Below are positions 1 to 64,000 of a DNA stretch of 64,000 bases, piece by piece; within the stretch, counting starts at the first letter, position 1; each line of letters opens with the position of its first letter. The stretch spans positions 1 through 64,000 of the forward strand of contig JYFJ02000552.1 of NCBI GenBank assembly GCA_000934665.2, read 5' to 3'. The stretch is from Catajapyx aquilonaris (lineage: Eukaryota). The notes under the pieces are model-generated. The model had not been told where the DNA came from. It ran no database searches and saw nothing but the letters and a program-made list of their open reading frames with translations. Both the position numbers and the translations under genes were made by a program.

Positions 1-619
1 CTGGTGGAATGGGCCTCAGAAAACTCCGCCAGTGACTTGGGTCCGCCCATCTTGAAATTCTGGCTGAATCCTAAAGCCCCCGATGCCAGTGGATCTGCAC
101 ATCGAAATATTTCGCATTAATTTTACGAGCTAATTAAAAACAACAATTTCTGTCAATTTTGATGATGTACGGGGTGTTCCTTCATATTATGTAACGTAGT
201 AACCAGTTTCATTTTCATGCAGTACAATCACGATATATTTTGATTATGTATGGGAACGACATGGCCAGTTTCATATTTGTGCAGAACAGTCACGATGTGT
301 GTTTTTTTCCATGGTCATTTTAGGATGCGTTTGCTCGCTTGCCATAAAAGATGGTGACGATTGACAGAAGGCTTAAAATGTAATCTTGCGAGTAAGCGTA
401 TGTGCCCATTATCGTGTGTTGATTGTGAAGTAACTCACTGCTGAAGCTTTCCCCTGCGGCCACGCTTCCGGAGACGGATCCGTCCGGGTTCATCCTGAAA
501 TCCATCTGCTTGGGCTGCCTCTGCCTTCCCTTGCTGATTAGGACGGGATTCCCCGACACTGACGCCACCACCACCGTCGTAAACAACAACAGTAACAGGT
601 GAAAGCCAGCTGGTGACAT
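1..619 (-). CDS. Secreted Gly/Ser-rich precursor (GRP1), 3' end runs off the window
   Basis: ATG at 619, signal peptide MSPAGFHLLLLLFTTVVVASVSG. Exon 619-439 ends at a GTGAGT donor (phase 1). An acceptor (gtgcag) before 94 continues in frame as NPLASGALGFSQNFKMGGPKSLAEFSEAHST to the window edge. Confidence 0.7.
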
Positions 620-1069
620 TTCCCCTTCCACACTCGAAGCAGCAGGGTCGATGAGTGATGGCCAACGGTGTTTTTCTGCTGGCCAGTAGTGTCCAGTCTC
701 CTACGTTTCAAGCCAGCCCCGGATTATTAAACCCACGGGATATTTTCGGAAACAATGTTGCCGGGTTGACAATTTATTCAATTTTATGGGTTGCAGCCTT
801 CAAAAACAAAAACATATTTCATCCTTGAGAAGACAGAACTGGTACTTTCTAAGTTTATCAATTAATGGCTACCAAATCTGCAATCAAAATGTTATTTTCT
901 CCCTCGGTTGAAGTGTCAACAAAAATTGCAATAAGATCATATTGGGAATCTCTTTGGCATAATATAAATTGCGAGCCATGCTCTTGAATGTACAGGTTTG
1001 TTTGTTATTTTTGGATTCGTGCGTAATTTGTGAAGCGGCTTTCACCACGACCGTTGACCCCCGGTCCTC

Positions 1070-1100
1070 GGGCTTTTCCAAAAATTCTTTGGAAAAACCC
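1070..1100. promoter_or_regulatory. Two NF-kB-like sites in the divergent GRP1/GRP2 promoter
   Basis: GGGCTTTTCC at 1070-1079 and GGAAAAACCC (GGGTTTTTCC on minus) at 1091-1100, 120-150 bp upstream of the GRP2 ATG. Confidence 0.4.
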
Positions 1101-1221
1101 TCCTAAACCCCCTCTACCCCGTCAAGGGCACGTGACTTGAAAGGGTCAGGGCTGTGTGCTGGGACAATATTTTTGGAAGGAAGGACCGGACCTGTCACTC
1201 TTCTCTCTGGAGACGGCAAGA

Positions 1222-2057
1222 ATGCAGCTCTCCTTCGTCCTGCTCGTCCTCTTGCTGGTCATATGTCATCTGTCCAGATGCGCGCCCACAGACTCTCAAA
1301 TAGGCAAGTCCCATTTGTCACTTGTACAGCAAGCGTTTATTTAATTAATTAATTAATGTCCTGTTAGCAACAAATAATAAGCTACCAGTGTTTTTTTTGG
1401 ATATGAATGATGCCAATGCATTTGCTTCGTGCTGTTTGTAGCTGCCACGTCACCTGAATCGTCCGTCGCAGTGTCCCTCCCAGCTGCACAGGCTGAATCA
1501 AGTTCTGAAACCTCCAAAAGGAGGCATGGCTCTCGTCGAAAAGGTCACAAAAAGCAGAGAAAAAATAATAACAGGAGGAAAGGAGGTATGCTGATTTGTC
1601 TTTTTTTCTACTATACATGGCAAGGTCATTTTGCGTTGCAATTTTTTCACAATGTGCTATTGTTTTATAACATATTTGTTTCACTGCCATTTTAAGGTTG
1701 AATTCGTTGTGAGCCCAACAATGCACTTGTGTGGCATGCTATTAATCACCGGTTTGATCTGCAGTAAAAGTGACCTCTGAAGCCAGTGTGTCGACGCCTG
1801 CGACGTCGTCGTCTTCCCCTGTCGCTCGGGAGAGGCGTCAACTGGGCTTTTCCAGCGCCCAGGCCAGCGCCTCGTCCTTCAACAGCAACCCGGGGATGGG
1901 GATGGGCCTGGGAGGAGGGCTCATGGGCGGCCCCTGGGGCCAGTCGCCCTTCTTCCCAGGAATGATGGGAGGAGGAGGCCTGGGCCTTGGGATGGACATG
2001 AGCCAGGCATCGGCCAACGCCTTCAACGGAGGATTCGGAGGATTCGGACGACGATAG
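1222..2057 (+). CDS. Secreted Gly/Met-rich prepropeptide (GRP2), about 172 aa, 3 exons
   Basis: Exons 1222-1303 (GC donor GCAAGT), 1442-1585 and 1765-2057, with consistent phases. Signal MQLSFVLLVLLLVICHLSRC, a basic KRRHGSRRKGHKKQRK segment, an RERR|Q cleavage site, and C-terminal GGFGGFGRR*. AATAAA near 2134. Confidence 0.8.
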
Positions 2058-3032
2058 TCACAATCTGCAGTGGTTCTGTAGCTTCCTGTAGTTTCCTGAT
2101 CAAGGATCCCTGATGTCAAACTTACCTTGACGTAATAAATGTTGCGCTCTCAACTACTTTATTGTTATGTGTTTTTACTTCACAAAGGATTCTCTTATAG
2201 GTTATGTGTTACGTTTTGTCCCACACTTACTGTGTAATCTGTGTATTTTTCAGCAGTATAAATATAGCTGGTTATATGGTCAGGTCACCGTTTCCTAGAA
2301 TTGCTTCATTATGCACTTAGGTTTAACGTGGGGGAATTTTTCCGAGGCTGCTGTTTTGTATTCGTAATAGCTGGAGCAAAAACGTTTCTAGGGAGTGTTT
2401 TTATCTGATCGAGTGAGAAAACAGTCAAGTGTAAGGTCAGATCTGATGCACGCAAGGTTGTTTTGCTACAACCCCTCCCTCTATAGGTGCCCAAAAAAAA
2501 CTTCACAGCCTTACCATTGCAATATATTCTTGAAAGTACAGTTTTTCTTTTGATAAAGTAAATATTTGCACTTGTTTTCATGGAGGATGCCATTGATGTG
2601 TTCAGTTATTTTCTGACAAAGTTCACTGCGCACGTCTTGTTGAACCAAGGCGATGGGATGTGTTTCTATCATTGCAGACAGGATGATATCGGTTAGATTT
2701 TCCGCAGATACAAATGTCCTCCTTCACCAACCGGATATTCTTGTCAGATTTTTTTCGTCTCCTCTCCCCTTGCTGTTGATTCTAGTCGTCCTTGCAGTTA
2801 ACCAACTGAGAAATATTTTACCTTTCGCTTTGCAATAATAAAATTAATCAGCCCCATATCCTGCCAACTACACGGCACTACCAAACCTGCTGATAGCGCG
2901 TTACTTAACCTCAGTATCCTGAGATTACACCTTGAACTTGCATGGTTAAAAAATCGCACGCAGTTCCTGCGTGTGACCTTCCCAACAATGTAACATGCAG
3001 ATAAGCGATTCTTGGTAACGCACAATATTCCG

Positions 3033-3141
3033 TGACTCAGCAGCCTCTCTTATAAGCGGGTTTCCCACCAGTCGGTTGGTATCCCCCCCTTCTTTTATAT
3101 ACACCCCCCCCTTTCCAGACATGTACATAAATGTGACGTCA
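3033..3141. promoter_or_regulatory. AP-1, kB-like and CRE motifs upstream of GRP3
   Basis: TGACTCA 3033-3039, GGGTTTCCC 3058-3066, TGACGTCA 3134-3141. Confidence 0.4.
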
Positions 3142-3277
3142 TTTACACTCTGCAGGGGAGAGTAGTGTGGAGGAGGCCCCCCTAACAAAAAGAGACTTGA
3201 GTGAAGGTAACGAGACGCAGATGGAAAGGTAGCGTCGCCTACTCGGATTCGCAGCATTGGGGCTTGAGGAAGGCACG

Positions 3278-5793
3278 ATGATGGCGTCCTCAACGGCGAT
3301 TCGCGTCCTGACGCTTCTCCTCCTCTGTGATGTCATATGTGGAGCACCGCAGGCACCACCTCTGGGTATGAAACACTGCAATCAAATTTCGCAGAAATTT
3401 TACGATTCTAATTGGTGTTGTTGCTGTTTTTTTGTCGGTCAAGTAAGGTCAACCGTAAATTACGTAGATAGGGTGGTATTCAATTGTATGTGAGTATGTA
3501 CATCAATGAATTGTGTAACTATTGCACTCTTTCCTCCAGGGAAAGGTGGAGTTTGAAAATGGTGCTCTGACCAAGATCTCAGTTCAAAAGGGCGTCACTA
3601 TTGTTGAAATTAACAGTGTTACATAACAACTTATGCGAACAATACTGACGCCCTGCATAAGTCAAAGCTATACATTCACTTGTGGCGATGGTTGCAGGAG
3701 TGAACAATATCCATAACTTTTCCTTTGTATGACACGTAGCTACTCTATGATGATCGAGTTAATTTTTCTGCAAGTAACATCAACTTCGCAAGTAAACAAT
3801 ATTCCACACTTTTATGTCTGGAAATCATTCAGGTGCGACTAGAATAATCGTTCGATACAGTATTAGTTACCCTTCAGATTTTGAAAATAATATTCGCATG
3901 CTTTACGAACAGTGCGATGGTATGCTTGTGCAATTCATTTTGCATATATGTCACATAGAATATGCAAATGGTGATGACAGCACGAGGTAAAAGGTGTTTG
4001 GCAAGAAAAATGCCACCTAACCATGGTTGACATTTTCTGACCTCTAAAGTCACCGGGTGAAATTGCGCAGTGAATGACGCGTTTATTCACTCACACGGCT
4101 ACAAAAAAACGTGCGATTTTGACATATGTTAATTGCCAACTCATTTTCATTGATGCAATCAGTGTTTACTCAACACGTAGACTGAAATACGCGTAATAAC
4201 ACATTGATCTGAAACGAATATGGAGACACCGAAATATGCTCTTCCTTGTTGTTTACTCGGGTCACTTCAATACACTTACACCTCACGGGGTGTCTAGTAA
4301 TGAATTTCGACAAACTTGCCTTTTTTTGACATGGGCAGTATTAATTAATGCTTCAGTTATTTTGATGACAGAGAGCATAGAGTCGTCATCAGCCACGTCG
4401 ACGACATCAACGAGCACGACCACAGAGGCGTCGTTGTCTTCCAGCACGACCCCTGATGCCCTGGAGCACAACATCGTGTCATCTCAAATACTGGTCATCA
4501 AGAGGCCCAAGAGAGAGGAGCCTCTGTTCTTCCCTGGAGAGGAACCAGCTCCGGCTGCTGCACCAAAGATCGCTGCTGCAGCTGCTCCAAAGGAAGGAGA
4601 AGAAGGAGGGGCAGAAATTGGAGAGAGATTTGGAATCATCGGAGACGTCATTGAAGGATTCGGAAACGCCGCCTTGGGCGTCATATCTGGAGGTAGATAT
4701 TTCATCGGAACTGTGGGGCATTGGCTAACAATTTGCCATTCTGTACAATAGCAAACAAACATAGCCAACTATATGATTTCATGTCTGGATATAAAAAGTG
4801 ACTTACGTACTACCTCATGAGTAAAAAAAAACCCATGGAAGCATGCAAATATTTCCTTCGTGCAGGAAGTTCCCATATAAATAACACTCACAAGTCAGTC
4901 GACCATGTCTCAAAAGTTATGTCACACTTTCCAATTGAAATGGATTGACCCTGCAATAAGTCACACCTTGACCTCTTTTTTACAGGGAAACGAAGAGGTC
5001 ACAGCGGCGGTCAGGGAGGTAGGGAGAGATACCCAGGAGGTCGAGGAGGGTACGACTATGACGACTATGGAGGCGGACGTGGTGGTCAGGGACGTCGAGG
5101 CGGTCACCGTGGAGGTCAGGGCGGAGGTCGAGGAGGATACGGCGACTACGACGACTACGGAGGCGGTAGAGGCGGCGGAGGTCACCGGGGTCAGTCTGGT
5201 TCGCACGCCCAGAGCGAGAGCGAGAGCCAAAGCGCAACATTCAACTTGGGTCCCATCAACCTGGGCCTCTCAACCTCCAAGTCGAGGTCGAACGCCCAGA
5301 GCCACGGAGACGGTTCCTTTGCGCAGGCCGGATCCGACGCCGGAAGCTCTGCCGGGTCTGGACAACATGGCGGAAGGTACCCTGGACGCGGACACGGAGG
5401 AGGAGGGGCAGGGAGCCAGTCGGACGCCTCCTCCAGCGCCAGTGCTGGGTCTGGCGGAAGGGCTGGTCGCAATCCTAACCTGGACGTCCGGTCGGGATTG
5501 CCAGATTATGACTCCGAAGGGTAATTTATTATTGCATTTTGCATGACTGCCAGACCCAGAAACACCATCTGGGCCATCTGACATGCCATGACAGTATGAA
5601 GGAGTGTTGTACTTTCAGGCTATTTTGTTTGATGCCTTCATAACGTCATCCATGTTGGTAAATTCATATAGTCAGATGAAGATGGTCAGTCTTTGGGTCG
5701 GTGATACTGTTTTTAGCACGAACCAAATAATGAATATTGATGTATACTCAATGTGACTTATTGCCTTGCAGGAGACCGATCCTCTACAGATAA
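3278..5793 (+). CDS. Secreted Gly/Arg/Tyr-rich multi-peptide precursor (GRP3), about 321 aa, 4 exons
   Basis: Exons 3278-3365, 4372-4692, 4986-5520 and 5772-5793; all GT-AG and in phase. Signal MMASSTAIRVLTLLLLCDVICG, Ser/Thr stretch, KRPKR and GKRR sites, GGRGGYDYDDYGGG repeats, ends DSEGRPILYR*. If the last intron is retained the stop is at 5522-5524. Confidence 0.8.
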
Positions 5794-8216
5794 TGAGATC
5801 CGGGGATATCATCGTGCATTGTCTGGCTACATTTCTAATCCTGTAATGCCTTTTGCATTATTTTATATAAAAATTGTCCTACAATGAGCAAATGAAGTTT
5901 TTACTACCTTTCCAGTTACGTACTCTAACAAGTGTCCCGATTTAGGTGGTTTAACTTCATCATATCTTATGAGCTACTTCTGTTCAAACGTTCCTTCTAG
6001 TTTTGAGGTCGTGACCAACAAGGTTGACCTTTTAAACGGCTAACTGTAAGACGTCCATAACCTCCACCTCAAGAACAAATGTTATGCTTGATTTTTATTT
6101 TATTTTTCAGTTCTTAAATGGCTGTCACGTATGAGTTGTTAATTGGTCGACCATTGTAGCCTACATTCACATTATGATGATGAACTAAAACAGAATTATC
6201 ACAAAAGAACTTATACTTGATGTTTCATAATGACTCAGACAAAATTTTCACATGAAGTGCTTTATGTGCATGTTTCAATTGGTTTTCTCAGCCTCGTTAT
6301 TAACCTTGGTCACCTGATGAATTATTACGCCACCTCTCTTAGAATAATTATGATTCTGCCGACAATCTACGACCGACACTCCCATTGGCCCGCTACTTCC
6401 TGCTCCACCTAATCAGATCTCAGTTTTAATAATTAAAATCACACGATACCAACCTGAATTTAAATGAAAAATGTGTCGTAGAAGGCCACACACCGCCCTA
6501 ATGATAATATTACGTACATTGCGATTTGTTTCTGTAACGAGGCTGACAAAAGCAATGTCGCTGGAATTGGAGTAAAAGGCAGCATACCTCGTAATAGTGA
6601 TGATCTATCAAAATAATAAAGGACGGCATTGGGTTATGTGAGTATTACACTGACTGATCTCGTAATGTACTGCGTATGTAATTCTGTCCAGTGTGAGTCA
6701 TATAACTCCAGGTCAATCTCTCCCCACAGTGTGTTACTCATTGGCCTAAAACAATTATTCTGAACTAATTAAAAAGGCCAAAAATATGTCTGTAGTTACT
6801 GGTTGTTTTTTTGGGCATGTCCCTGCCACTTGACACTATATGACGATAGATTGACCCGAAGTTCTATCTGTATCACCCTGAGGTGAAATAGGTGGCAATA
6901 AACCTATCGAGTGTGTGGGCAATCGCATCGGAAGGTCGGAACCGATGACCCCAAGATCTTTGGGGAAAAACCAGAAGGCTGCATTGGTTCTTGGTAAATC
7001 CTGTCCGCCCCAAGGTTGCAAGGTGGGAAGAGAGAATATAAGACAAAACAGTTAAGAGCTTCACCTGTTCACCTTGGGCGAGGAAACTCACCCCGGTCCG
7101 ACCCAACCTTGCCTCTCAAAGTGCTGCTGGAAAAGAAAGAGAAATCGAATGTAGATGAACAAAAAAGGGAAGTGCCTTTCTTTTATTCCCCAGAAGTGAG
7201 TATAGGATTGCAGGTCCACTCTTTGTCGCCTTCCTCAACCCGGAATGGGGACAAGGGAAGCAGTTTCCAACCAAGGATCACGATGGGATAACAATACCAC
7301 CGTATGTAATAATTACACGGGATGGTTTTGTGCAACGACGCCAATTAAGTTGCAATCGCCTTGTAAATGTTCGGAATGCGAATATGCATTTCAAGGAAAA
7401 TAAACAAGGAACTTCATGCAAATGAAGGTGGGGTAGCTATACTGTTCATTACTATTTCAGTCGAGAGAATGAAAGGTGCAATAAAGTTTCCTAAGAAGAA
7501 AACACTTCAGACGTGACATCAATAATTTTGCGAGGCATTTACGACTCCCTGCAGGCACAGAATGTACTGTACATGGAATATATATATGTTGGGGATTGTT
7601 CACCCTATCAACCAGTGTCAAGTGAATCAGCCTAGTGTCAGCCTGGTGTTCTCATGTGAGTATTATTGCTTCTTTCTTGAAACAGAGCAATAATTAACCG
7701 CCTTCACTGTTGAACTGCAAACTTGGACACTCAGTGCAACACCCTGTACTTTGTGAAACTTTTTTACTTCCGGATAGAATACTTGATTTAATACCTGGTG
7801 TGGCAAAGAGCTTCTAACGTTTTTATGGCTCATCCTATGAATTTATTATCGTCTTTCATTTGAATATTTAAAGGTCGCCTCTCTAATGCTAATTTTTCAA
7901 CTACTATTAACTCCTGGTTGATCAAAATGTTAAATAATAACCTATAGTATCTGCCGTAAAAGTGTTGCGAAATAAATTTTGCGCAAATTGACCTGCTAAA
8001 AATTGTGCCAACCATCATTGCGCAACCCAGGTGTGAACTAAGCTGGTTAAGTGCAGTTATCGCATTGGTCGAAGGGTAGCAACCTCTGCAATAATAATAA
8101 TAATTCCGGAGTGACCTTCACTCCTCTGGTTGGTCACTACTCTCCGTCCATATACAAAGCGTCTTATGTATTATTATGCAGTATACTTTCGCGAGGCGGG
8201 ATTATATTGCAAGGAG

Positions 8217-8241
8217 TGACGTCACTGGGAGGGCATTTCCC
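8217..8241. promoter_or_regulatory. CRE palindrome and kB-like site upstream of GRP4
   Basis: TGACGTCA 8217-8224 and GGGCATTTCCC 8231-8241, about 100 bp upstream of ATG 8335. Confidence 0.4.
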
Positions 8242-8334
8242 GCACTTGTGTCGACCTTGCCTCCGGAGTGGGCATCGGTCTTAAAAAGACCGGACTCGGG
8301 GCTCTCTTCGGCCTTTTCTCAACCCGTGTCCACC

Positions 8335-9182
8335 ATGGCCGGAATCACTCCGATCACCACAGGGATCGTGATCATCTTTCTCCTTGCTTCCTTCTCAGGT
8401 AAGTCACGTACGTAAATAGAGCGGGGTCGTGGGTTATTAAATTAACGTGGAATTGTTGTGGCTTTGAATTATCTGTTGCAAGACGACCCACTCTAATTAT
8501 TATTTTTCTCTCGTGGTGCAGATGCCCTGACGTCGGTAGCGACGTCGGCGACGCGTCCTCGTCGAGAGCTGCCCCACTCACACAGCGAGTCAAACAGTGC
8601 CTCATTTGCCATCAACGCAGGACCAATTAGTGCCAGTGCTTCTTTTAGCAACAGCAACAGTCACGCAACGGGACACGGAGCTTCCAGTTCGGTAAGTGTC
8701 CTCAAGTGTACTGGAACATGCCCCCAAGTGAAATTACTTATCTTCACTTACCTCATCTAACCTGAAATAACTTCAGGACATTTCTAACTTTTCCTTTAGC
8801 ACGTTTCTGATGCAGTTTTGTTGCATCATTTCAGGCATCTAGTTCAGCTGCTGCTGGAAGTGCAGGAGGTCACGGAGGCTATGGAGGTCACGGAGGTCAC
8901 GGCGGTTATGGAGGTCACGGTGGGCATCACGGCAGTGACGGAATAAACTTTAGTATATCCAACAGCCAGAGCTCATCGTCTGCTTTCGGAGGTGGCCACG
9001 GAGGCCACGGAGGCCACGGAGGCCACCACCACCACCACCACAACAATTACGATTATCCTTCTCATGGAGGTGGTCACTATCCGGGTGGCTACGGCGGATA
9101 CGGTGGGTACGGAGGTGGTTACCCGTACCGTCGACGCAGACCAGGGTACGGCCACATCACAAGAGGAGAATATTATGGCTGA
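8335..9182 (+). CDS. Secreted Gly/His-rich precursor (GRP4), about 193 aa, 3 exons
   Basis: Kozak CACCATGG. Exons 8335-8398, 8522-8691 and 8835-9182 with GTAAGT donors. Signal MAGITPITTGIVIIFLLASFSDA, RPRR|E site, (GGH/GGY)n repeats and an HHHHHH run. AATAAA near 9248. Confidence 0.85.
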
Positions 9183-9860
9183 ATCACAAACTTATACCAA
9201 AATGTTGTTCAATTTTATTTATAATGGCAGTTGTTGTTTTTGCACAAAATAAATTTTTGTTACAACCTAAATCATACAAGGCGTTTTGACTTGTTTTTAT
9301 ACACGGCGTATACATCTATTGTTGAATCCATACTTACAGTAAAATATACTTGTATTAGTAGAAGCAGAAGTCCCAAGCCGTTCATCGAGGGGCCAACCTG
9401 TGTGGACAACTGGACACGACTATATGAATGTACCTTAATATTATGAAACAATTATGAAATTGAATGAATTATGAGAAGAATATGATGCTTTCACTCATTT
9501 TGCTGGTATGTGTAGCAGCAAGCACTGATCAGATCTGTCGGAATGATGCGCAGAAGTCTTATGATTTGTGTTTTTCTGAATGGACGAACACAATTTTTTC
9601 TATTAGAGTAGACCAAGACCCCAAGTAATAACACCTCTACATTATTATATACGTACGATTCCCAAAGGTTTGTATGAATTATTGCTATGATGTCTGTACC
9701 TGCAGCTTGTTACAGTTCTTGTCTCGTTTGCGTCCAATGTCGGCAAACTGGACAAAAAAAAACACGGACAAATCGTACAAAAAAAGGAGGTTAATATTTA
9801 TTTGGTATAAAAAGAGCAACAGGTAACGAGGCAGCATATAGAGTCGCGCGAGTGGGGAGG

Positions 9861-10248
9861 TCACTTGGTGGTCTGAGGGCTGTTAGGGTCAGGCCGGGTC
9901 ACGCTGCCAGGGCCACTCGGGGTCACGCCACTGGGGTCCATCTCTCTCCTCCGCAGCCTCCGGGCCACCAGCATCCCAAGGCCTATCAGCACCAGAAGAG
10001 CAAACACCAGCAGGACCGCGCTTTAAAAGGAGGAGACAATCAAAGTTCAGTTGCAAAGCCTTTGGCAGTGTCGATGTTGTCGTGACGACTTACGCCAGGA
10101 TGTATGTCGATGAAGATTCTTCTTCCTCGTCGTTGTTGACGGAGACTGACGGAGTGTCAAGCAGGATGGGACCCACGTCGAAGGCGTCGTCTGACGTCAG
10201 CAGGTTCGTTCCGTTCACGTCTTCGCTGTGGTCGTAGTTAGGAGCCAT
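9861..10248 (-). CDS. Small single-pass membrane protein, 104 aa, unknown family
   Basis: Exons 10248-10094 (donor GTAAGT, phase 2) and 10020-9861. Protein: MAPNYDHSEDVNGTNLL...EEEESSSTYILAAVLLVFALLVLIGLGMLVARRLRRREMDPSG...PQTTK*. An acceptor lies just before the ATG, a 5'UTR donor at 10759, and minus-strand AATAAA at 9797-9802. Confidence 0.75.
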
Positions 10249-10667
10249 GTTTTTCCTGACAATATTTTAACAAAATAATATGATTGTATTAGTGACACAT
10301 GTTGGTGCACTGCAGCGTTGGGTAAAGGAATATAGTTTTCTCCCTATATGAAACCATATGTTTTGACAGGATTCGTTGGTTCCTGTTTGTTACAATAATT
10401 ACACCATGATTTCGGTGAATATACAAGCATTCAATGAAAGGCGGCTGAATTTGAAGAAATAAGAAACAATAACGTAATATCCAGCTACGCCAGGCTATAA
10501 ATGCACACTGAAGATCTAACCAGGATTTAAAATACATTTTTCATTGTTCCATTAATAAGTAATTGTTGCCAGCTACCGAATAATAAAAGTAAAATCATGC
10601 TGCGAAGATCTGACTCGAGTTGTGCAGAATTGGATTAAACCTCATAGGCGCTATTTGTTGCGATAAG

Positions 10668-11246
10668 AGGTCAAGGTCACCATTTTGACCCCACTGTTTA
10701 TGCTACACTCCCACACATTTTAAAATGCGAGTAAAAACAGTTAGTAAATAGGCTCTTACCTTGTCTTTTTTTTCTTCCTGGACGTGTATTTTCCTGTTGG
10801 CAAAAGCAAAATGGAGCGATGCGAACTGTTGAATATCTGGGGCCGAAATGGTCGGGCCAATCCGTCGATGGCGGGCCAAAGGAAGGTCACCCTTCTAAGG
10901 TCACACTGCTCGTGACTTGAGGCGAAAGTTAATACCTTAGTCGTATAGTAATACCTCCAACCCAAGAACTTGGCCACTTATTAACGCGGAAGTTTAAAAG
11001 AAAAAAGAAATTACACGTTCCGGCCTGAAAGGTCACTCCTCCCACAACTTTGTTTCTATTTCACACCTTATGGACATATAGGAAAAAGGAAGGAAAAAAA
11101 AGAGAGGAAGACCTTCCGGAAATCGTGCCCGGTGAGGGTCAACACACTTTGGCAAGGTCAGGTGACCAAGGCCTGCTGGTTAGGTATACCTACACGACCT
11201 TCAAGAGTTGAGGCAGGAAAAACGTGAAAGTAGGTCGCGCTGACCT
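10668..11246. promoter_or_regulatory. Cluster of nuclear-receptor half-sites (AGGTCA/TGACCT)
   Basis: AGGTCA at 10668 and 10674 (DR0), 10884 and 10898 (DR8), 11030 and 11155. AGGTCGcgcTGACCT at 11232-11246 (IR3-like). Confidence 0.5.
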
Positions 11247-11540
11247 CCGCTGATTCATCGCTAATATACTGTGGTGCTAATGGCCGGTGTCATTTTCTTC
11301 ATTGGCATCTTGCTATCTGGATATAGTTGGAGGCCTTTCTTGCTTGATATGCAACTGTTGGCGCCCATGTTGGTCACCATTGTGGGTCATTAATTCAATA
11401 AATTTGCCAATTTATTATCAAAAGAAAATCCAGGTGTAACTCATAAGATGCTGGGGTCAATCTGGGAAAATGTGGATATGGAACCACAGCAAATGTGCCA
11501 TATTATCTCTAATGTCAATGAGACTTTCAATCGTCCTAAA

Positions 11541-13670
11541 TCATAAATTGGGCAAAAACAGGTCGTCCAGCCACGAGTCCATGTTCTGGTTTGGTTCCGA
11601 GAACAGGTTTGAGCTTTCCTCCAGACACTGGTAAAATTCCTCGTTGTCCGTCCTGCTCGACGCTTCGTTGTCTCCTGCAGCCGACGAGCTCTCGTCGTTG
11701 CTGCTGTCGTACAGAGACACTGGGCTGTACGTGTACACCATCTCAGGAGGGCTCCTGTCCAGCGAGTTGCCCAGGACGGACAGAAGGTCGTACCTCGGAC
11801 TGGAGTTCCCCTGCTGACTCGGACCCAACAGCACCGACAGGTTGGGGATGTTATAACCCGTGTCATTTGGGCTCGCGTCACTTCCTGTCACTGAGATCTC
11901 AGGGGTGCTCATTTGAACCTGATCCTGGTGGCTCCCAGCCCAGCTATGTCTTTGGGAAGTATCTGATGAGAAATAAACAGGACGCATGTAATTCGATGTA
12001 TAGCATACACTGCAGGTGTTTCTCTAGTTAAAGCGGTAATAATGAACTGAAGATGCTCAATCTAATATAAGCAAACAAAGCTATCCCCAGGTCAATCCCA
12101 ATGTTTATTATGTAAATAAATCTGATGCGCGTACTAACTGATCTGGTCGTCTCCAGCGGCAGAAGCAGCAGCAGTTCCGACGGACAAATGTCGGTTCCTG
12201 TACTTGCGTATGTCGAATTGCGTGTAGGGACTGAGGTTGAGGTGTCCCAATGCCTCCTCCAGTTCTTCGACGTCACCTGGTTGCAGAAACACGTTGTCCT
12301 CCGTGTGCAGGTCGCTTATCTCCTGCAGGTCGCTCAGTTTCGATATGTACTTGGGAAACAAAACGGAGGAATTACGCCGACCGTATCGCCACTCCATGTA
12401 CCTGAAATTGACAAAAAGTTGGTAAGTCGCATCCAATACCCATGGGGGCAAATTAGCCTTACTTTTTGAGTATGAGGATGTATTTCTCCTGCAATGTTGA
12501 GACGCGGGCAGGGTCTGAGAGGCCTTCTCTTTCAGGGCAGAAGACGAGGAGCAGGATGAGGAGCATTATGATGGGTCTGTCTGGTCGAAGCTCCTGCATG
12601 CCCCTGATGAACCTCAGGTTGAGCTCGTATAGTTCAGGCACCAGCAGGCTCTTCAGTCCGTCCATCTCCAAGGCCACGGGGACTATCGCTTCCTATGTTG
12701 AAAGATGAGACACTGATGCTGAGAATGCTCATAGAGCTACTGCTTGGATGATGCTGCTTACCTGCTCTCCCGTGTGCAGGTACTGCGGTATGACATAGTA
12801 GTCCTTGTCCTTGTCATATGCGAGGGAACCAACCAGGAGACAAATCTCGAGCACAGCTGCTCGGATGAGGATCTGCTGGTCCTCTGGAGACAACGTGGCG
12901 AAAGATGGCATCATTTTCACCACGTGGTTGTATCTCAGGATCACCTTCGTGAACATGTGCGTCACCTGAAATAATTATTCACACTTTTTTTTTGGCTGAA
13001 CTATTTCGGGACCAGAGCAACTTATGTGAGAGGTTATTTCACAGCAAATGAAAATGTCAATCACCCTTTTACAGTATTTCTTCCCAAATTGTGTCAGATG
13101 AATGAACTGACCCTTTGCCCCCTCCTGGTCTCTTCATCGAAGGGGTACTCCCTTATGGACTCGGTGACCTTTGCCAGAAGGTACTGGATAACCATCTGCT
13201 CCTCCTTGTCCAGGAACTCCGGAAGCATCTTGGTGTCCGGGACGTGCGGCTCCAGCGTCCTCTTTCTGACGGACACCACCACCTGCGAGGACAGTCTCTT
13301 CTTCTCCAGCCTGGCTTTGAACCTCTTCCTCTCCTCCTCTCCCATCACCCATCCAGGTTCCATCCCTATGCTCAAACACTTTTGGAACCTGCACTTCTTG
13401 CACCTCTTTCTCCTCATCAGGGTTATCTGTCACCGTAAGATAATAGGGCTTGCTTTACTGGGCATGCAACCTAATATCACTTACCTCGCAGTTATTTCCG
13501 AACGTGCACACGTACGACTTGTACGTGTCGCCATGGACAGCTCTGAGGAAAAAGGCTTTGCAGCTGTCGCAGGAGAGTCCTCCGAAGTGGAAGCTCTTGG
13601 CTCGATCCCCGCACACGCCGCATATCTTGACAGGCTTCTCCGAATGGACAACACCGTATTTACCTGCCAT
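11541..13670 (-). CDS. Nuclear hormone receptor NR-A, NR1 family (HR96/HR97-like), about 539 aa
   Basis: Exons 13670-13485, 13426-13112, 12965-12762, 12692-12463, 12401-12139 and 11962-11541, in phase. C4 DBD CGVCGDRAKSFHFGGLSCDSCKAFFLR...CKKCRFQKCLSIGM; LBD signature KMMPSFATLSPEDQQILI; acidic tail. Confidence 0.9.
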
Positions 13671-13875
13671 TGTTGACCTGGCTAACTGGCCATGTGAGCC
13701 TGACGAGTGACGACCAAGAGTGTGAGTCGAGCTGTGGCCAGGCGTATTTGGCACAGCAGCCTAGCCCATGACGCCACTACGAAAGATAAAAAAAGGACGA
13801 TAACAACAACTACAAGATAACGCACGTAAGTGATTATCTATCTAGCAGTTTATTCAGTCTCGATCAATCAGAGTG

Positions 13876-16083
13876 TTAAATGTTTGGCGGCAACAGCAAG
13901 TCATCTATCCAAGCAAGGTCGCCCTCAAGGACACCTTTGTCCTCCAAAGTTTCTTGCTTCAGTTCAGGACAGCTTTGCAAGTCATGGAACCAGCTCTCCT
14001 CGCGGAATTCAGGAGTGTTTATGGATCCTTCGGACGAGCTCGTTGTGACGGAATGATGCGCACTGGTGTCCTCTTGGTCGTATAAGAATCCGAAATAGAG
14101 AGACGGGTCACTAGGACCAAATGGATCATCGCAAAGAATTGATCCATCAGGCGCAATGGCTGCAGGATAGTCGATGGGAGATGTTGATTCCTCAGGAGGA
14201 GGAGAGGCGGTTGGGTCGGATTGGAAAGGGCAAAGGGCATCTGTCTGTTGCGATTCACACGATGCATCTGCGGGAAGAAACACAGATTAAAGTTGTTTTT
14301 AAACTGCACATGAGCAAAGACAAGGGCATCCGTATCGCCTTTCAGTGTCATCATCTCTAGAGTCGAAAAGCGGACTTGATGCGAGGCAAAGAAGCTACCG
14401 GTAGCTTTGATATGAGCCTCTCGAGAGTTTAAACCATTCCCAACTGATGGAAGTGTATTATTTGTTACCATTGATTCCGGGCGACACGGGCCCATCAGCT
14501 CCGTACTTGCTGATGTCAATATGCTTGTAAGGGTTGAGACTGAGTTGTCCCAGCTTCTCCTGCAGTTCTTCCACGTCTCCTGGACCCAGACGCACGTGCT
14601 CTTCGGTGTAGTAGTCGCTCAGCTCCTGCAGGTCACTCAGTTTGGTCAGGAATTTGGGGAACAGCGTGGTTGCTGCACTTGCGCCGTACCGCCACACAGT
14701 GTACCTTTGTTCAGAATGAAGAGAGTGGAGCGGATCACTTTTGTGAGGAATTCCCATCATCACAGCTTACTTCTTCATGATGATGATGAACTTCTCCTGC
14801 AGGGCGGAGACTCTGGCAGGATCGGACAGCCCTTGTCGTTCGGGACAGCAGAGGACCAGGATGCCCATCAGCAACAGGATTCTGGCGTCGGGTTTCAACT
14901 CTTGGAAACCGCGGATGAATCGCAAGTTCTTCTCGTAGAGTTCGGGTGACATGATTTTCTTCATTTCCTCAACTTCCATCGGGACAGGAACTATCGCTTC
15001 CTGTTTTAGACAAATAGAAAATCAGTGAGTGATTCTTACTATAATCTGCATTCGAACCATTCTCTCTCTTATTCGCGTATGATCGAAGCAGTCCATTACC
15101 TCATTGTCCGACTTGGTGTACTCGTAGAGCAGATAGGTGTTACTGTCCTGGGCATAGGCACTGGCACCTGTGAGCAGGTACACTTCCAGTATTGCTTCTC
15201 GCATGAGTATGAGTTGGTCGTGTGCAGGCAGCGAAGCGAACGCAGGCAGGTTCCGGTTAACATGGATGCATCTCAGAACCACATTCACGAACACGTGCGT
15301 TGCCTGGAGTTAACGACAAGGCAACATGTTATTAGCAAATAACAAGTATCGTTCAGTAAGCACTGTCCATTCTAAAGAATTTTTTGTGTCACCAGAATGT
15401 GTTTCTGAATATGACCCACTGCACTCTGTTACCTTCTCTCCTTTTCGAGATGCAATGGCGAAAGGGTACTGTCGTATGGCATCTTTGAGGTTCTCTATCA
15501 ATGTCCTGACTGCATGTCTTTCTTCGTGGTTTAGGAATTCAGGGAGCCCAACCTTCTTCGGAGATGCGTCCAACGACCTTTTGGCCTCCTTCTTGGCCTT
15601 GAGTTTCTGCCTGTCCTCCTCGGACATGACCCACCTCACTTCCATCCCGTTCTTCAGGCACTTCTGGAACCGGCATTGCTGACATCCTCTTCTCTGGAAC
15701 ACCGATATCTGCCGAGAGAATATATATGCAGGGATACGAATATCATTGAACATAAATGGCATCAGAAGGACACATTGTGCGTACTTCGCATTTTCCGTTA
15801 TAGGCACATATGAATGTCTTGTAGGCTTCGTTCTGAACCGATCGCCTGAAGAAGGCCTTACAACTGTTGCAGGAGAAGCCTCCAAAGTGAAGGCTCTTGG
15901 CAAGGTCCCCGCACACGCCGCAAGCCTTCTTCTGGGTCCTTTCTAGCGACTGATAACCACGTAACGGGGAACTACCTGGATGGAGAGGGGTTTGCGTTAC
16001 TAAGCGTGACGTTTTCAATGGTGGTAAGAGATGGAACAGCACGTGACGAAATGCTCACAGATAGCTGGGGATTTCTTCCACAT
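13876..16083 (-). CDS. Nuclear hormone receptor NR-B, NR1 family (HR96/HR97-like), about 525 aa
   Basis: Exons 16083-16059, 15999(or 15975)-15785, 15708-15433, 15303-15100, 15000-14771, 14704-14469 and 14267-13876. DBD CGVCGDLAKSLHFGGFSCNSCKAFFRR; LBD RNLPAFASLPAHDQLILM. Confidence 0.9.
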
Positions 16084-16493
16084 CTGGGTTTTGTCAGCTG
16101 ATATCTTACACTGACAAGCAATAGCTCACATGCTCAACACAAAACGTATGGCAAGACCATTACGTCGCGTATGGGGATATAGTTTGTCTGGATCTGATGC
16201 GCTTATCGCATGCTTATCAAGCTCCGGCTTTTTATCACGTTACACTCTTTATTGGAAGTAGATAATGCCATCCAGTGTTAACTTTGCCTTCTAATTTTCA
16301 TACCTTGGCCTACTGAGCTGAAAATTGCCATTGCATTAATGTATGCAATGGTGATCAAAGTTTATCATAATGGATATTAAAAATTCATCGTGAATGTATT
16401 GTTTCAAACTATGAAGGGTAAAGAGTAAACTTCAGGCATGAAATTGCAATAACCAACGTAAGGCCATACCCAAGTAAGCCAAACAAATCACGT

Positions 16494-18555
16494 TTATTGT
16501 TTAAGTATTGGTAAGAACAAGTCGTCGATCCAGGCAAGATCGTGGTCTTCTACCAGCTGTCGATCTTGATGTGCAATCGTCGTCTCCTCAGGACACGAGT
16601 CCACCTGAACAGAATTTAGGATGTCTTGAAACCAACTATCCTCCCGAACATCAGGAGTGTTGATGGCACCATGTTCCTGATGACAGCATTTCTTCCCATC
16701 ATCTTCTGTGCATCCTCCTTTATCTATCTCCTTACTGTCGGCATCATGTTGCCCACTGCTCGAGTAAAACGAGCAGGCAGAGAGGGAGTTGTCCAGGTCT
16801 TCCAGCAGCAGCAAGGAGTCGTCCGGTACGCAACAGTCTTTGCTAGAGCCATCAGGATCGAGTTGGCCGATGATGTCTTGTAATGTCAACTGGTCACAGG
16901 AGGCACCTGCTCAGTGATATTCCAACCTGAGCCACAGCAGTACATTTCAACAAGAATAGAAGCATCAACTGACCTGTGCTGAAGTGTGCCTGTTGATGTC
17001 TGGTCTCCTGGTAGTGATCGATGTCGAACTGTGTGTACGGGTTGAGGTTGACTCTTCCAAACTTGTCGATTATCTCTTCTACATCCCCTGGCTCCAGATG
17101 CACATTCTCTTCTGTGCAGGAGTCGCTCAGCTCCTGCAGGTCGCACAGTTTGGACAGGTACTTGGGGAACAGCAAAGAAGAGTTGCACCTGCCATGACGC
17201 CAATCGATATACCTATAGAGCAGAAGAGGGATGAAGTAGAATACAGCTTGGGCACTATGACTCAGGAAGAAGCTGGTATAGGATTTAAGAAAATGCCTAA
17301 GGAAATTGTTACGCATCACTTTTTGAGTATCTGGGCGTATTTGTCCTGTAGGACAGCTATTCTGTCAGGATCGCTGAGGCCTTCTCTCTCCGGACAAAAG
17401 AGGATCAGGAGATCCAGGAGCAGGACGATGGGCATGTCCGCCTTCAGCTCCTGCATCCCCGCCAGAAAAGACAGGTACAGCTCGTACAGCTCAGGGGACA
17501 TTATCCTCTTCATCTCGTCCACCTTCATCGGGACTTGGACTATGGATCCCTGATGGCAAATGCACAAAATAACAGTAGCACACCATGAATCATCATGCAG
17601 AGTATTATTGTTGCCTATACCTCCGCGTCACTCTTGACGTATTGGAGAAGAAAGTATGTGTCGGTGCCCCTGTCGTAGGCGCAGACCCCAGTCATGATAA
17701 ATATCTCTAGGATGGCTGGCTTCAGGAGGATTTTTTGGTCTTGTAGTGGAAGGGAGCCAAACGAAGGCAGCTTTCGTAGCACATGTTTGCACCGAAGGAT
17801 CATCTGAGACAGAACGTGCGTCGCCTGAGGAATATATAGGTTGGACTATATTATTAGACAGAGAGGGGGGAGAAGAGAGAGAGAGAGAGTACAACTTGCC
17901 CTCTGTCCCTTCCTGGTATCCTCCGTGTACGGGTAGCATCGAATAGCTTCTTCGATATGATGTAACATGCATCGCACGACCGACTGCTCCTCTTCGTTCA
18001 GGTACTCGGGTATCTTGGACACCTCTGGAGAGTATGGCCCTATCTCCGACGCTGCCGACGACGACTCCGACGTCGCCCTTTTGGCCACTCTCTTGGCCTT
18101 CATCCTCTCCTTCTCTTCCTCCGTCATCAGCCAACCAGGCTCCATACCAATGCTGCGACACTTGGCAAACCGGCATCCCTTGCACAACTTCCTGCTAGGC
18201 ACTGTTATCTGGAATGCAATGCATGCTTGCAAAATAATAATTCGCACATTTTAAATGAAGTTGCAGTCCTATATACCTCACACCTTCCGTCTTTGATGCA
18301 GGCGAAGGACTTGTATGCCCCGTGTCTGACTGCTCTCCTGAAGAAGGCCTTGCAGCTGTTGCAACACACTCCTCCGAAGTGGTAGCTGTAAGCAATGTCC
18401 CCACACACCCCACATGGTTTCGGGTTCTCTACTCCAACACGGGGTGGACTGCAGATCTCGCCTGAATAAAAGGGGCTATCATGAGATATATCAGATCAGA
18501 CATCAGAGGGAATCAAAAAGGTCCACATACCAACAGGTGTAAATTTTCTCCACAT
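16494..18555 (-). CDS. Nuclear hormone receptor NR-C, NR1 family (HR96/HR97-like), about 534 aa
   Basis: Exons 18555-18531, 18461-18277, 18208-17900 (GC donor), 17824-17621, 17549-17320, 17212-16974 and 16906-16494. DBD CGVCGDIAYSYHFGGVCCNSCKAFFRR; LBD RKLPSFGSLPLQDQKILL. Confidence 0.9.
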
Positions 18556-19513
18556 AGCTTTAGGTGTCAGGAGTGACAAGGTACACCCAAATAATTCAGT
18601 CCTCAGAAGTATAGAAACTGCTGATACATCAAGTTGCGTCCCAGTTCAGGCGTGGCTCGAATGTTACACTTGCTTAGCTGCTATCTCGCCACTGCGCTCG
18701 AGATATCGTCGCGATAACAATGTGATAACACCAGTGGCCCATTACGGTCACACCAAGCAAATATGGATGTAATATTACTGTATAATTATAACACATTTTA
18801 CTGTCGGCTATACGTGTAGTGCTATATCCCTCACATGGATGGCGCATCTTCCCTCTCTGCACCCTATATACTGCATTATTCATTTTCCAGCAATAAATTC
18901 ATCCCTTTTGAGATTCCTGGTCCATTGTGACGTATAGGGTTCCAAATTTCCAAAAAGGACACAGCTGCTGCTATGTATTGGCTATATCAAGAGCTAATGG
19001 CTATATGCAATGCATACGTACTGTACGTACAGTTTAATGGATATTCCTTTTTACTTCACGATAACCGAAGTACCTACACAAATTACCAAATTATTGTACT
19101 TAACACTTAACACTTAAAGCACCTAAAAATGTAAAATAAATCAAACGTGTTTTATAATGAGCTGAAGTTGAAAAATATTTGTAAAATGCAGTAGAAAATA
19201 TTATAAAACTGATGCTATTTTGTGGTAGACCTGTTCAGTGTTCTGAAATAAATTTTCAAAACGTATACTGATGACATTGCAGTAGGCCTACCTGGCTGGT
19301 GTAAATGGAGCCAATAAAAATACGTCAGCGGTTAATAATTTGTGACCTTCAGTTCCCGAACTTTTCAGCAGTTCTAGTACAGCCCAGAAAATTTATTTAA
19401 TAGCACAGTACAAGTATATTTCTTGTCAGTCATTATAAGCCTGTCTTGCTGTGAATCTGGCGCCCTTATTCTTTACCATAAGTACATGTGAGAGAGAGCA
19501 GGAGTATATCGAA

Positions 19514-19580
19514 GTAACGCAGTGGTCTAGTGGTTAAGACGCTCTCCTCGTAACCTGAAGGTTGAAGGATCGAATCCTGA
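19514..19580 (+). repeat. tRNA-derived sequence (SINE head or tRNA pseudogene)
   Basis: A-box-like TGGTCTAGTGG (19523-19533) and B-box-like GGATCGAATCC (19567-19577). No intact acceptor stem seen. Confidence 0.45.
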
Positions 19581-19716
19581 AAAAGAAAAGACGTCGTTTC
19601 ATTTTTATCGCTGTAACTTTCTCTCTGCCTTACTTTACTTCGCATTTCTCATTTATTTCTCTTTGAAGTGCATCTGGTAAATAGGCTAGACCCTTCCAAC
19701 ACACACACTCTCGGTG

Positions 19717-19790
19717 CACCAGAGCGTGGTTCTGAGGTAGCGCATCGGACTCTCAATCGGGAGATGCGGGTTCAAATCCCGGATCTCCTT
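19717..19790 (+). repeat. Second tRNA-derived sequence
   Basis: A-box-like TGGTTCTGAGG (19728-19738) and B-box GGTTCAAATCC (19769-19779) at tRNA-like spacing. Confidence 0.4.
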
Positions 19791-19913
19791 GGTTGAGAGT
19801 CAGAAAAAAAAAAATTTGCAGCCGACATCTCTGGCCAAGATGGCGGCTGTTTCTTCGCAGTTTCCCCAACACTTCTTCAGAGGTGTGACAGGGAAGAGGG
19901 GAGAAAATTTTTT

Positions 19914-21122
19914 GGAAATTTTTAAGACACCTGCTTAATGGGAGGGGGCGGTCACTTTTTTCGAAGAAAAAAGTCAAAAATATAAAAAGTCAATTAAATG
20001 ATCAAGTGGCTTCGCTTGTGTTGTCCATCCCGGCAGCCCCCACCCTACGCACCCCATAGTCCCTACATTTGTCTTATACCTGGGTGTTCCATTCTCAAAC
20101 CTATCACCCCTCCAAATATTTAACCCTACAATTTAAACTATAGGTCCTATTAAATCACCAGCACATGCAAATGATTCGGCACAATTTTTAGGTCAATTCC
20201 AATGTATTGTTGCAGCCTGACCTTTGACCTGAAAGGCCCTAATATTAGGTTTTTGGTCAGGGGCCAGGCCCTACCTCGGTCTCCATCTGTCGGATCTCTC
20301 GTAATGAGACTGTACAGAGCACAGTAGGCTACATGCTGCACAGTAGTATGCCCCTAGCTAGCCAAATGTAGCAGTCCGCCTCTCCTGCTGGCAAGCGGGG
20401 CGGGGGTGGAAAGGGGGGAATATGGAAGGTCATAGAGAGAGACAGGAAGGTGACCAAGCCTACACGAAAATTCGCCTATCTACGTAAAACCGGGTCGACG
20501 ATCCGCTCGTCTCCTCCCACAGCAGAAGCGGGTGGGGATTTATTATTTTATTAATCCATAGAGCAATGCCACGAAGCAGTTGATGCCGAATGTCCGTCCT
20601 GATGACCCCAAGGAGGTGACGATGACCACTCGCCTACGTCACCTTCATACCAACTACGTTGGCTAGGTCATATACTACTATACTTCGCATCGAGAGATAT
20701 ACTGTATATCTATGTACTGTGCTCTGTACAGTCTCATTACGAGAGATCCGACAGATGGAGACGGAGGTAGGGTCTGCCCCCAGACCAAAAACCTAATACT
20801 AGGGCCTTTAAGGTCAAAGGTCAGGCTGCAACAAACCATTGAAAATGCCCTAAAAAGTGTGCTGATTAATTTGCATGTGCTGCTGATTTGACGGGACCTA
20901 TAGTTTAAATTGTAGGGTTAAATATTTGGAGGGGTGATAGGTTTGAGAATGGAACTCCCTAAGACAAATGTAGTCACTATGGGGTGTGTAGGGTGGGGGT
21001 TGCCGGGATGGACAACACAAGCGAAGCCACTTGAACATGTTACAGACTTTTTATTTTTTTGACTTTTTTCTTCGAAAAAAGTGACCGCCCCCTCCCATTA
21101 AGCAGGTGTCTTAAAAATTTCC
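19914..21122. repeat. Long inverted repeat (about 410-bp arms, 390-bp spacer), likely a non-autonomous element
   Basis: Arm 19914-20326 is the diverged reverse complement of 20715-21122, e.g. ttaagacacctgcttaatgggagggggcggtcacttttttcgaag versus its mirror at 21070-21114. Confidence 0.85.
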
Positions 21123-21689
21123 GAACTTCTACCCGTAGAAATTTTGATGACCTTTTCCTGATCCAGCACTGACACGTGATCACAGGAGGGGTAAAGAAAT
21201 CTCAAACTCCTGATCCAATTGATTGCCATGTTCATCTCTAAAGAATAATATTTCTGAACTGTTATTGCGCCAGTTGATTCTTGTGCTCCAATCGGCTCCA
21301 ACACTCTTCGGCTTGGACGCTGACCTCACCTGGGTCTCCACTGTTGCTTTGAAATATGTTATTGGAGTGTTGGAAAGCAAGCAGAGTTGCTACCTTGTGC
21401 ACAACATTCCCAACCCTGGATTTCATGACCATTCCTGCAATTTTGTCTTGTACTAATATTGGCAGTGATGGTTTGAAGCCCTAAATTACTGTAGTTGAGA
21501 CAAGAAATAATTTACCGCCTGAATTTATTTTCAAAACCTTCACAAAGTCGCAAAGTGCAATGGTATAATCGAATCAGTTATTACAAAAAGGGCTTAAGTC
21601 CACTGATCTAGAGGAATAAATTATTATGCTTGTCCCTGAAATATTTGGTACTTACAACACAAGATAATTCATGCGAGTTTTATTATTTT

Positions 21690-24001
21690 TTACACATTTG
21701 GTAGGAACATGTCATCGATCCAGGAAAGATCACTGTCATCCGCCAACTGTCGATTGTGATGTACAGTCATTGTCTTGTTGGGACACACATCCACATGAAC
21801 AGAGTTTTTCAGATCGAGGAACCAACTCTCCTCCCGAACATCAGGAGTGTTCACAGCCTCATCTTCCTGATGAGGGCATTTCCTCATCTCATCTCCTGTG
21901 CATCCTCCTTTATCTGGCGCCTTACTGATAGTTTCATTTTGTTCATCGCTATCATTGTTGAAGTGTTTAGAGTAAAATGAGGAGGCAGAGAGGGAGTGGT
22001 CCAGGTCTTCCAGCAGCAGCGAGGTATAGTCCGGTACGCAACAAGCTTTGCTCGAGCCAGGATCCAGTTCCTTGATGATGTCTTGCAATGTCAGTTCGTC
22101 GCAGGAGGCACCTGCGCAGTGAGATTCCAAGCTGAGCCACACAGCAGTACATTTCAACAAGAATATAGAAGCACTGACCTGTGCTGCAGTTTGCCTGTTG
22201 ATGTCTGGTCTCCTTGTAGTGGTCTATGTCGAACTGTGTGTACGGGTTGAGGTTGACTCTGCCCAGCTTGTCGATTATCTCTTCCACATCGCCTGGCTCC
22301 AGATGCACATTCTCTTCTGTGCAGGAATCACTCAGCACCTGCAAGTCGCACAGTTTGGACAGGTACTTGGGGAACAGGAGGGAAGAGTTGCGTCTGCCGT
22401 GGCGCCAATCAATGTACCTGGAGCAGAAGGACACAGATAATTCTGGAGAATGGAAGGGCACTCATTGTATTTGCGAAAGTTGCATTATGATGTAAATGCA
22501 GCCTCACTTTTTGAGGAGAAGGATGTACTTGTCCTGCAGGGCAGCTACTCTTTCAGGGTCACTGAGGCCCTCCCTATCTGGGCAGAAGATGATGATGAGG
22601 CCAAGTATGAAAATGATGGGCAGGTCAGCCTTCATCTCCTGCATCCCAGCCAGGAAGGACAGGTACTGCTCATACAGCTCAGAGGACATTATCCTCTTCA
22701 TCTCCTCGACCTTCATCGGAACTTGGACTATGGATTCCTGAAGATGAAAAATGTGGGCTTACCGATTCATATGAGATCAGTAATTCAGTATTGGAACCCT
22801 CAAAGATGTTTTGTTATACCTGTGCGTCACTCTTGACAGATTGAAACAAGAGGTACGTGTCAGTGTCTCTGTCATAGGCTCTGACGCCTGTCAAGATGAA
22901 TATCTCCAAGGCAGCTGGCTTCAGGAGTATTTTTTGGTCTTCCACGGGTAGGCAGGCAAAAGGAGGTAGGCTTCGAAACACATGCTTGCACCTAAGGATC
23001 ATGTTCGACACCACATGGGTCGCCTGTGGAATGTATGCAATCTTAGTGCTGAAAACCGCTTAAGAAACCCCAAAATGTCGTCAAGAAGAATGCTTCTGAA
23101 TTCCTCCGAGGTTCTACTTTAGCCATTTAACATGCATAAACTTCGATATCTGTGGCTTTACCATAAATATTCATTCACCCTGAATAAGTCATATTTTGAT
23201 ATCTTCGTGTTTTTTTTCGTCATACTATTTTCATTCTTTTCTACTTGATTTTCACCCTGAGTAGACCTACTGTAGCTGAAATATTTTTAGAAGTCCTTTA
23301 GGATTCATATGATAATTATTATTTTCATAGATTCTCATAACTGCTGTATAGTGGCCAACTTGCCCTCTGTCCCTTCCTGGTCTCCTCCATGTATGGGTAG
23401 CACCGAATGGCTTCTTCGATATTGAGTAACATGCATCGCACAACCAACTGTTCCTCTTCATTCAAGTACTCGGGTATCTTCGACACATCTGGACAGTATG
23501 GCACCTCCTCCAACGACGACTCGGACATGGCCCTCTTGGCCACTCTCTTGGCCTTCATCCTCTCCATCTCTTCCTCCGTCATCAACCAACCTGGCTCCAT
23601 ACCAATGCTGCGACACTGGGCGAACCGGCATCCCTTGCACAACTTCCTGCTAGACACTGTCATCTGGAATGCATTCTTCTAAGTAATTTGCATTGGAATT
23701 AAGTTGCAGGCCTACCTCACACTTTCCGCCTTTGATGCAGATGAAGGATTTGTATGCCCCATGTCTGACTGCTCTCCTGAAGAAGGCCTTGCAGCTGTTG
23801 CAGGACACTCCTCCAAAGTGATGACAGTAAGCAATGTCACCGCACACCCCACATGGTTTTGGGTTCTCTATGCCAACACGGGGTGGACTGCAGACCTCAT
23901 CTGAATTTTTTAAGAAGGGCTATAATGAGACGTCCGGCCAGATCATGAAGTGAGAAATTACATACTAATCAGCACTTACTGACAGATATTCTCCGCAGCA
24001 T
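21690..24001 (-). CDS. Nuclear hormone receptor NR-D, NR1 family (HR96/HR97-like), about 533 aa; closest paralog of NR-C
   Basis: Exons 24001-23980, 23900-23716, 23663-23364 (GC donor), 23023-22820, 22737-22508, 22417-22179 and 22111-21690. DBD CGVCGDIAYCHHFGGVSCNSCKAFFRR. Confidence 0.9.
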
Positions 24002-25184
24002 CTCTCTACACACTTTGAAGAAATGCAATGGGCACAGTACTGTTACCGACTGCCGGGGGGAAATAATGCAAATCCTCAGGAGCAACTGCTGATGTAGAAA
24101 ATGCTGCCACAGTGGGTTATCTTTGGTTATGTGCCTACAACTACTGAAATACTATCTTGTCTTGTGATATCCCAATGTGATAACATGTGATTGACTTGTG
24201 TCTTGAATTCCACTGGCTCATGCCTTCCCAGATTGTGGTAGTACGTGGATCAAGTTCACAATCCAATAATATATCCAATAATAGACTTTGAGATTGTCAG
24301 TTATTATTGGTCTATTATTTCCTCACCACGCATACAATAGCAAAGAGGCAAAAGTGCTTATTATCATTTGCATTAATTTAAATGATAGTCTCTAACAATG
24401 AAGGCTTGAATCCCCCTCTTGGTGCAAGAGTCTGGTTTCTTGAACCCATGCCAAAGGAATCTCTTCTTCTTTTCCTTGAATAACAGGGATCTACACAATA
24501 TATTCGCCAAATAAAGTGAGGTGAACCATTTCCTCAAGAAAAATGCAAAAAAATATATCAGAGAAAACTGTCAAATATCAAATATATTGGGTACCTTATT
24601 ATTTTACAATAATTGAGCAAACTCCTTTTTCCACAGTTCATAATAATTGCACATTGTTTTGATAATACCGTACTTTTATCTACTGTACTTGTATGTACAC
24701 AGTTTAATGTCACGTGAAGAATTTTATTACCACACTTGATATCATACTGAGCTGTTTGTCACTGTACATTACCAGAGCACCAGGTAATAATGTTCATTAC
24801 ATAGGCGTTGATGGCAACCCCAACAATAAATTCTAAGTGCAACAATCCACAACACCAGTAATGAAGTGCTCTACTAGGGGATTGGGTGGAGTTAATATCT
24901 GCCAGTAATTGCCTGGTTGATAATTCAATTTACACTCTACCTGTATCTCTTACGTTAGCAGCAACTGACAGTTGTTCCACCTTATTTCTGTGGTGATATA
25001 GAGAGACAAGAGAGATCTCATGCACTAACAAATGGGAACCATCTGAAGCATTCCGAACAGAGACAGAGAGCAGGCAATCAGAAGCACATCCTGCAAGAGC
25101 TGCACGAGGTTGGATGCTCAGGTTGTTCCCATTTAAGGCACTTACAAGGTCATATTTCGAACTTTGCCAGTATTTTTAATACTC

Positions 25185-28100
25185 TCACACGTCTTCTGAA
25201 AACAAGGATAAATCTGGCAGATACAAATCACCTACCCATGACAAATCATCATTCAAGAAATCAATGTCTTGAAATGTGATTGGTTCTGAAAACAAGCCTG
25301 TACTGTCATGGAAGTCATTGGCATCATCTGAAAGTTGGTGGCCTTCATCAATGTTTTCAGACATGTCAAAGGTAAAGAGCGAACTATTATCGGGACTGTA
25401 CTCTTCGTTGACTGCATCAGACGCACCATGTTGTTCATGCTGGCCATCAGGGCTTGCTGCTGGCAATGGGCTGATTGAGAAAGAATTAGTTTCCTCGCTG
25501 TTACCATTTCCTAAATTAAGGAACGAGTCAACGAGAGAACTGCTTGGCAGGCTTGAATCTTCCGGCAATATTCCATCTTGCGAGCACAGCAACAAGGCCA
25601 TATCTTCATTCACACCACCAAGATCCAAGTTTTGAAATGCTTCCGAGGCAGAAGTGGTGCTATCGGTCTGTCTGACACCATCAAACTGGCCCGCACTACT
25701 GCATATTCCGATAGTATCAGACTGACTGTTGCTGTCACCCAGGCCAATACTATCACTTATGCCAACACCATCCAACAGGCCATCACTGTCACACTGGGCA
25801 ACCCTCTCGCACATTCCAATATCTGGTAGACCACTCGAGTCCCACTGGCTGATCATGTCACATACGTCGAATGTGTCCAACAGGCCAATACTGTTAGCCG
25901 GACTAATATCATACTGATTATCTGATCCATCTATGCCATCATTGGAGACACTTGGAACTATTTGGAGGGCATTTTCACTTTCCAATGGTTGAGTACTAGT
26001 CTTGTCCTGCTCAATGGCATTCAAGAAGTAATTATCACGTTGGCGAAACACACTTTTAATCCTAGTGAGCAATGTCTCGTCCAGTTGGAAATACTGAGAG
26101 TACTCCTTTCCGACCACTTCAATCACTCCACTCGACATACCTGGTGAAGAAGAAAAAATTACTAGTATTGGAAAATATTTAAATATTGCAAAGGCTGTAA
26201 AACTAGCCTATCAGTTAAAATTAGTGCAACTACCCAATATTATGGATTCTACCTTCTTGTCATCACAATTACATTTGAATGTAATGTACGCGTATATTTC
26301 ATTCATTACTGGCTTCCCAAAAGATGATACTAGGCCCAGAATTATAGCAAGATGTAATAATAAAATGCACTGTCGTGCCCCAACCATTCCGTTCATTTGA
26401 CAGCCCCGGCCGAGCCTTGTATTTGCATATGTCAAACTGCGTGTATGGGTTGATGTCCAGCCTCCCAAAAGCCTCCTGCAATTCCTCCACGTCTCCAGGT
26501 CCCAGGCACACATTGTCCTCTGTATGAAGGTCGCTCAGCTCTTGCAGGTCACTCAGTTTGGTCAGCAGCTTTGGAAACAGCAGTGAAGCTCTACTGCACC
26601 CATACCTCCACTCCATGTACCTGAAAAAGTGTGGGTTCTATGAGACAGTTCCCATTGAATAAACCACAGATAATAATCACATATTCGGCATACTTTTTGA
26701 GTATGAGTATGTACTTGTCCTGGCAGGCAGAAACGTGGGCGGGCTCCCGGAGTCCAGTGCGTTCAGGGCAAAATATGACCAGAAGACCCAGCAGCATTAT
26801 GGTATGCTGGTCAGCCTCCAAGGCTTGGACTCCTTGGATGAACCTCATATTCACTTCAATCAGCTTCGGCGACATAATTTTCTTCAGCTCTTCCATCTTC
26901 AGTGACACCAACACTGTTGTGTTCTGCAACCAACAACAAAATATTACATTTGTACATTATGTGCCATAAACTGGGCATCCAATAATTATATTATGATATT
27001 GTGGGATAATTTGGTGCTTTATCTGTTCAGAAGGCTGTCGCAGAAGATGAGTCATGCTGCGGAATCTAATCTTAAACACTTCAAATACTCTGGCCATTAA
27101 TTAACTTTGTCATGCACTGATATGCAAAAAACAAAGCCACAACTTAAGTTGGGTTCATGCAAGTATCATTGCCTTTGTTTTTAGGTCACTGTGGTTGGGA
27201 GATGCCCATCTTGTTGTCAGGCAAGTTGGTCCAGATTGAGAGGAGTCTTAACCACAACAATCCAAATAGAGAGACTCCCATGTGCACCAAGCTTGAACTC
27301 ACAATCAGAAAGTACCCAATGACTCCGTACCTCTGAGGTGGTTGGTTACATTTTTATTTCTCGCTGGATGACCCGAAGCTAAGTATCCCAAGTACTCCTC
27401 AAGGCCCTGTCCCATGCAGCACTTTCACGTCTAGGCAGTTGTCACATTGTGTATAAAATACCAGAAAGGTGTATACTTACAGTGTCAGGTAAATATTGCG
27501 AGATGACGTAGTAGTCGTTTTCCTTGTCGTAGACAAGGGCTCCCATAAGGAAACATATCTCGAGCACCCCTGCCCGGATCAGGATTCGTTGGTCCTCTGG
27601 CAGCAGAGCCGAAAATGACGACAGCATCCGAACCATGTGGTCACATCGGAGTATCAGTTTCCCAAACATGTGAGTTGCCTGAAACATAATAGACTGTAGA
27701 ATATGGAAACATCCAAAAAACAAAACTGAATTTCAAAATGAAATGTTCCGAATCACTAATTATCGAGAATCTTTGTACATTGCATGCCCCCTCTCGTTAG
27801 GTCTGCGTATTCAGAGTGTTTCTTACTAATATGTCAGCATACTTTGCCGGCCAGACAACATACTAGTACGAAACACAACCTGCTGTTAATGCAATATGTC
27901 CAGTCCCATAATTTTTCCAGTGATTTTGTGGGACTACATGGGTTGTACAGTCCTATCAATTTTACCTTATGTCCTTTGGTTTGCTCCGAGAAGGGATACT
28001 GTCTTATTGATTCAGCCACTGTTTCCATCAGCTCCTGAATCGCTTCCTGCTCCTCCCGGTTCAGAAATTCTGGCAGCCTCTTGGCATCAGGCTTGTAGGG

Positions 28101-28816
28101 TGTAAGCTCGACATGTTTGCTCGGCTGCACCTCCTGCACTCGCTTGTGGCTCTGCTTCTCCTTCATCCTCTTCCGCTCCTCCTCCGTCAGAACCCATCCC
28201 GGCTCCATCCCGATGCGACAACACTTTTCATACCTGCATTTCTGGCAGCACTTGCGCTTCAGGACAGTCATCTGTAAAAGTGCAAATGAATAAGTGCGTA
28301 GCAAGTTCCCAAGAGCATGCCGAAACATACTTCGCAGCTTCCATCAAACGCACAGGTGTACTGCCTGTGCGCTTCGTGCTGCACTGCCCGCCTGAAGAAG
28401 GCCTTGCAGCTGTCGCACGAGAGGCCACCGAAGTGGAAGCTCCTGGCGTGGTCACCACACACCGCGCAAGGTTTGTGCCGCACATGCCCACTCTCTGTAA
28501 CCGCAATTGATTAATAGACACTGATCATATAAAACATGCCAATCACTACATCTAGTATGAATGGTCTGCATGGCTTCTTCCTGCGCCATCCTCACTTTTC
28601 CTCTTTCCAGCGACCGGCTCTTGGCCCTTGTCCATTGTGGTCCCAAGAGGAGGTCTTCTGCATTAGAGAGGAGAGGTGGAGAAAACGACGCAGCTCCAGC
28701 CGTGACCTTGTGTCCATCCAAGAGGGTCATGGGGGCAGACATGTTGGAAATTGTGACGTCACGCAAAGAGCAAGGTGGCCAGGTGAAGACCCGCCATTCC
28801 ATTCAAACTTACTCAT
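25185..28816 (-). CDS. Nuclear hormone receptor NR-E, NR1 family (HR96/HR97-like), about 697 aa with an extended acidic tail
   Basis: Tentative 4-nt first coding exon ATGA|GTAAGT (28816-28813), then exons 28494-28331, 28271-27966, 27678-27481, 26923-26694, 26620-26385 (weak donor) and 26140-25185. DBD CAVCGDHARSFHFGGLSCDSCKAFFRR. Confidence 0.85.
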
Positions 28817-30761
28817 TTCTACGCACATCTTATTGCTGAGGACCACGCAACGAAATTGCCCAAAACAACAACCCAGAGCTAGTGTACTCACTGGTGTTTA
28901 TTGTCTCCATTGACGCCTCATTGATGGCTTCCAGAGCCTGCTGGTAATACAGTTTGGATCTTCCACTGCTGATGTCAATTGCAACAATTCTCAAGGGCAG
29001 CCCGTTTGGCGTTCATCACTGGCTGCTTTGCAACTTGCAGAGTGACGCAATGCTTGATCGCTAATAATTGTGAGCACCAGCCGGAACGCAATAAGAAATG
29101 ATCACGACAGAAAAAGGCACATCTTGTCTGGACAAAAGTTGATAACCCGAGGTGATAATGATGAGATAAGTGTGTGGCGCAATATTATTATCACAAAGGG
29201 TAAGTCTATACAAGTGATTTGTCTGCTGCCTGTCAAAAAAATGTCAATAAGCCGCCGGAATTAGTGTCAATTGCGCAAAATAATAACATGTTAATAAAAT
29301 CTCAATTAATACAAAGAGTGGTACAAAATTATCTTTATTATTAGACTACTTACATAAAAGGCAAGCGTTGTTTGTTTGTCATAGGCCCTAATGTATGGGT
29401 ATGAAATGGGTACAAAAAAACAAAATTGCTGTTATTATAAAAGGCAATATTATCCCCATCAATTGATTCAATAAAACAATTCTTATAGAGTATGGCATTT
29501 TCCCATCCATTTCCAAGACACTGACATAAGCTTTTCAATATTTTAGAACTTGACTTATTGAGTCAATTGAGAGAATATTTCAGCCAGAGTTTGCGATATT
29601 TCAACCCGTGTAAAATTTTAGCTGTATAGAACCACTATTAGATATTAAAGATGTTGGCCTACACATTACGCGTAAATGACGTAGACCTAATTATTACGAT
29701 ATTACCATGGCCTCCAGTGCAGTTACATCTACTGCAATTGATATTGTGCTGCTTATGCCAAAATGTCTGGTAATATGCGCCACTTCCCGTCAAATTAGAT
29801 CATTCGTGTTTACACGATCATCAGGCTGCATATCAGAAGTTATTGTGCAACCTGCAGCACTTTTCTGATGACCATAACACACAGGTGGAACATGCGACCA
29901 GTGGAATTCAGACAGATTTTGTCAATATAATTATATTATATCACGACAGGCATCCTGAGATAATGCGTCATGATTTTCGTGGACGTATAAAGACAGTTCC
30001 CGGAACTTCATTTCTTTGTGTCTTTGTGACTCTGGAGCCGGTGTGTTTGGATGAAATCTCAGTTTTATCCCGATCATTTAGCAAAGCGGATATGCGCCAG
30101 GAGCTAAAATGAGTCAGTCAAAAACTGATGGATGGATATCGATGGACCATTACGAAAGTGTCGTTGCAGTAGACACACAGGGTATAGGCCTAGGCTACAT
30201 GATATCTTAATATTTTTCTGAGTGATATGAACCACTTTTTGATCAAAATTGAGTCAGATGATTGCTGACTGGAATATTTCATTTGAAGTTGGTGCACCTT
30301 TCACATTCGTCAAGTAATTTTCAGTCAACAATTCAAGCGGAAATGTATATAGTCACAAAACTTGGTTTATCATTTTTGATCACCTAATGCGTCTGAGTTT
30401 GAAAAACCCACCAGTACAGTGAATTAGTTGTGGACTGTATCGCTCACGGAAGAGGATGTGACACTCGGTGAGCACCTCGGATGCGTTATTTTCAGGTGAT
30501 TGTATAGGATGAGGATTGAGTCATGTGAGATGACATGAATGGGCTCGCATGATGAACTATAGAACTATACGGGGCGCATTGTTTTTACATGAGCAACTAT
30601 AGCTAGACACGCTCATTTGCAGGATATTTGGAGAGGATGCAAGGAAGGTGATGGGGGAGGGGTGTGAAGTCTGGCTGAAAAGTCATGCGCAGTATTTAAA
30701 AGAGTGCTGGCCCCGAACCTGTACTTCTCAGTCAAATAATATTATATACCAGCCTTTAATC

Positions 30762-30874
30762 ATGAGATTTTTCGTCTCACTCCTCGTTTTTTCCCTCACC
30801 ATTTTGGCAATCGAAAGCGCTGTAAGTTATTATCCAATAATAATAACAATAACAATAATAATAATAATAATAAT

Positions 30875-30945
<71 letters not shown>

Positions 30946-32096
30946 CCATCACAATAATGCTGATAATGATAATAACGTTTCAGTGCCCATTAAACAAGCT
31001 GAAGATTGTGCAGTATTATTTTGATTGCAAAGCAAAATTCGACGACAACAAAAATGTAAGTAACAATCATTCCGGCTATGTAGGCTACTTGGACACAAAT
31101 AATAATCGAAGGATAGAGTCAGTTATACTCAATTCTGTCTGCTGTCCGCCTGTATGGGCATATGCATTCAGAATGCATATAGGACAAGCGGATATGCAAC
31201 TTACAATAAACAAACAAACAAATAAACGCATCCAGAGCATCACAATATATTGCACAGCAAGACTATAATATTATGAACTTTGGCAGAGTATTATTGAGCC
31301 AAATGTATTGCTGTAACAAAATGTTGGAATTTCTGTTAATATGAAGGCCTTTTTGTCTTTCAGTGCATCCTCAAGTGCATCTTGAAGAAGCTGAAATGTG
31401 TAGGAAGCATAGAAATTTACCTAAATGTATTCACTAGTCCTACGTTAATAAATTCAATGCACGAAATGATTGCTTTCAGATCGTCGGTGACAAACCCGAC
31501 GTCTCCAAACTGAAGAGTTACAGAAACAAATGCAAGGAAGAGCTTAAAGACCCGATGATATGTGAAGTTGTCGACTGCATTCAAGACGCCAGTAAGTAAT
31601 CGCATTATAGTGGCGTATAATTTGGGAGGATCATGACTATTACGTTGCTCTGGCTTGCTTATAATATTATGCACTTGACCATAAGCTAATTAGTTAGATA
31701 ATTATCTAATGTAGAATTTTCGGGTCTGAAAAATGATATGAGCGGTTGGCAATACACAGCATTACGGTGGCCGCATTTATAATGGTGTACTTCTTTAAAT
31801 TTTTTATGTTAGATATCGCATTTTGTAAGTGCATATTTTGTGTCACATGCCATGTTTCATCACACTCTTTTTACGATGTCCTCTACTAATGATGATGGTA
31901 TTGTTGATTGTTTTGTAAAGCCAAAGCCCAAACCCAGCATTTCCCTCTTCTGCTTGTGCAACAAATGTTTGTAATTGACTAATTGGTATATTCGTGTACA
32001 TTTCATTATTCCTTTGCAGTGGAGTGTCCAACAACCGATTATTCATTGCCAGAATGCGCCGGATATTGCAACATCACCGCCTGCATCCCGATCTGA
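30762..32096 (+). CDS. Small secreted Cys-rich protein S1 (about 118 aa), odorant-binding-protein-like
   Basis: TATA-like TATTTAAA near 30693. Exons 30762-30821, 30984-31055, 31364-31399, 31480-31591 and 32020-32096. Protein MRFFVSLLVFSLTILAIESA|CPLNKLKIVQYYFDCKAKFDDNKN|CILKCILKKLKC|IVGDKPDVSKLKSYRNKCKEELKDPMICEVVDCIQDA|MECPTTDYSLPECAGYCNITACIPI*. AATAAA directly after the stop. Confidence 0.75.
30835..30955. repeat. Compound (ATA)n/(ATC)n microsatellite in intron 1 of S1
   Basis: Directly visible trinucleotide runs. Confidence 0.95.
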
Positions 32097-34459
32097 AATA
32101 AAGTTAACGCGTTCCCATAATAATTTATCTATAAGTAATGTCCTGAAATTTCACAGCGCATCTATGCCCGATCCACAACAATGCTTCAAGTCACATTGTG
32201 TACGGCAAGAAGTGCGGCAATAAATAATGCTACACATTTTTAACGTTCGTCTTGCAGTGTTTCCACTTGCATGACTTTAGAATATTAATTATTAATAAAA
32301 TATGAAAACCCTGACACCAAAGGTTATTGCATGAATTGGCAACCGGCCGGTTCCTTAACATGCAAATACCGCCGAAGAGATTCGAAATCGCCAAAATCAA
32401 CTCTAAGGTAAGGTTACCTTAGAATATCTCAAGAAACCGATCACCGATGTCCGGCAGGAATTGCCCGTCTGTCTCACCCAAACATTTTACTACGCGTGTT
32501 GGGTCAATCTACGTACTGTACATCGATCGTTGCAGTTTATGAAAGTATTAGTACCGCAATAAGTAAAGAAAATAATGCTGCATCAATTGCGCTTAAGGTG
32601 GTTGGGTAGATATAGCCACAACCCAAGAAGTTCATGAAAATTGCACGATTTACAGAAAAAAGTGTGCTCTTTAAAATAAACCCATAAAAAAGGGTACTTA
32701 CCGGTCAATTCATTGAACCACCGACACCTAAACAGAGCTAATTTTAACATTGGCCTTATGGAAAAACGGCCAGAAACAGCAAAAAAGGCCAAAAATCTTA
32801 CTTTAAAATCCTAACATATGTACAAAAAACTATTCTCTTGAAAGCTTGAACTGTGTAGAGTTAATTAGTCGCAGAAAATCGCAATGTTACCGGCTCCGTT
32901 CAGCAGTAATTATCAATTAACTGGACGTAGTGCGGTACGGGGATGTACGAAGCGGCAACGCCGCGCCGGCAGAGGGGGTGCCGTATCGATACGCAGATTA
33001 TCGATATGTGTTAATAATATTCATCTATTCTAAGAGCACACATTAACATTATTTATTTGAGAATAATTTATAAAATTACATGTGTATTTGGTACTAAATG
33101 TCATTATTACTTTACATGTAAATTCATAGCCAATCCTAATTATAATATTTTAATTAGCCCGCTGCCGAAAATGGTTGGTTGGCAGCGCCACCACAGACTC
33201 TAGCGAGTGTTTTGTCAATTAGAATGTGACGTCACGTCGTGACGTAGGGTAGACTCAACAATGGGAGGGATTGCGCTGTTGCAGGACCTCACTACCAACC
33301 TAGGCACAAAAAGGTGCCGCAAAGCAACGCTAATAATGTCGAATATTGTTAAAGTATGTCTTTGGCCCTGGGCATATGTGTTGTATTCGGTTCGTACGTT
33401 CAATTGCGTTTCCATTTCGTGATGCTAAGGCCACATTAAGGCCATTTTAGATCATGTCAAACATAACGGCCACAGGCTCATCAAGGTTGGCAAGCCTGCT
33501 AGCAGGTCCCTGAACCATGTCAGTTTCTACGCCAAAAAAATATATTTTGCAGCGTATACCTAAAAATCAGTGCAGTTTCCGACATTATAAGTAGGCGTGT
33601 AAGTAGGGAGCCCTTGTTCCGAATTTTAAGTTCAAATTTTGGAATGTTTTTTACAGGCTCTGATTTGACTTACGATTCACTACTCAACCACCTTAAACTG
33701 CCATCTAACTTATAGCAAAACTTACGTTTATGCATATAGATTCACTTGCATCTAGTAGTTATGACTCTGAAACATGACAAAATTCCACAATCAAACCACA
33801 TTTTAAACATAAAACTTAAAGCACAATGCAGCCTAAGCCTATTTTTACTATACATCTACATGTAATATATAGCCTAAACATGGATTTAGGTATGCTAATC
33901 AATATTATGTCAAAAAAGTTTAGGCTGCATCAACATTCATCACTAATATATTGGAGGGGGCTGAAGATAGTCCGTGTGGCACATAATATATTATGTTCCC
34001 TAGGGCCTAGGCCGATAGGAGCCATTTCAGAGTTGTCGCCACCTGATCGGTCCCTTAGGTCACGAGTTATGCAGTGTTGCCGGGTGTTTCCAACCTGGTC
34101 CCGGACATAAGCGCTTTTCAGTTTGCACAACTTTGCACTTTGTCAGTGATAAGAAGGTACAGTACCACTTATTGGCACACATGTTCCCTATAGGTATGTA
34201 TGAGAATTTGAGAGATGGCGCCACATGATCGGTCCCTTAGGCCAAAAAGAAAAAGAAAAAAAAAACATGGCATGTCGTCTGCATATTACCCCAGTTTCCA
34301 TAAAATTCCTCAATTGACAGGTTTTCGCTATACTCAAACCTACATTTCCCACATCCTGCATTTATGAAATGAATGGATCTCTTCACAAAACCATCCCAAC
34401 AACTGTTAAGGAACTAAATAGGCATTTGCCTAAAAATACGGACTCTAGTAGGCTAATAA

Positions 34460-35793
34460 CACAGCGCAACAAAAAAAAAACTTTCGGCGTGTTATTCGGA
34501 AACCACTATGCACATCATGTTAGTAGGACCCAAAGTAGCTGGGAAACGCCCGAGATTATATTTCTCTCCCAAAATGTGCAGTGGGTCAGGGTGACCAAAA
34601 ATCCGAAAAATTCAAAATATTGACGTTTTTTGGCCTATTTCCAGATCTGGCAACCACTGTAAGTTTCGGATTTGGTTTTTGCTGGCATTAGGTGTTACCT
34701 GGGTCTAGTCTGAAGACACTATGGTGTTTAAAGTCAATCTTTTATAGAAATTGTAGGTTTTCCAGGGTCTTTTTTATGGAAAAAATTCCGTTTTTTGGTA
34801 CTTTTCGTCAATTTTTGGGGCACAGTGTATGGACTTTTTTTCAAAAAAAAGTGTAGCGTAATGGGCTCTTTAGAGACCCTACAATCAAGGAATAATAGTA
34901 GAACTTTCCTATGCAACCCTAGTACGCGTGTGCAAAAGCCTAATCTTGGGTAAAATCGCGTTTTTTCGCATTTTTGGTGATTCGACTTTTTTCAACATTT
35001 AAAACCAAATATTCCTCGGCTTTAAAATATATGAATTCTTCTTAGTCTAACAAACTGTCAGGGACCCCCATAGCATGGAAAAAGACTACGATTTCCATAA
35101 GCAACCCATGTACGCGTACGAGTACAAAAAAAAATACACGCGTACATGGGTTTCTTATGGAAATCGTAGTCTTTTTCCATACTATGGGGGTCCCTGACAG
35201 TTTGTGAGACTAAGAAGAATTCATATATTTTAAAGCCGAGGAATATTTGGTTTTAAATGTTGAAAAAAGTCAAATCACCAAAGATGCGAAAAAACGCGAT
35301 TTTACCCAAGATTAGGCTTTTGCACACGCGTGCTAGGGTTGCATAGGAAAGTTCTACTATTATTCCTTGATTGTAGGGTCTCTAAAGAGCCCATTACGCT
35401 ACACTTTTTTTAAAAAAAGTCCATACACTGTTCCCCAAAAATTGACGAAAATGTACCAAAAAACGGAATTTCTTTCCATAAAAAGGACCCTGTAAAACCA
35501 CAGTTTCTATGAAAGATTGACTTTAAACACCATAGTGGCTTCAGACTAGACCCAGGTAACACCTAATGCCAGCAAAAACCAAATCCGAAACTTACAGTGG
35601 TTGCCAGACCTGGAAATAGACCAAAAAACGTCAATATTTTGAATTTTTCGGATTTTTGGTCACCCTGACCCACTGCACATTTTGGGAGAGAAATATAATC
35701 TCGGGCGTTTCCCAGCTACTTTGGGTCCTACTAACATGATGTGCATAGTGGTTTCCGAGTAACACGCCGAAAGTTTTTTTTTGTTGCGCTGTG
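34460..35793. mobile_element. 1.33-kb fold-back palindromic non-autonomous DNA element with CAC termini and TAA target-site duplication (Chapaev3-like)
   Basis: 34460-35117 is nearly the exact reverse complement of 35138-35793, with a ~20-bp spacer. Ends are CACAGCGC...GCGCTGTG, flanked by TAA at 34457-34459 and 35794-35796. Confidence 0.8.
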
Positions 35794-36039
35794 TAATCAG
35801 TAATAGGATGTACTATACACATATTTAATGTCCGCGCAAATATATTGCAGATGGCTAGGCAGCAATATAAGCTTTTGAAAATTTTGTAGTACCAGTATGT
35901 ACGTATATTACGGAAAATTGGTCCAGGATGGCAAGAATGTTGAAATGCAGTACATGAAATACTTCAGTGACTTGATCTTCTCATAGGATTCCTGTATGCA
36001 CTGATGCACATACGACATACCGGCCATGCGCGCTATACC

Positions 36040-36260
36040 TTGGTTAACACAACTTTTCTGGCCTTCCTATGGGCGAATTCGTCAATGATGTCGTCGAAAT
36101 TCAATTTTCGGGTAGGAGTGGCATTAAGGCATAACATTCCCAAGGAATTCGGTCACACTGACGATCATCGTGTCTCACTTTTTATTCTGGCCATAGCACT
36201 GAAGGATCGTTCCGCGCCGGCAACTGAGGCTGGGAGGGTAGGCTACAGAAACGGAAATTC
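36040..36260 (-). pseudogene. hAT transposase C-terminal dimerisation-domain relic
   Basis: The minus strand reads TLPASVAGAERSFSAMARIKSETR*SSV*PNSLGMLCLN...NFDDIIDEFAHRKARK: the hATC 'ERSFS...RIK...IDxFA' motif with in-frame stops. Confidence 0.75.
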
Positions 36261-37917
36261 ATCTCCTATTAATATCATACCCACTTAAAAATTTTAAAGC
36301 TTTTGCTACTGCTACTACTATACTGCTGCTGCTGCTGCTGCTATCAGCAGCAGCAGCACCATTTTAAAGTTATAATAATTGAGGGTTGCTATCTTGAAAA
36401 ATAACTGACATTAAGCAATCAACGAGTTGATATGGCCATTTCGACATCAAACAAAATGATTGATATTGCAGTTCACTTTACGCAATCATTATTGCAAGGA
36501 TAATTTATTATGCTTAACGTGTAATTTCAGTATTCGCTCCGGATATTGCGGAAACTTTTGCATTTATGTTTCCTTTTCGTATCATTTGAGGCAGGATATC
36601 TTGCGTGATTAATTATTGTTGCAGCAACCCCTGGTAATGTGCAGTGTATAGCATATGAAGACAATGACGCTTCCGTCGAGTATTACTCCTGGGAGAATAA
36701 GTCGACGCAAAAAAAAAATATCAAAAATCACGAATATGTGAGCACTGAGCAGCTAGCTTCCTTTGCTTTGTCGTGAGCGTCAATAATGCAACCCTACACC
36801 TGCGCAATTCCAATTGACGAACTAAACAAAGACCACAGGATGTACAGATAGATCCTGCTGCAGCATTATGTGAATGCAAAGCATATAGCCCCTGCCGTCA
36901 ATAATTATGAGGAAGGAAAAGGCGATCAGGATCGCACAGCCTGCGCACAGCGTTCGACATGCACTCTCTTCAGCTCTTTCACTCGCTGAAACAAAAGGAT
37001 GACCCTGAAAATCTTCTGGCATTGCATTCTCGATGGTGGACACGCTGGATATGTCAAAAAAACCTTATGTAACTGTTTACAAAAATCACGACGATGGCAA
37101 CTGCACTGCACCGAAAACTCTAAATTATAAATGCCTAAAAGTAGCCCACTTAATAAGCAGCAACATGAAATCTCTGATCTAGGCAAATCAAGCTGTTTAG
37201 TGTAGAAAAGTGCACGAATATATTTTTCTGAATGAATTATTATTCAAAGGGAGTATGCAGGTTAACAAGATTCCGTACTTGAATACCACATGCATATGCA
37301 TAATGTTGCGTACACAATATATTAGTTTACGTATATGTGGATTAAACCTTTGCATGTATAGGATAATAAATTAATAGTTCTGCAAACTATAGTGTCCATC
37401 ATGGATCATGATGTTATTAATTCCTGCCTAACTGAGTGAGAATTATCTCACATTTATCATTTAAGCTTCCGAACTTGGGGGGGGGGGGGAACTTTTCCTG
37501 AATCGTAAACATTGATAAATTAACATTCAGCAACATAATAGTGTAAATAAGGGGAGAACTGCATTTTTGTTGAGATGCTGTCCTATCTTTTGGACTATTC
37601 TTGCTTCCACCATACATCTCTTCCATCGCTAAAGTGAGATGTATTCTACACCACCACTATATATGAAGCTCAAAAAAATTTCATAGTTACGAAATACCAG
37701 CATGCACTTGCCTAAGTGCATGCTAAAAGCATAGCTAAAGAAGTTCGGTATCAAATATGTGGCCAAACCTCATTAATAAGCAGAAAGGGCGAATGGACAA
37801 TTCTTCAGAAAATGCCGAAAATCCTTTTTTTAAAGTGAAATCGCCAACTGCAGATTTTGGTGGAAGGATGAATGTGTATAGGTGGAACAGTGCACATACA
37901 GTGATACTTGTGAGGAC

Positions 37918-38140
37918 TACGAGGGCCAGTCAAACAAACTGAGACTTATTATTTATTATTTATGTTATAAATATACAGAGAATAAATCAGTTCATGACGG
38001 TGAATGGGATCGTGCTCAGAATGGATTGAAGTACGAAAACACCGATATTCTTGATCGAATATTCCACGATCCCAGGCGAGGTGACACCGGGGTGACATAG
38101 GTTCACCAATATTCAACCGTTGAAGTTTTGCTTCCATTTG
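37918..38140 (-). mobile_element. Possible internally deleted mariner-like relic
   Basis: TACGAGGGCCAGTCAAA resembles a mariner terminus, and minus-strand MEAKLQRLNI resembles a mariner N-terminus. The second terminus was not found. Confidence 0.3.
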
Positions 38141-39695
38141 AAGACAACTGAGACAGAGGCGTATGACATGCTAATTTATGGTGAAGATGTGTCCCACAGC
38201 ATTCCGATGGTATATACAAGGCATTCACCGCGAGTCATGAACTAATTCTCTTTGTCGCATAAAACATAAGTTGCAATTTGTTTTGACTACATTGTAAACC
38301 GCAAAACATTAAAAGCGCATCACTGGTGAGTCTCTCATGGAACATCATTATTTAATGCCCTTCTAATGCTCTAGTGATTCTCCTGTGATGCTTTTTAGCA
38401 ACAAAAGCCTGACAAAAGCCCTGTAACCGTGATATTTTCAACATATTTTTACCTCTATTGCAAAATTTCTAAAATGGCCTATTCGCCCTTTCTCCTTATT
38501 GCTGACGATATAGGCCTACCAGTATCTTAATAGATGATAAAAAATTAATGTACATAAATTATGTAAATTATTATATAATATGTCATCTGGGATATCACTG
38601 AAAAAATCAATCCTGATTATATTCGTGTATCTTATCATGCCCTCAAATAACGACACTGTAAATATAATATCACCAAACTAACTTCATCATGTCACTGCAA
38701 CAGAGCGGGCAGTTTATTATGTTACAAAATGTAAGCTGGACGTAACAGTTGACGATACATACACGACTGGCTCGTGTGAGAGTTTTTTTCTCCAGCACCA
38801 TGGTGGTTTTTTCATTCCAAAAATTACCTTTAAAAGCTCTCAAAATATTAGTTGTTGCCGTATCTGTAATAAACGCACATTTTTTGCAAAATTGTGGGTC
38901 TAACCTGGATAAGTATGTCCAGCCAGTAACCCCATGCACCAGTGGATCCAATTAGGCCCCATGATATGTCTTAATCTCAGAGATTATTTGCAATTTATGG
39001 CCTCAGAAATGAAACTATGCCACCTTATAATATACAGTATACTATAATTATATAATGTAGACGAATATTTTAGCAAGTAGGCCTACTAAATTAATAACGT
39101 ATGCCAATGAGAACTCAGTTGGATGTTGGAACACACTATTATTATGCATGTGCATGTGTATCGTGGTACTTTGGAGCGTATTATTTATGTTCGCAGTAAA
39201 ATTATTGCGGAAATCTCTGCGTTTCCCATCAGTTCGGGCATTTTGTAACCTGACAAGCATCCTTCCATGCCATATTTTGGCAATAGCCTACATAATACAA
39301 GTAATATGGCGTTTCATTAGTGGATGGTGCCAGTCTTTGGCGTCAATTGACCGCTTGCCACTCCTCTTGTTCGTCTCTGCCCACTGGCATGACCGTAACA
39401 TGCGAAGCGACTGATTAAAGATGGCACGTAAGTGATTGTCTAGCTGCACAAGTCAAGGTCGGGTATATACACCTATTTCGTAGCTTGATTAATAAAAGGA
39501 AGCTTCTTTTTTTTTAAAAAAAAGGCAATGGAATCCTTCATAATGTCCATTGACGTCATGTGACAACCAATTCAAAAAATTATACACGATTCAGGGGAGT
39601 GGTACACCAGCAAGTATATATATATAACGAACAGGCAAATAATTTTGTACATTTCACAGTATTAGCTGTGGTTGACCAAACCTGCTGCTATAACA

Positions 39696-40558
39696 ATGAA
39701 GGTCGTCCTCTGTCTCGTCGTGCTGGCTGCATGCGCTGCTCTTATTGAAGGAGGAAAGGTAAACACTTTCTTGGTGCAAATCAACATGGGTATGTTTATT
39801 TAACAGTTGTCTTTTCTCAATTAGTCTAAGTGCAAATGCAGCGGCCCAAAACTGATCAGTGCTAACAGTGCATGTAAGAAAGAAACGAAGGACGGCGATA
39901 AAAGCGTGAGTAAAAATATAATTATATTTGTAATAATACTTGACTACATTAATGAAGCATAATATTCTTTATCAATACTTGTAATGAGAGAAAATTAAGC
40001 CATGGACGACCCTGAGCTCTGATGGGGTGGTATGTGTGTGGCGGGAGGGGGGATCCCCGGGATTGAGATCGACCCAGACCCTTACTACATCTGTGGGCGC
40101 GTACTGTATACGTGACCGCAGGGCCACCCCACCTCCCCACTATAACAGTAGAATAACACATTTTGTGTTTGTATTACTGTATATTCAATTGTAAATAAAA
40201 GCGGGATTTGATGGGCTGCGAGGACTAGTTTTACTAGGTCAGTCCAGAAATTTATCGGTAAAGTGTAACATACGGTACCTACATTTAACACCATAAACAA
40301 TATCATTATTATAAATCTAACATCACAATGCTTTGGTTCCAGAAATGTTTACACTGCATATTAAAAAAAACCGGAGAAGTAAGTAGGTCTAATTGGAGAT
40401 AAATAAGCAGAGTTTCAATTAAACTAATCCTAAATTGTTTTACTTTGTCTGTTTTAAAGGCTTCATTGAAGGCAGCACTTAATAACTGTCAAGAAGAACT
40501 GGGGGGACTACCCGACAATTTTAAAACCGTCATCGATTGCTTAAAGAGCAAATGTAAG

Positions 40559-40648
<90 letters not shown>

Positions 40649-41497
40649 GGTGGTGGTGATGATGATGAGGATGATAATGATGATGATTATGATTATATGA
40701 TGATTATGATGATGATGATGAACTCAAGTATGAGATTTTTTTGCCCTCACGCACACATAGGGCTGGGCATGGGACGTGGTACAGTACATTTGTGCACATT
40801 TTGCATGATTTTATCTGGCATCCTCTTTTTTCTAGAGCAGTTTGCAGGTTTCTTTAGGGTATCGTGAAAAATTATGAAAATGTTGAATGATTCGTCTATT
40901 TGTCATATGGGCGACGATGTAAGCTGACAAGGGACACTTTCCAAGTGCCACTCACCGATTCTCTTGAAATTCGGTCGAATTCGGTACATTGCATTGGTAG
41001 CCCACCCCAAGGTATAAAAACCGCACCTATAATAATTACCTGCTCAAAATGACCCCGTGACCACTCGTAAAAGGAAAACTCCAAATCCCCATTTTTGACG
41101 GCGTCTTCAAGTAACTTTCGTGGGAAATCATGACCTAGTGCATTATTAGACAGGAAATATCGCGAAATGTTCGAAATATCAAGCAGTTTATACCCAGAAT
41201 AATATGCTGACTACTCTGTGAACCGCAAATAGTAATTAATAGAACACCACTAGTGAGTCTCCCATGGAGTATGGAGCATCAATTTTTAATGCATCACTAG
41301 AGCATTATAAGAGCATTAAAATATGTTTTACATAAATTTAAAACATATTTTTTTCTCTTGTGTATCATGTGTAAGATTCAAAGAAAAGTCACTTTATTCC
41401 CTTTCTTTCAGGCGGCTCCAATTGCAAAAAAGGAAGTTGCGACAAAGGCTACTCTGATGCGTGTGTGTGTGTCGAGAATGAGGATATGATTTGCTAA
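39696..41497 (+). CDS. Small secreted Cys-rich protein S2 (about 119 aa), paralog of S1
   Basis: TATA run near 39615. Exons 39696-39758, 39825-39905, 40343-40378, 40460-40553 and 41412-41497. Protein MKVVLCLVVLAACAALIEGGK|SKCKCSGPKLISANSACKKETKDGDKS|KCLHCILKKTGE|ASLKAALNNCQEELGGLPDNFKTVIDCLKSK|CGSNCKKGSCDKGYSDACVCVENEDMIC*. AATAAA near 41563. Confidence 0.8.
39998..40138 (-). repeat. Degenerate SINE head related to the 49221 SINE, in intron 2 of S2
   Basis: Minus-strand gggaggtggggtggccctgcggtcacg...aagggtctgggtcgatctcaatcccgggga resembles gggagatgaagtggcgccgcggtaacg...aaggtcctgggttcaatccccacccgggg. Confidence 0.4.
40559..40647. repeat. (AAT)n microsatellite followed by degenerate (GAT)n, in intron 4 of S2
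   Basis: Directly visible. Confidence 0.95.
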
Positions 41498-42555
41498 GGA
41501 AAAATCCATTGTAAACAGCTCCAATACACGTCATATACTGCTGTACTTCGCTTCATTATACAAATAAAAGCACTGTGCACTTGCAACTGCAAAATCGCAT
41601 TAAGGTCCCTAAACATTCCACCCAATTCTGTCCAGATATACTCTTTAACTTCAATTGCGCCAAGTGGCAACAGACATTCCCTCCAACCCCAGAAAGATGG
41701 AGATGCAATCCGGCGGATATGTGTTCATTGTTGAGGGGCAGTCTTCCAGCTCTTCCTACAACAATGACTTAAATGAGAAGCAAAATGAAAATTTCAATGA
41801 CAATATTTAAATATTCCTCTAAAAGTGAACAAGGTAAAAGGTCCCCAAAGTAAAAATTTTAGTAACTCTTCCATTGAGGCTGTTGGGCATTTCCTTTCTG
41901 TACCTTGACTAAATTGGGTTTCACCCAGTCGGTGTTGCATAGTCTTCAGCTTGTGTCCACAGGTAGGCTACTCCTGAATGGCAGAAATAATGCTGCCTCA
42001 GAGCAGCCTGGAAGTACTTTCATCTTACTTGTGAGGGTTTTCTTCACATTTCAGAAAAATCAAAACCATCTAATATTCCCCTTCTTCACATGATTAGTTG
42101 TAGTATACTATTATAAACTAAAGAGTTTGTAGAGTGTATAAAAAGCAGAGGTTTGGAAGTGATAAAGAAACGAAGCAGTGGAGGCAATGTTGCGTACTTC
42201 ACCAAACTTACTCATCCCACCCAACCAGCTCCATCTCCTCCTCTACCTTCCTCCTGAATTGGTCAGACTTCTTCCAACCTACGCCAGAAATTAAAATTGG
42301 CGCTTTTCATAAGGGACACTCATTAGATCAAGCAACAAATCAGAAAGGTTCTTGCAGATTGCAACAATTATGGTGGGACACAATAGCCAGAAATGAAGTT
42401 GGAAGGGCCAAGAATGAACCAATAAACATCTCAGCAAGGATACATGAGCCACATACTCGCAGGATTTCTTTAAACTTGCCAATAGTACACGTACTGTAGG
42501 CTACTTATACCTACTTAGACCCAGCTTAGACCTAACCCTTTTTCCTTTCTGTTTA

Positions 42556-45500
42556 TCATACATTAACTGAGAATAATCTTTCAAGCCATGACACCTCATT
42601 GTTCAGGAAATCTGTGTCCTCAAAGGTGAATTGTCCCGACACCACATCGGGGACATTTTGAAGATCTTGGAAGAAATCACTGTTGTTGTCAAAGCCGTGA
42701 CATTCTGAGCAGTTATTTTCACTTCCATATGACCCATCTGAAGTAACGGGCACATTATTGGGATAAGTCAAATCAGAATAATAGCCATCAAATTCAGTAG
42801 TGTTGGCAGCAGCACTATCAGGGACACAGTACTGCTCATACCGGTCATTACTTCCATTATCTGATGTTTCGTGGCTCACTTGTGAATATGACACTGATGT
42901 CGTACAGTAATTGACAGACTCGTTTTGTTTTTCTGCACAGCTTGCTGAGGAATTGTCTAGCGTAGGCACAACATTTTCCAAGTCACACTCGAAATTAGGC
43001 AAGAAAGAAATGTCAAAATCTTCAAATGTGGCATCTTGAATGGAGTCAACTAAGGACTCGTACCCCAAAAGTCCATCCGTAAATGTAGTTGATCCTTCAT
43101 CAGAAGCATCTGTAAGGGTTTTAAAAATTATGATAACTTGCTGTTTCAGTGCTAGGCTTCATTTTCAAACATATGAGAGTATGATTGTAATGTACTTGTA
43201 CAAATAAATATTGTAAGTGACTTTCAAATCTTCAATATTTTTCCGTTTAATAGTTTTCTTGTAAAATAAAACTTGTCGACTGATATTTACGTTAATTTTT
43301 TTACCACACTGAGTTTCCCCAAGCACATTCCATATTGATATAAACTTTGCCAGTCATTTAACATGTGTGAGGCGGGAAGACAAACAATAATATATATTCT
43401 ACACACACTGTGCAGGGGTTTGCCATTTCAATGGATAGTAACAACTAATAAGAAGGCATACTGACCTGTGCACATGTACTCTTTATTTGTTGATGTGTGC
43501 CTGACTTTGTACTCACACAGATCAAACTGTGTGTAAGGATTTACATTGAGGCTGCCAAAAGCCTCCTGCAATTCTTCAACGTCATTGGAACCCAGGCACA
43601 CATTATCTTCAGTATGCAAATCGCTTATTTCTTGAAGGTCACTCAGTTTTGTCAGCAGTTTTGGAAACAACACAGAAGCATTTCGAGGACCATACTGACA
43701 TTCCATGTACCTTAACGAGAGAAAAAAAAACTTCATATGACATTTAATTTAATGAAAAATTACATTATGCCTAGGTCAAATGAGTTGAATTCACACCTTT
43801 TCAATATGAGTATGTATTTCTCCTGAATAGAGGACACTCGCTCAGGGTCAGATAGTCCGGCACGTTCAGGACAGAATATTACGAGAAGGCAAAGAAGCAT
43901 TGATGTTTTCTGATCTGGTTGAAGGTCCTGGAAGCCTTTTATGAATTTCCTATTTCGTTCACACAATTCTGGCATCAACACTTTTTCCAGTTCTTCAATT
44001 TCCAGTGTCACAGGAATCCATTCTTCCTACAGAGGGGTTGGGAGAGAGAACAAATAATTATGCATAAGAGAATCTGTATAAAATCTTGCCAATTCATAAT
44101 ATGCCACCTTCCTGTTCCGCTTTTCAGTTGGTAAAACAATGGACCAGAGAAAAACCATCAAAAGTTATGGGAACGTTTACCTGTCAGTACAGTTCAACTA
44201 CTGAACTGTCCAGTTAGAGCTTTGTTAAAAATCACAATTAGCTGCAAATTTCAATGTATTTTCTTACAAATACTTTCAGAGGTTATCGAAAGTAGGTATT
44301 AGTTGTTAATACAAGGTCAATTACTATTAGTACAGATAGTAATAGATGGCGGTCTTATGAGTCCAACCACTGACATTCGTTTGTAACCATTCAGACAAGC
44401 CCAAGGAAGCAGCATGGGGTTCCGCACACTGCGTTAGAACATGTGGTTTCAGTCTATTGGGATCAGGGCCACGTGTAAAGGCATACATAATGTGCAAATT
44501 AAAGCTTAACTAGTTCATTCAAGTGGTCTTACCTCCGTATCATGTACATATTGTGGTATCTTGTAGTAGTTCTTTTCTTCATCATAGTTGGCAGCCCCCT
44601 GAAGGAAGCAAATTTCAAGAATCCCTGCTCCTAGTAAAATTCTCTGATCCCCAGCAGATAATTCAGCAAATAACGGCAGCATCTTGATCATGTGATTGCA
44701 ACGCAAAAGGAGCTTTGCAAGCATGTATGTTGCCTAAGAAATCATATTATACAATACGTATTACAATATTAAATACCCTAGACAAAGGGTTTCTAATTTA
44801 GTACAACAAACTTCTACTGTTAACTCCTAATCAGTAGTTGATAACTTCATGTAACGTGCAGGCCCTCTCCACAATTTGGTTAACTGGAGAGGTAAGATCA
44901 TAATATTTACGACATGCAGTTTTACCAATGGCACAGTTAATCACTGTCAAAAACCTTTTCAGAAGAAATATTGGCAGATTTACTGCAGCGGTGCTTTTAT
45001 CTACAGCAGGCACAGTCTGTTTGGCGTTACAACAAAAATGGACTTACCTTCTGTCCTTTCCTCCTTTCTGCTGAAAGTGGATATTGCTTTATAGATTCCC
45101 TGACTGTGGTCATTAATTCATTGATTACAACCAATTCCTCCTCGCTAAGAAATTCTGGCAATTTCTGAGGGTTAGGATTGTATGTCTCCAACTCCTTTCT
45201 TCGTAAAGGCTCTGATTTTTTAAGATCTTGTTTGGACTCCTTCAGTTGCTTCCTCTCATCTTCACTGCGGACCCAGGCAGGCTCCATGCCTATGCTTCGA
45301 CAACTGTCGAAACGACAACTTTGGCAACACTTGCGCCTCAGAGACCGCATCTAATTTGAGACAAGCATTTAGGAAATTGGTTATTAAGTCTCTATACTTG
45401 CATAAAATCCATTCAATATACCTCACAGTTTCCATCAAAAGCACATATGTAGTCCTTGTACAATTCACGTTGCACAGCACGTCGGAAGAAGGCCTTACAG

Positions 45501-45764
45501 CTGTCACAAGATATGCCACCAAAGTGATAACTTCTGGCACGATCTCCACATACGCCACACACTTTATGACGTTTTGATTTTCCAGCAGATGGTGTTGAAG
45601 TAACTGTCAATTTTGAGATATTAAGGTGACTATCAACATATTGTATGAAAATGGTTTTCTTTATTACTCACTACTTCAATGATTCAGTGATTTCTCATCA
45701 CAGAAATGATTACAACAAATAAGAAGAAAAAGGCAGACTTACCAGCATTGACTTTAGTTGCCAT
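42556..45764 (-). CDS. Nuclear hormone receptor NR-F, NR1 family (HR96/HR97-like), about 578 aa
   Basis: Exons 45764-45743, 45603-45422, 45350-45048, 44733-44533, 44026-43797, 43710-43466 and 43109-42556. DBD CGVCGDRARSYHFGGISCDSCKAFFRR; LBD KMLPLFAELSAGDQRILL. Confidence 0.9.
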
Positions 45765-46456
45765 TTTTAGATGCTTCCTAAGGAAGACATACCATGCAGT
45801 TCAGTGTGGGTAGTCTAATATGGACTCATATACCAATCAGATTTTACAGTTTCACAATATTAGCTCGACTCAGTTGGCTTTCTTATGAAATACTATCCGC
45901 CTGTGGAAGCGGCTGGTTGGATGAAATGAAATGCTCTCATGTTCACTCTTATCAGTCTATTATTTCTTCCCGTGTTAGTCCAAAGATCAATACTGTGCGT
46001 ATAACAAAAAAAAGGTGAGATAAGTTTTGTTCTAACAAGATAGCGTGATCATAAGCAAAGTCCTCATTGTATAGCAATCAGAAGGAATATGACTGACACA
46101 AGTCACGCACATGGGCTCACCAACAAAAAGACGTGCTTCGCCAACTTTCCCAACTCCTCCTTTAACAAGTCCCTCAGCATCACAATTTCAGCCCACAAGC
46201 ATACAGCATTTTCAACAGTCAGCTGATATACAGCACACTAGGTAGCCTATACAGGGGAGAATGAGTTTGCCTTTTTGGGAACTACTGGAAGGAAGTAGGA
46301 GTGTACATGGCATCGTGTATGGAACTGATCTGTCATTGTACTGTACCTATAAGGCACGTCTCCCTTGCTGCAATATTCCATTATCAGCTGGTGATATCAG
46401 TACAGCAGACACTCAGAAGTGACATCTTAGAATTGAGACATTCAGAATATTCATTT

Positions 46457-46585
46457 AGGGTCGGTTTCACCATGCCCGGTTTTCATAAGTACCCCGGTTC
46501 TGTCGGAAAATCCCTATTCTATTAGCAGGGATTTCCCGAAAGAACCGGGGTTTTTATGAAAACCGGGCTTGGTGAAACCGCCCCT
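46457..46585. mobile_element. Short hairpin MITE-like element
   Basis: gggtcggtttcaccatgcccggttttcataa...gaaaatccct is mirrored by agggatttcccga...ttatgaaaaccgggcttggtgaaaccgcccc. Confidence 0.6.
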
Positions 46586-49029
46586 TGGATAATAACACTA
46601 CTATATTTACAAGGTTTTTGGCCCATGAACAATTTTAGCTGTTTCTAATGCATTCACATGCGCTGACTCCAAATATGAAGTCAGAAAGATGAAACAGGTC
46701 ATGTAATGTGTGTGTGAGTTGAGATGCCAAAGTGATCTATCTGGAGAGTGGAGACAGAAGGAATTTTCAGGAGAGTCGATTTTCTGATGCGACCATTTCA
46801 CTTTAGCATACTTGTTTTTAGTGGTGTCCACTGAGGGATATGTAACATTTATAATATGTTATCAGTGTTCACCAGAGGACTATTTAACAGCAGATATGAC
46901 ACGAATAATAATATTACTGAGTTACGAAGACATGCTGATAATTTTTGCCTCCATGGACATAAATGCATAATACATGTCACAGGACAATGAGAGTGACATC
47001 AGATGAAAGCCTGGAATGTCCTCTTCAAAACAATATTTTGTATTTCCTTTTCTTCGTAATCACAACCAACTGAAGTAAACTTGCGCCAACGATGTATCTG
47101 TGTTCTTCCCTCTCGTCAACATAGGATTCTGGACTGTGGGAGCGGCATCAAGCGTGATCATCAGCCTCAACTTAGGCATTGCAGATGTAAGTACAGAGTG
47201 CCCTTCATCAGGTGTGTGTACATTTTTGGGGAAAGAAAAAAGTCGCAGGGCACAATATCTGGGCTTCATACCTTGGATGAGGAAGAAACGGATCACTGGA
47301 TGGCTGTCATTGCTGTGGAGCTGTCACTTCAACCTAATAAAAAGAGTTACAAGTGACTGGCTCAAGGGTTCAACAAGCCTCTGTCAATACATATGACGAC
47401 GACTTTCCTTCATTACGGAGGTTGCTAATTCAAAATGCTACCAAAGAAGTCTCCACAAACAAGTGCAAGTGTAGATCATCATCGTTTTATTACAAATTCA
47501 GTTCCCTACTGTTTCTGACATTTTCCAGGAAACTATGGCTGTTCAATAGAACACATGGCAGGTACAGTTAATCCCAGCAAATAATAGTACAGAAATTGTA
47601 GGCTTGTACTTGCTAGTTCCATTGTTGATAGTCATTGTTGCACATTGTGAGGTCATACATAATCTGCAATTGAATGAACTGCATTGTACACCAATCCACC
47701 CCTTATGATTTGCATTAACAAAATAATTACCCAGATTCCGCCTGCCATCAACCTAATTCTCCTTATGTTCTCATTGCAATCCGTTGGGAGCTATATCGCC
47801 TTTCCCCGAACACAACTCTTGTTTTTGATAGTACTAATGACTAATGCAGTTGATGTAACTAAGGCTGCACAATCCACCCAACCCATGACAACATCCATAG
47901 GCAGATTTTACCTTTCTGTGAATTATTTTGTAGGCTCCCTCATAATCCCCACTGCTTCTCAGCCGATATTACACTCATCTGGAGGTGACACTTTCCTAGT
48001 CGTGGAAAATATTTACCATCCAATTTATCCCTGATCCAAGTTGTCAACAATCTTCAACGTACAACTGGATCGTGACTCGCATTTAAACATCAGCAATTCA
48101 CAAGATTCAGTTCAGAGATATGCACACCATGTACAAAATACACATTCAATTTCAGTATTGTTTTATTGATTCAATATTTTATGCCAATCATGCTAACATT
48201 GAGTACAAAATTTTCAGGCACACCAGGGTGTTACGTGACCCACGCACAAACCTATTATGAGTAATCAATGTCTTTATGGCATTTATGAACTCTACACTAC
48301 AGACACACACAAAAAGGACACAAAAATGTATTTTGTATAGTTTAGGGTATTACAGATTCTCTCATTTCAGTAAAACCAGTCAGGATATCTTCATAACAGC
48401 TTCTCATTTACCTCATGGCAAAAGGTTTAATGCCAGAATTAGTTCATGGCAAAAAATTGGGACACGCCTTTCTTAAAACCAAGATTCAACAATTCACATT
48501 ATCAACATACAAACATTATAAAACAAGGAATTAAAATAATTACTTCACAGTGTAGTTATGCCAATAAATTACAGATCTTTTAAAGTTGATAATTGCAGAT
48601 GTAACGTATGCCACACAATTTATTTGGTACACATGAAATCTACACTGCAAGTGCATTTCCATGTCTTCAACAAATACTGAAATCAATAAAAGCACGAGAA
48701 ATGGAAGAGTAACTTACACAATACTTGGGAAACACTTGGTCTATGGAATAGATAAATTGGAAGTTTAATTGTAATTACTAAAGAGGCATTTTGCTGCCAA
48801 CTCCGAGTAGCACTCACATTGACACTAATACAGTAAAACCCTGATTAGATGACTTGGGATAAAGTGAAGTCCACACAAGTAAAACCAATTCTCTGGCAAA
48901 AAGGAGAGAAATGTCAAAGGTAAGATACGATGAAATTAGGATTACCCTGTGACAGGCCTCCTTGGGGCTTTTAGGGGTTCATCTTTTCATTAACAGTCTT
49001 TAATCATTGCCTGTGCTGTGATGGATTGT

Positions 49030-49192
49030 GATTGTGGTACGAAATGGGAGAGCCCCGAGAAAATCCCCGTGAACACAGAGAGAACCCATTGAAACTCTAT
49101 GCACATAAGCAGCCTCTATCCGACCCAGGGATCGAACTCGGGACCTCAGATGTGGAAGTCTCTGGTGATAACCATTACACCACTGTGCTGCC
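49030..49192 (-). repeat. tRNA-derived SINE fragment
   Basis: Minus strand has an A box TGGTGTAATGG and a B box GAGTTCGATCC, followed by the SINE-body-like tgtgcatagagttt...gggttctctctgtgttcacggggattttctcgggg. Confidence 0.6.
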
Positions 49193-49220
49193 CTTAGGAT
49201 GCTATACAGGGTGAAGGGAA

Positions 49221-49588
49221 GGGAGATGAAGTGGCGCCGCGGTAACGCGCGCCCCCACGGATATTAAGGTCCTGGGTTCAATCCCCACCCGGGGTTCCCA
49301 CCTTTATCCGTGCAGAGTTGGCCCATCTCTGGCTTCATTTCGGGTGGCAATTTCCAACAGACTAAGCCACCCGGGAGAGTTCACAAAATGACCAAGTTCA
49401 GACACTGCACTGCACATTGCACATCCCCTCCTATTCATCCCCCCTTCGCTCGTGGTACCCGGGCGATACGGAAAAGGACCACCTGTAATAAAAAGCTTGT
49501 ACAGCTTAAGAAATAAAGGTACCATGCCAGATGCCCAATTAGGGCGGTGCACTAACCCAATTATAATTATTATAATAATTATTATTAT
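49221..49588 (+). mobile_element. Full-length tRNA-derived SINE with (ATT)n tail and 16-bp TSD
   Basis: A-box-like GTGGCGCCGCGGT, B box GGTTCAATCCC, (ATT)n tail. TACAGGGTGAAGGGAA is duplicated at 49205-49220 and 49589-49604. Confidence 0.8.
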
Positions 49589-49652
49589 TACAGGGTGAAG
49601 GGAAACTCGCGCCCAATCACCAGGTAGACTGATAGTACTTGCAAAACTAATA

Positions 49653-50034
49653 CAGGGTGGACCAACTTCAAGTGTCGTTTTATAACGGCTATTAATAGAA
49701 GCGCTTTACGATTGACGTAGCAGCGACGTGTAAAATGTCCCACTTCGGCGCCATGTAATGAACCTGCTGCAACGAGTGCAACCACATGCGGCACCAATGC
49801 CAATCCGGCAGTCCGCAAAGAAGGCATTTCACCCAGGCGCATCTCAGGTCATGTGTGCACCTCCTTTTTTCCAGGTCAACCCAGCAGCAGGGTTGATTAC
49901 ATGTGTGCTGCTGTTGGCAGCTAATATTTTCGATGGCGCCGAAGTGGGACATTTTACACGTTGCTGCTACGTCATCGCAAAATCACTGCTATTAATCGCC
50001 GTTATAAAACGACACTTGAAGTTGGTCCACCCTG
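49653..50034. mobile_element. Tc1/mariner-type MITE (inner)
   Basis: TA-flanked, ~100-bp TIRs CAGGGTGGACCAACTTCAAGTGTCGTTTTATAACGGC...GCCGTTATAAAACGACACTTGAAGTTGGTCCACCCTG. Confidence 0.85.
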
Positions 50035-52042
50035 TATAGGGATGTGCAATTACTTTTGGGCGCAGTAGCGTAGTTAATGCGTACAGTGCCTTTAAAGTTT
50101 TGCATCACATCCGCTCCGCCAGTTTCAAAGAAGCAAAAGCCAGCTTGAGGGCCTCTGAATAATCCGGCCTTGGTCCCCTAACGCATCGTCCATGTGCAAT
50201 AGGCGATCAGATCCCGTCAGAGTAAGAATCCGGATGCGACACCCATGCACTTTGTCGTTTTTACCTCATATTTTACCACCTGGACCTCTGCACTTTAAAT
50301 GCACTGTACGCATTAACTACGCACCAAAGCCCAAAAATAATTGCACATCCCTACATTAGTTTTGCGAGTACCATCAGTTTACCTGGCGATTGGGCTCGAG
50401 TTTCCCTTCAGCCTGTATATGCCAAGTGGCTTTAGGGTCCCAACATTGACAATACTTTGCCACATTAGTCAGCTAGTACAAAAGTGAAAGAGAAAAATTC
50501 CACTACTTTTGTAAAGTGGCACACAAAATTTCTGTAATGGTAGAGGGGACTGTTTATCAACATACCCTGGGCATCAAAAACACGGATGGTGGGAAAGAAG
50601 GTGGCCCACCTGGCACAAAATGCATGGAAGGTCAAAAGGCAGCCAGTTTCAACCCAAAACTCAGTGCTCAAATTAGCCAAAGTTTGGAATGACAAGTCGC
50701 ATGCACGCCCTGCACTAATTCCCTCTGAGTCAGGGGGGGATTAGTGCGGGGCATGCATGCGACTTCCACCCTTACTACGAGTAGTTTGTGAGTTACCGTC
50801 TTCTTACATCTGACGGCAGAAAAGTCCACCCTACAAATGTGCATTGCCAGAGGTGAGGCAGGGGAATACAGTGAAACCTGTGTATAGCAGAATCGCATGG
50901 GACCTAAAAGAAATTCCATAATGGACAGGTTTCTGCTATATCCATCAAAAAATACATTGCATCTCCTATGCCCATTCCGGAGACCCAGTACCAAGTGTTG
51001 TGGTTTCGTAAGTTGAGGCTATATAGGTCAGGAGATGCCTGCATGTGCATGTCTTATTTGCAGGTGTTCTTTTGCACTGGCAACATTGCAGAAGACTGTA
51101 GATGGATTAAGAGTGAAAGAAATTTTAAAAATAATTTTAAAACCCACAATTTCTCCACAACCAGATTAAAAGTCATTACATGCACACAAAAAGACAAGCG
51201 CCATAAATAGCAGCTTGTAAGTACATTTGATTGTCCAATCAGGGATGTGCTCCCTTGGTACCAACAATATGCCCTGGGATGTGGTTCCTAATTCTTGCTT
51301 TTGTGCATGCCTCACAAATCGGCCCAATTTTGCCGAAACCCAGTATCTGGCATTTTGCGAGAAATTCAAATTTAACCATGTATGTGCATACAGGAATGAA
51401 CTGCATGCATTAAAAAAATCTCTAGCATGCCTGACGCCACAAGAAAGGAAAATCTGGGGACCTGAAATTTCATCAATGCATAAGTCACTGTGCTGAATCC
51501 ATTCGTGTTTTGGCCTGGTCATGCAAAATTTGAAAATATGCAGATACTGGGTTTTGGCAAAATTGAGCCGAAATATAAAAGATAAAAATGTTAGGTGGGT
51601 GACTCTTCCCCCTATATTGTCAAACAGATGCATGTACGTATAATTCACAGCTGGCAAGGTTGCTGTGGCAGGGTGGTGAGAACGTAAAAGGATCGAATAT
51701 ATTACAAACCTACTCTAGGCTAATGACGCATTTTGAACTTCTGAGGGTCTTCACATCAGGGTTTTACTGCAAATGTTTCTGATGATGGTTTGGAGATCTG
51801 TCAGTCAGAATATAAATGCTAATTACACAATGATGAACACCAATCTGGGATGCATTAAAGAATCTGGTAACATTAGGGGAACCGGCCAACTCAGAAAATT
51901 AATTGCAAACATTAATTTTGATCTGGACAAAAACATAGCATGTCGAGTTAGTTGAGCTGTTAATTTTAGGTGATCCAACAAGCCACTCCAATGGAATAAG
52001 GTGTTCTGAGTGTCCGTCCTTGGGCCCTAAGTGTGTGACATC

Positions 52043-54776
52043 CTACACCTCTGGGGCTTGTGACTCTTCAGGCTGCAGCTCACCTGCATTCTCATCAGGA
52101 GCAGAGGCATCTTTCAAACCATCATCAGCTGTATTTTCAGTCTTTATGACTCCACCCCTCCCATCCAAGGTTGATGCAAATATGTCACAATCTTCAAAGA
52201 CATTTACATTCACAGCATTTTCGTCTACAGTGATGTCATTCATTGGTGTGTCATTAAGTGCAGCCTCACCCATGGTCACTTCAGCAAGTGAAATTGCATT
52301 TAACGAACTTTCCCCAGCTGCGAAGTCATCCGGGGGACTCTGCTTAACTACGACTCCCTTGTGCCCCTTGCAAAAACTCCTCTTGTGTCTGACATACTCA
52401 TTTTTACGCTTAAATGACCTCTGACAGACCTTGCAAGAGAAAGGCCTTGAAAAAGAGTGTACCACCATGTGAAGCTCCAAATGGTGCTTTGCCCTAAACA
52501 CTTTTTGGCAAATGTGGCACTTGTGATGCTCTGTTGCATTCTCAAACACCGTGTCAGCGGCGTTCTCTCCTGACTCCTCAGCAAAGCCCTTAAGTGCGTG
52601 CCCTTCCTCAGTATCAGGCATGTATCCCTCTGAACCTCCCACTAACTGGCCACCCACATTGTGTGACTTCATATGCCTCTTCAAATGAACAACCAAAAAA
52701 AACTTCTTATTGCAAAACTTGCAAAAAAGAGGCTTCCTCTCTCGATGAGCGAGTTGAATGTGGCGGCGAAGGTTCTGAATCTTGATGAATCTTTTCTGGC
52801 ATACATTGCACTTGTGCACAGCAGCAACATCTTCCTCAGGATGTGAGGTCTTGATGTGCCGCTTCAGGTTAGCATACAGGGTGTATGTGCTAGTACAAAC
52901 ATGGCAGCGGTATGCTGCTCCCAAACCATCGTCTTTGGGAGGCATTTTTCCAGGATGAGCTTTGCCAATGTGCATTAGCAAGAGCTGTTTTCGTACATAT
53001 TTACAAGGGCAAAGCTGGCACTGAAACATCTCCCCTGTGGCATCAACTGGCTTTTTGTCTTCGCTAGGAAGTGGCAGCCCTTTCTTATGCACATCCCACA
53101 AGTGGGCCTTTAGCGATGACCTGTGGCCAAAACGTCGGTTGCAAAAGTCACACCTGAAGGGCTTCTCCCCAGTGTGAATGCGCATGTGAGTAATCAATCT
53201 GCTCCTGTACCTAAATGTTTTGTTGCATACCCTGCATTTTGGCGCCTCTGAAGTATTCCCTGTGTGATACTGTTCCATGTGCATCTCCAAATGTGCCTCA
53301 TTCTGAAAGCTTTTGCTGCATACCTGGCATGTATGAGGCGTAGCTTCATTCTGAGGCATCATTTTTCGGGATTCCAGCTCTCTAAGCTCACCTGGCGAGC
53401 TTTCCCTAACAGTGTTGCTGACACTACTGAGAGGCGTGGATGCAGCGCTCCGTCTGTAGTTGCCATGTTGTTCCACATGGGCACAGAGAGCAGATGCAGT
53501 GCGAAAAGTTTTATTGCAGATCCCACAGCGTAACGGAAGATGCTCCTGAAAGGAAAATCAGATTATAAATACCATCATAAACACACATTTTTGGAGTTAC
53601 TAACTACTGACTGGTCACTCAATTATCAGAATTGGACGGTGTTATGCAAAAATGTGTCAACCCACCAATATGTCAATATTGAGTTAAGCCCTGATACCAA
53701 AAGGACCGTTTCATTCAGTTAAAATGAACCTGGCAAAATCTGCACACTTCTGCCATAAATGACCAGTAAGGACACTGAATTAATTTCACTGATTGTGTGA
53801 CATTCAAAGCCCCTTTTCTCAAAACTGTTCTCGTGTGGGTTGACTCATTATTGCATAACACCGCCCTTGAATTAATATTCAGTAGTCCATGGAACATGGC
53901 ATTTGCCACTGTAACCTTGTATTCCTAATTTCCTGCGCCAAAGACCATCACTCACTGAAGTGCTACAGATTGTAGGCCAGGTTTTGTGATCCCCGTGTGA
54001 TTTATCATCAGCCTCACCTACATAATTACGTGCCATATTGTCCTGCTGCACATCCCACTTTTCAAATATGCAGTGCCAAGTGGTAGAAAAATACAAACCA
54101 ACAAGGGGATGTCACAAAATGACTGTGCATCAGACATTGCACCTCCCCCTCACATCGCAGGCACTTCGCAAACTGGTTCCAGTATGTGAGGAGCGGCAAA
54201 GCAAAACCCTCAAGATCCAATGTTGGTGGGAAACGATTTAGGCATGGCATATTGTCCATCACATAGGTTGTGATGCCGGTGTTAAAAGCTGGTCGGGCAA
54301 AATGTGTTAGTTCCATAGTGTATGAGCCCAAAAACTGTCGATTCAAGCAAATACCGCAAGATCCAGCAGCATAGTGCAAGCAAAACCAGCAAGATCTATA
54401 GAAAAGTTTGTGATGGATCTTGCGGGTTTTGCTTTATCGCTCCTCATGTATGCTATGGTATAATAAAGGTTTGTGCTATATACCTCGCAAGAACATCAAA
54501 AAAACTCTGATCGTTGTTGTTGTTATTATTATTACAAGCCTTCTTCAGATGTCACTCACTGTCAGTCCTAATATTTGCAATATTTACCATGTAAGAGCCT
54601 ATAATATCAAGTCTCAATAATTCATCACTTACCTCCTGCAAGCTGCCATGGGACTGATTGTTAGCTGACATGGGATCGACAGAAAAAACTGTCATATCAT
54701 TTGGATCTATGTAGCCTTGAGAAGATTGGAAATCACTGAGTGAATATGAATATGCCTGGCTGCCTTCAGTTTCCAT
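52043..54776 (-). CDS. C2H2 zinc-finger protein (9 C2H2 + 1 C2HC fingers), at least 548 aa
   Basis: Exon 54778-54633 (METEGSQAY...LQE, GTAAGT donor) splices in phase 0 to exon 53545-52043. Ten fingers including an HTGEKPF linker; acidic C-terminus. The upstream exon was not located. Confidence 0.85.
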
Positions 54777-55259
54777 ATCTGTGAAAAATTCAGAAAATTA
54801 GTGTCAAGATATCGTTGGCATTAAGGAGAAAGGGCGAACCGACCATTTTAGAAATTTTAAAGGGGAGCTAATAATAGGTTTTTAATTGCCCTCACAAATC
54901 GCAGTATCACTGTATAAGCTCAAAAAGTATATACTGTATTGGTGCAATGCATTTATGTACTTTGGTGGTCACTATTAGAAAATTATTAAATATATTTAAG
55001 TGCAATCAATTAAATGGATGTTCACCCTTCTTCCTAAATTGTTATAAAAAGAAAGTCCATGTCACCCATAACATTCCCCCTTTATTAGGCATGGATTTAC
55101 ATTTTTCAATAGAAATCGATAGGAGGGGGAGTAATATTGTAACATTAATACTAACAACATAACTATGCGTGGAAACATGAAGGGGGCCCTTGGAACATGA
55201 ATAAAAATATCGTCGGCATAAAGAGAAAGGGAAAATAGACATTTTTAGAAATTTTACAG

Positions 55260-55747
55260 GAAAGCTACGGAGTGATCCTGGCGAAGTTGCGGAAGGCCAT
55301 CATCAGGTGGAAACAACCAGGACTGCTCACTGCTGGGGTCATCCTTCTCCACGACAACGCCTATCCGGACACATCGAGGGACACCATGGCTTTGCTGAAT
55401 GGATACGACTGGGAAGTTCTTCCTCACCCACCCTATAGTACCGACCTAGCCCTCACAGACTATCACTTATTCAGAGCCCTGAAAGCAGACATGGCAGGTC
55501 GGCATTTCCGAAGAGACGATGAGGTGAAGAAGCCTGTGCATGACTGGTGCTGTCAACAGGGCAGCCCTTTCTATTGGGAAGGGATTGAGAAACTGGTCTT
55601 CCGATGGGATAAGTGTGTTCTTCGGTGTGGAAACTACGTCGAAAAGTATATGTCCATTGTCCTCATGTACCCTGTAAGTTTCGTCATTTGTGTTCATACA
55701 GAATAAAGGTTACAGCCTTGGAGACCTTACTTTCTGATCACTCCTCG
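55260..55747 (+). mobile_element. 5'-truncated mariner element (transposase C-terminal half plus 3' terminus)
   Basis: ORF 55272-55706 has LLHDNAYPD, LPHPPYSTDLALTDYHLF and RWDKCV..GNYVEK, typical of mariner. The terminus ...CACTCCTCG|TA is at 55747. Confidence 0.85.
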
Positions 55748-55878
55748 TAAATAGGCACTTGCCTAAAAATCCGGACTCTACTGTTCTGGTTGCCTGTATG
55801 TTGGCTGCACCTGTTTTCCTCTCTACCATATCTTCCAGTAAGGTTATTTTGTTGAACAGCAGGACCGGAGCAGCCCCC

Positions 55879-56230
55879 GGACACTACCCTCTTATCTCCT
55901 CTTATCGACATTGGGGGTCTAGCGGGGTGGGTTGTGGGAGGTGACCGCTTGAGAGCGCTTTGCCCAGTTTTCGTCAGGGGCTAGACCAGTGGCGACACCA
56001 CCGGACTCGGTGGAAGAGAGGCGACTCACTTCTCTATTACTTATGACTCCACTGGACTCCTGTGAACTTCAGTAGAAGAGAAGCGAGTCGCCTCTCTTCT
56101 ACTGAATCCAGTGGTGTCGCCACTGGTCTAGCCCCTCATGAAAAGCTGGCAAAGCGCTCTCATGCAGTCACCTCCAGGCCCCCGCAAACCACCCCATCAG
56201 ACCCCCACAGGTGATAAGAGGGTAGTGTCC
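55879..56230. mobile_element. Fold-back MITE-like inverted repeat
   Basis: ggacactaccctcttatc...aggggctagaccagtggcgacaccac...aagagaggcgactc is mirrored by gagtcgcctctctt...gtggtgtcgccactggtctagcccct...gataagagggtagtgtcc. Confidence 0.7.
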
Positions 56231-56389
56231 AGACCTGAGCCTCATGGTATTTGCGATTTGCAAATTCCCTGGGCACTTCTTCCAAAAAACAAAAGTCTAT
56301 TGCAAATATAGAACACACGGGCGAAATTTTGAGGCCAATCCCAACTCTCTAGGCCATACACAGCGGGAGAAATCATCATCACAGTAGGA

Positions 56390-56910
56390 CAGTGGTTCTT
56401 AACCTTGGGTGCCAGATGTACCTCATGATATTCATACCATAATTTCCAGGTCCTTACCATGTATCGTACCATAATGGTACACAAAAAATACAATAATTTC
56501 GTCAAGTCCAATGTTACTCTGTAACTCCACTTCCATGAAAAAAGTGCTACCTTTCATCAAATAAACACCCCGACACACCCATTCAAATCTCCCAGTCAGT
56601 ATCAGTATGCTCGTGTGACCTTGAACTCCCAAAAAATGCTTCGCCTGCGGGGGGGGCTTGCTCTCCCGCCCTTTACGACAAGTTAAACTATTTCTTTGAT
56701 GGACATTTTATTCACATTAAATATTTTTGTCATGTAATATGTGATTTTCGAAAATTACCATAACGTCGATTCCGCGATCTGGCAGCACTGGGTGCGAGCA
56801 AGGTGCTCCTCTAACTATGAACTTATTCAATCACCCCTGGTATAGGGAGTGCGACAAGGACCAACCGTCTTCAAAGGGGTGCGGAGGCCCGAAAAGGTTA
56901 AGAACCACTG
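56390..56910. mobile_element. hAT (Charlie-like) non-autonomous element
   Basis: TIRs CAGTGGTTCTTAACCTT / AAGGTTAAGAACCACTG, with 8-bp TSD cagtagga / cagtaggg (7 of 8 match). Confidence 0.8.
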
Positions 56911-59900
56911 CAGTAGGGTATTAATAATATAGATATTATAGCAGAACTCTTGGATGAAACAGGCCTTTGGAGTGGCTTTGTGGTGATTTTGGAATCAATC
57001 ATTCATATAGTAGGTGGCGCACCCTTTCTTGACCGGGACGTCATCGTATCGCTTACCAACTCCTAGTCAATGGAAATCTTCTGAATGACAGAGGAAAAAA
57101 TTAAACAAAGGCCTTAGAGATGGGGTGGGAACTTGCAAGGTGGTTTGTCCAGGGAACCATGGTTGCTCTCTCCAGCCCGTGGGCAGAAGGATACTGTGGA
57201 ATTATTTGGAATCAAGTTGTGGCCAAAATAATGGCCGAGTTCCCCAGGAGTTGAAATCCTGACCAGACCAGGTTGTTTCACTAATTTGACAAAAAGTGAG
57301 CAGGCAGCAACTGGACAGGAGATTGGCACAGGAGGATAACATAGAACGGGATACTAGCACCAGAACTGACCTGGCAGGAAGAAAGCTGGTTGCGAGCACC
57401 ACAAACGCAGTGGGCAGCCTATGGGCTCCCATACAAATGGCCGTCCATGACAGGCGAGAGCTATTATCTTTTAGAGCTCTCCTAACAGATCTTAACAATC
57501 CATTTTAAAATGAGTGTGCCACAAAGAGCTGATTTTTTTTTCCCCCCATGCCAAGAATAGTACAGCACATTTAACAGCTGATGTCAATCATGTAACCAAG
57601 CCATTGGGTATGAACAGAAATGACTTTGCAATAAAATCAAGTTCTCCTTCCCAGTCTTTAGTCTCACCTGTTCTTTCAGTTTCCTCCCTTATAGCTGCCA
57701 CCATCCCTCCTCCTTCGCCTTCTCCCCTGATGAGACTCTCAAGGGCTGCGATCCTGCCCTCCACCCGTCCCATGGCGATTTCCACCTTCTTCTCCAGCCT
57801 GCTGACTCTGTCCTCCAGCCTTTGCCCCATGGACGTGACCACATTGCGATTTTCTCTCAGGCAGCTCAGAATCTCACGAACTTGGCCCAGTAATCCCCCT
57901 TCCATCATATCTCATGGGGAGGTTATTATCACCCTCCTGGAAATGAGAGATAATTTCCATTCATTCGAAACGCACACACAAATCTTGCCAGAATATTCCC
58001 CTGTCATCATCACTGCCACCCTCCATTCCAGCGTGTATACCTGCAGCTGCCTGTGTGTTGGTTCCTTGGTGTGGGGAGTCTGTGCACAATGGCCTCAACT
58101 CCTCCTCACCAGAGACTGCTCCGTCTCCCTTCTTGCGCCCCACTTTCCCACACCGGGTGGCAGGCAGGCAGGCAGCCTCCTACTCCTCCTCAAAGCGACG
58201 ACGACTGGAACAAGGCACAAGGCAGATGGATGCACACAGACAGACTCCACACACACAATCCGGCTTATGGCTTGGCTGCCAGGAGGGGAAGGAACGAAGA
58301 AGCGGGTTCCCAAGGAGAGAGAGTGGATGGAAAGGAAGGTTAGGTTAGGAGAAAAAGGAAAAGAACAGAACAACTCTGCTTGGCGTCAAGAACCTGTCGA
58401 GTGGTGGACAGGGGGGGGAGGGGGGGGGGTGAAGAGGGGCCAGGAGGGGCAGAGGGGAGGAGGAGGAGGAGGAGGAGAAGCCAAGGGAGGTGGGGGATGG
58501 ATGGAGAGAGGGAGGGCGAGGGAGGGGGGCCAAGAGGACGATCCCATCGACTCGTAATGATGATACGGTACCGTACCACACAGATTCCTCCGGAGATATT
58601 CCGGGTGTAATACCCAATAGGCCGAGTAGTAGGCCGGCAAAAATGTCATGGAGGCGGATAATTTTATTGAGGAGGAAATTAGAATCTGTTGAACACCAGA
58701 GCTGCAAAAACCTAAATACTATAGGCTACGTCACTGACTGTAATATACCTACATTACGTACTATGACAAACCAGAACTCGTACAGCACAATTTTTTTTGT
58801 GCTCCCCGTTTTGATATTGTCCCACGATCATATCTCTATATTCTGTACTTACGTACATCATAACAAATAACAATAGCCAAGAGCTAATTAGCTCTTTGAT
58901 CATAAAATATGGTAGGCTATATACACACTTGCTGGCGACATGGTCAGCATATCATGAATGGAACTGTAGGCGTATAGAAAATTCACTAATATTCGAGCCA
59001 ACATTTCACAATTGATCTTTTTTCTCCCAGCATAATTATATGGGTCGACCAAAGCGATTGTGACATCTGTTGGTTGGATATTTGAGACTCGACGCGATGC
59101 TCCTTATTAGCCTAAATTATCGAAGGCCCTCAGCAGCATATCGACATTATAATAGTCAGGATTGCTGCACCAAGTTAGTGTTTTGGACCGATACAGTGGT
59201 AGATGACCTCCTTTAGATGAAATAAAAATAGAAGACCAAGACCAAGTGAAGCACAGACAGCGGTTGGAATGACCGACGAAAAAGTCACCACGATTTTGTC
59301 ACAAGCAACTGGGTATCCTGCTTCCACCTGGAGGTCGCAAGAGCTGCGAATGGGGAGATTTGAAGAGTATATTGTGCTTACATTACAACTACTATGAGCC
59401 TGGACGTCACAAGACTTGTAAAGCGACATATTAAATGCAGCGATACACGGACCATTTGTGAGGATATGCTGTAGAGGAACTTCGATAATAAGGAGCGTCA
59501 TCGCGTCGAGTCGCTTTATTTCGAGTGCGTATGGAGGGCACTGAAGTTCAATATCCCAGCATGTATTGTTAATGGTGCTGCATTCCCATGAACTAAGGTA
59601 AATTTTAACCCAAGCTTCACGTTTCTAGGAAGAGTGGTAAGAGAAATATATAACTTAGCCCATTCTTTGGTAGGAGCCAATAAAGCAACTACTTAAAAGG
59701 CTATCATCAGGCTATTATAGAAGATGCATAGACGGGAATGATGGAGACAGAAACAAGAAACTTGTCACGTTGGCCACCCTAGTGCCGTACTACTTCTCTT
59801 TGTTGTCTCCTACACCCAGAGAAGACTTTTCCTCCTTGGAGGACTATGCCAGAAGTATCAAATGACACGTGCTGCTGATATACCAGTACTCTATACACTA

Positions 59901-60015
59901 TAGCACTATGGACTACTGGACGATCACCAGCTGCAGTCAGCATATATGCAGGATGACTATTATTATAATTATTGGTTGAAACCCATCACAAGACCAGCAG
60001 GGGAGCAGCAGCAGG

Positions 60016-60052
60016 GGTTTTGAGTACACACGTAGCGTGTGTACTCAAAACC
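60016..60052. repeat. Perfect 17-bp-stem hairpin
   Basis: GGTTTTGAGTACACACG-tag-CGTGTGTACTCAAAACC. Confidence 0.9.
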
Positions 60053-62685
60053 AGCCGTATGTAGAGGTCACTTCTCAATTACGGTACACAAACGGTACAC
60101 TCTGACTCTGTAAACGTTACCTGCAGCAGTGCTGCTAGCATCCCGTAACATTGAATGTATACATGGAAGATATCAGATATGTCTATGAAAATGACATAAT
60201 TCTTCTATATAATAAGTGTAACTCGAACCCGCTGGAATAGCCTATATTATGCTGTTTAATAAACCTGAATGCTGGCAAAGCCACAATAGTGTTCGTTGAC
60301 CTGCGGCGCCACAAGACGGGCAGTAAATGTTGCGGATTCAAAACTCACAATAAGCGCCTAATAGCTCCGCTATCTCTCTGCATTATTAACTAAAATTATC
60401 ACGCACGAGCGACGTACCGTGCCTGGCAGGGCCACAAGACGGACAGTATTGGTGTGGTCACCCCAAAGCCATACAGAAGACACCAACACAACGGTCACAC
60501 TCTTTTTCGTTATTAGCCTAAAGGCCAAGTTGCATTTATGCACTGATTTACATTACTGAAAAAACCTTATTGTGTCCACAGCCATTTGATCCAGTAATTC
60601 TGACCGCAGTCAGCAACCAAAAGGCAGCAGCCATTTTTCACATTTTTATTGCAGCCAAATGACCCACAGACAAATGGCACGGCAGCCAGTTGACCTGCGG
60701 CCAGTTGCCAGTTGTCGGGATACCTGATGCTTCCATATAGTCTACGGCCCTGCCAAGCAGGCGCAAATCTACGTAAATGATGATAGGAGTCATTTTATAT
60801 TGTCATATTTTGACCTGAAGTCGTTACACGCCAGAAAGCTTACAATGCATAATAATGATAACAAAATTCTTCAATGACGTACACGTGACCTCGACGTTCC
60901 ACTGCTGAAATATATACGAGTTTGGATGAGTGAAGGCACAGTTCATTGTTATGCCTACTAAAACTACTATAATATATCACCGGCGCGGCGGTGAAACACT
61001 TGTTATAATACGCTCTGGTGAATGGGCCATGCGGGTATATTTATAGGTGATTGTAGTGGTGAGTTCACTGCGAGACAGCTTGAGGTAAACGCGTTTTGGA
61101 GATTAATATTGATTGCTTGCCTGCAGACAGAAGATTCACGTCTTGTTATCGATTCATACGAGGGGCTCATATTTTCATGCGTAAATAATAGACTAGAATG
61201 TACAGTCCACTGCAACGAAACTAACGCATCAGTAAAAACAATAAAGACTGGCTGCTTATTAACTGCATGGACTTCAACATACGGCATTGCATATAAGATA
61301 ATATGGCTGCTATACAGTATGCATTTATGACTGACTTATTGGCGTCTACAAGATGGTATAGTCTTGGGTACAGCACGCTGCAATAAGTTTTAATACCTCC
61401 AAAGATACTCGTAGGAAGCTGCGCAAAACGTGATAGGTAACTCCAGTCCTATAATATACTGTCGCGTAGGAGCAAAATAGGGCTTACCATATCCAAGAAT
61501 AATCATGTCCTTCGTCCTACCACGTTATAAGTGAGTAATGCGACACATTTTTACTCCACCCAATTTGTTGGAATAGGGTCGACTTAGTGCATAGTACTAT
61601 CATTTTTTTAAAAAAGGCAAGTTACAGTCATGGTCAACGTAACAAATAAGGAAGTTATTTAACCCTGCTGGTTTTCCTCCAGAGAGTTATCGTCTTTCTG
61701 ACTTACTGACATTGGGCTCTTGACCACAAATGCGACTGCCAATAATGACCAGCAGATGGTACCGGATGTGTGGCCGGAATGTAGTACGACAAATTACAGT
61801 CCAGCATGAAGCATAATTATAACATATTATTAACTTACATCTCTCACGCAATACAATGTCTCATCAGTCATCACGTCAGTTGCAGTTGCAATTGACATTG
61901 CAGGCAAAGGGTTTCATCCTGCTAATACCAGCATTTATGAGAAATGCAGACAACGTGCCCGATCTCAACACGTATGATTTCGTATAGGCATGGTAACTGG
62001 CCTTCTCTGAGCATGTTTATCCAATCAATCACCCTCGCTGTACTCGATTACGATGGCTAATTCGGACTGTTATCTTTACTCCACATGTTTATACCCGTAT
62101 AGCGCACATCGTAACGTTCACCCTATGGGACACCCACAGAGGTCTGTTTATTTACAGAGCTATAATTTACGGTATCACCTGTGATTATATTCTCTGCAAT
62201 GCAATGTGTCGTACACCAAGGAGATGATTCAGTATGTCGCCGCCCGCCTCTCTTTCATTTGAAAAATAAACCTAATGTACGGTACGGGGATGGAGTACAG
62301 ACAAGTGACGGGTAAATGATCGTGTGAACGAAATGAAGTCCCGCATAGCTGTCAGGAACACATTCTGATGATAAAGCATTCTGATATGGTGAAGGAGTAT
62401 GGTTTTTTCGGTTTTTTATACCGCCGATATAACTATAGGTATACGTATATCTTACCCTTAATTAAACTGGAAGCACAATCCAATAATAATAATGATAATG
62501 TAATAAATACAGGTCATTATCGTATGACCTCAATATTGTCAACGGTTTCGTAAATATCACAAATCACCACTCCTCCTGCTTACATCAGCGGGAATTATAC
62601 TTGACCAGTGAGAGCCAATCGAGAATGGTGATAAATTCCTTACAGGCCGCCGTCACATACACGGTAAGCAGTAAAACCTTAGAAG

Positions 62686-62770
62686 AGCATCACTGGTGAG
62701 TCTCTCATGGAACATCAATTTTTTAATGCTCGCTCTTTACTTCTAATGCTCCTGCATTGAAGCTCTTGTG
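62686..62770 (+). repeat. Dispersed short repeat, with other copies at about 38315-38390 and 41245-41320
   Basis: All three share the core cact(g/a)gtgagtctc(t/c)catgga...catca.tttttaatgc. Confidence 0.7.
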
Positions 62771-64000
62771 ATACGTTCAATTGACTCCCGTCCCCATTTG
62801 AACAGCTTACTCCAGAACTTGACCTTGTAGGCCGATGGTGCACCATCACCAAACACTGTTCTCATCCTTTCATGGATCTCCTTTGCTTGGTGTTTTCTGC
62901 TCTTTTGTGAGGAACTTAATCACTGACCTATATGCTCCAAATCTACAACTTTCTTCGCAGAGAGGCAGGCACTATCACTTGACCCTGTCACTCTGAGGTT
63001 GAACAAGCTAATACTGTGCTATAATTTGGTGTGAGTCACCCCAAGACATATAATTATTTTGCTGTCTGTGCAAGTTCGGACTTGCACATCTACGCTTTCA
63101 TACTCAGGTAGATAAATTATTGAACCGCCCTCGTATGTATGATATAACGAGGGAGCAAGTCATTCTTGATGTTCCTCGTTACCTATGCTGTAGGTGGCTT
63201 CACAGAAGGAACATCCGAACAGTCATGGAAGTAATTGTCTTACAATATAATCAGTGGTCTATCAGTTGCCACAGAATTACAAGGGGTAATAAAATTTTTG
63301 ACATGCTTTGGTCTATCTGCTCAAATTCTTGGTTCAGAGGGAGCCATAATTACGAGTACGTATGTACGTATGTACCGAGTAAGAAAGTGTCTTTGACTTT
63401 GAAGACTTGGAAATAAGTGGCATTCCAGATGTCAATAATACCAAGATGTGTATAAGTTAGTAGTCTATTTAATCAGGAAGGGGAGTAACACATCGAAGAA
63501 AACACAGCTCACAACACCCACACACAACCGGAGACGAATGCGAAGAGAGAAAGTTCTGACAGTGTACGTAAAGTCAGAATCCACAAGCTAATTACTATGA
63601 CGAATTCTCGTAGTTCTTGCCTCGTGAACTGTTATTTCGCATTTAGCAAAAACCAGATCCAAATTCCGGTAAATGACGGATCACACAATCATGATGTAAC
63701 AGCAGTCAGGCCAGCAGAAGGGCAGTGGAACTTGGCAGTACTCATGTTGTGGATCTTGATCTGAGCTCTGCGATGACATCTTACTGCAACGCAGCACTGA
63801 AGTAACTGACATATTACAGGGACCCTTTGCAGGAGCCATCCTTAAAAAATAATGTATAAATATTATTATGACAGAATCAGCTATCCACAACGGAGAAAAC
63901 ATGAAAACAGTCAAATAGGACGATGTCATTAAGATTTTCTGTGATTGATAGGCCTATTGTAAAGATGATCAATAAAATGTGGCCAGAAAAACAGACACGA

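What the first reader, a model, noticed from the sequence alone, without database searches (positions are those of the whole stretch)
11541..43109. Conserved C-terminal W-x-D-D-L-F-L-P motif at the end of a long acidic tail in all six receptors
Seen: each gene has a terminal exon of about 130-318 aa of acidic, low-complexity sequence that barely aligns except between C and D. Yet the ends match: A MDSWLDDLFLPNL*, B DLAWIDDLLLPPNI*, C DLAWIDDLFLPILKQ*, D DLSWIDDMFLPNV*, E DLSWVGDLYLPDLS, F EVSWLERLFSVNV*. A second motif lies about 25-30 aa upstream: B EESWFHDL, C EDSWFQDI, D EESWFLDL, F SDFFQDL, A EEFYQCL. Known: acidic phi-x-x-phi-phi motifs act as activation domains or as LxxLL-like groove binders. 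Inference: a possibly undescribed F-domain module giving ligand-independent activation or auto-occupying the coactivator groove.
Basis: partly seen in the sequence, partly recalled or inferred. Interest (0 to 1): 0.75.

Follow-up and report, generated by a model that had tools for sequence, protein, structure and literature searches.

The report
Conserved acidic tail-end motif in receptors
Six neighbouring hormone-receptor-type genes of an arthropod-like animal each end in a floppy acidic tail whose last dozen residues carry one shared tryptophan-leucine-phenylalanine motif, most likely a small docking helix that switches genes on, which is a real but fairly ordinary kind of feature.

Summary
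Six minus-strand nuclear receptor genes (A-F) each have a last exon of 129-317 codons. It is acidic and mostly unalignable, and it ends in [DE]-x-[SA]-W-[ILV]-x-x-[LM]-[FLY]-L-P, which is degenerate in F. This is the best shared 11-residue block of the tails (z 5-15; 0 of 300 shuffles).

Spliced contigs of one public run join the tail exon in frame to the last ligand-binding-domain exon in B, C and E. In A the only junction seen creates a stop codon; a donor 4 nt upstream would keep the frame.

The genes are NR1-type. Their closest relatives are arthropod HR97/NR1L-like proteins with long F regions. None of 51 related proteins has the motif, and no paper prints it.

AlphaFold leaves the tails disordered except for short helices at the motifs. 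A published composition rule for acidic activation domains is met at the tail end in 5 of 6 genes.

Best reading (about 0.5): a lineage-specific acidic activation or coregulator-docking motif. Self-docking into the coactivator groove, nuclear export and a C-terminal ligand or degron remain open. Interest is moderate.

The parts
11541..11962 (-). Gene A tail exon (139 in-frame codons plus stop). The terminal motif is at 11550-11582 and the weak second motif NEEFYQCL at 11622-11645.
   Evidence: ORF. The acceptor at 11962 is joined to 12135 in an RNA-derived contig. That junction makes a TAA stop. A GTTAGT donor 4 nt upstream (exon end 12139) would keep phase 1, as in the paralogs.
13876..14267 (-). 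Gene B tail exon (129 codons plus stop). The terminal motif is at 13888-13920 and the second motif EESWFHDL at 13978-14001.
   Evidence: Contig junction 14267|14469 is in frame.
16494..16906 (-). Gene C tail exon (136 codons plus stop). The terminal motif is at 16509-16541 and the second motif EDSWFQDI at 16620-16643.
   Evidence: Contig junction 16904|16972 (cut +2) is in frame. AlphaFold2 puts helices at tail residues 89-98 and 126-130.
21690..22111 (-). Gene D tail exon (139 codons plus stop). The terminal motif is at 21699-21731 and the second motif EESWFLDL at 21810-21833.
   Evidence: The junction is inferred from homology to C, with canonical GT..AG and phase 1. No contig covers the tail.
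25185..26140 (-). Gene E tail exon (317 codons plus stop). The terminal motif is at 25215-25247. The first 50 residues are predicted to be folded.
   Evidence: Contig junction 26138|26383 (cut +2) is in frame. AlphaFold2 puts helices at 289-298, 302-305 and 310-313, and a confident hairpin plus helix at 1-50.
42556..43109 (-). Gene F tail exon (183 codons plus stop). The degenerate terminal motif is at 42565-42597 and the weak second motif NSDFFQDL at 42661-42684.
   Evidence: The junction is inferred: donor G|GTCAGT after ...YMCT, acceptor ACAG|AT at 43109, phase 1.
12140..12400 (-). Gene A last LBD exon (helices 10-12 plus the conserved LNLSPYTQFDI segment). The paralogous exons are B 14470-14703, C 16975-17211, D 22180-22416, E 26386-26619 and F 43467-43709.
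   Evidence: Alignments A1 and A5. The profile finds arthropod NR1-type receptors. Translations are checked.
13458..13760 (-). Gene A first zinc-finger exon. The DBD exons of the six genes start their CxxC at about 13622, 15922, 18414, 23853, 28468 and 45559.
   Evidence: Pfam zf-C4 on gene C exons. Regex scan of the window finds six DBDs, all on the minus strand.

Best explanation
The six genes are a lineage-specific tandem expansion of NR1-type, HR97/NR1L-like nuclear receptors. Each carries a long, acidic, intrinsically disordered F region.

The conserved end (acidic-x-S/A-W-phi-x-x-L/M-F/L/Y-L-P) is a short linear motif under purifying selection, and so is the related upstream S-W-F-x-D-L copy in B, C and D. 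The motif is disordered when free and folds into a one- to two-turn amphipathic helix on a partner.

The most likely partner class is the general coactivator machinery (Mediator or CBP/p300-type activator-binding domains). That would make the tail end a C-terminal acidic activation domain that adds to, or acts independently of, the ligand-dependent AF-2 helix.

Shown: the motif, its conservation, its splicing to the LBD, the predicted disorder with local helices, and the acidic/aromatic composition. Inferred: the partner and the activating effect.
For: 1. Conservation against a diverged background. The terminal block is the best shared 11-mer (z 5.3-15.5; 0 of 300 shuffles). Tail bodies are 17-36% identical. 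The paralogs are old: dS is at least 1.2 or saturated for 14 of 15 pairs.
2. Relaxed but real constraint. C-D dN/dS is 0.52 over the tail, against 0.05 and 0.19 in LBD exons.
3. Transcribed and spliced in frame to the LBD in B, C and E.
4. AlphaFold2 on tails C and E gives mean pLDDT 51.7 and 46.7. Helices and local pLDDT maxima (62-66) fall on the motifs: C 89-98 and 126-130; E 289-298, 302-305 and 310-313.
5. Composition rule for acidic activation domains (39-residue tiles, equations 1-3 of PMC10550315, passages read). Tiles overlapping the tail end pass eq1 in 4 of 6 tails (A, B, E, F). They pass eq2 and eq3 in 5 of 6 (all but D). No tile passes in LBD exons E3 and E4 (0 of 406 tiles). The AF-2-bearing exon E5 passes in 3-4 of 6 genes.
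6. Trp is rare in the tails (1-2 per tail) and one always sits in the terminal motif.
7. From recalled knowledge, not tested here: W/F/L embedded in acidic residues is the hallmark of VP16, Gcn4, p53 and EBNA2-type activation motifs.
Against: - No functional datum exists.
- Gene D fails all three composition rules (net charge of its last tiles is only -3 to -4).
- The rule has modest precision in its own paper (8.6-18% overlap with a gold-standard list).
- The strict position within 2-9 residues of the C-terminus, and the conserved L-P and N-[LIV] end in 4 of 6, are not needed for an activation domain.
- In gene A the only junction seen removes the tail from the reading frame.
- The AlphaFold models are low-confidence and rest on six sequences.
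Confidence: 0.5

Rival explanations
1. Built-in pseudo-coactivator. The core [ILV]-x-x-[LM]-[FLY] of the terminal motif is a phi-x-x-phi-phi (LxxLL/FxxLF-like) helix. It would dock into the AF-2 coactivator groove of the same receptor or its dimer partner, either auto-inhibiting it or locking helix 12 in the active position.
For: - The phi-x-x-phi-phi core is present in 6 of 6 ends.
- A helix is predicted there.
- The presumed charge-clamp positions are kept: K/R three residues before the L-P-x-F of helix 3, and E/D in D-V-E-E-[LI]-x-[ED]-x-[FL]-G (sequences). Their mapping onto the canonical clamp is my inference from recalled receptor alignments.
- From recalled knowledge: the androgen receptor uses FxxLF/WxxLF motifs for such an N/C interaction.
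Against: - The motif is embedded in acidic residues, whereas groove-binding boxes usually have neutral or basic flanks near the acidic helix 12 (recalled).
- The invariant residue is the Trp just before the core, not a core leucine.
- A flexible spacer of more than 100 residues is not needed for self-docking.
- There is no structural support of any kind so far.
Confidence: 0.15
2. Nuclear export signal. The end would be a CRM1-type leucine-rich NES that keeps these xenosensor-like receptors shuttling or cytoplasmic until activated.
For: All 6 of 6 ends match at least one NES spacing class (1a, 1b or 1d; patterns recalled from the NES literature). In A and B it is the only such match in the whole tail. 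NES motifs often sit in acidic, disordered context (recalled).
Against: - The patterns are very permissive.
- The register differs between paralogs (1a in A, 1b in B-E, several in F).
- In the common 1b register the invariant Trp falls on a non-hydrophobic 'x' position.
- C, D, E and F have further matches elsewhere in the tail.
Confidence: 0.15
3. A ligand or degron that depends on the free C-terminus. The free carboxyl end plus the L-P-N-[LIV] end would be read by a PDZ-like domain or a C-degron ubiquitin ligase, setting receptor turnover or tethering.
For: The motif always lies 2-9 residues from the stop. Four of 6 proteins end in N-[LIV] (A, B, D, F). The position has been kept through old duplications.
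Against: C ends in ILKQ and E has 9 extra residues, so the very end is not conserved. The best-conserved residues (S/A-W-phi-x-x-L-F) lie upstream of the last three. A similar motif recurs internally in B, C and D.
Confidence: 0.1
4. No function of its own: a slowly decaying remnant of the ancestral tail sequence, or a nucleotide-level constraint such as a 3' end-processing or regulatory element.
For: There are only six sequences from one genome. No orthologue is available to test constraint independently.
Against: Synonymous sites are saturated between most paralogs while the motif stays 6-10 of 11 identical among A-E. Changes within it are conservative (I/L/V, L/M, F/L/Y, S/A). The reading frame and the stop position are kept in all six.
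Confidence: 0.05

Closest known systems
HR97 / NR1L receptors of non-insect arthropods (Daphnia HR97a/b/g; 12 NR1L genes in Tigriopus japonicus; Portunus PtHR97)
   Same: - NR1-type DBD with an x-S-C-K-A-F-F-R recognition helix (D or N in place of E).
- LBD closest to arthropod proteins of this group.
- Lineage-specific tandem expansions (PMC2774871 and PMC4247118, passages read).
- A long C-terminal F region (PtHR97 residues 402-914; PMC12938566, passages read).
   Different: - None of 51 related proteins carries the W-x-D-D-L-F-L-P end or the E-E-S-W-F motif.
- The decapod F regions fetched are Gln-rich rather than acidic.
- Placement inside NR1L by phylogeny was not done here.
- The main HR97 paper (Li et al. 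2014) is not held, so its text could not be checked.
Acidic activation domains of the VP16 H1 / CITED2 / Gcn4 / p53 type ('acidic exposure' model; PMC10550315)
   Same: Disordered, net negative, with W/F/L clustered in a short helix-prone stretch. The published net-charge and W+F+Y+L thresholds are met at the tail end in 5 of 6 genes.
   Different: Here the motif is fixed at the extreme C-terminus of a nuclear receptor F region and has a conserved L-P after it. Its activity is untested. Gene D does not meet the thresholds.
Androgen receptor FxxLF / WxxLF motifs and coactivator LxxLL boxes (recalled knowledge)
   Same: An aromatic or leucine phi-x-x-phi-phi core that forms an amphipathic helix. 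Such motifs can bind a receptor's own AF-2 groove.
   Different: The motif is C-terminal rather than N-terminal. It is strongly acidic inside and around the core. The Trp-to-Leu spacing is W-x-x-x-L-F, not W-x-x-L-F. No binding is shown.
Other functional F domains of nuclear receptors (ER-alpha, GR, EcR; review passages in PMC7999165; the ER-alpha C-terminal 14-3-3 site in PMC10302166, search listing only)
   Same: Hypervariable, often disordered regions after helix 12 that modulate dimerisation, partner binding and transcriptional output. In ER-alpha a partner docks at the very C-terminus.
   Different: Sequence, charge and motif are unrelated, and there is no phospho-site logic here.

Membership tests
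Nuclear receptor superfamily | Two-zinc-finger C4 DNA-binding domain | tested here: met
   Pfam zf-C4 at 5.9e-11 on the gene C exon. PDB DBD hits reach 3e-08. All six genes have both finger patterns.
Nuclear receptor superfamily | Helical ligand-binding domain | tested here: met
   Pfam Hormone_recep scores 22.5 bits on one exon, just under the 23.5 cut-off. Exon profiles hit TR LBDs at 6e-10 and VDR LBDs at 2.6e-06 in the PDB.
HR97 / NR1L | NR1J/NR1L-type base-contact helix E-S-C-K-A-F-F-R (HR97a/b differ by one residue; PMC2774871) | tested here: met
   The helix is D-S-C-K-A-F-F-[RL]-R in A, E and F, and N-S-C-K-A-F-F-R-R in B, C and D. That is one substitution at the first position.
HR97 / NR1L | Closest LBD relatives are arthropod HR97-like proteins | tested here: inconclusive
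   The last-LBD-exon profile gave 46 hits, the best at 80 bits. The 10 of 20 clusters looked up that name an organism are all arthropods. Their names are automatic (E75-like, TR-beta-like, VDR B) and none is labelled HR97.
HR97 / NR1L | Phylogenetic placement with NR1L and apart from NR1J, NR1I and MAR (NR1Q-S) | not tested
   No labelled reference sequences could be fetched, and spliced proteins cannot be handed to the search tools.
HR97 / NR1L | Extended C-terminal F region | tested here: met
   The tail exon alone has 129-317 codons. Relatives have 270-610 residues after the matched LBD segment.
Acidic activation domain (composition rule of PMC10550315) | A 39-residue tile with net charge <= -9 and W+F+Y+L >= 7 (eq2), or charge -13 to -8 and W+F+L >= 6 (eq3) | tested here: met
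   Tiles overlapping the tail end pass in 5 of 6 tails, with D failing. The stricter eq1 passes in 4 of 6.
Acidic activation domain | Activates a reporter when tethered to DNA | not testable with these tools
   Needs a GAL4-fusion assay.
LxxLL / FxxLF groove-binding box | A phi-x-x-phi-phi core in a helix | tested here: met
   The cores are IDDLF, IDDLL, IDDMF, LDDLF, VGDLY and LERLF. A helix is predicted over them in C and E.
LxxLL / FxxLF groove-binding box | Binds the AF-2 groove of a receptor LBD | not testable with these tools
   A spliced LBD plus tail cannot be folded here. Needs peptide-LBD binding assays.
CRM1 nuclear export signal | Hydrophobic spacing pattern (classes 1a-d, 2, 3; recalled) | tested here: met
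   All 6 of 6 ends match a class, but in different registers and with the invariant Trp off-pattern in B-E.
CRM1 nuclear export signal | Leptomycin-sensitive export | not testable with these tools
   Needs a cell assay.

The most novel reading that the evidence does not exclude
The tail end is a self-contained regulatory switch. The W-phi-x-x-L-F helix would dock into the receptor's own (or its partner's) AF-2 groove as a built-in pseudo-coactivator. The cell would choose between tail-bearing and tail-less receptors by picking one of two donor sites 4 nt apart, as the gene A junction hints. This would be a ligand-independent on/off layer not described for any nuclear receptor family.
Probability: 0.1. 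Interest if true: 0.7.

Novelty: new member of a known kind. Interest (0 to 1): 0.4.

Why it matters
HR97/NR1L receptors are poorly understood, arthropod-specific relatives of the xenobiotic sensors HR96, VDR, PXR and CAR. Nothing is known about how their unusually long F regions work.

A short motif kept through old duplications gives a concrete handle:
- It marks the part of the F region to delete or mutate.
- It predicts a ligand-independent activation or docking function.
- It can serve as bait for finding the partner.

The general lesson is modest. It adds one more case of a conserved acidic-hydrophobic peptide in an otherwise free-running disordered region of a transcription factor.

Tried and rejected
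- Word-indexed protein searches found nothing: the gene C tail exon against longer proteins, the gene C hinge exon against longer proteins, and the six-tail alignment A7 against proteins of 70-555 residues. No relative of the tail could be collected this way.
- Complex prediction (collected). The gene C LBD was given as three exon-encoded chains, with the last 60 tail residues as the partner. The score was 0.01 against a mark of 0.34, controls were not run, and the alignments were not used. The verdict is 'no answer', which counts neither for nor against docking.
- The look-up of sequencing runs. No holder on record as RNA was listed, only one run of unknown kind. Its contigs turned out to be spliced. 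The D tail exon has no contig cover, and F was outside the 17.6 kb laid.
- Of the 14 joints, 12 are GT..AG introns of these genes. One (13264 to 28392, 25-nt side) looks like a paralog mis-join and one is a strand flip in a repeat. Both were ignored.
- PDB sequence search with the last LBD exon alone gave 0 hits at E <= 10. One call had a frame error and was replaced by profile searches.
- No whole genome is held for the window.
- Earlier-findings look-ups by place, sequence and relatives returned nothing for this locus.
- Li et al. 2014 on HR97 is not held.
- An LC3-interaction-type reading of the second motif was considered and dropped. The W-x-x-x-L spacing does not fit, and the F-x-D-L core has Trp at a disfavoured flanking position (recalled consensus).
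- My first automatic splice-site enumeration was too permissive to use. Boundaries were set from the contig junctions and paralog-conserved positions instead.


Full report
**What is there.**
- The window holds six nuclear receptor genes, all on the minus strand. I call them A-F, from low to high coordinates.
- A scan for the two zinc-finger patterns finds six DNA-binding domains and no more.
- Pfam finds zf-C4 and a near-threshold Hormone_recep match on single exons of gene C.
- Exon profiles hit thyroid-hormone-receptor and vitamin-D-receptor ligand-binding domains in the PDB.
- Each gene has the same six coding exons from the first zinc finger onwards, with introns of about 60-560 nt at conserved positions and phases.
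- The last exon holds 139, 129, 136, 139, 317 and 183 in-frame codons in A-F. This is the 'tail'.

**Check of the observation.**
E continues for nine residues after the motif, and F keeps only S-W-L-x-x-L-F.
- The tails have 15-23% Asp+Glu, 2-8% Lys+Arg and net charge -17 to -52. Each has only one or two Trp, one of which is always in the terminal motif.
- Outside the motif, tail pairs are 17-36% identical (65% for the young pair C-D). The 11-residue end is 6-10 of 11 identical among A-E and 2-5 of 11 against F.
- I left D out as a near-copy of C. The terminal block is then the highest-scoring shared ungapped 11-mer whichever tail is the anchor: z = 15.5, 11.3 and 5.3, with 0 of 300 composition-preserving shuffles reaching it.
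- The paralogs are old. Synonymous divergence over the LBD exons is at least 1.2 or not computable for 14 of 15 pairs, and 0.75 for C-D.
- For C-D, dN/dS is 0.05 and 0.19 in two LBD exons and 0.52 in the tail.
- The second, upstream motif is solid in B, C and D (E-[ED]-S-W-F-x-D-[LI]; 27-34 residues before the terminal Trp).
- It is weaker in A and F (F/Y in place of W-F), and I see no convincing copy in E.
- As a five-way block it does not beat shuffles (18 and 64 of 300).

**Is the tail part of the protein?**
- One public run of unknown kind holds 34% of the sampled words of A-C.
- Laid on 11400-29000, its contigs skip 12 introns with GT..AG on the gene strand, so they derive from spliced RNA.
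- They join the tail exon to the last LBD exon in A, B, C and E.
- Translating the joined pieces shows one open frame from the LBD through the tail to the shared motif in B, C and E.
- In A, the only junction seen (exon end 12135 joined to 11962) creates a TAA across the junction. That transcript encodes a tail-less receptor, and the 139-codon tail ORF lies one base out of frame.
- The donor homologous to that of the paralogs is GTTAGT (GTCAGT in C, D and F). It lies 4 nt upstream and would keep the phase-1 frame.
- Contigs cannot show minor isoforms. Gene A may make both forms, or may have recently lost its tail. This stays open.
Their junctions are inferred from canonical sites at the homologous positions.

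**What family.**
- The DNA-recognition helix reads D/N-S-C-K-A-F-F-R. That is one residue away from the E-S-C-K-A-F-F-R stated to be shared by NR1J members and Daphnia HR97g; HR97a and HR97b also differ from it by one residue (PMC2774871, passages read).
- A profile of the last LBD exon was searched against 1.84 billion representative proteins. It gave 46 hits at E <= 0.001, the best at 80 bits.
- I looked up 20 clusters, and 10 name an organism. All 10 are arthropods: two shrimps, a krill, a springtail, two mites, a spider, a mayfly, a centipede and a millipede.
- The best hits have 270-610 residues after the matched segment. Long F regions are therefore a family trait, as noted for the crab HR97 (F region 402-914; PMC12938566, passages read).
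- Lineage-specific NR1L expansions are known: three genes in Daphnia and twelve in Tigriopus (PMC2774871 and PMC4247118, passages read).
- The species' own proteins are not in the databases. Earlier notes of this scan call the genome arthropod-like and, once, springtail-like. My hits agree only as far as 'arthropod'.
- I did not build a tree with labelled references, so 'HR97/NR1L-like' is a well-supported label, not a proven placement.

**Is the motif known or shared?**
- None of the 51 related proteins fetched has a W-[ILVM]-x-x-[LM]-[FLY]-type end or an E-E-S-W-F-type motif.
- Searches with the tails themselves found nothing.
- Six strings taken from the motifs occur in none of about 8.4 million full texts.
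- The HR97 papers I could read do not mention a tail motif.
- Li et al. 2014, the main HR97 paper, is not held, so I cannot exclude a mention there.
- An older hallmark is the segment right after the presumed AF-2 helix, [LI]-N-[LI]-N-P-Y-[TP]-x-[WF]. The six genes share it with shrimp, springtail and unnamed hits.
- Other lineages have their own conserved ends. One is an acidic Ser-rich ...STSSEGSEK..SD end in mite- and spider-type hits; another is an amphipathic acidic end shared by two unnamed hits.
- The end of the F region thus seems to be a recurrent site for lineage-specific short motifs.

**How it most likely works.**
- AlphaFold2 leaves tail C disordered (mean pLDDT 51.7) apart from three short helices. 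Two of them lie exactly on the second motif (89-98) and the terminal motif (126-130), where pLDDT has local maxima of 62-63.
- In tail E, about 240 residues are disordered (pLDDT 28-48). Confidence rises to 60-66 over the last 30 residues, with helices at 289-298, 302-305 and 310-313.
- This is the signature of a binding motif that folds on its partner.
- I applied the published composition rule for acidic activation domains (39-residue tiles; net charge against W+F+Y+L; PMC10550315, passages read).
  - Tiles overlapping the tail end pass the original rule in 4 of 6 tails and the relaxed rules in 5 of 6. D fails.
  - No tile of the two central LBD exons passes.
  - The AF-2-bearing exon, a known activation function, passes in some genes.
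- With the invariant Trp next to Leu/Phe in acidic surroundings, the most economical reading is a C-terminal acidic activation (coactivator-docking) motif, duplicated in B-D.
- I put this at about 0.5. Only the sequence features are shown; the partner and the effect are inferred.

**Rivals.**
- Self-docking (about 0.15). The presumed charge-clamp residues are kept (the mapping is my inference). However, the acidic context and the invariant Trp outside the core fit less well, and nothing structural supports it.
- Nuclear export signal (about 0.15). All six ends fit a permissive export-signal spacing. They do so in different registers, and the invariant Trp is off-pattern in four.
- Free C-terminus ligand or degron (about 0.1). 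The fixed distance of 2-9 residues from the C-terminus and the N-[LIV] end in four genes suggest a free-end ligand or degron, but C and E break that pattern.
- Neutral remnant (about 0.05). This is unlikely, given saturated synonymous sites and conservative replacements.

**Verdict.**
- The feature is a new, lineage-restricted instance of a familiar kind of element: an acidic-hydrophobic short linear motif in a disordered transcription-factor region. It sits in a receptor family whose long F region is already on record.
- The gene A junction adds a small twist, a possible tail-plus/tail-minus choice through donors 4 nt apart. This deserves raw-read RNA data.

Noticed in passing
window 12135-12139 (gene A, minus strand), joined to 11962: The only RNA-derived junction seen for gene A uses a GTACGC donor. 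This creates a TAA stop across the splice junction, giving a tail-less product. The paralog-homologous GTTAGT donor lies 4 nt upstream and would keep the tail in frame. The two donors may act as a tandem-donor switch.
   Followed up: partly
window 12200-12240, 14503-14543, 17011-17051, 22216-22256, 26419-26459, 43509-43549 (minus strand); proteins P0001, P0002, P0004, P0009, P0039: A segment [LI]-N-[LI]-[NS]-P-Y-[TPK]-x-[FWI] lies directly after the presumed AF-2 helix. It is shared by the six genes and by shrimp, springtail and unnamed relatives. It is an older hallmark of the family's F region than the terminal motif, and I found no description of it.
   Followed up: partly
proteins P0007, P0022, P0024, P0025, P0028, P0037, P0038, P0042; and P0003, P0008: Other lineages of the same receptor group have their own conserved C-terminal ends. 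The mite- and spider-type hits end in an acidic Ser-rich ...[DE][DE][LM]STSSEGSEK..SD. Two unnamed hits share an ALTP..M.EL.D.LE..S.L end.
   Followed up: no
window 25989-26138 (minus strand), first 50 residues of the gene E tail exon: Only in gene E does the tail exon begin with a segment that AlphaFold2 folds with confidence. It forms a beta-hairpin plus a 26-residue helix with pLDDT 71-88. It has no Pfam match.
   Followed up: partly
window 17898-17899 and 23362-23363 (minus strand, genes C and D): The intron after the hinge exon starts with GC (GCAAGT) in C and D, where the four other paralogs have GT. These are likely GC-AG introns. The RNA contigs did not cover them.
   Followed up: no
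window 52046-53557 (minus strand): A 504-codon open frame encodes a multi-C2H2 zinc-finger protein (Pfam zf-C2H2, 8e-34).
   Followed up: partly
window 55239-55706 (plus strand): An open frame with a mariner/Tc1-like look (my impression from the translation) has no Pfam match. It may be a decayed transposase.
   Followed up: partly
window 4949-5524 and 8811-9182 (plus strand): These open frames are Gly/His/Tyr-rich and low in complexity (GGHGGYGG-type repeats). They are possibly structural or cuticle-like proteins. The one scanned, 8811-9179, has no Pfam match.
   Followed up: no
window about 30800-31000 and 40550-40700: Long trinucleotide microsatellites read as poly-Ile, poly-Asn or poly-His in several frames. 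They lie in the 14-kb gap between genes E and F.
   Followed up: no

What the first reader, a model, noticed from the sequence alone, without database searches (positions are those of the whole stretch)
11541..45764. Tandem array of six intact, divergent HR96/HR97-like nuclear receptors
Seen: six co-oriented genes with a C4 DBD and an LBD, shared intron positions and phases, an invariant 230-nt LBD exon, and no stops or frameshifts in the models. C and D look like the youngest pair, and B shares their MW-type first exon and N P-box. Known: NR1I/J receptors (VDR/PXR/CAR, HR96, DAF-12/NHR-8) are sterol and xenobiotic sensors, and HR96 is single-copy in most insects. From memory the DBD resembles the crustacean HR97 (NR1L) group, which needs checking. 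Inference: a lineage-specific expansion diversifying ligand sensing.
Basis: partly seen in the sequence, partly recalled or inferred. Interest (0 to 1): 0.8.

Follow-up and report, generated by a model that had tools for sequence, protein, structure and literature searches.

The report
HR97 receptor expansion in wingless hexapod
Six neighbouring genes are real, mostly transcribed copies of a little-studied hormone-receptor type (HR97) in what is probably a wingless relative of insects; such expansions are known from crustaceans, but these copies have remodelled ligand pockets and share an acidic tail that may switch genes on.

Summary
The array is real. Six minus-strand nuclear receptor genes have open frames, shared intron phases and a 230-nt LBD exon. 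Contigs of one run bridge 12 of 29 modelled introns in A-E. They are HR97 (NR1L)-type, not HR96; a separate canonical HR96 lies elsewhere. With a seventh gene on another contig they form one clade (100/100), and no other HR97 locus was found. HR39 places the host outside winged insects but next to them, so it is probably an apterygote hexapod. NR1L expansions are already known (12 in Tigriopus, a tandem pair in Daphnia).

In gene A the only observed splice uses a donor 4 nt away from the model and removes that tail. Ligand sensing is inferred, not shown. The scan's notes hold no earlier HR97 finding.

The parts
42556..45764 (-). Gene F, HR97-type receptor, 7 exons (45764-45743, 45603-45422, 45350-45048, 44733-44533, 44026-43797, 43710-43466, 43109-42556), 578 aa, D P-box
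   Evidence: model; no junction data; a frameshifted second copy on contig C8228
25185..28828 (-). Gene E, 7 exons (28828-28813, 28494-28331, 28271-27966, 27678-27481, 26923-26694, 26620-26385, 26140-25185), 701 aa, D P-box, longest acidic tail
   Evidence: introns 2, 4, 5, 6 bridged exactly by X1 contigs
21690..24001 (-). Gene D, 7 exons (24001-23980, 23900-23716, 23663-23364, 23023-22820, 22737-22508, 22417-22179, 22111-21690), 533 aa, N P-box, GC donor at intron 3
   Evidence: intron 5 bridged with 26 letters on the short side
16494..18555 (-). Gene C, 7 exons (18555-18531, 18461-18277, 18208-17900, 17824-17621, 17549-17320, 17212-16974, 16906-16494), 534 aa, N P-box, GC donor at intron 3
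   Evidence: intron 6 bridged
13876..16083 (-). Gene B, 7 exons (16083-16059, 15975-15785, 15708-15433, 15303-15100, 15000-14771, 14704-14469, 14267-13876), 517 aa, N P-box
   Evidence: introns 3, 5, 6 bridged
11541..13670 (-). Gene A, 6 exons (13670-13485, 13426-13112, 12965-12762, 12692-12463, 12401-12139 or 12135, 11962-11541); 539 aa with tail or 400 aa without
   Evidence: introns 3, 4, 5 bridged, intron 5 with the tail-less donor
12133..12138 (-). Two GT donors 4 nt apart at the last intron of gene A: 12138 keeps the frame into the acidic tail, 12134 makes a stop at the junction
   Evidence: joint 11962-12135; both donors weak, 2.7 and 1.8 bits against 1.0-12.5 for the other 34 donors
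11544..11576 (-). Terminal W-x-D-D-L-F-L-P-like motif of A, intact though untranslated in the observed isoform
13879..13914 (-). Terminal tail motif of B
16497..16535 (-). Terminal tail motif of C
21693..21725 (-). Terminal tail motif of D
25188..25241 (-). Terminal tail motif of E
42559..42591 (-). Terminal tail motif of F (most diverged)

Best explanation
The single arthropod HR97 (NR1L-type) gene was duplicated repeatedly in tandem in one apterygote hexapod lineage, giving six genes here, a seventh on contig C23 and a frameshifted F-like copy on C8228 (shown). The copies are old and kept under purifying selection (shown for C/D). They have diverged in the two parts that set specificity: the P-box and nearby DNA contacts, and the ligand pocket, where the family's helix-5 Arg, helix-7 His and beta-turn Trp-Pro are replaced (sequence shown; effect on DNA or ligand preference inferred). 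They most likely work as DNA-binding transcription activators whose activation surface is the acidic C-terminal tail ending in an aromatic/hydrophobic motif, because the N-terminal A/B region is very short and helix 12 is non-canonical (inferred). The LBD would tune each copy with a different, probably neutral, lipophilic ligand rather than the fatty acid or farnesoate reported for Daphnia HR97 (inferred, weakest step). Gene A can drop the tail by a 4-nt donor shift, giving a form that binds DNA but may not activate (junction shown, role inferred). Step odds: HR97-type lineage-specific expansion about 0.9; tail is an activation domain about 0.55; paralogs differ in ligand about 0.45.
For: One clade of seven: 100/100, 95/96 under a mixture model. 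Mean identity to 20 HR97-type proteins: DBD 57-65%, LBD 22-36%; to own HR96 47% and 25%. No further HR97-type locus in two genome searches. C/D dN/dS: DBD 0.25 (bootstrap 0.10-0.69), LBD 0.14 (0.09-0.22), tail 0.48 (0.28-0.77). 12 of 29 introns of A-E bridged, 11 exactly; a loose end matches gene G. Helix-5 Arg in 65 of 70 motif-bearing relatives, 0 of 7 here; RAR-beta has Arg at the aligned place (its role as acid anchor is recalled). 22 pocket-equivalent columns: diversity 0.51 in the paralogs against 0.46 in 24 relatives, other LBD columns 0.45 against 0.60; p 0.003, conservation-matched p 0.045. Tails: net acidity 0.10-0.17 against a median of 0.05 in 52 relatives; terminal motif in 7 of 7 and 0 of 52, 56% mean identity in the motif against about 19-31% over the tails of non-C/D pairs. 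A/B 14-26 aa. Similar acidic-hydrophobic motif proposed as activator in EcR-B1 (PMC2829036, passages).
Against: No ligand, target gene or activity was measured. The pocket set was taken from a recalled LXR-beta list and fixed after I had seen the column table, and the relatives are not independent, so the p values are soft; the matched test is borderline. No dN/dS above 1 was found, and dS is saturated for nearly all pairs but C/D. With only one HR96 as outgroup the root is unresolved: the seven fall sister to all other HR97s (91/86) or with the long Blattella branch. First exons are unconfirmed, so longer A/B domains are possible, and 4 of 21 relatives checked also have A/B regions of 11-27 aa. 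Four of 52 relatives (one cluster) have tails as acidic. The tail-less splice of A rests on one contig of one run, and the tail-keeping junction was not seen. Long F domains can repress instead (HNF4-alpha, PMC10438950, passages).
Confidence: 0.5

Rival explanations
1. The paralogs are ligand-independent factors that divided up tissues or stages; pocket changes reflect loss of the ancestral ligand and relaxed constraint, not new ligands.
For: All seven lost the same conserved polar pocket residues; no positive selection seen; Daphnia HR97 is reported to have basal activity and few activators (PMC12938566); HR97-type proteins of cockroach and locust have a degenerate or missing LBD.
Against: The C/D LBD is the most constrained domain (dN/dS 0.14); the replacements differ between paralogs and include polar swaps at helix 11 (His/Cys/Tyr).
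Confidence: 0.25
2. The terminal motif is an NR-box-like helix that folds back into the receptor's own coactivator groove (or recruits a repressor), so the tail is inhibitory and the tail-less A isoform is the active one.
For: The motif has the hydrophobic-x-x-hydrophobic-hydrophobic spacing of NR boxes (pattern recalled); the helix-3 basic clamp residue and groove are conserved in 7 of 7; the HNF4-alpha F domain represses and is tuned by splicing (PMC10438950).
Against: The whole tail is acidic with a second aromatic cluster about 35 residues upstream, which is the make-up of acidic activators; an alternative activator at the N-terminus is not evident.
Confidence: 0.15
3. One reading: broad xenobiotic or sterol sensors like HR96/PXR, expanded to cope with soil or diet chemicals, as for HR96-like genes in spider mites.
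For: Pocket divergence; precedent in Tetranychus (8 HR96 and 47 LBD-only genes, tandem pair controls detoxification genes; PMC10435515, passages).
Against: They are not HR96 (P-box, helix 12, identity); a normal HR96 is present; Daphnia HR97 is insensitive to many xenosensor ligands; no detoxification gene was recognised among the long ORFs of the window.
Confidence: 0.1

Closest known systems
Copepod NR1L expansion (Tigriopus japonicus HR97a1-8, HR97b1-4; PMC4247118, passages read)
   Same: Lineage-specific multiplication of HR97-type receptors with divergent LBDs beside a single HR96.
   Different: 12 genes against 7 (+1 broken); tandem layout not reported in the passages read; these sequences were not among my named references.
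Daphnia HR97a/HR97b (PMC2774871, passages read; reporter data via PMC12938566 and PMC7961072)
   Same: Tandem duplicates, P-box one residue off the HR96 form, long F domain; a branchiopod-clade relative has an intron at the same place as intron 3 here (one case).
   Different: Only two tandem copies with identical DBDs; Daphnia-type proteins keep the helix-5 Arg and lack the terminal motif.
Malacostracan MAR1-3 (NR1Q/R/S; PMC6599367, passages read)
   Same: Serial duplicates of HR97 with fast LBD divergence and extended F region.
   Different: MARs are unlinked, have three exons with the LBD inside exon 3, and are shared across decapods; the presumed MAR proteins form a separate clade.
EcR-B1 DL-rich motif and VP16-type acidic activation domains (PMC2829036, passages read)
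   Same: Acidic residues interspersed with Trp/Leu/Phe in a disordered region of a nuclear receptor.
   Different: That motif is N-terminal (AF-1); here it is at the extreme C-terminus. Resemblance only, no alignment or assay.
Tetranychus HR96 and HR96-LBD expansion (PMC10435515, passages read)
   Same: Tandem duplicates of an NR1 receptor in a small arthropod.
   Different: HR96-derived, mostly without DBD, shown to control detoxification; none of this applies here as tested.

Membership tests
HR97 / NR1L | C4 zinc-finger DBD plus LBD | tested here: met
HR97 / NR1L | First finger and P-box of HR97a/b type (H-F-G-G ... C-D-S-C-K-A), one residue off HR96 (PMC2774871) | tested here: met
   D in A, E, F, G; D changed to N in B, C, D, as also in one unnamed relative
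HR97 / NR1L | Groups with HR97 and apart from HR96 in a DBD+LBD tree | tested here: inconclusive
   Closer by identity; 97/98 with two long outgroups, but the root falls next to the seven; grouping with mayfly or springtail HR97s not rejected (p-AU 0.10, 0.09)
HR97 / NR1L | A separate HR96 in the same genome | tested here: met
   contig C513, E P-box and canonical helix 12
HR97 / NR1L | Extended F domain after the LBD (PMC12938566) | tested here: met
   124-336 aa
HR97 / NR1L | Helix-5 Arg and beta-turn Trp-Pro (family-conserved in my alignment; not a published criterion) | tested here: not met
   0 of 7 keep either
HR97 / NR1L | Weak activation by methyl farnesoate and pyriproxyfen, repression by arachidonic acid | not testable with these tools
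   reported for Daphnia in PMC12938566
HR96 / NR1J | E-S-C-K-A P-box | tested here: not met
HR96 / NR1J | Protein ends at a canonical helix 12 | tested here: not met
   own HR96 does; the seven have a variant helix 12 and a long tail
MAR1-3 (NR1Q/R/S) | Three exons, LBD within exon 3 (PMC6599367) | tested here: not met
   6-7 exons, LBD spread over four
MAR1-3 (NR1Q/R/S) | Malacostracan host and membership of the MAR clade | tested here: not met
   host grouping with decapods rejected on HR39 (p-AU 0.014); separate clade (MAR identity of the references is my inference)
Acidic activation domain | Net acidic, low-complexity region with spaced aromatic/hydrophobic residues | tested here: met
Acidic activation domain | Activates transcription when tethered to DNA | not testable with these tools
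   needs a reporter assay

The most novel reading that the evidence does not exclude
These genes mark a hexapod branch of HR97 in which transcriptional activation moved to a C-terminal acidic tail, freeing the ligand pocket to diverge; the tail can be switched off by a 4-nt splice shift; and the same branch survives unrecognised in true insects as HR97-type DBD proteins with a decayed LBD (cockroach, locust, where a similar motif is present), against the printed view that insects lost HR97.
Probability: 0.15. Interest if true: 0.7.

Novelty: new variant of a known kind. Interest (0 to 1): 0.42.

Why it matters
HR97 is an orphan receptor with almost no functional data. A compact set of seven old paralogs that differ at a handful of pocket and P-box positions is a ready natural series for asking what HR97 binds and how receptors change ligand. 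The tail motif and the splice switch give two cheap, direct tests. Separately, HR97-type genes in mayflies, a cockroach and a locust would correct the statement that the group is absent from insects. The expansion itself is of a kind already described in crustaceans, which keeps the score moderate.

Tried and rejected
No RNA holder listed: the one run found (X1) is not on record as RNA; I treat its intron-skipping contigs as spliced transcripts by inference, and use no depth figures. Parts without cover are not evidence. Structure prediction of CBP TAZ2 from the same genome with the tail of B: no verdict (score 0.01, controls not folded); it bears on nothing. Homolog search with the 230-nt exon alone found nothing. 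ESM Atlas with the last exon of gene G gave no usable hit. No extra receptor remnants between or beside the six genes or in 20 kb beyond the window. No overlap or shared sequence between the end of contig C23 (gene G) and the start of this contig, so linkage of G to the array is not shown. The 13264-28392 joint is rejected as a mis-laid contig of gene G (non-canonical ends; its loose end matches G). The tail motif in Blattella and mayfly proteins is not above chance (305 and 271 of 1000 shuffles). A DBD-only tree does not resolve whether the cockroach and locust proteins belong with the seven (p-AU 0.42). Li et al. 2014 (PMC4182176), the primary HR97 paper, was not held; its results are taken second-hand. 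Literature searches: 'HR97' alone gave 22 papers, 21 listed, none on hexapods by title or abstract start; HR97 occurred 0 times in the 25 listed; searches listed nothing on insect or apterygote HR97; PMC13449613 and PMC6938034 have no mention of HR97 or of nuclear receptor expansions in the terms searched. Supplements were not opened. My tree label for P0007 as the published crab HR97 was wrong (it is another accession). Rows dropped from trees: 10 partial or redundant rows, 12 more long or redundant rows.
Full report
Observation. A six-frame scan found six pairs of C4 zinc fingers, all on the minus strand. Exon models give open frames of 578 (F), 701 (E), 533 (D), 534 (C), 517 (B) and 539 aa (A) with no internal stop, phases 1,0,0,0,2,1 (A has no modelled first intron), and a 230-nt LBD exon in all six. 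All introns are GT-AG except intron 3 of C and D, which is GC-AG. Distances from stop to next start are 205, 410, 3134, 1183 and 13727 nt. No further remnants lie between or beside the genes. DBD identity among the seven paralogs is 57-71% and LBD identity 44-64%, except C/D at 87% and 82%.

Transcription. One public run (X1, not on record as RNA) was laid on 11300-29000. Its contigs bridge 12 of the 29 modelled introns of A-E; 11 match exactly. The twelfth is the last intron of A: the contig skips 172 nt, using the donor at 12134, whereas the full model needs the donor at 12138. The observed junction forms a stop, giving 400 aa without the tail. Both donors are weak (1.8 and 2.7 bits) and the downstream exon still holds a 140-codon open frame with an intact terminal motif, so alternative use is likely but the long junction was not seen. 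Contigs drop rare variants, so absence is no evidence. A loose end matches a seventh gene, G. F was not covered by this test.

Rest of the family in the genome. Searches of the own genome (285.6 Mb) found the six, gene G on contig C23 and an F-like copy on C8228. G is intact (512 aa), has the 230-nt exon and a GC donor at intron 3, and lacks the last intron. The C8228 copy differs from F at 45 of 1735 exon sites and 84 of 1338 other sites and has a 2-nt deletion in exon 3 and +4/+2 insertions in the last exon: a broken allele or a young dead duplicate. A canonical HR96 lies on C513. By my count of distinct places the genome has about 30 receptor loci (a lower bound), so this group is about a quarter of them.

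Family. The first finger retrieved 90 proteins, whose named members are mostly crustacean, springtail and chelicerate proteins with the same H-F-G-G...C-D-S-C-K-A signature; a profile of the helix 10-12 exon gave 48 hits, including spider, mite, centipede, millipede and springtail proteins and a few chance hits. The seven form one clade (100/100; 95/96 with a mixture model) with (B,(C,D)) inside. They are closer to HR97-type proteins than to the own HR96 (DBD 57-65% against 47%; LBD 22-36% against 25%). The root is not settled: with one long HR96 outgroup they are sister to the other HR97s (91/86) or join the long Blattella branch. So they are this genome's HR97 complement, expanded in its own lineage; whether they deserve a subgroup name is open. 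They are not MARs (exon structure, clade).

Host. The HR39 gene has insect best hits at about 60%. In a tree it is sister to winged insects (96/90) and outside them (83/87); grouping with decapods (p 0.014) or with Polyneoptera (p 0.021) is rejected. One weak odorant-binding-protein match and only one weak 7tm_6 match fit a non-insect hexapod such as a dipluran (odorant receptors are reported absent in Diplura and Collembola, PMC6938034 passage). No apterygote reference was in the tree, so the order is inference.

What has changed in these receptors. (1) DNA side: the P-box has D in A, E, F, G and N in B, C, D; A has Leu for an otherwise invariant Arg of the recognition helix and G has Val for Ala. 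(2) Pocket: the helix-5 Arg is present in 65 of 70 motif-bearing relatives (167 examined, many redundant, one match spurious) and in none of the seven, which have Q, M, T, T, T, V, A. The helix-7 His becomes N/Y/I, the helix-11 His is H/C/Y, and the beta-turn W-P is lost. Over 22 pocket-equivalent columns the paralogs are more diverse than 24 relatives, while other LBD columns are less diverse (p 0.003; matched for conservation p 0.045). The pocket list is recalled from LXR-beta, mapped through the alignment, and chosen after I had seen the columns, so this is supporting, not decisive. The coactivator groove and helix 10 are well kept. (3) Selection: C/D dN/dS is 0.25, 0.14 and 0.48 for DBD, LBD and tail; other pairs are saturated. 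(4) Tail: all seven carry a 124-336 aa acidic F domain (net 0.10-0.17; median 0.05 in 52 relatives, four of which, one cluster, reach 0.15) that cannot be aligned except for an aromatic cluster and a terminal W-x-D-D-L-F-L-P-like motif, present in 7 of 7 and 0 of 52. The A/B region is 14-26 aa in my models (first exons unconfirmed).

Mechanism. Shown: tandem duplication, retention, splicing, and divergence at specificity positions. Inferred: the tail is an acidic activation domain standing in for a missing AF-1 and a non-canonical AF-2 (about 0.55); the paralogs differ in ligand (about 0.45) and perhaps in response element; tail-less A competes for sites without activating. Rivals are ligand-free subfunctionalisation, an inhibitory tail as in HNF4-alpha, and HR96-like xenosensing. 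A complex prediction gave no verdict and is not used.

Comparison with print. NR1L expansions are known: 12 genes in Tigriopus (PMC4247118), a tandem pair in Daphnia (PMC2774871), MAR1-3 in Malacostraca (PMC6599367); all seen as passages. I found no paper on HR97 in hexapods; the library lacks most subscription papers and the primary HR97 paper. PMC12938566 (introduction and passages) states that HR97 is absent from insects, yet one search returned HR97-type proteins from two mayflies (full LBD, helix-5 Arg kept, placed among HR97s), a cockroach and a locust (DBDs form a clade, 99/94, and score higher against HR97s than HR96). The locust protein lacks a recognisable LBD and has a motif like the tail motif (second best of 327 proteins, 0 of 1000 shuffles, but picked by eye).

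Verdict. Real, well-formed and lineage-specific, of a known kind, with three unreported features (pocket remodelling, terminal tail motif, splice switch in A) and a side observation on insect HR97. Interest 0.42.

Noticed in passing
proteins P0034, P0045, P0067, P0089: HR97-type receptors in true insects: two mayflies (intact LBD), Blattella germanica (degenerate LBD) and Schistocerca piceifrons (no recognisable LBD, tail-like motif), all under other names in the databases; contradicts the printed 'non-insect only' range.
   Followed up: partly
L002 (G000:C8228): Second copy of gene F, 2.6% diverged in exons, with a frameshift in exon 3 and two insertions in the last exon; allele or paralog not resolved.
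   Followed up: partly
L001:5922-7946 (G000:C23): Seventh intact paralog G, about 6 kb from the end of its contig, same exon plan minus the last intron; transcribed in run X1; a tandem 16-codon-like repeat in its hinge.
   Followed up: yes
window 23363 and 17899; L001:7103: GC-AG donor at intron 3 in C, D and G, while B (sister of C/D) has GT: two gains or a reversal.
   Followed up: no
window 19911-20326 and 20715-21125: 416-bp inverted repeat, 91% identical, around a 388-bp core between C and D; probably a non-autonomous transposon.
   Followed up: no
window 55239-55703 (+): Fragment resembling a mariner transposase C-terminus (recalled motifs; no Pfam hit).
   Followed up: no
window 52046-53557 (-): 504-codon frame with at least eight C2H2 zinc fingers.
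   Followed up: no
window 4200-5540 and 8811-9290 (+): Two glycine/serine/histidine-rich genes downstream of the array that look like secreted or cuticular proteins.
   Followed up: no
L010:5245-7992 (G000:C23): Long array of about 42-residue TPR-like repeats, broken across three frames, about 8 kb from gene G.
   Followed up: no
L015, L016, L017 (G000:C459) and L014, L018 (C1849): CBP-like sequence in two contigs; on C459 an intact TAZ2 exon is followed by a decayed TAZ-like copy and a KIX piece in unusual order, suggesting a partial duplication.
   Followed up: no
L006:2258-3895 (G000:C172): HR39 with DBD and most of the LBD in one 545-codon open frame.
   Followed up: partly
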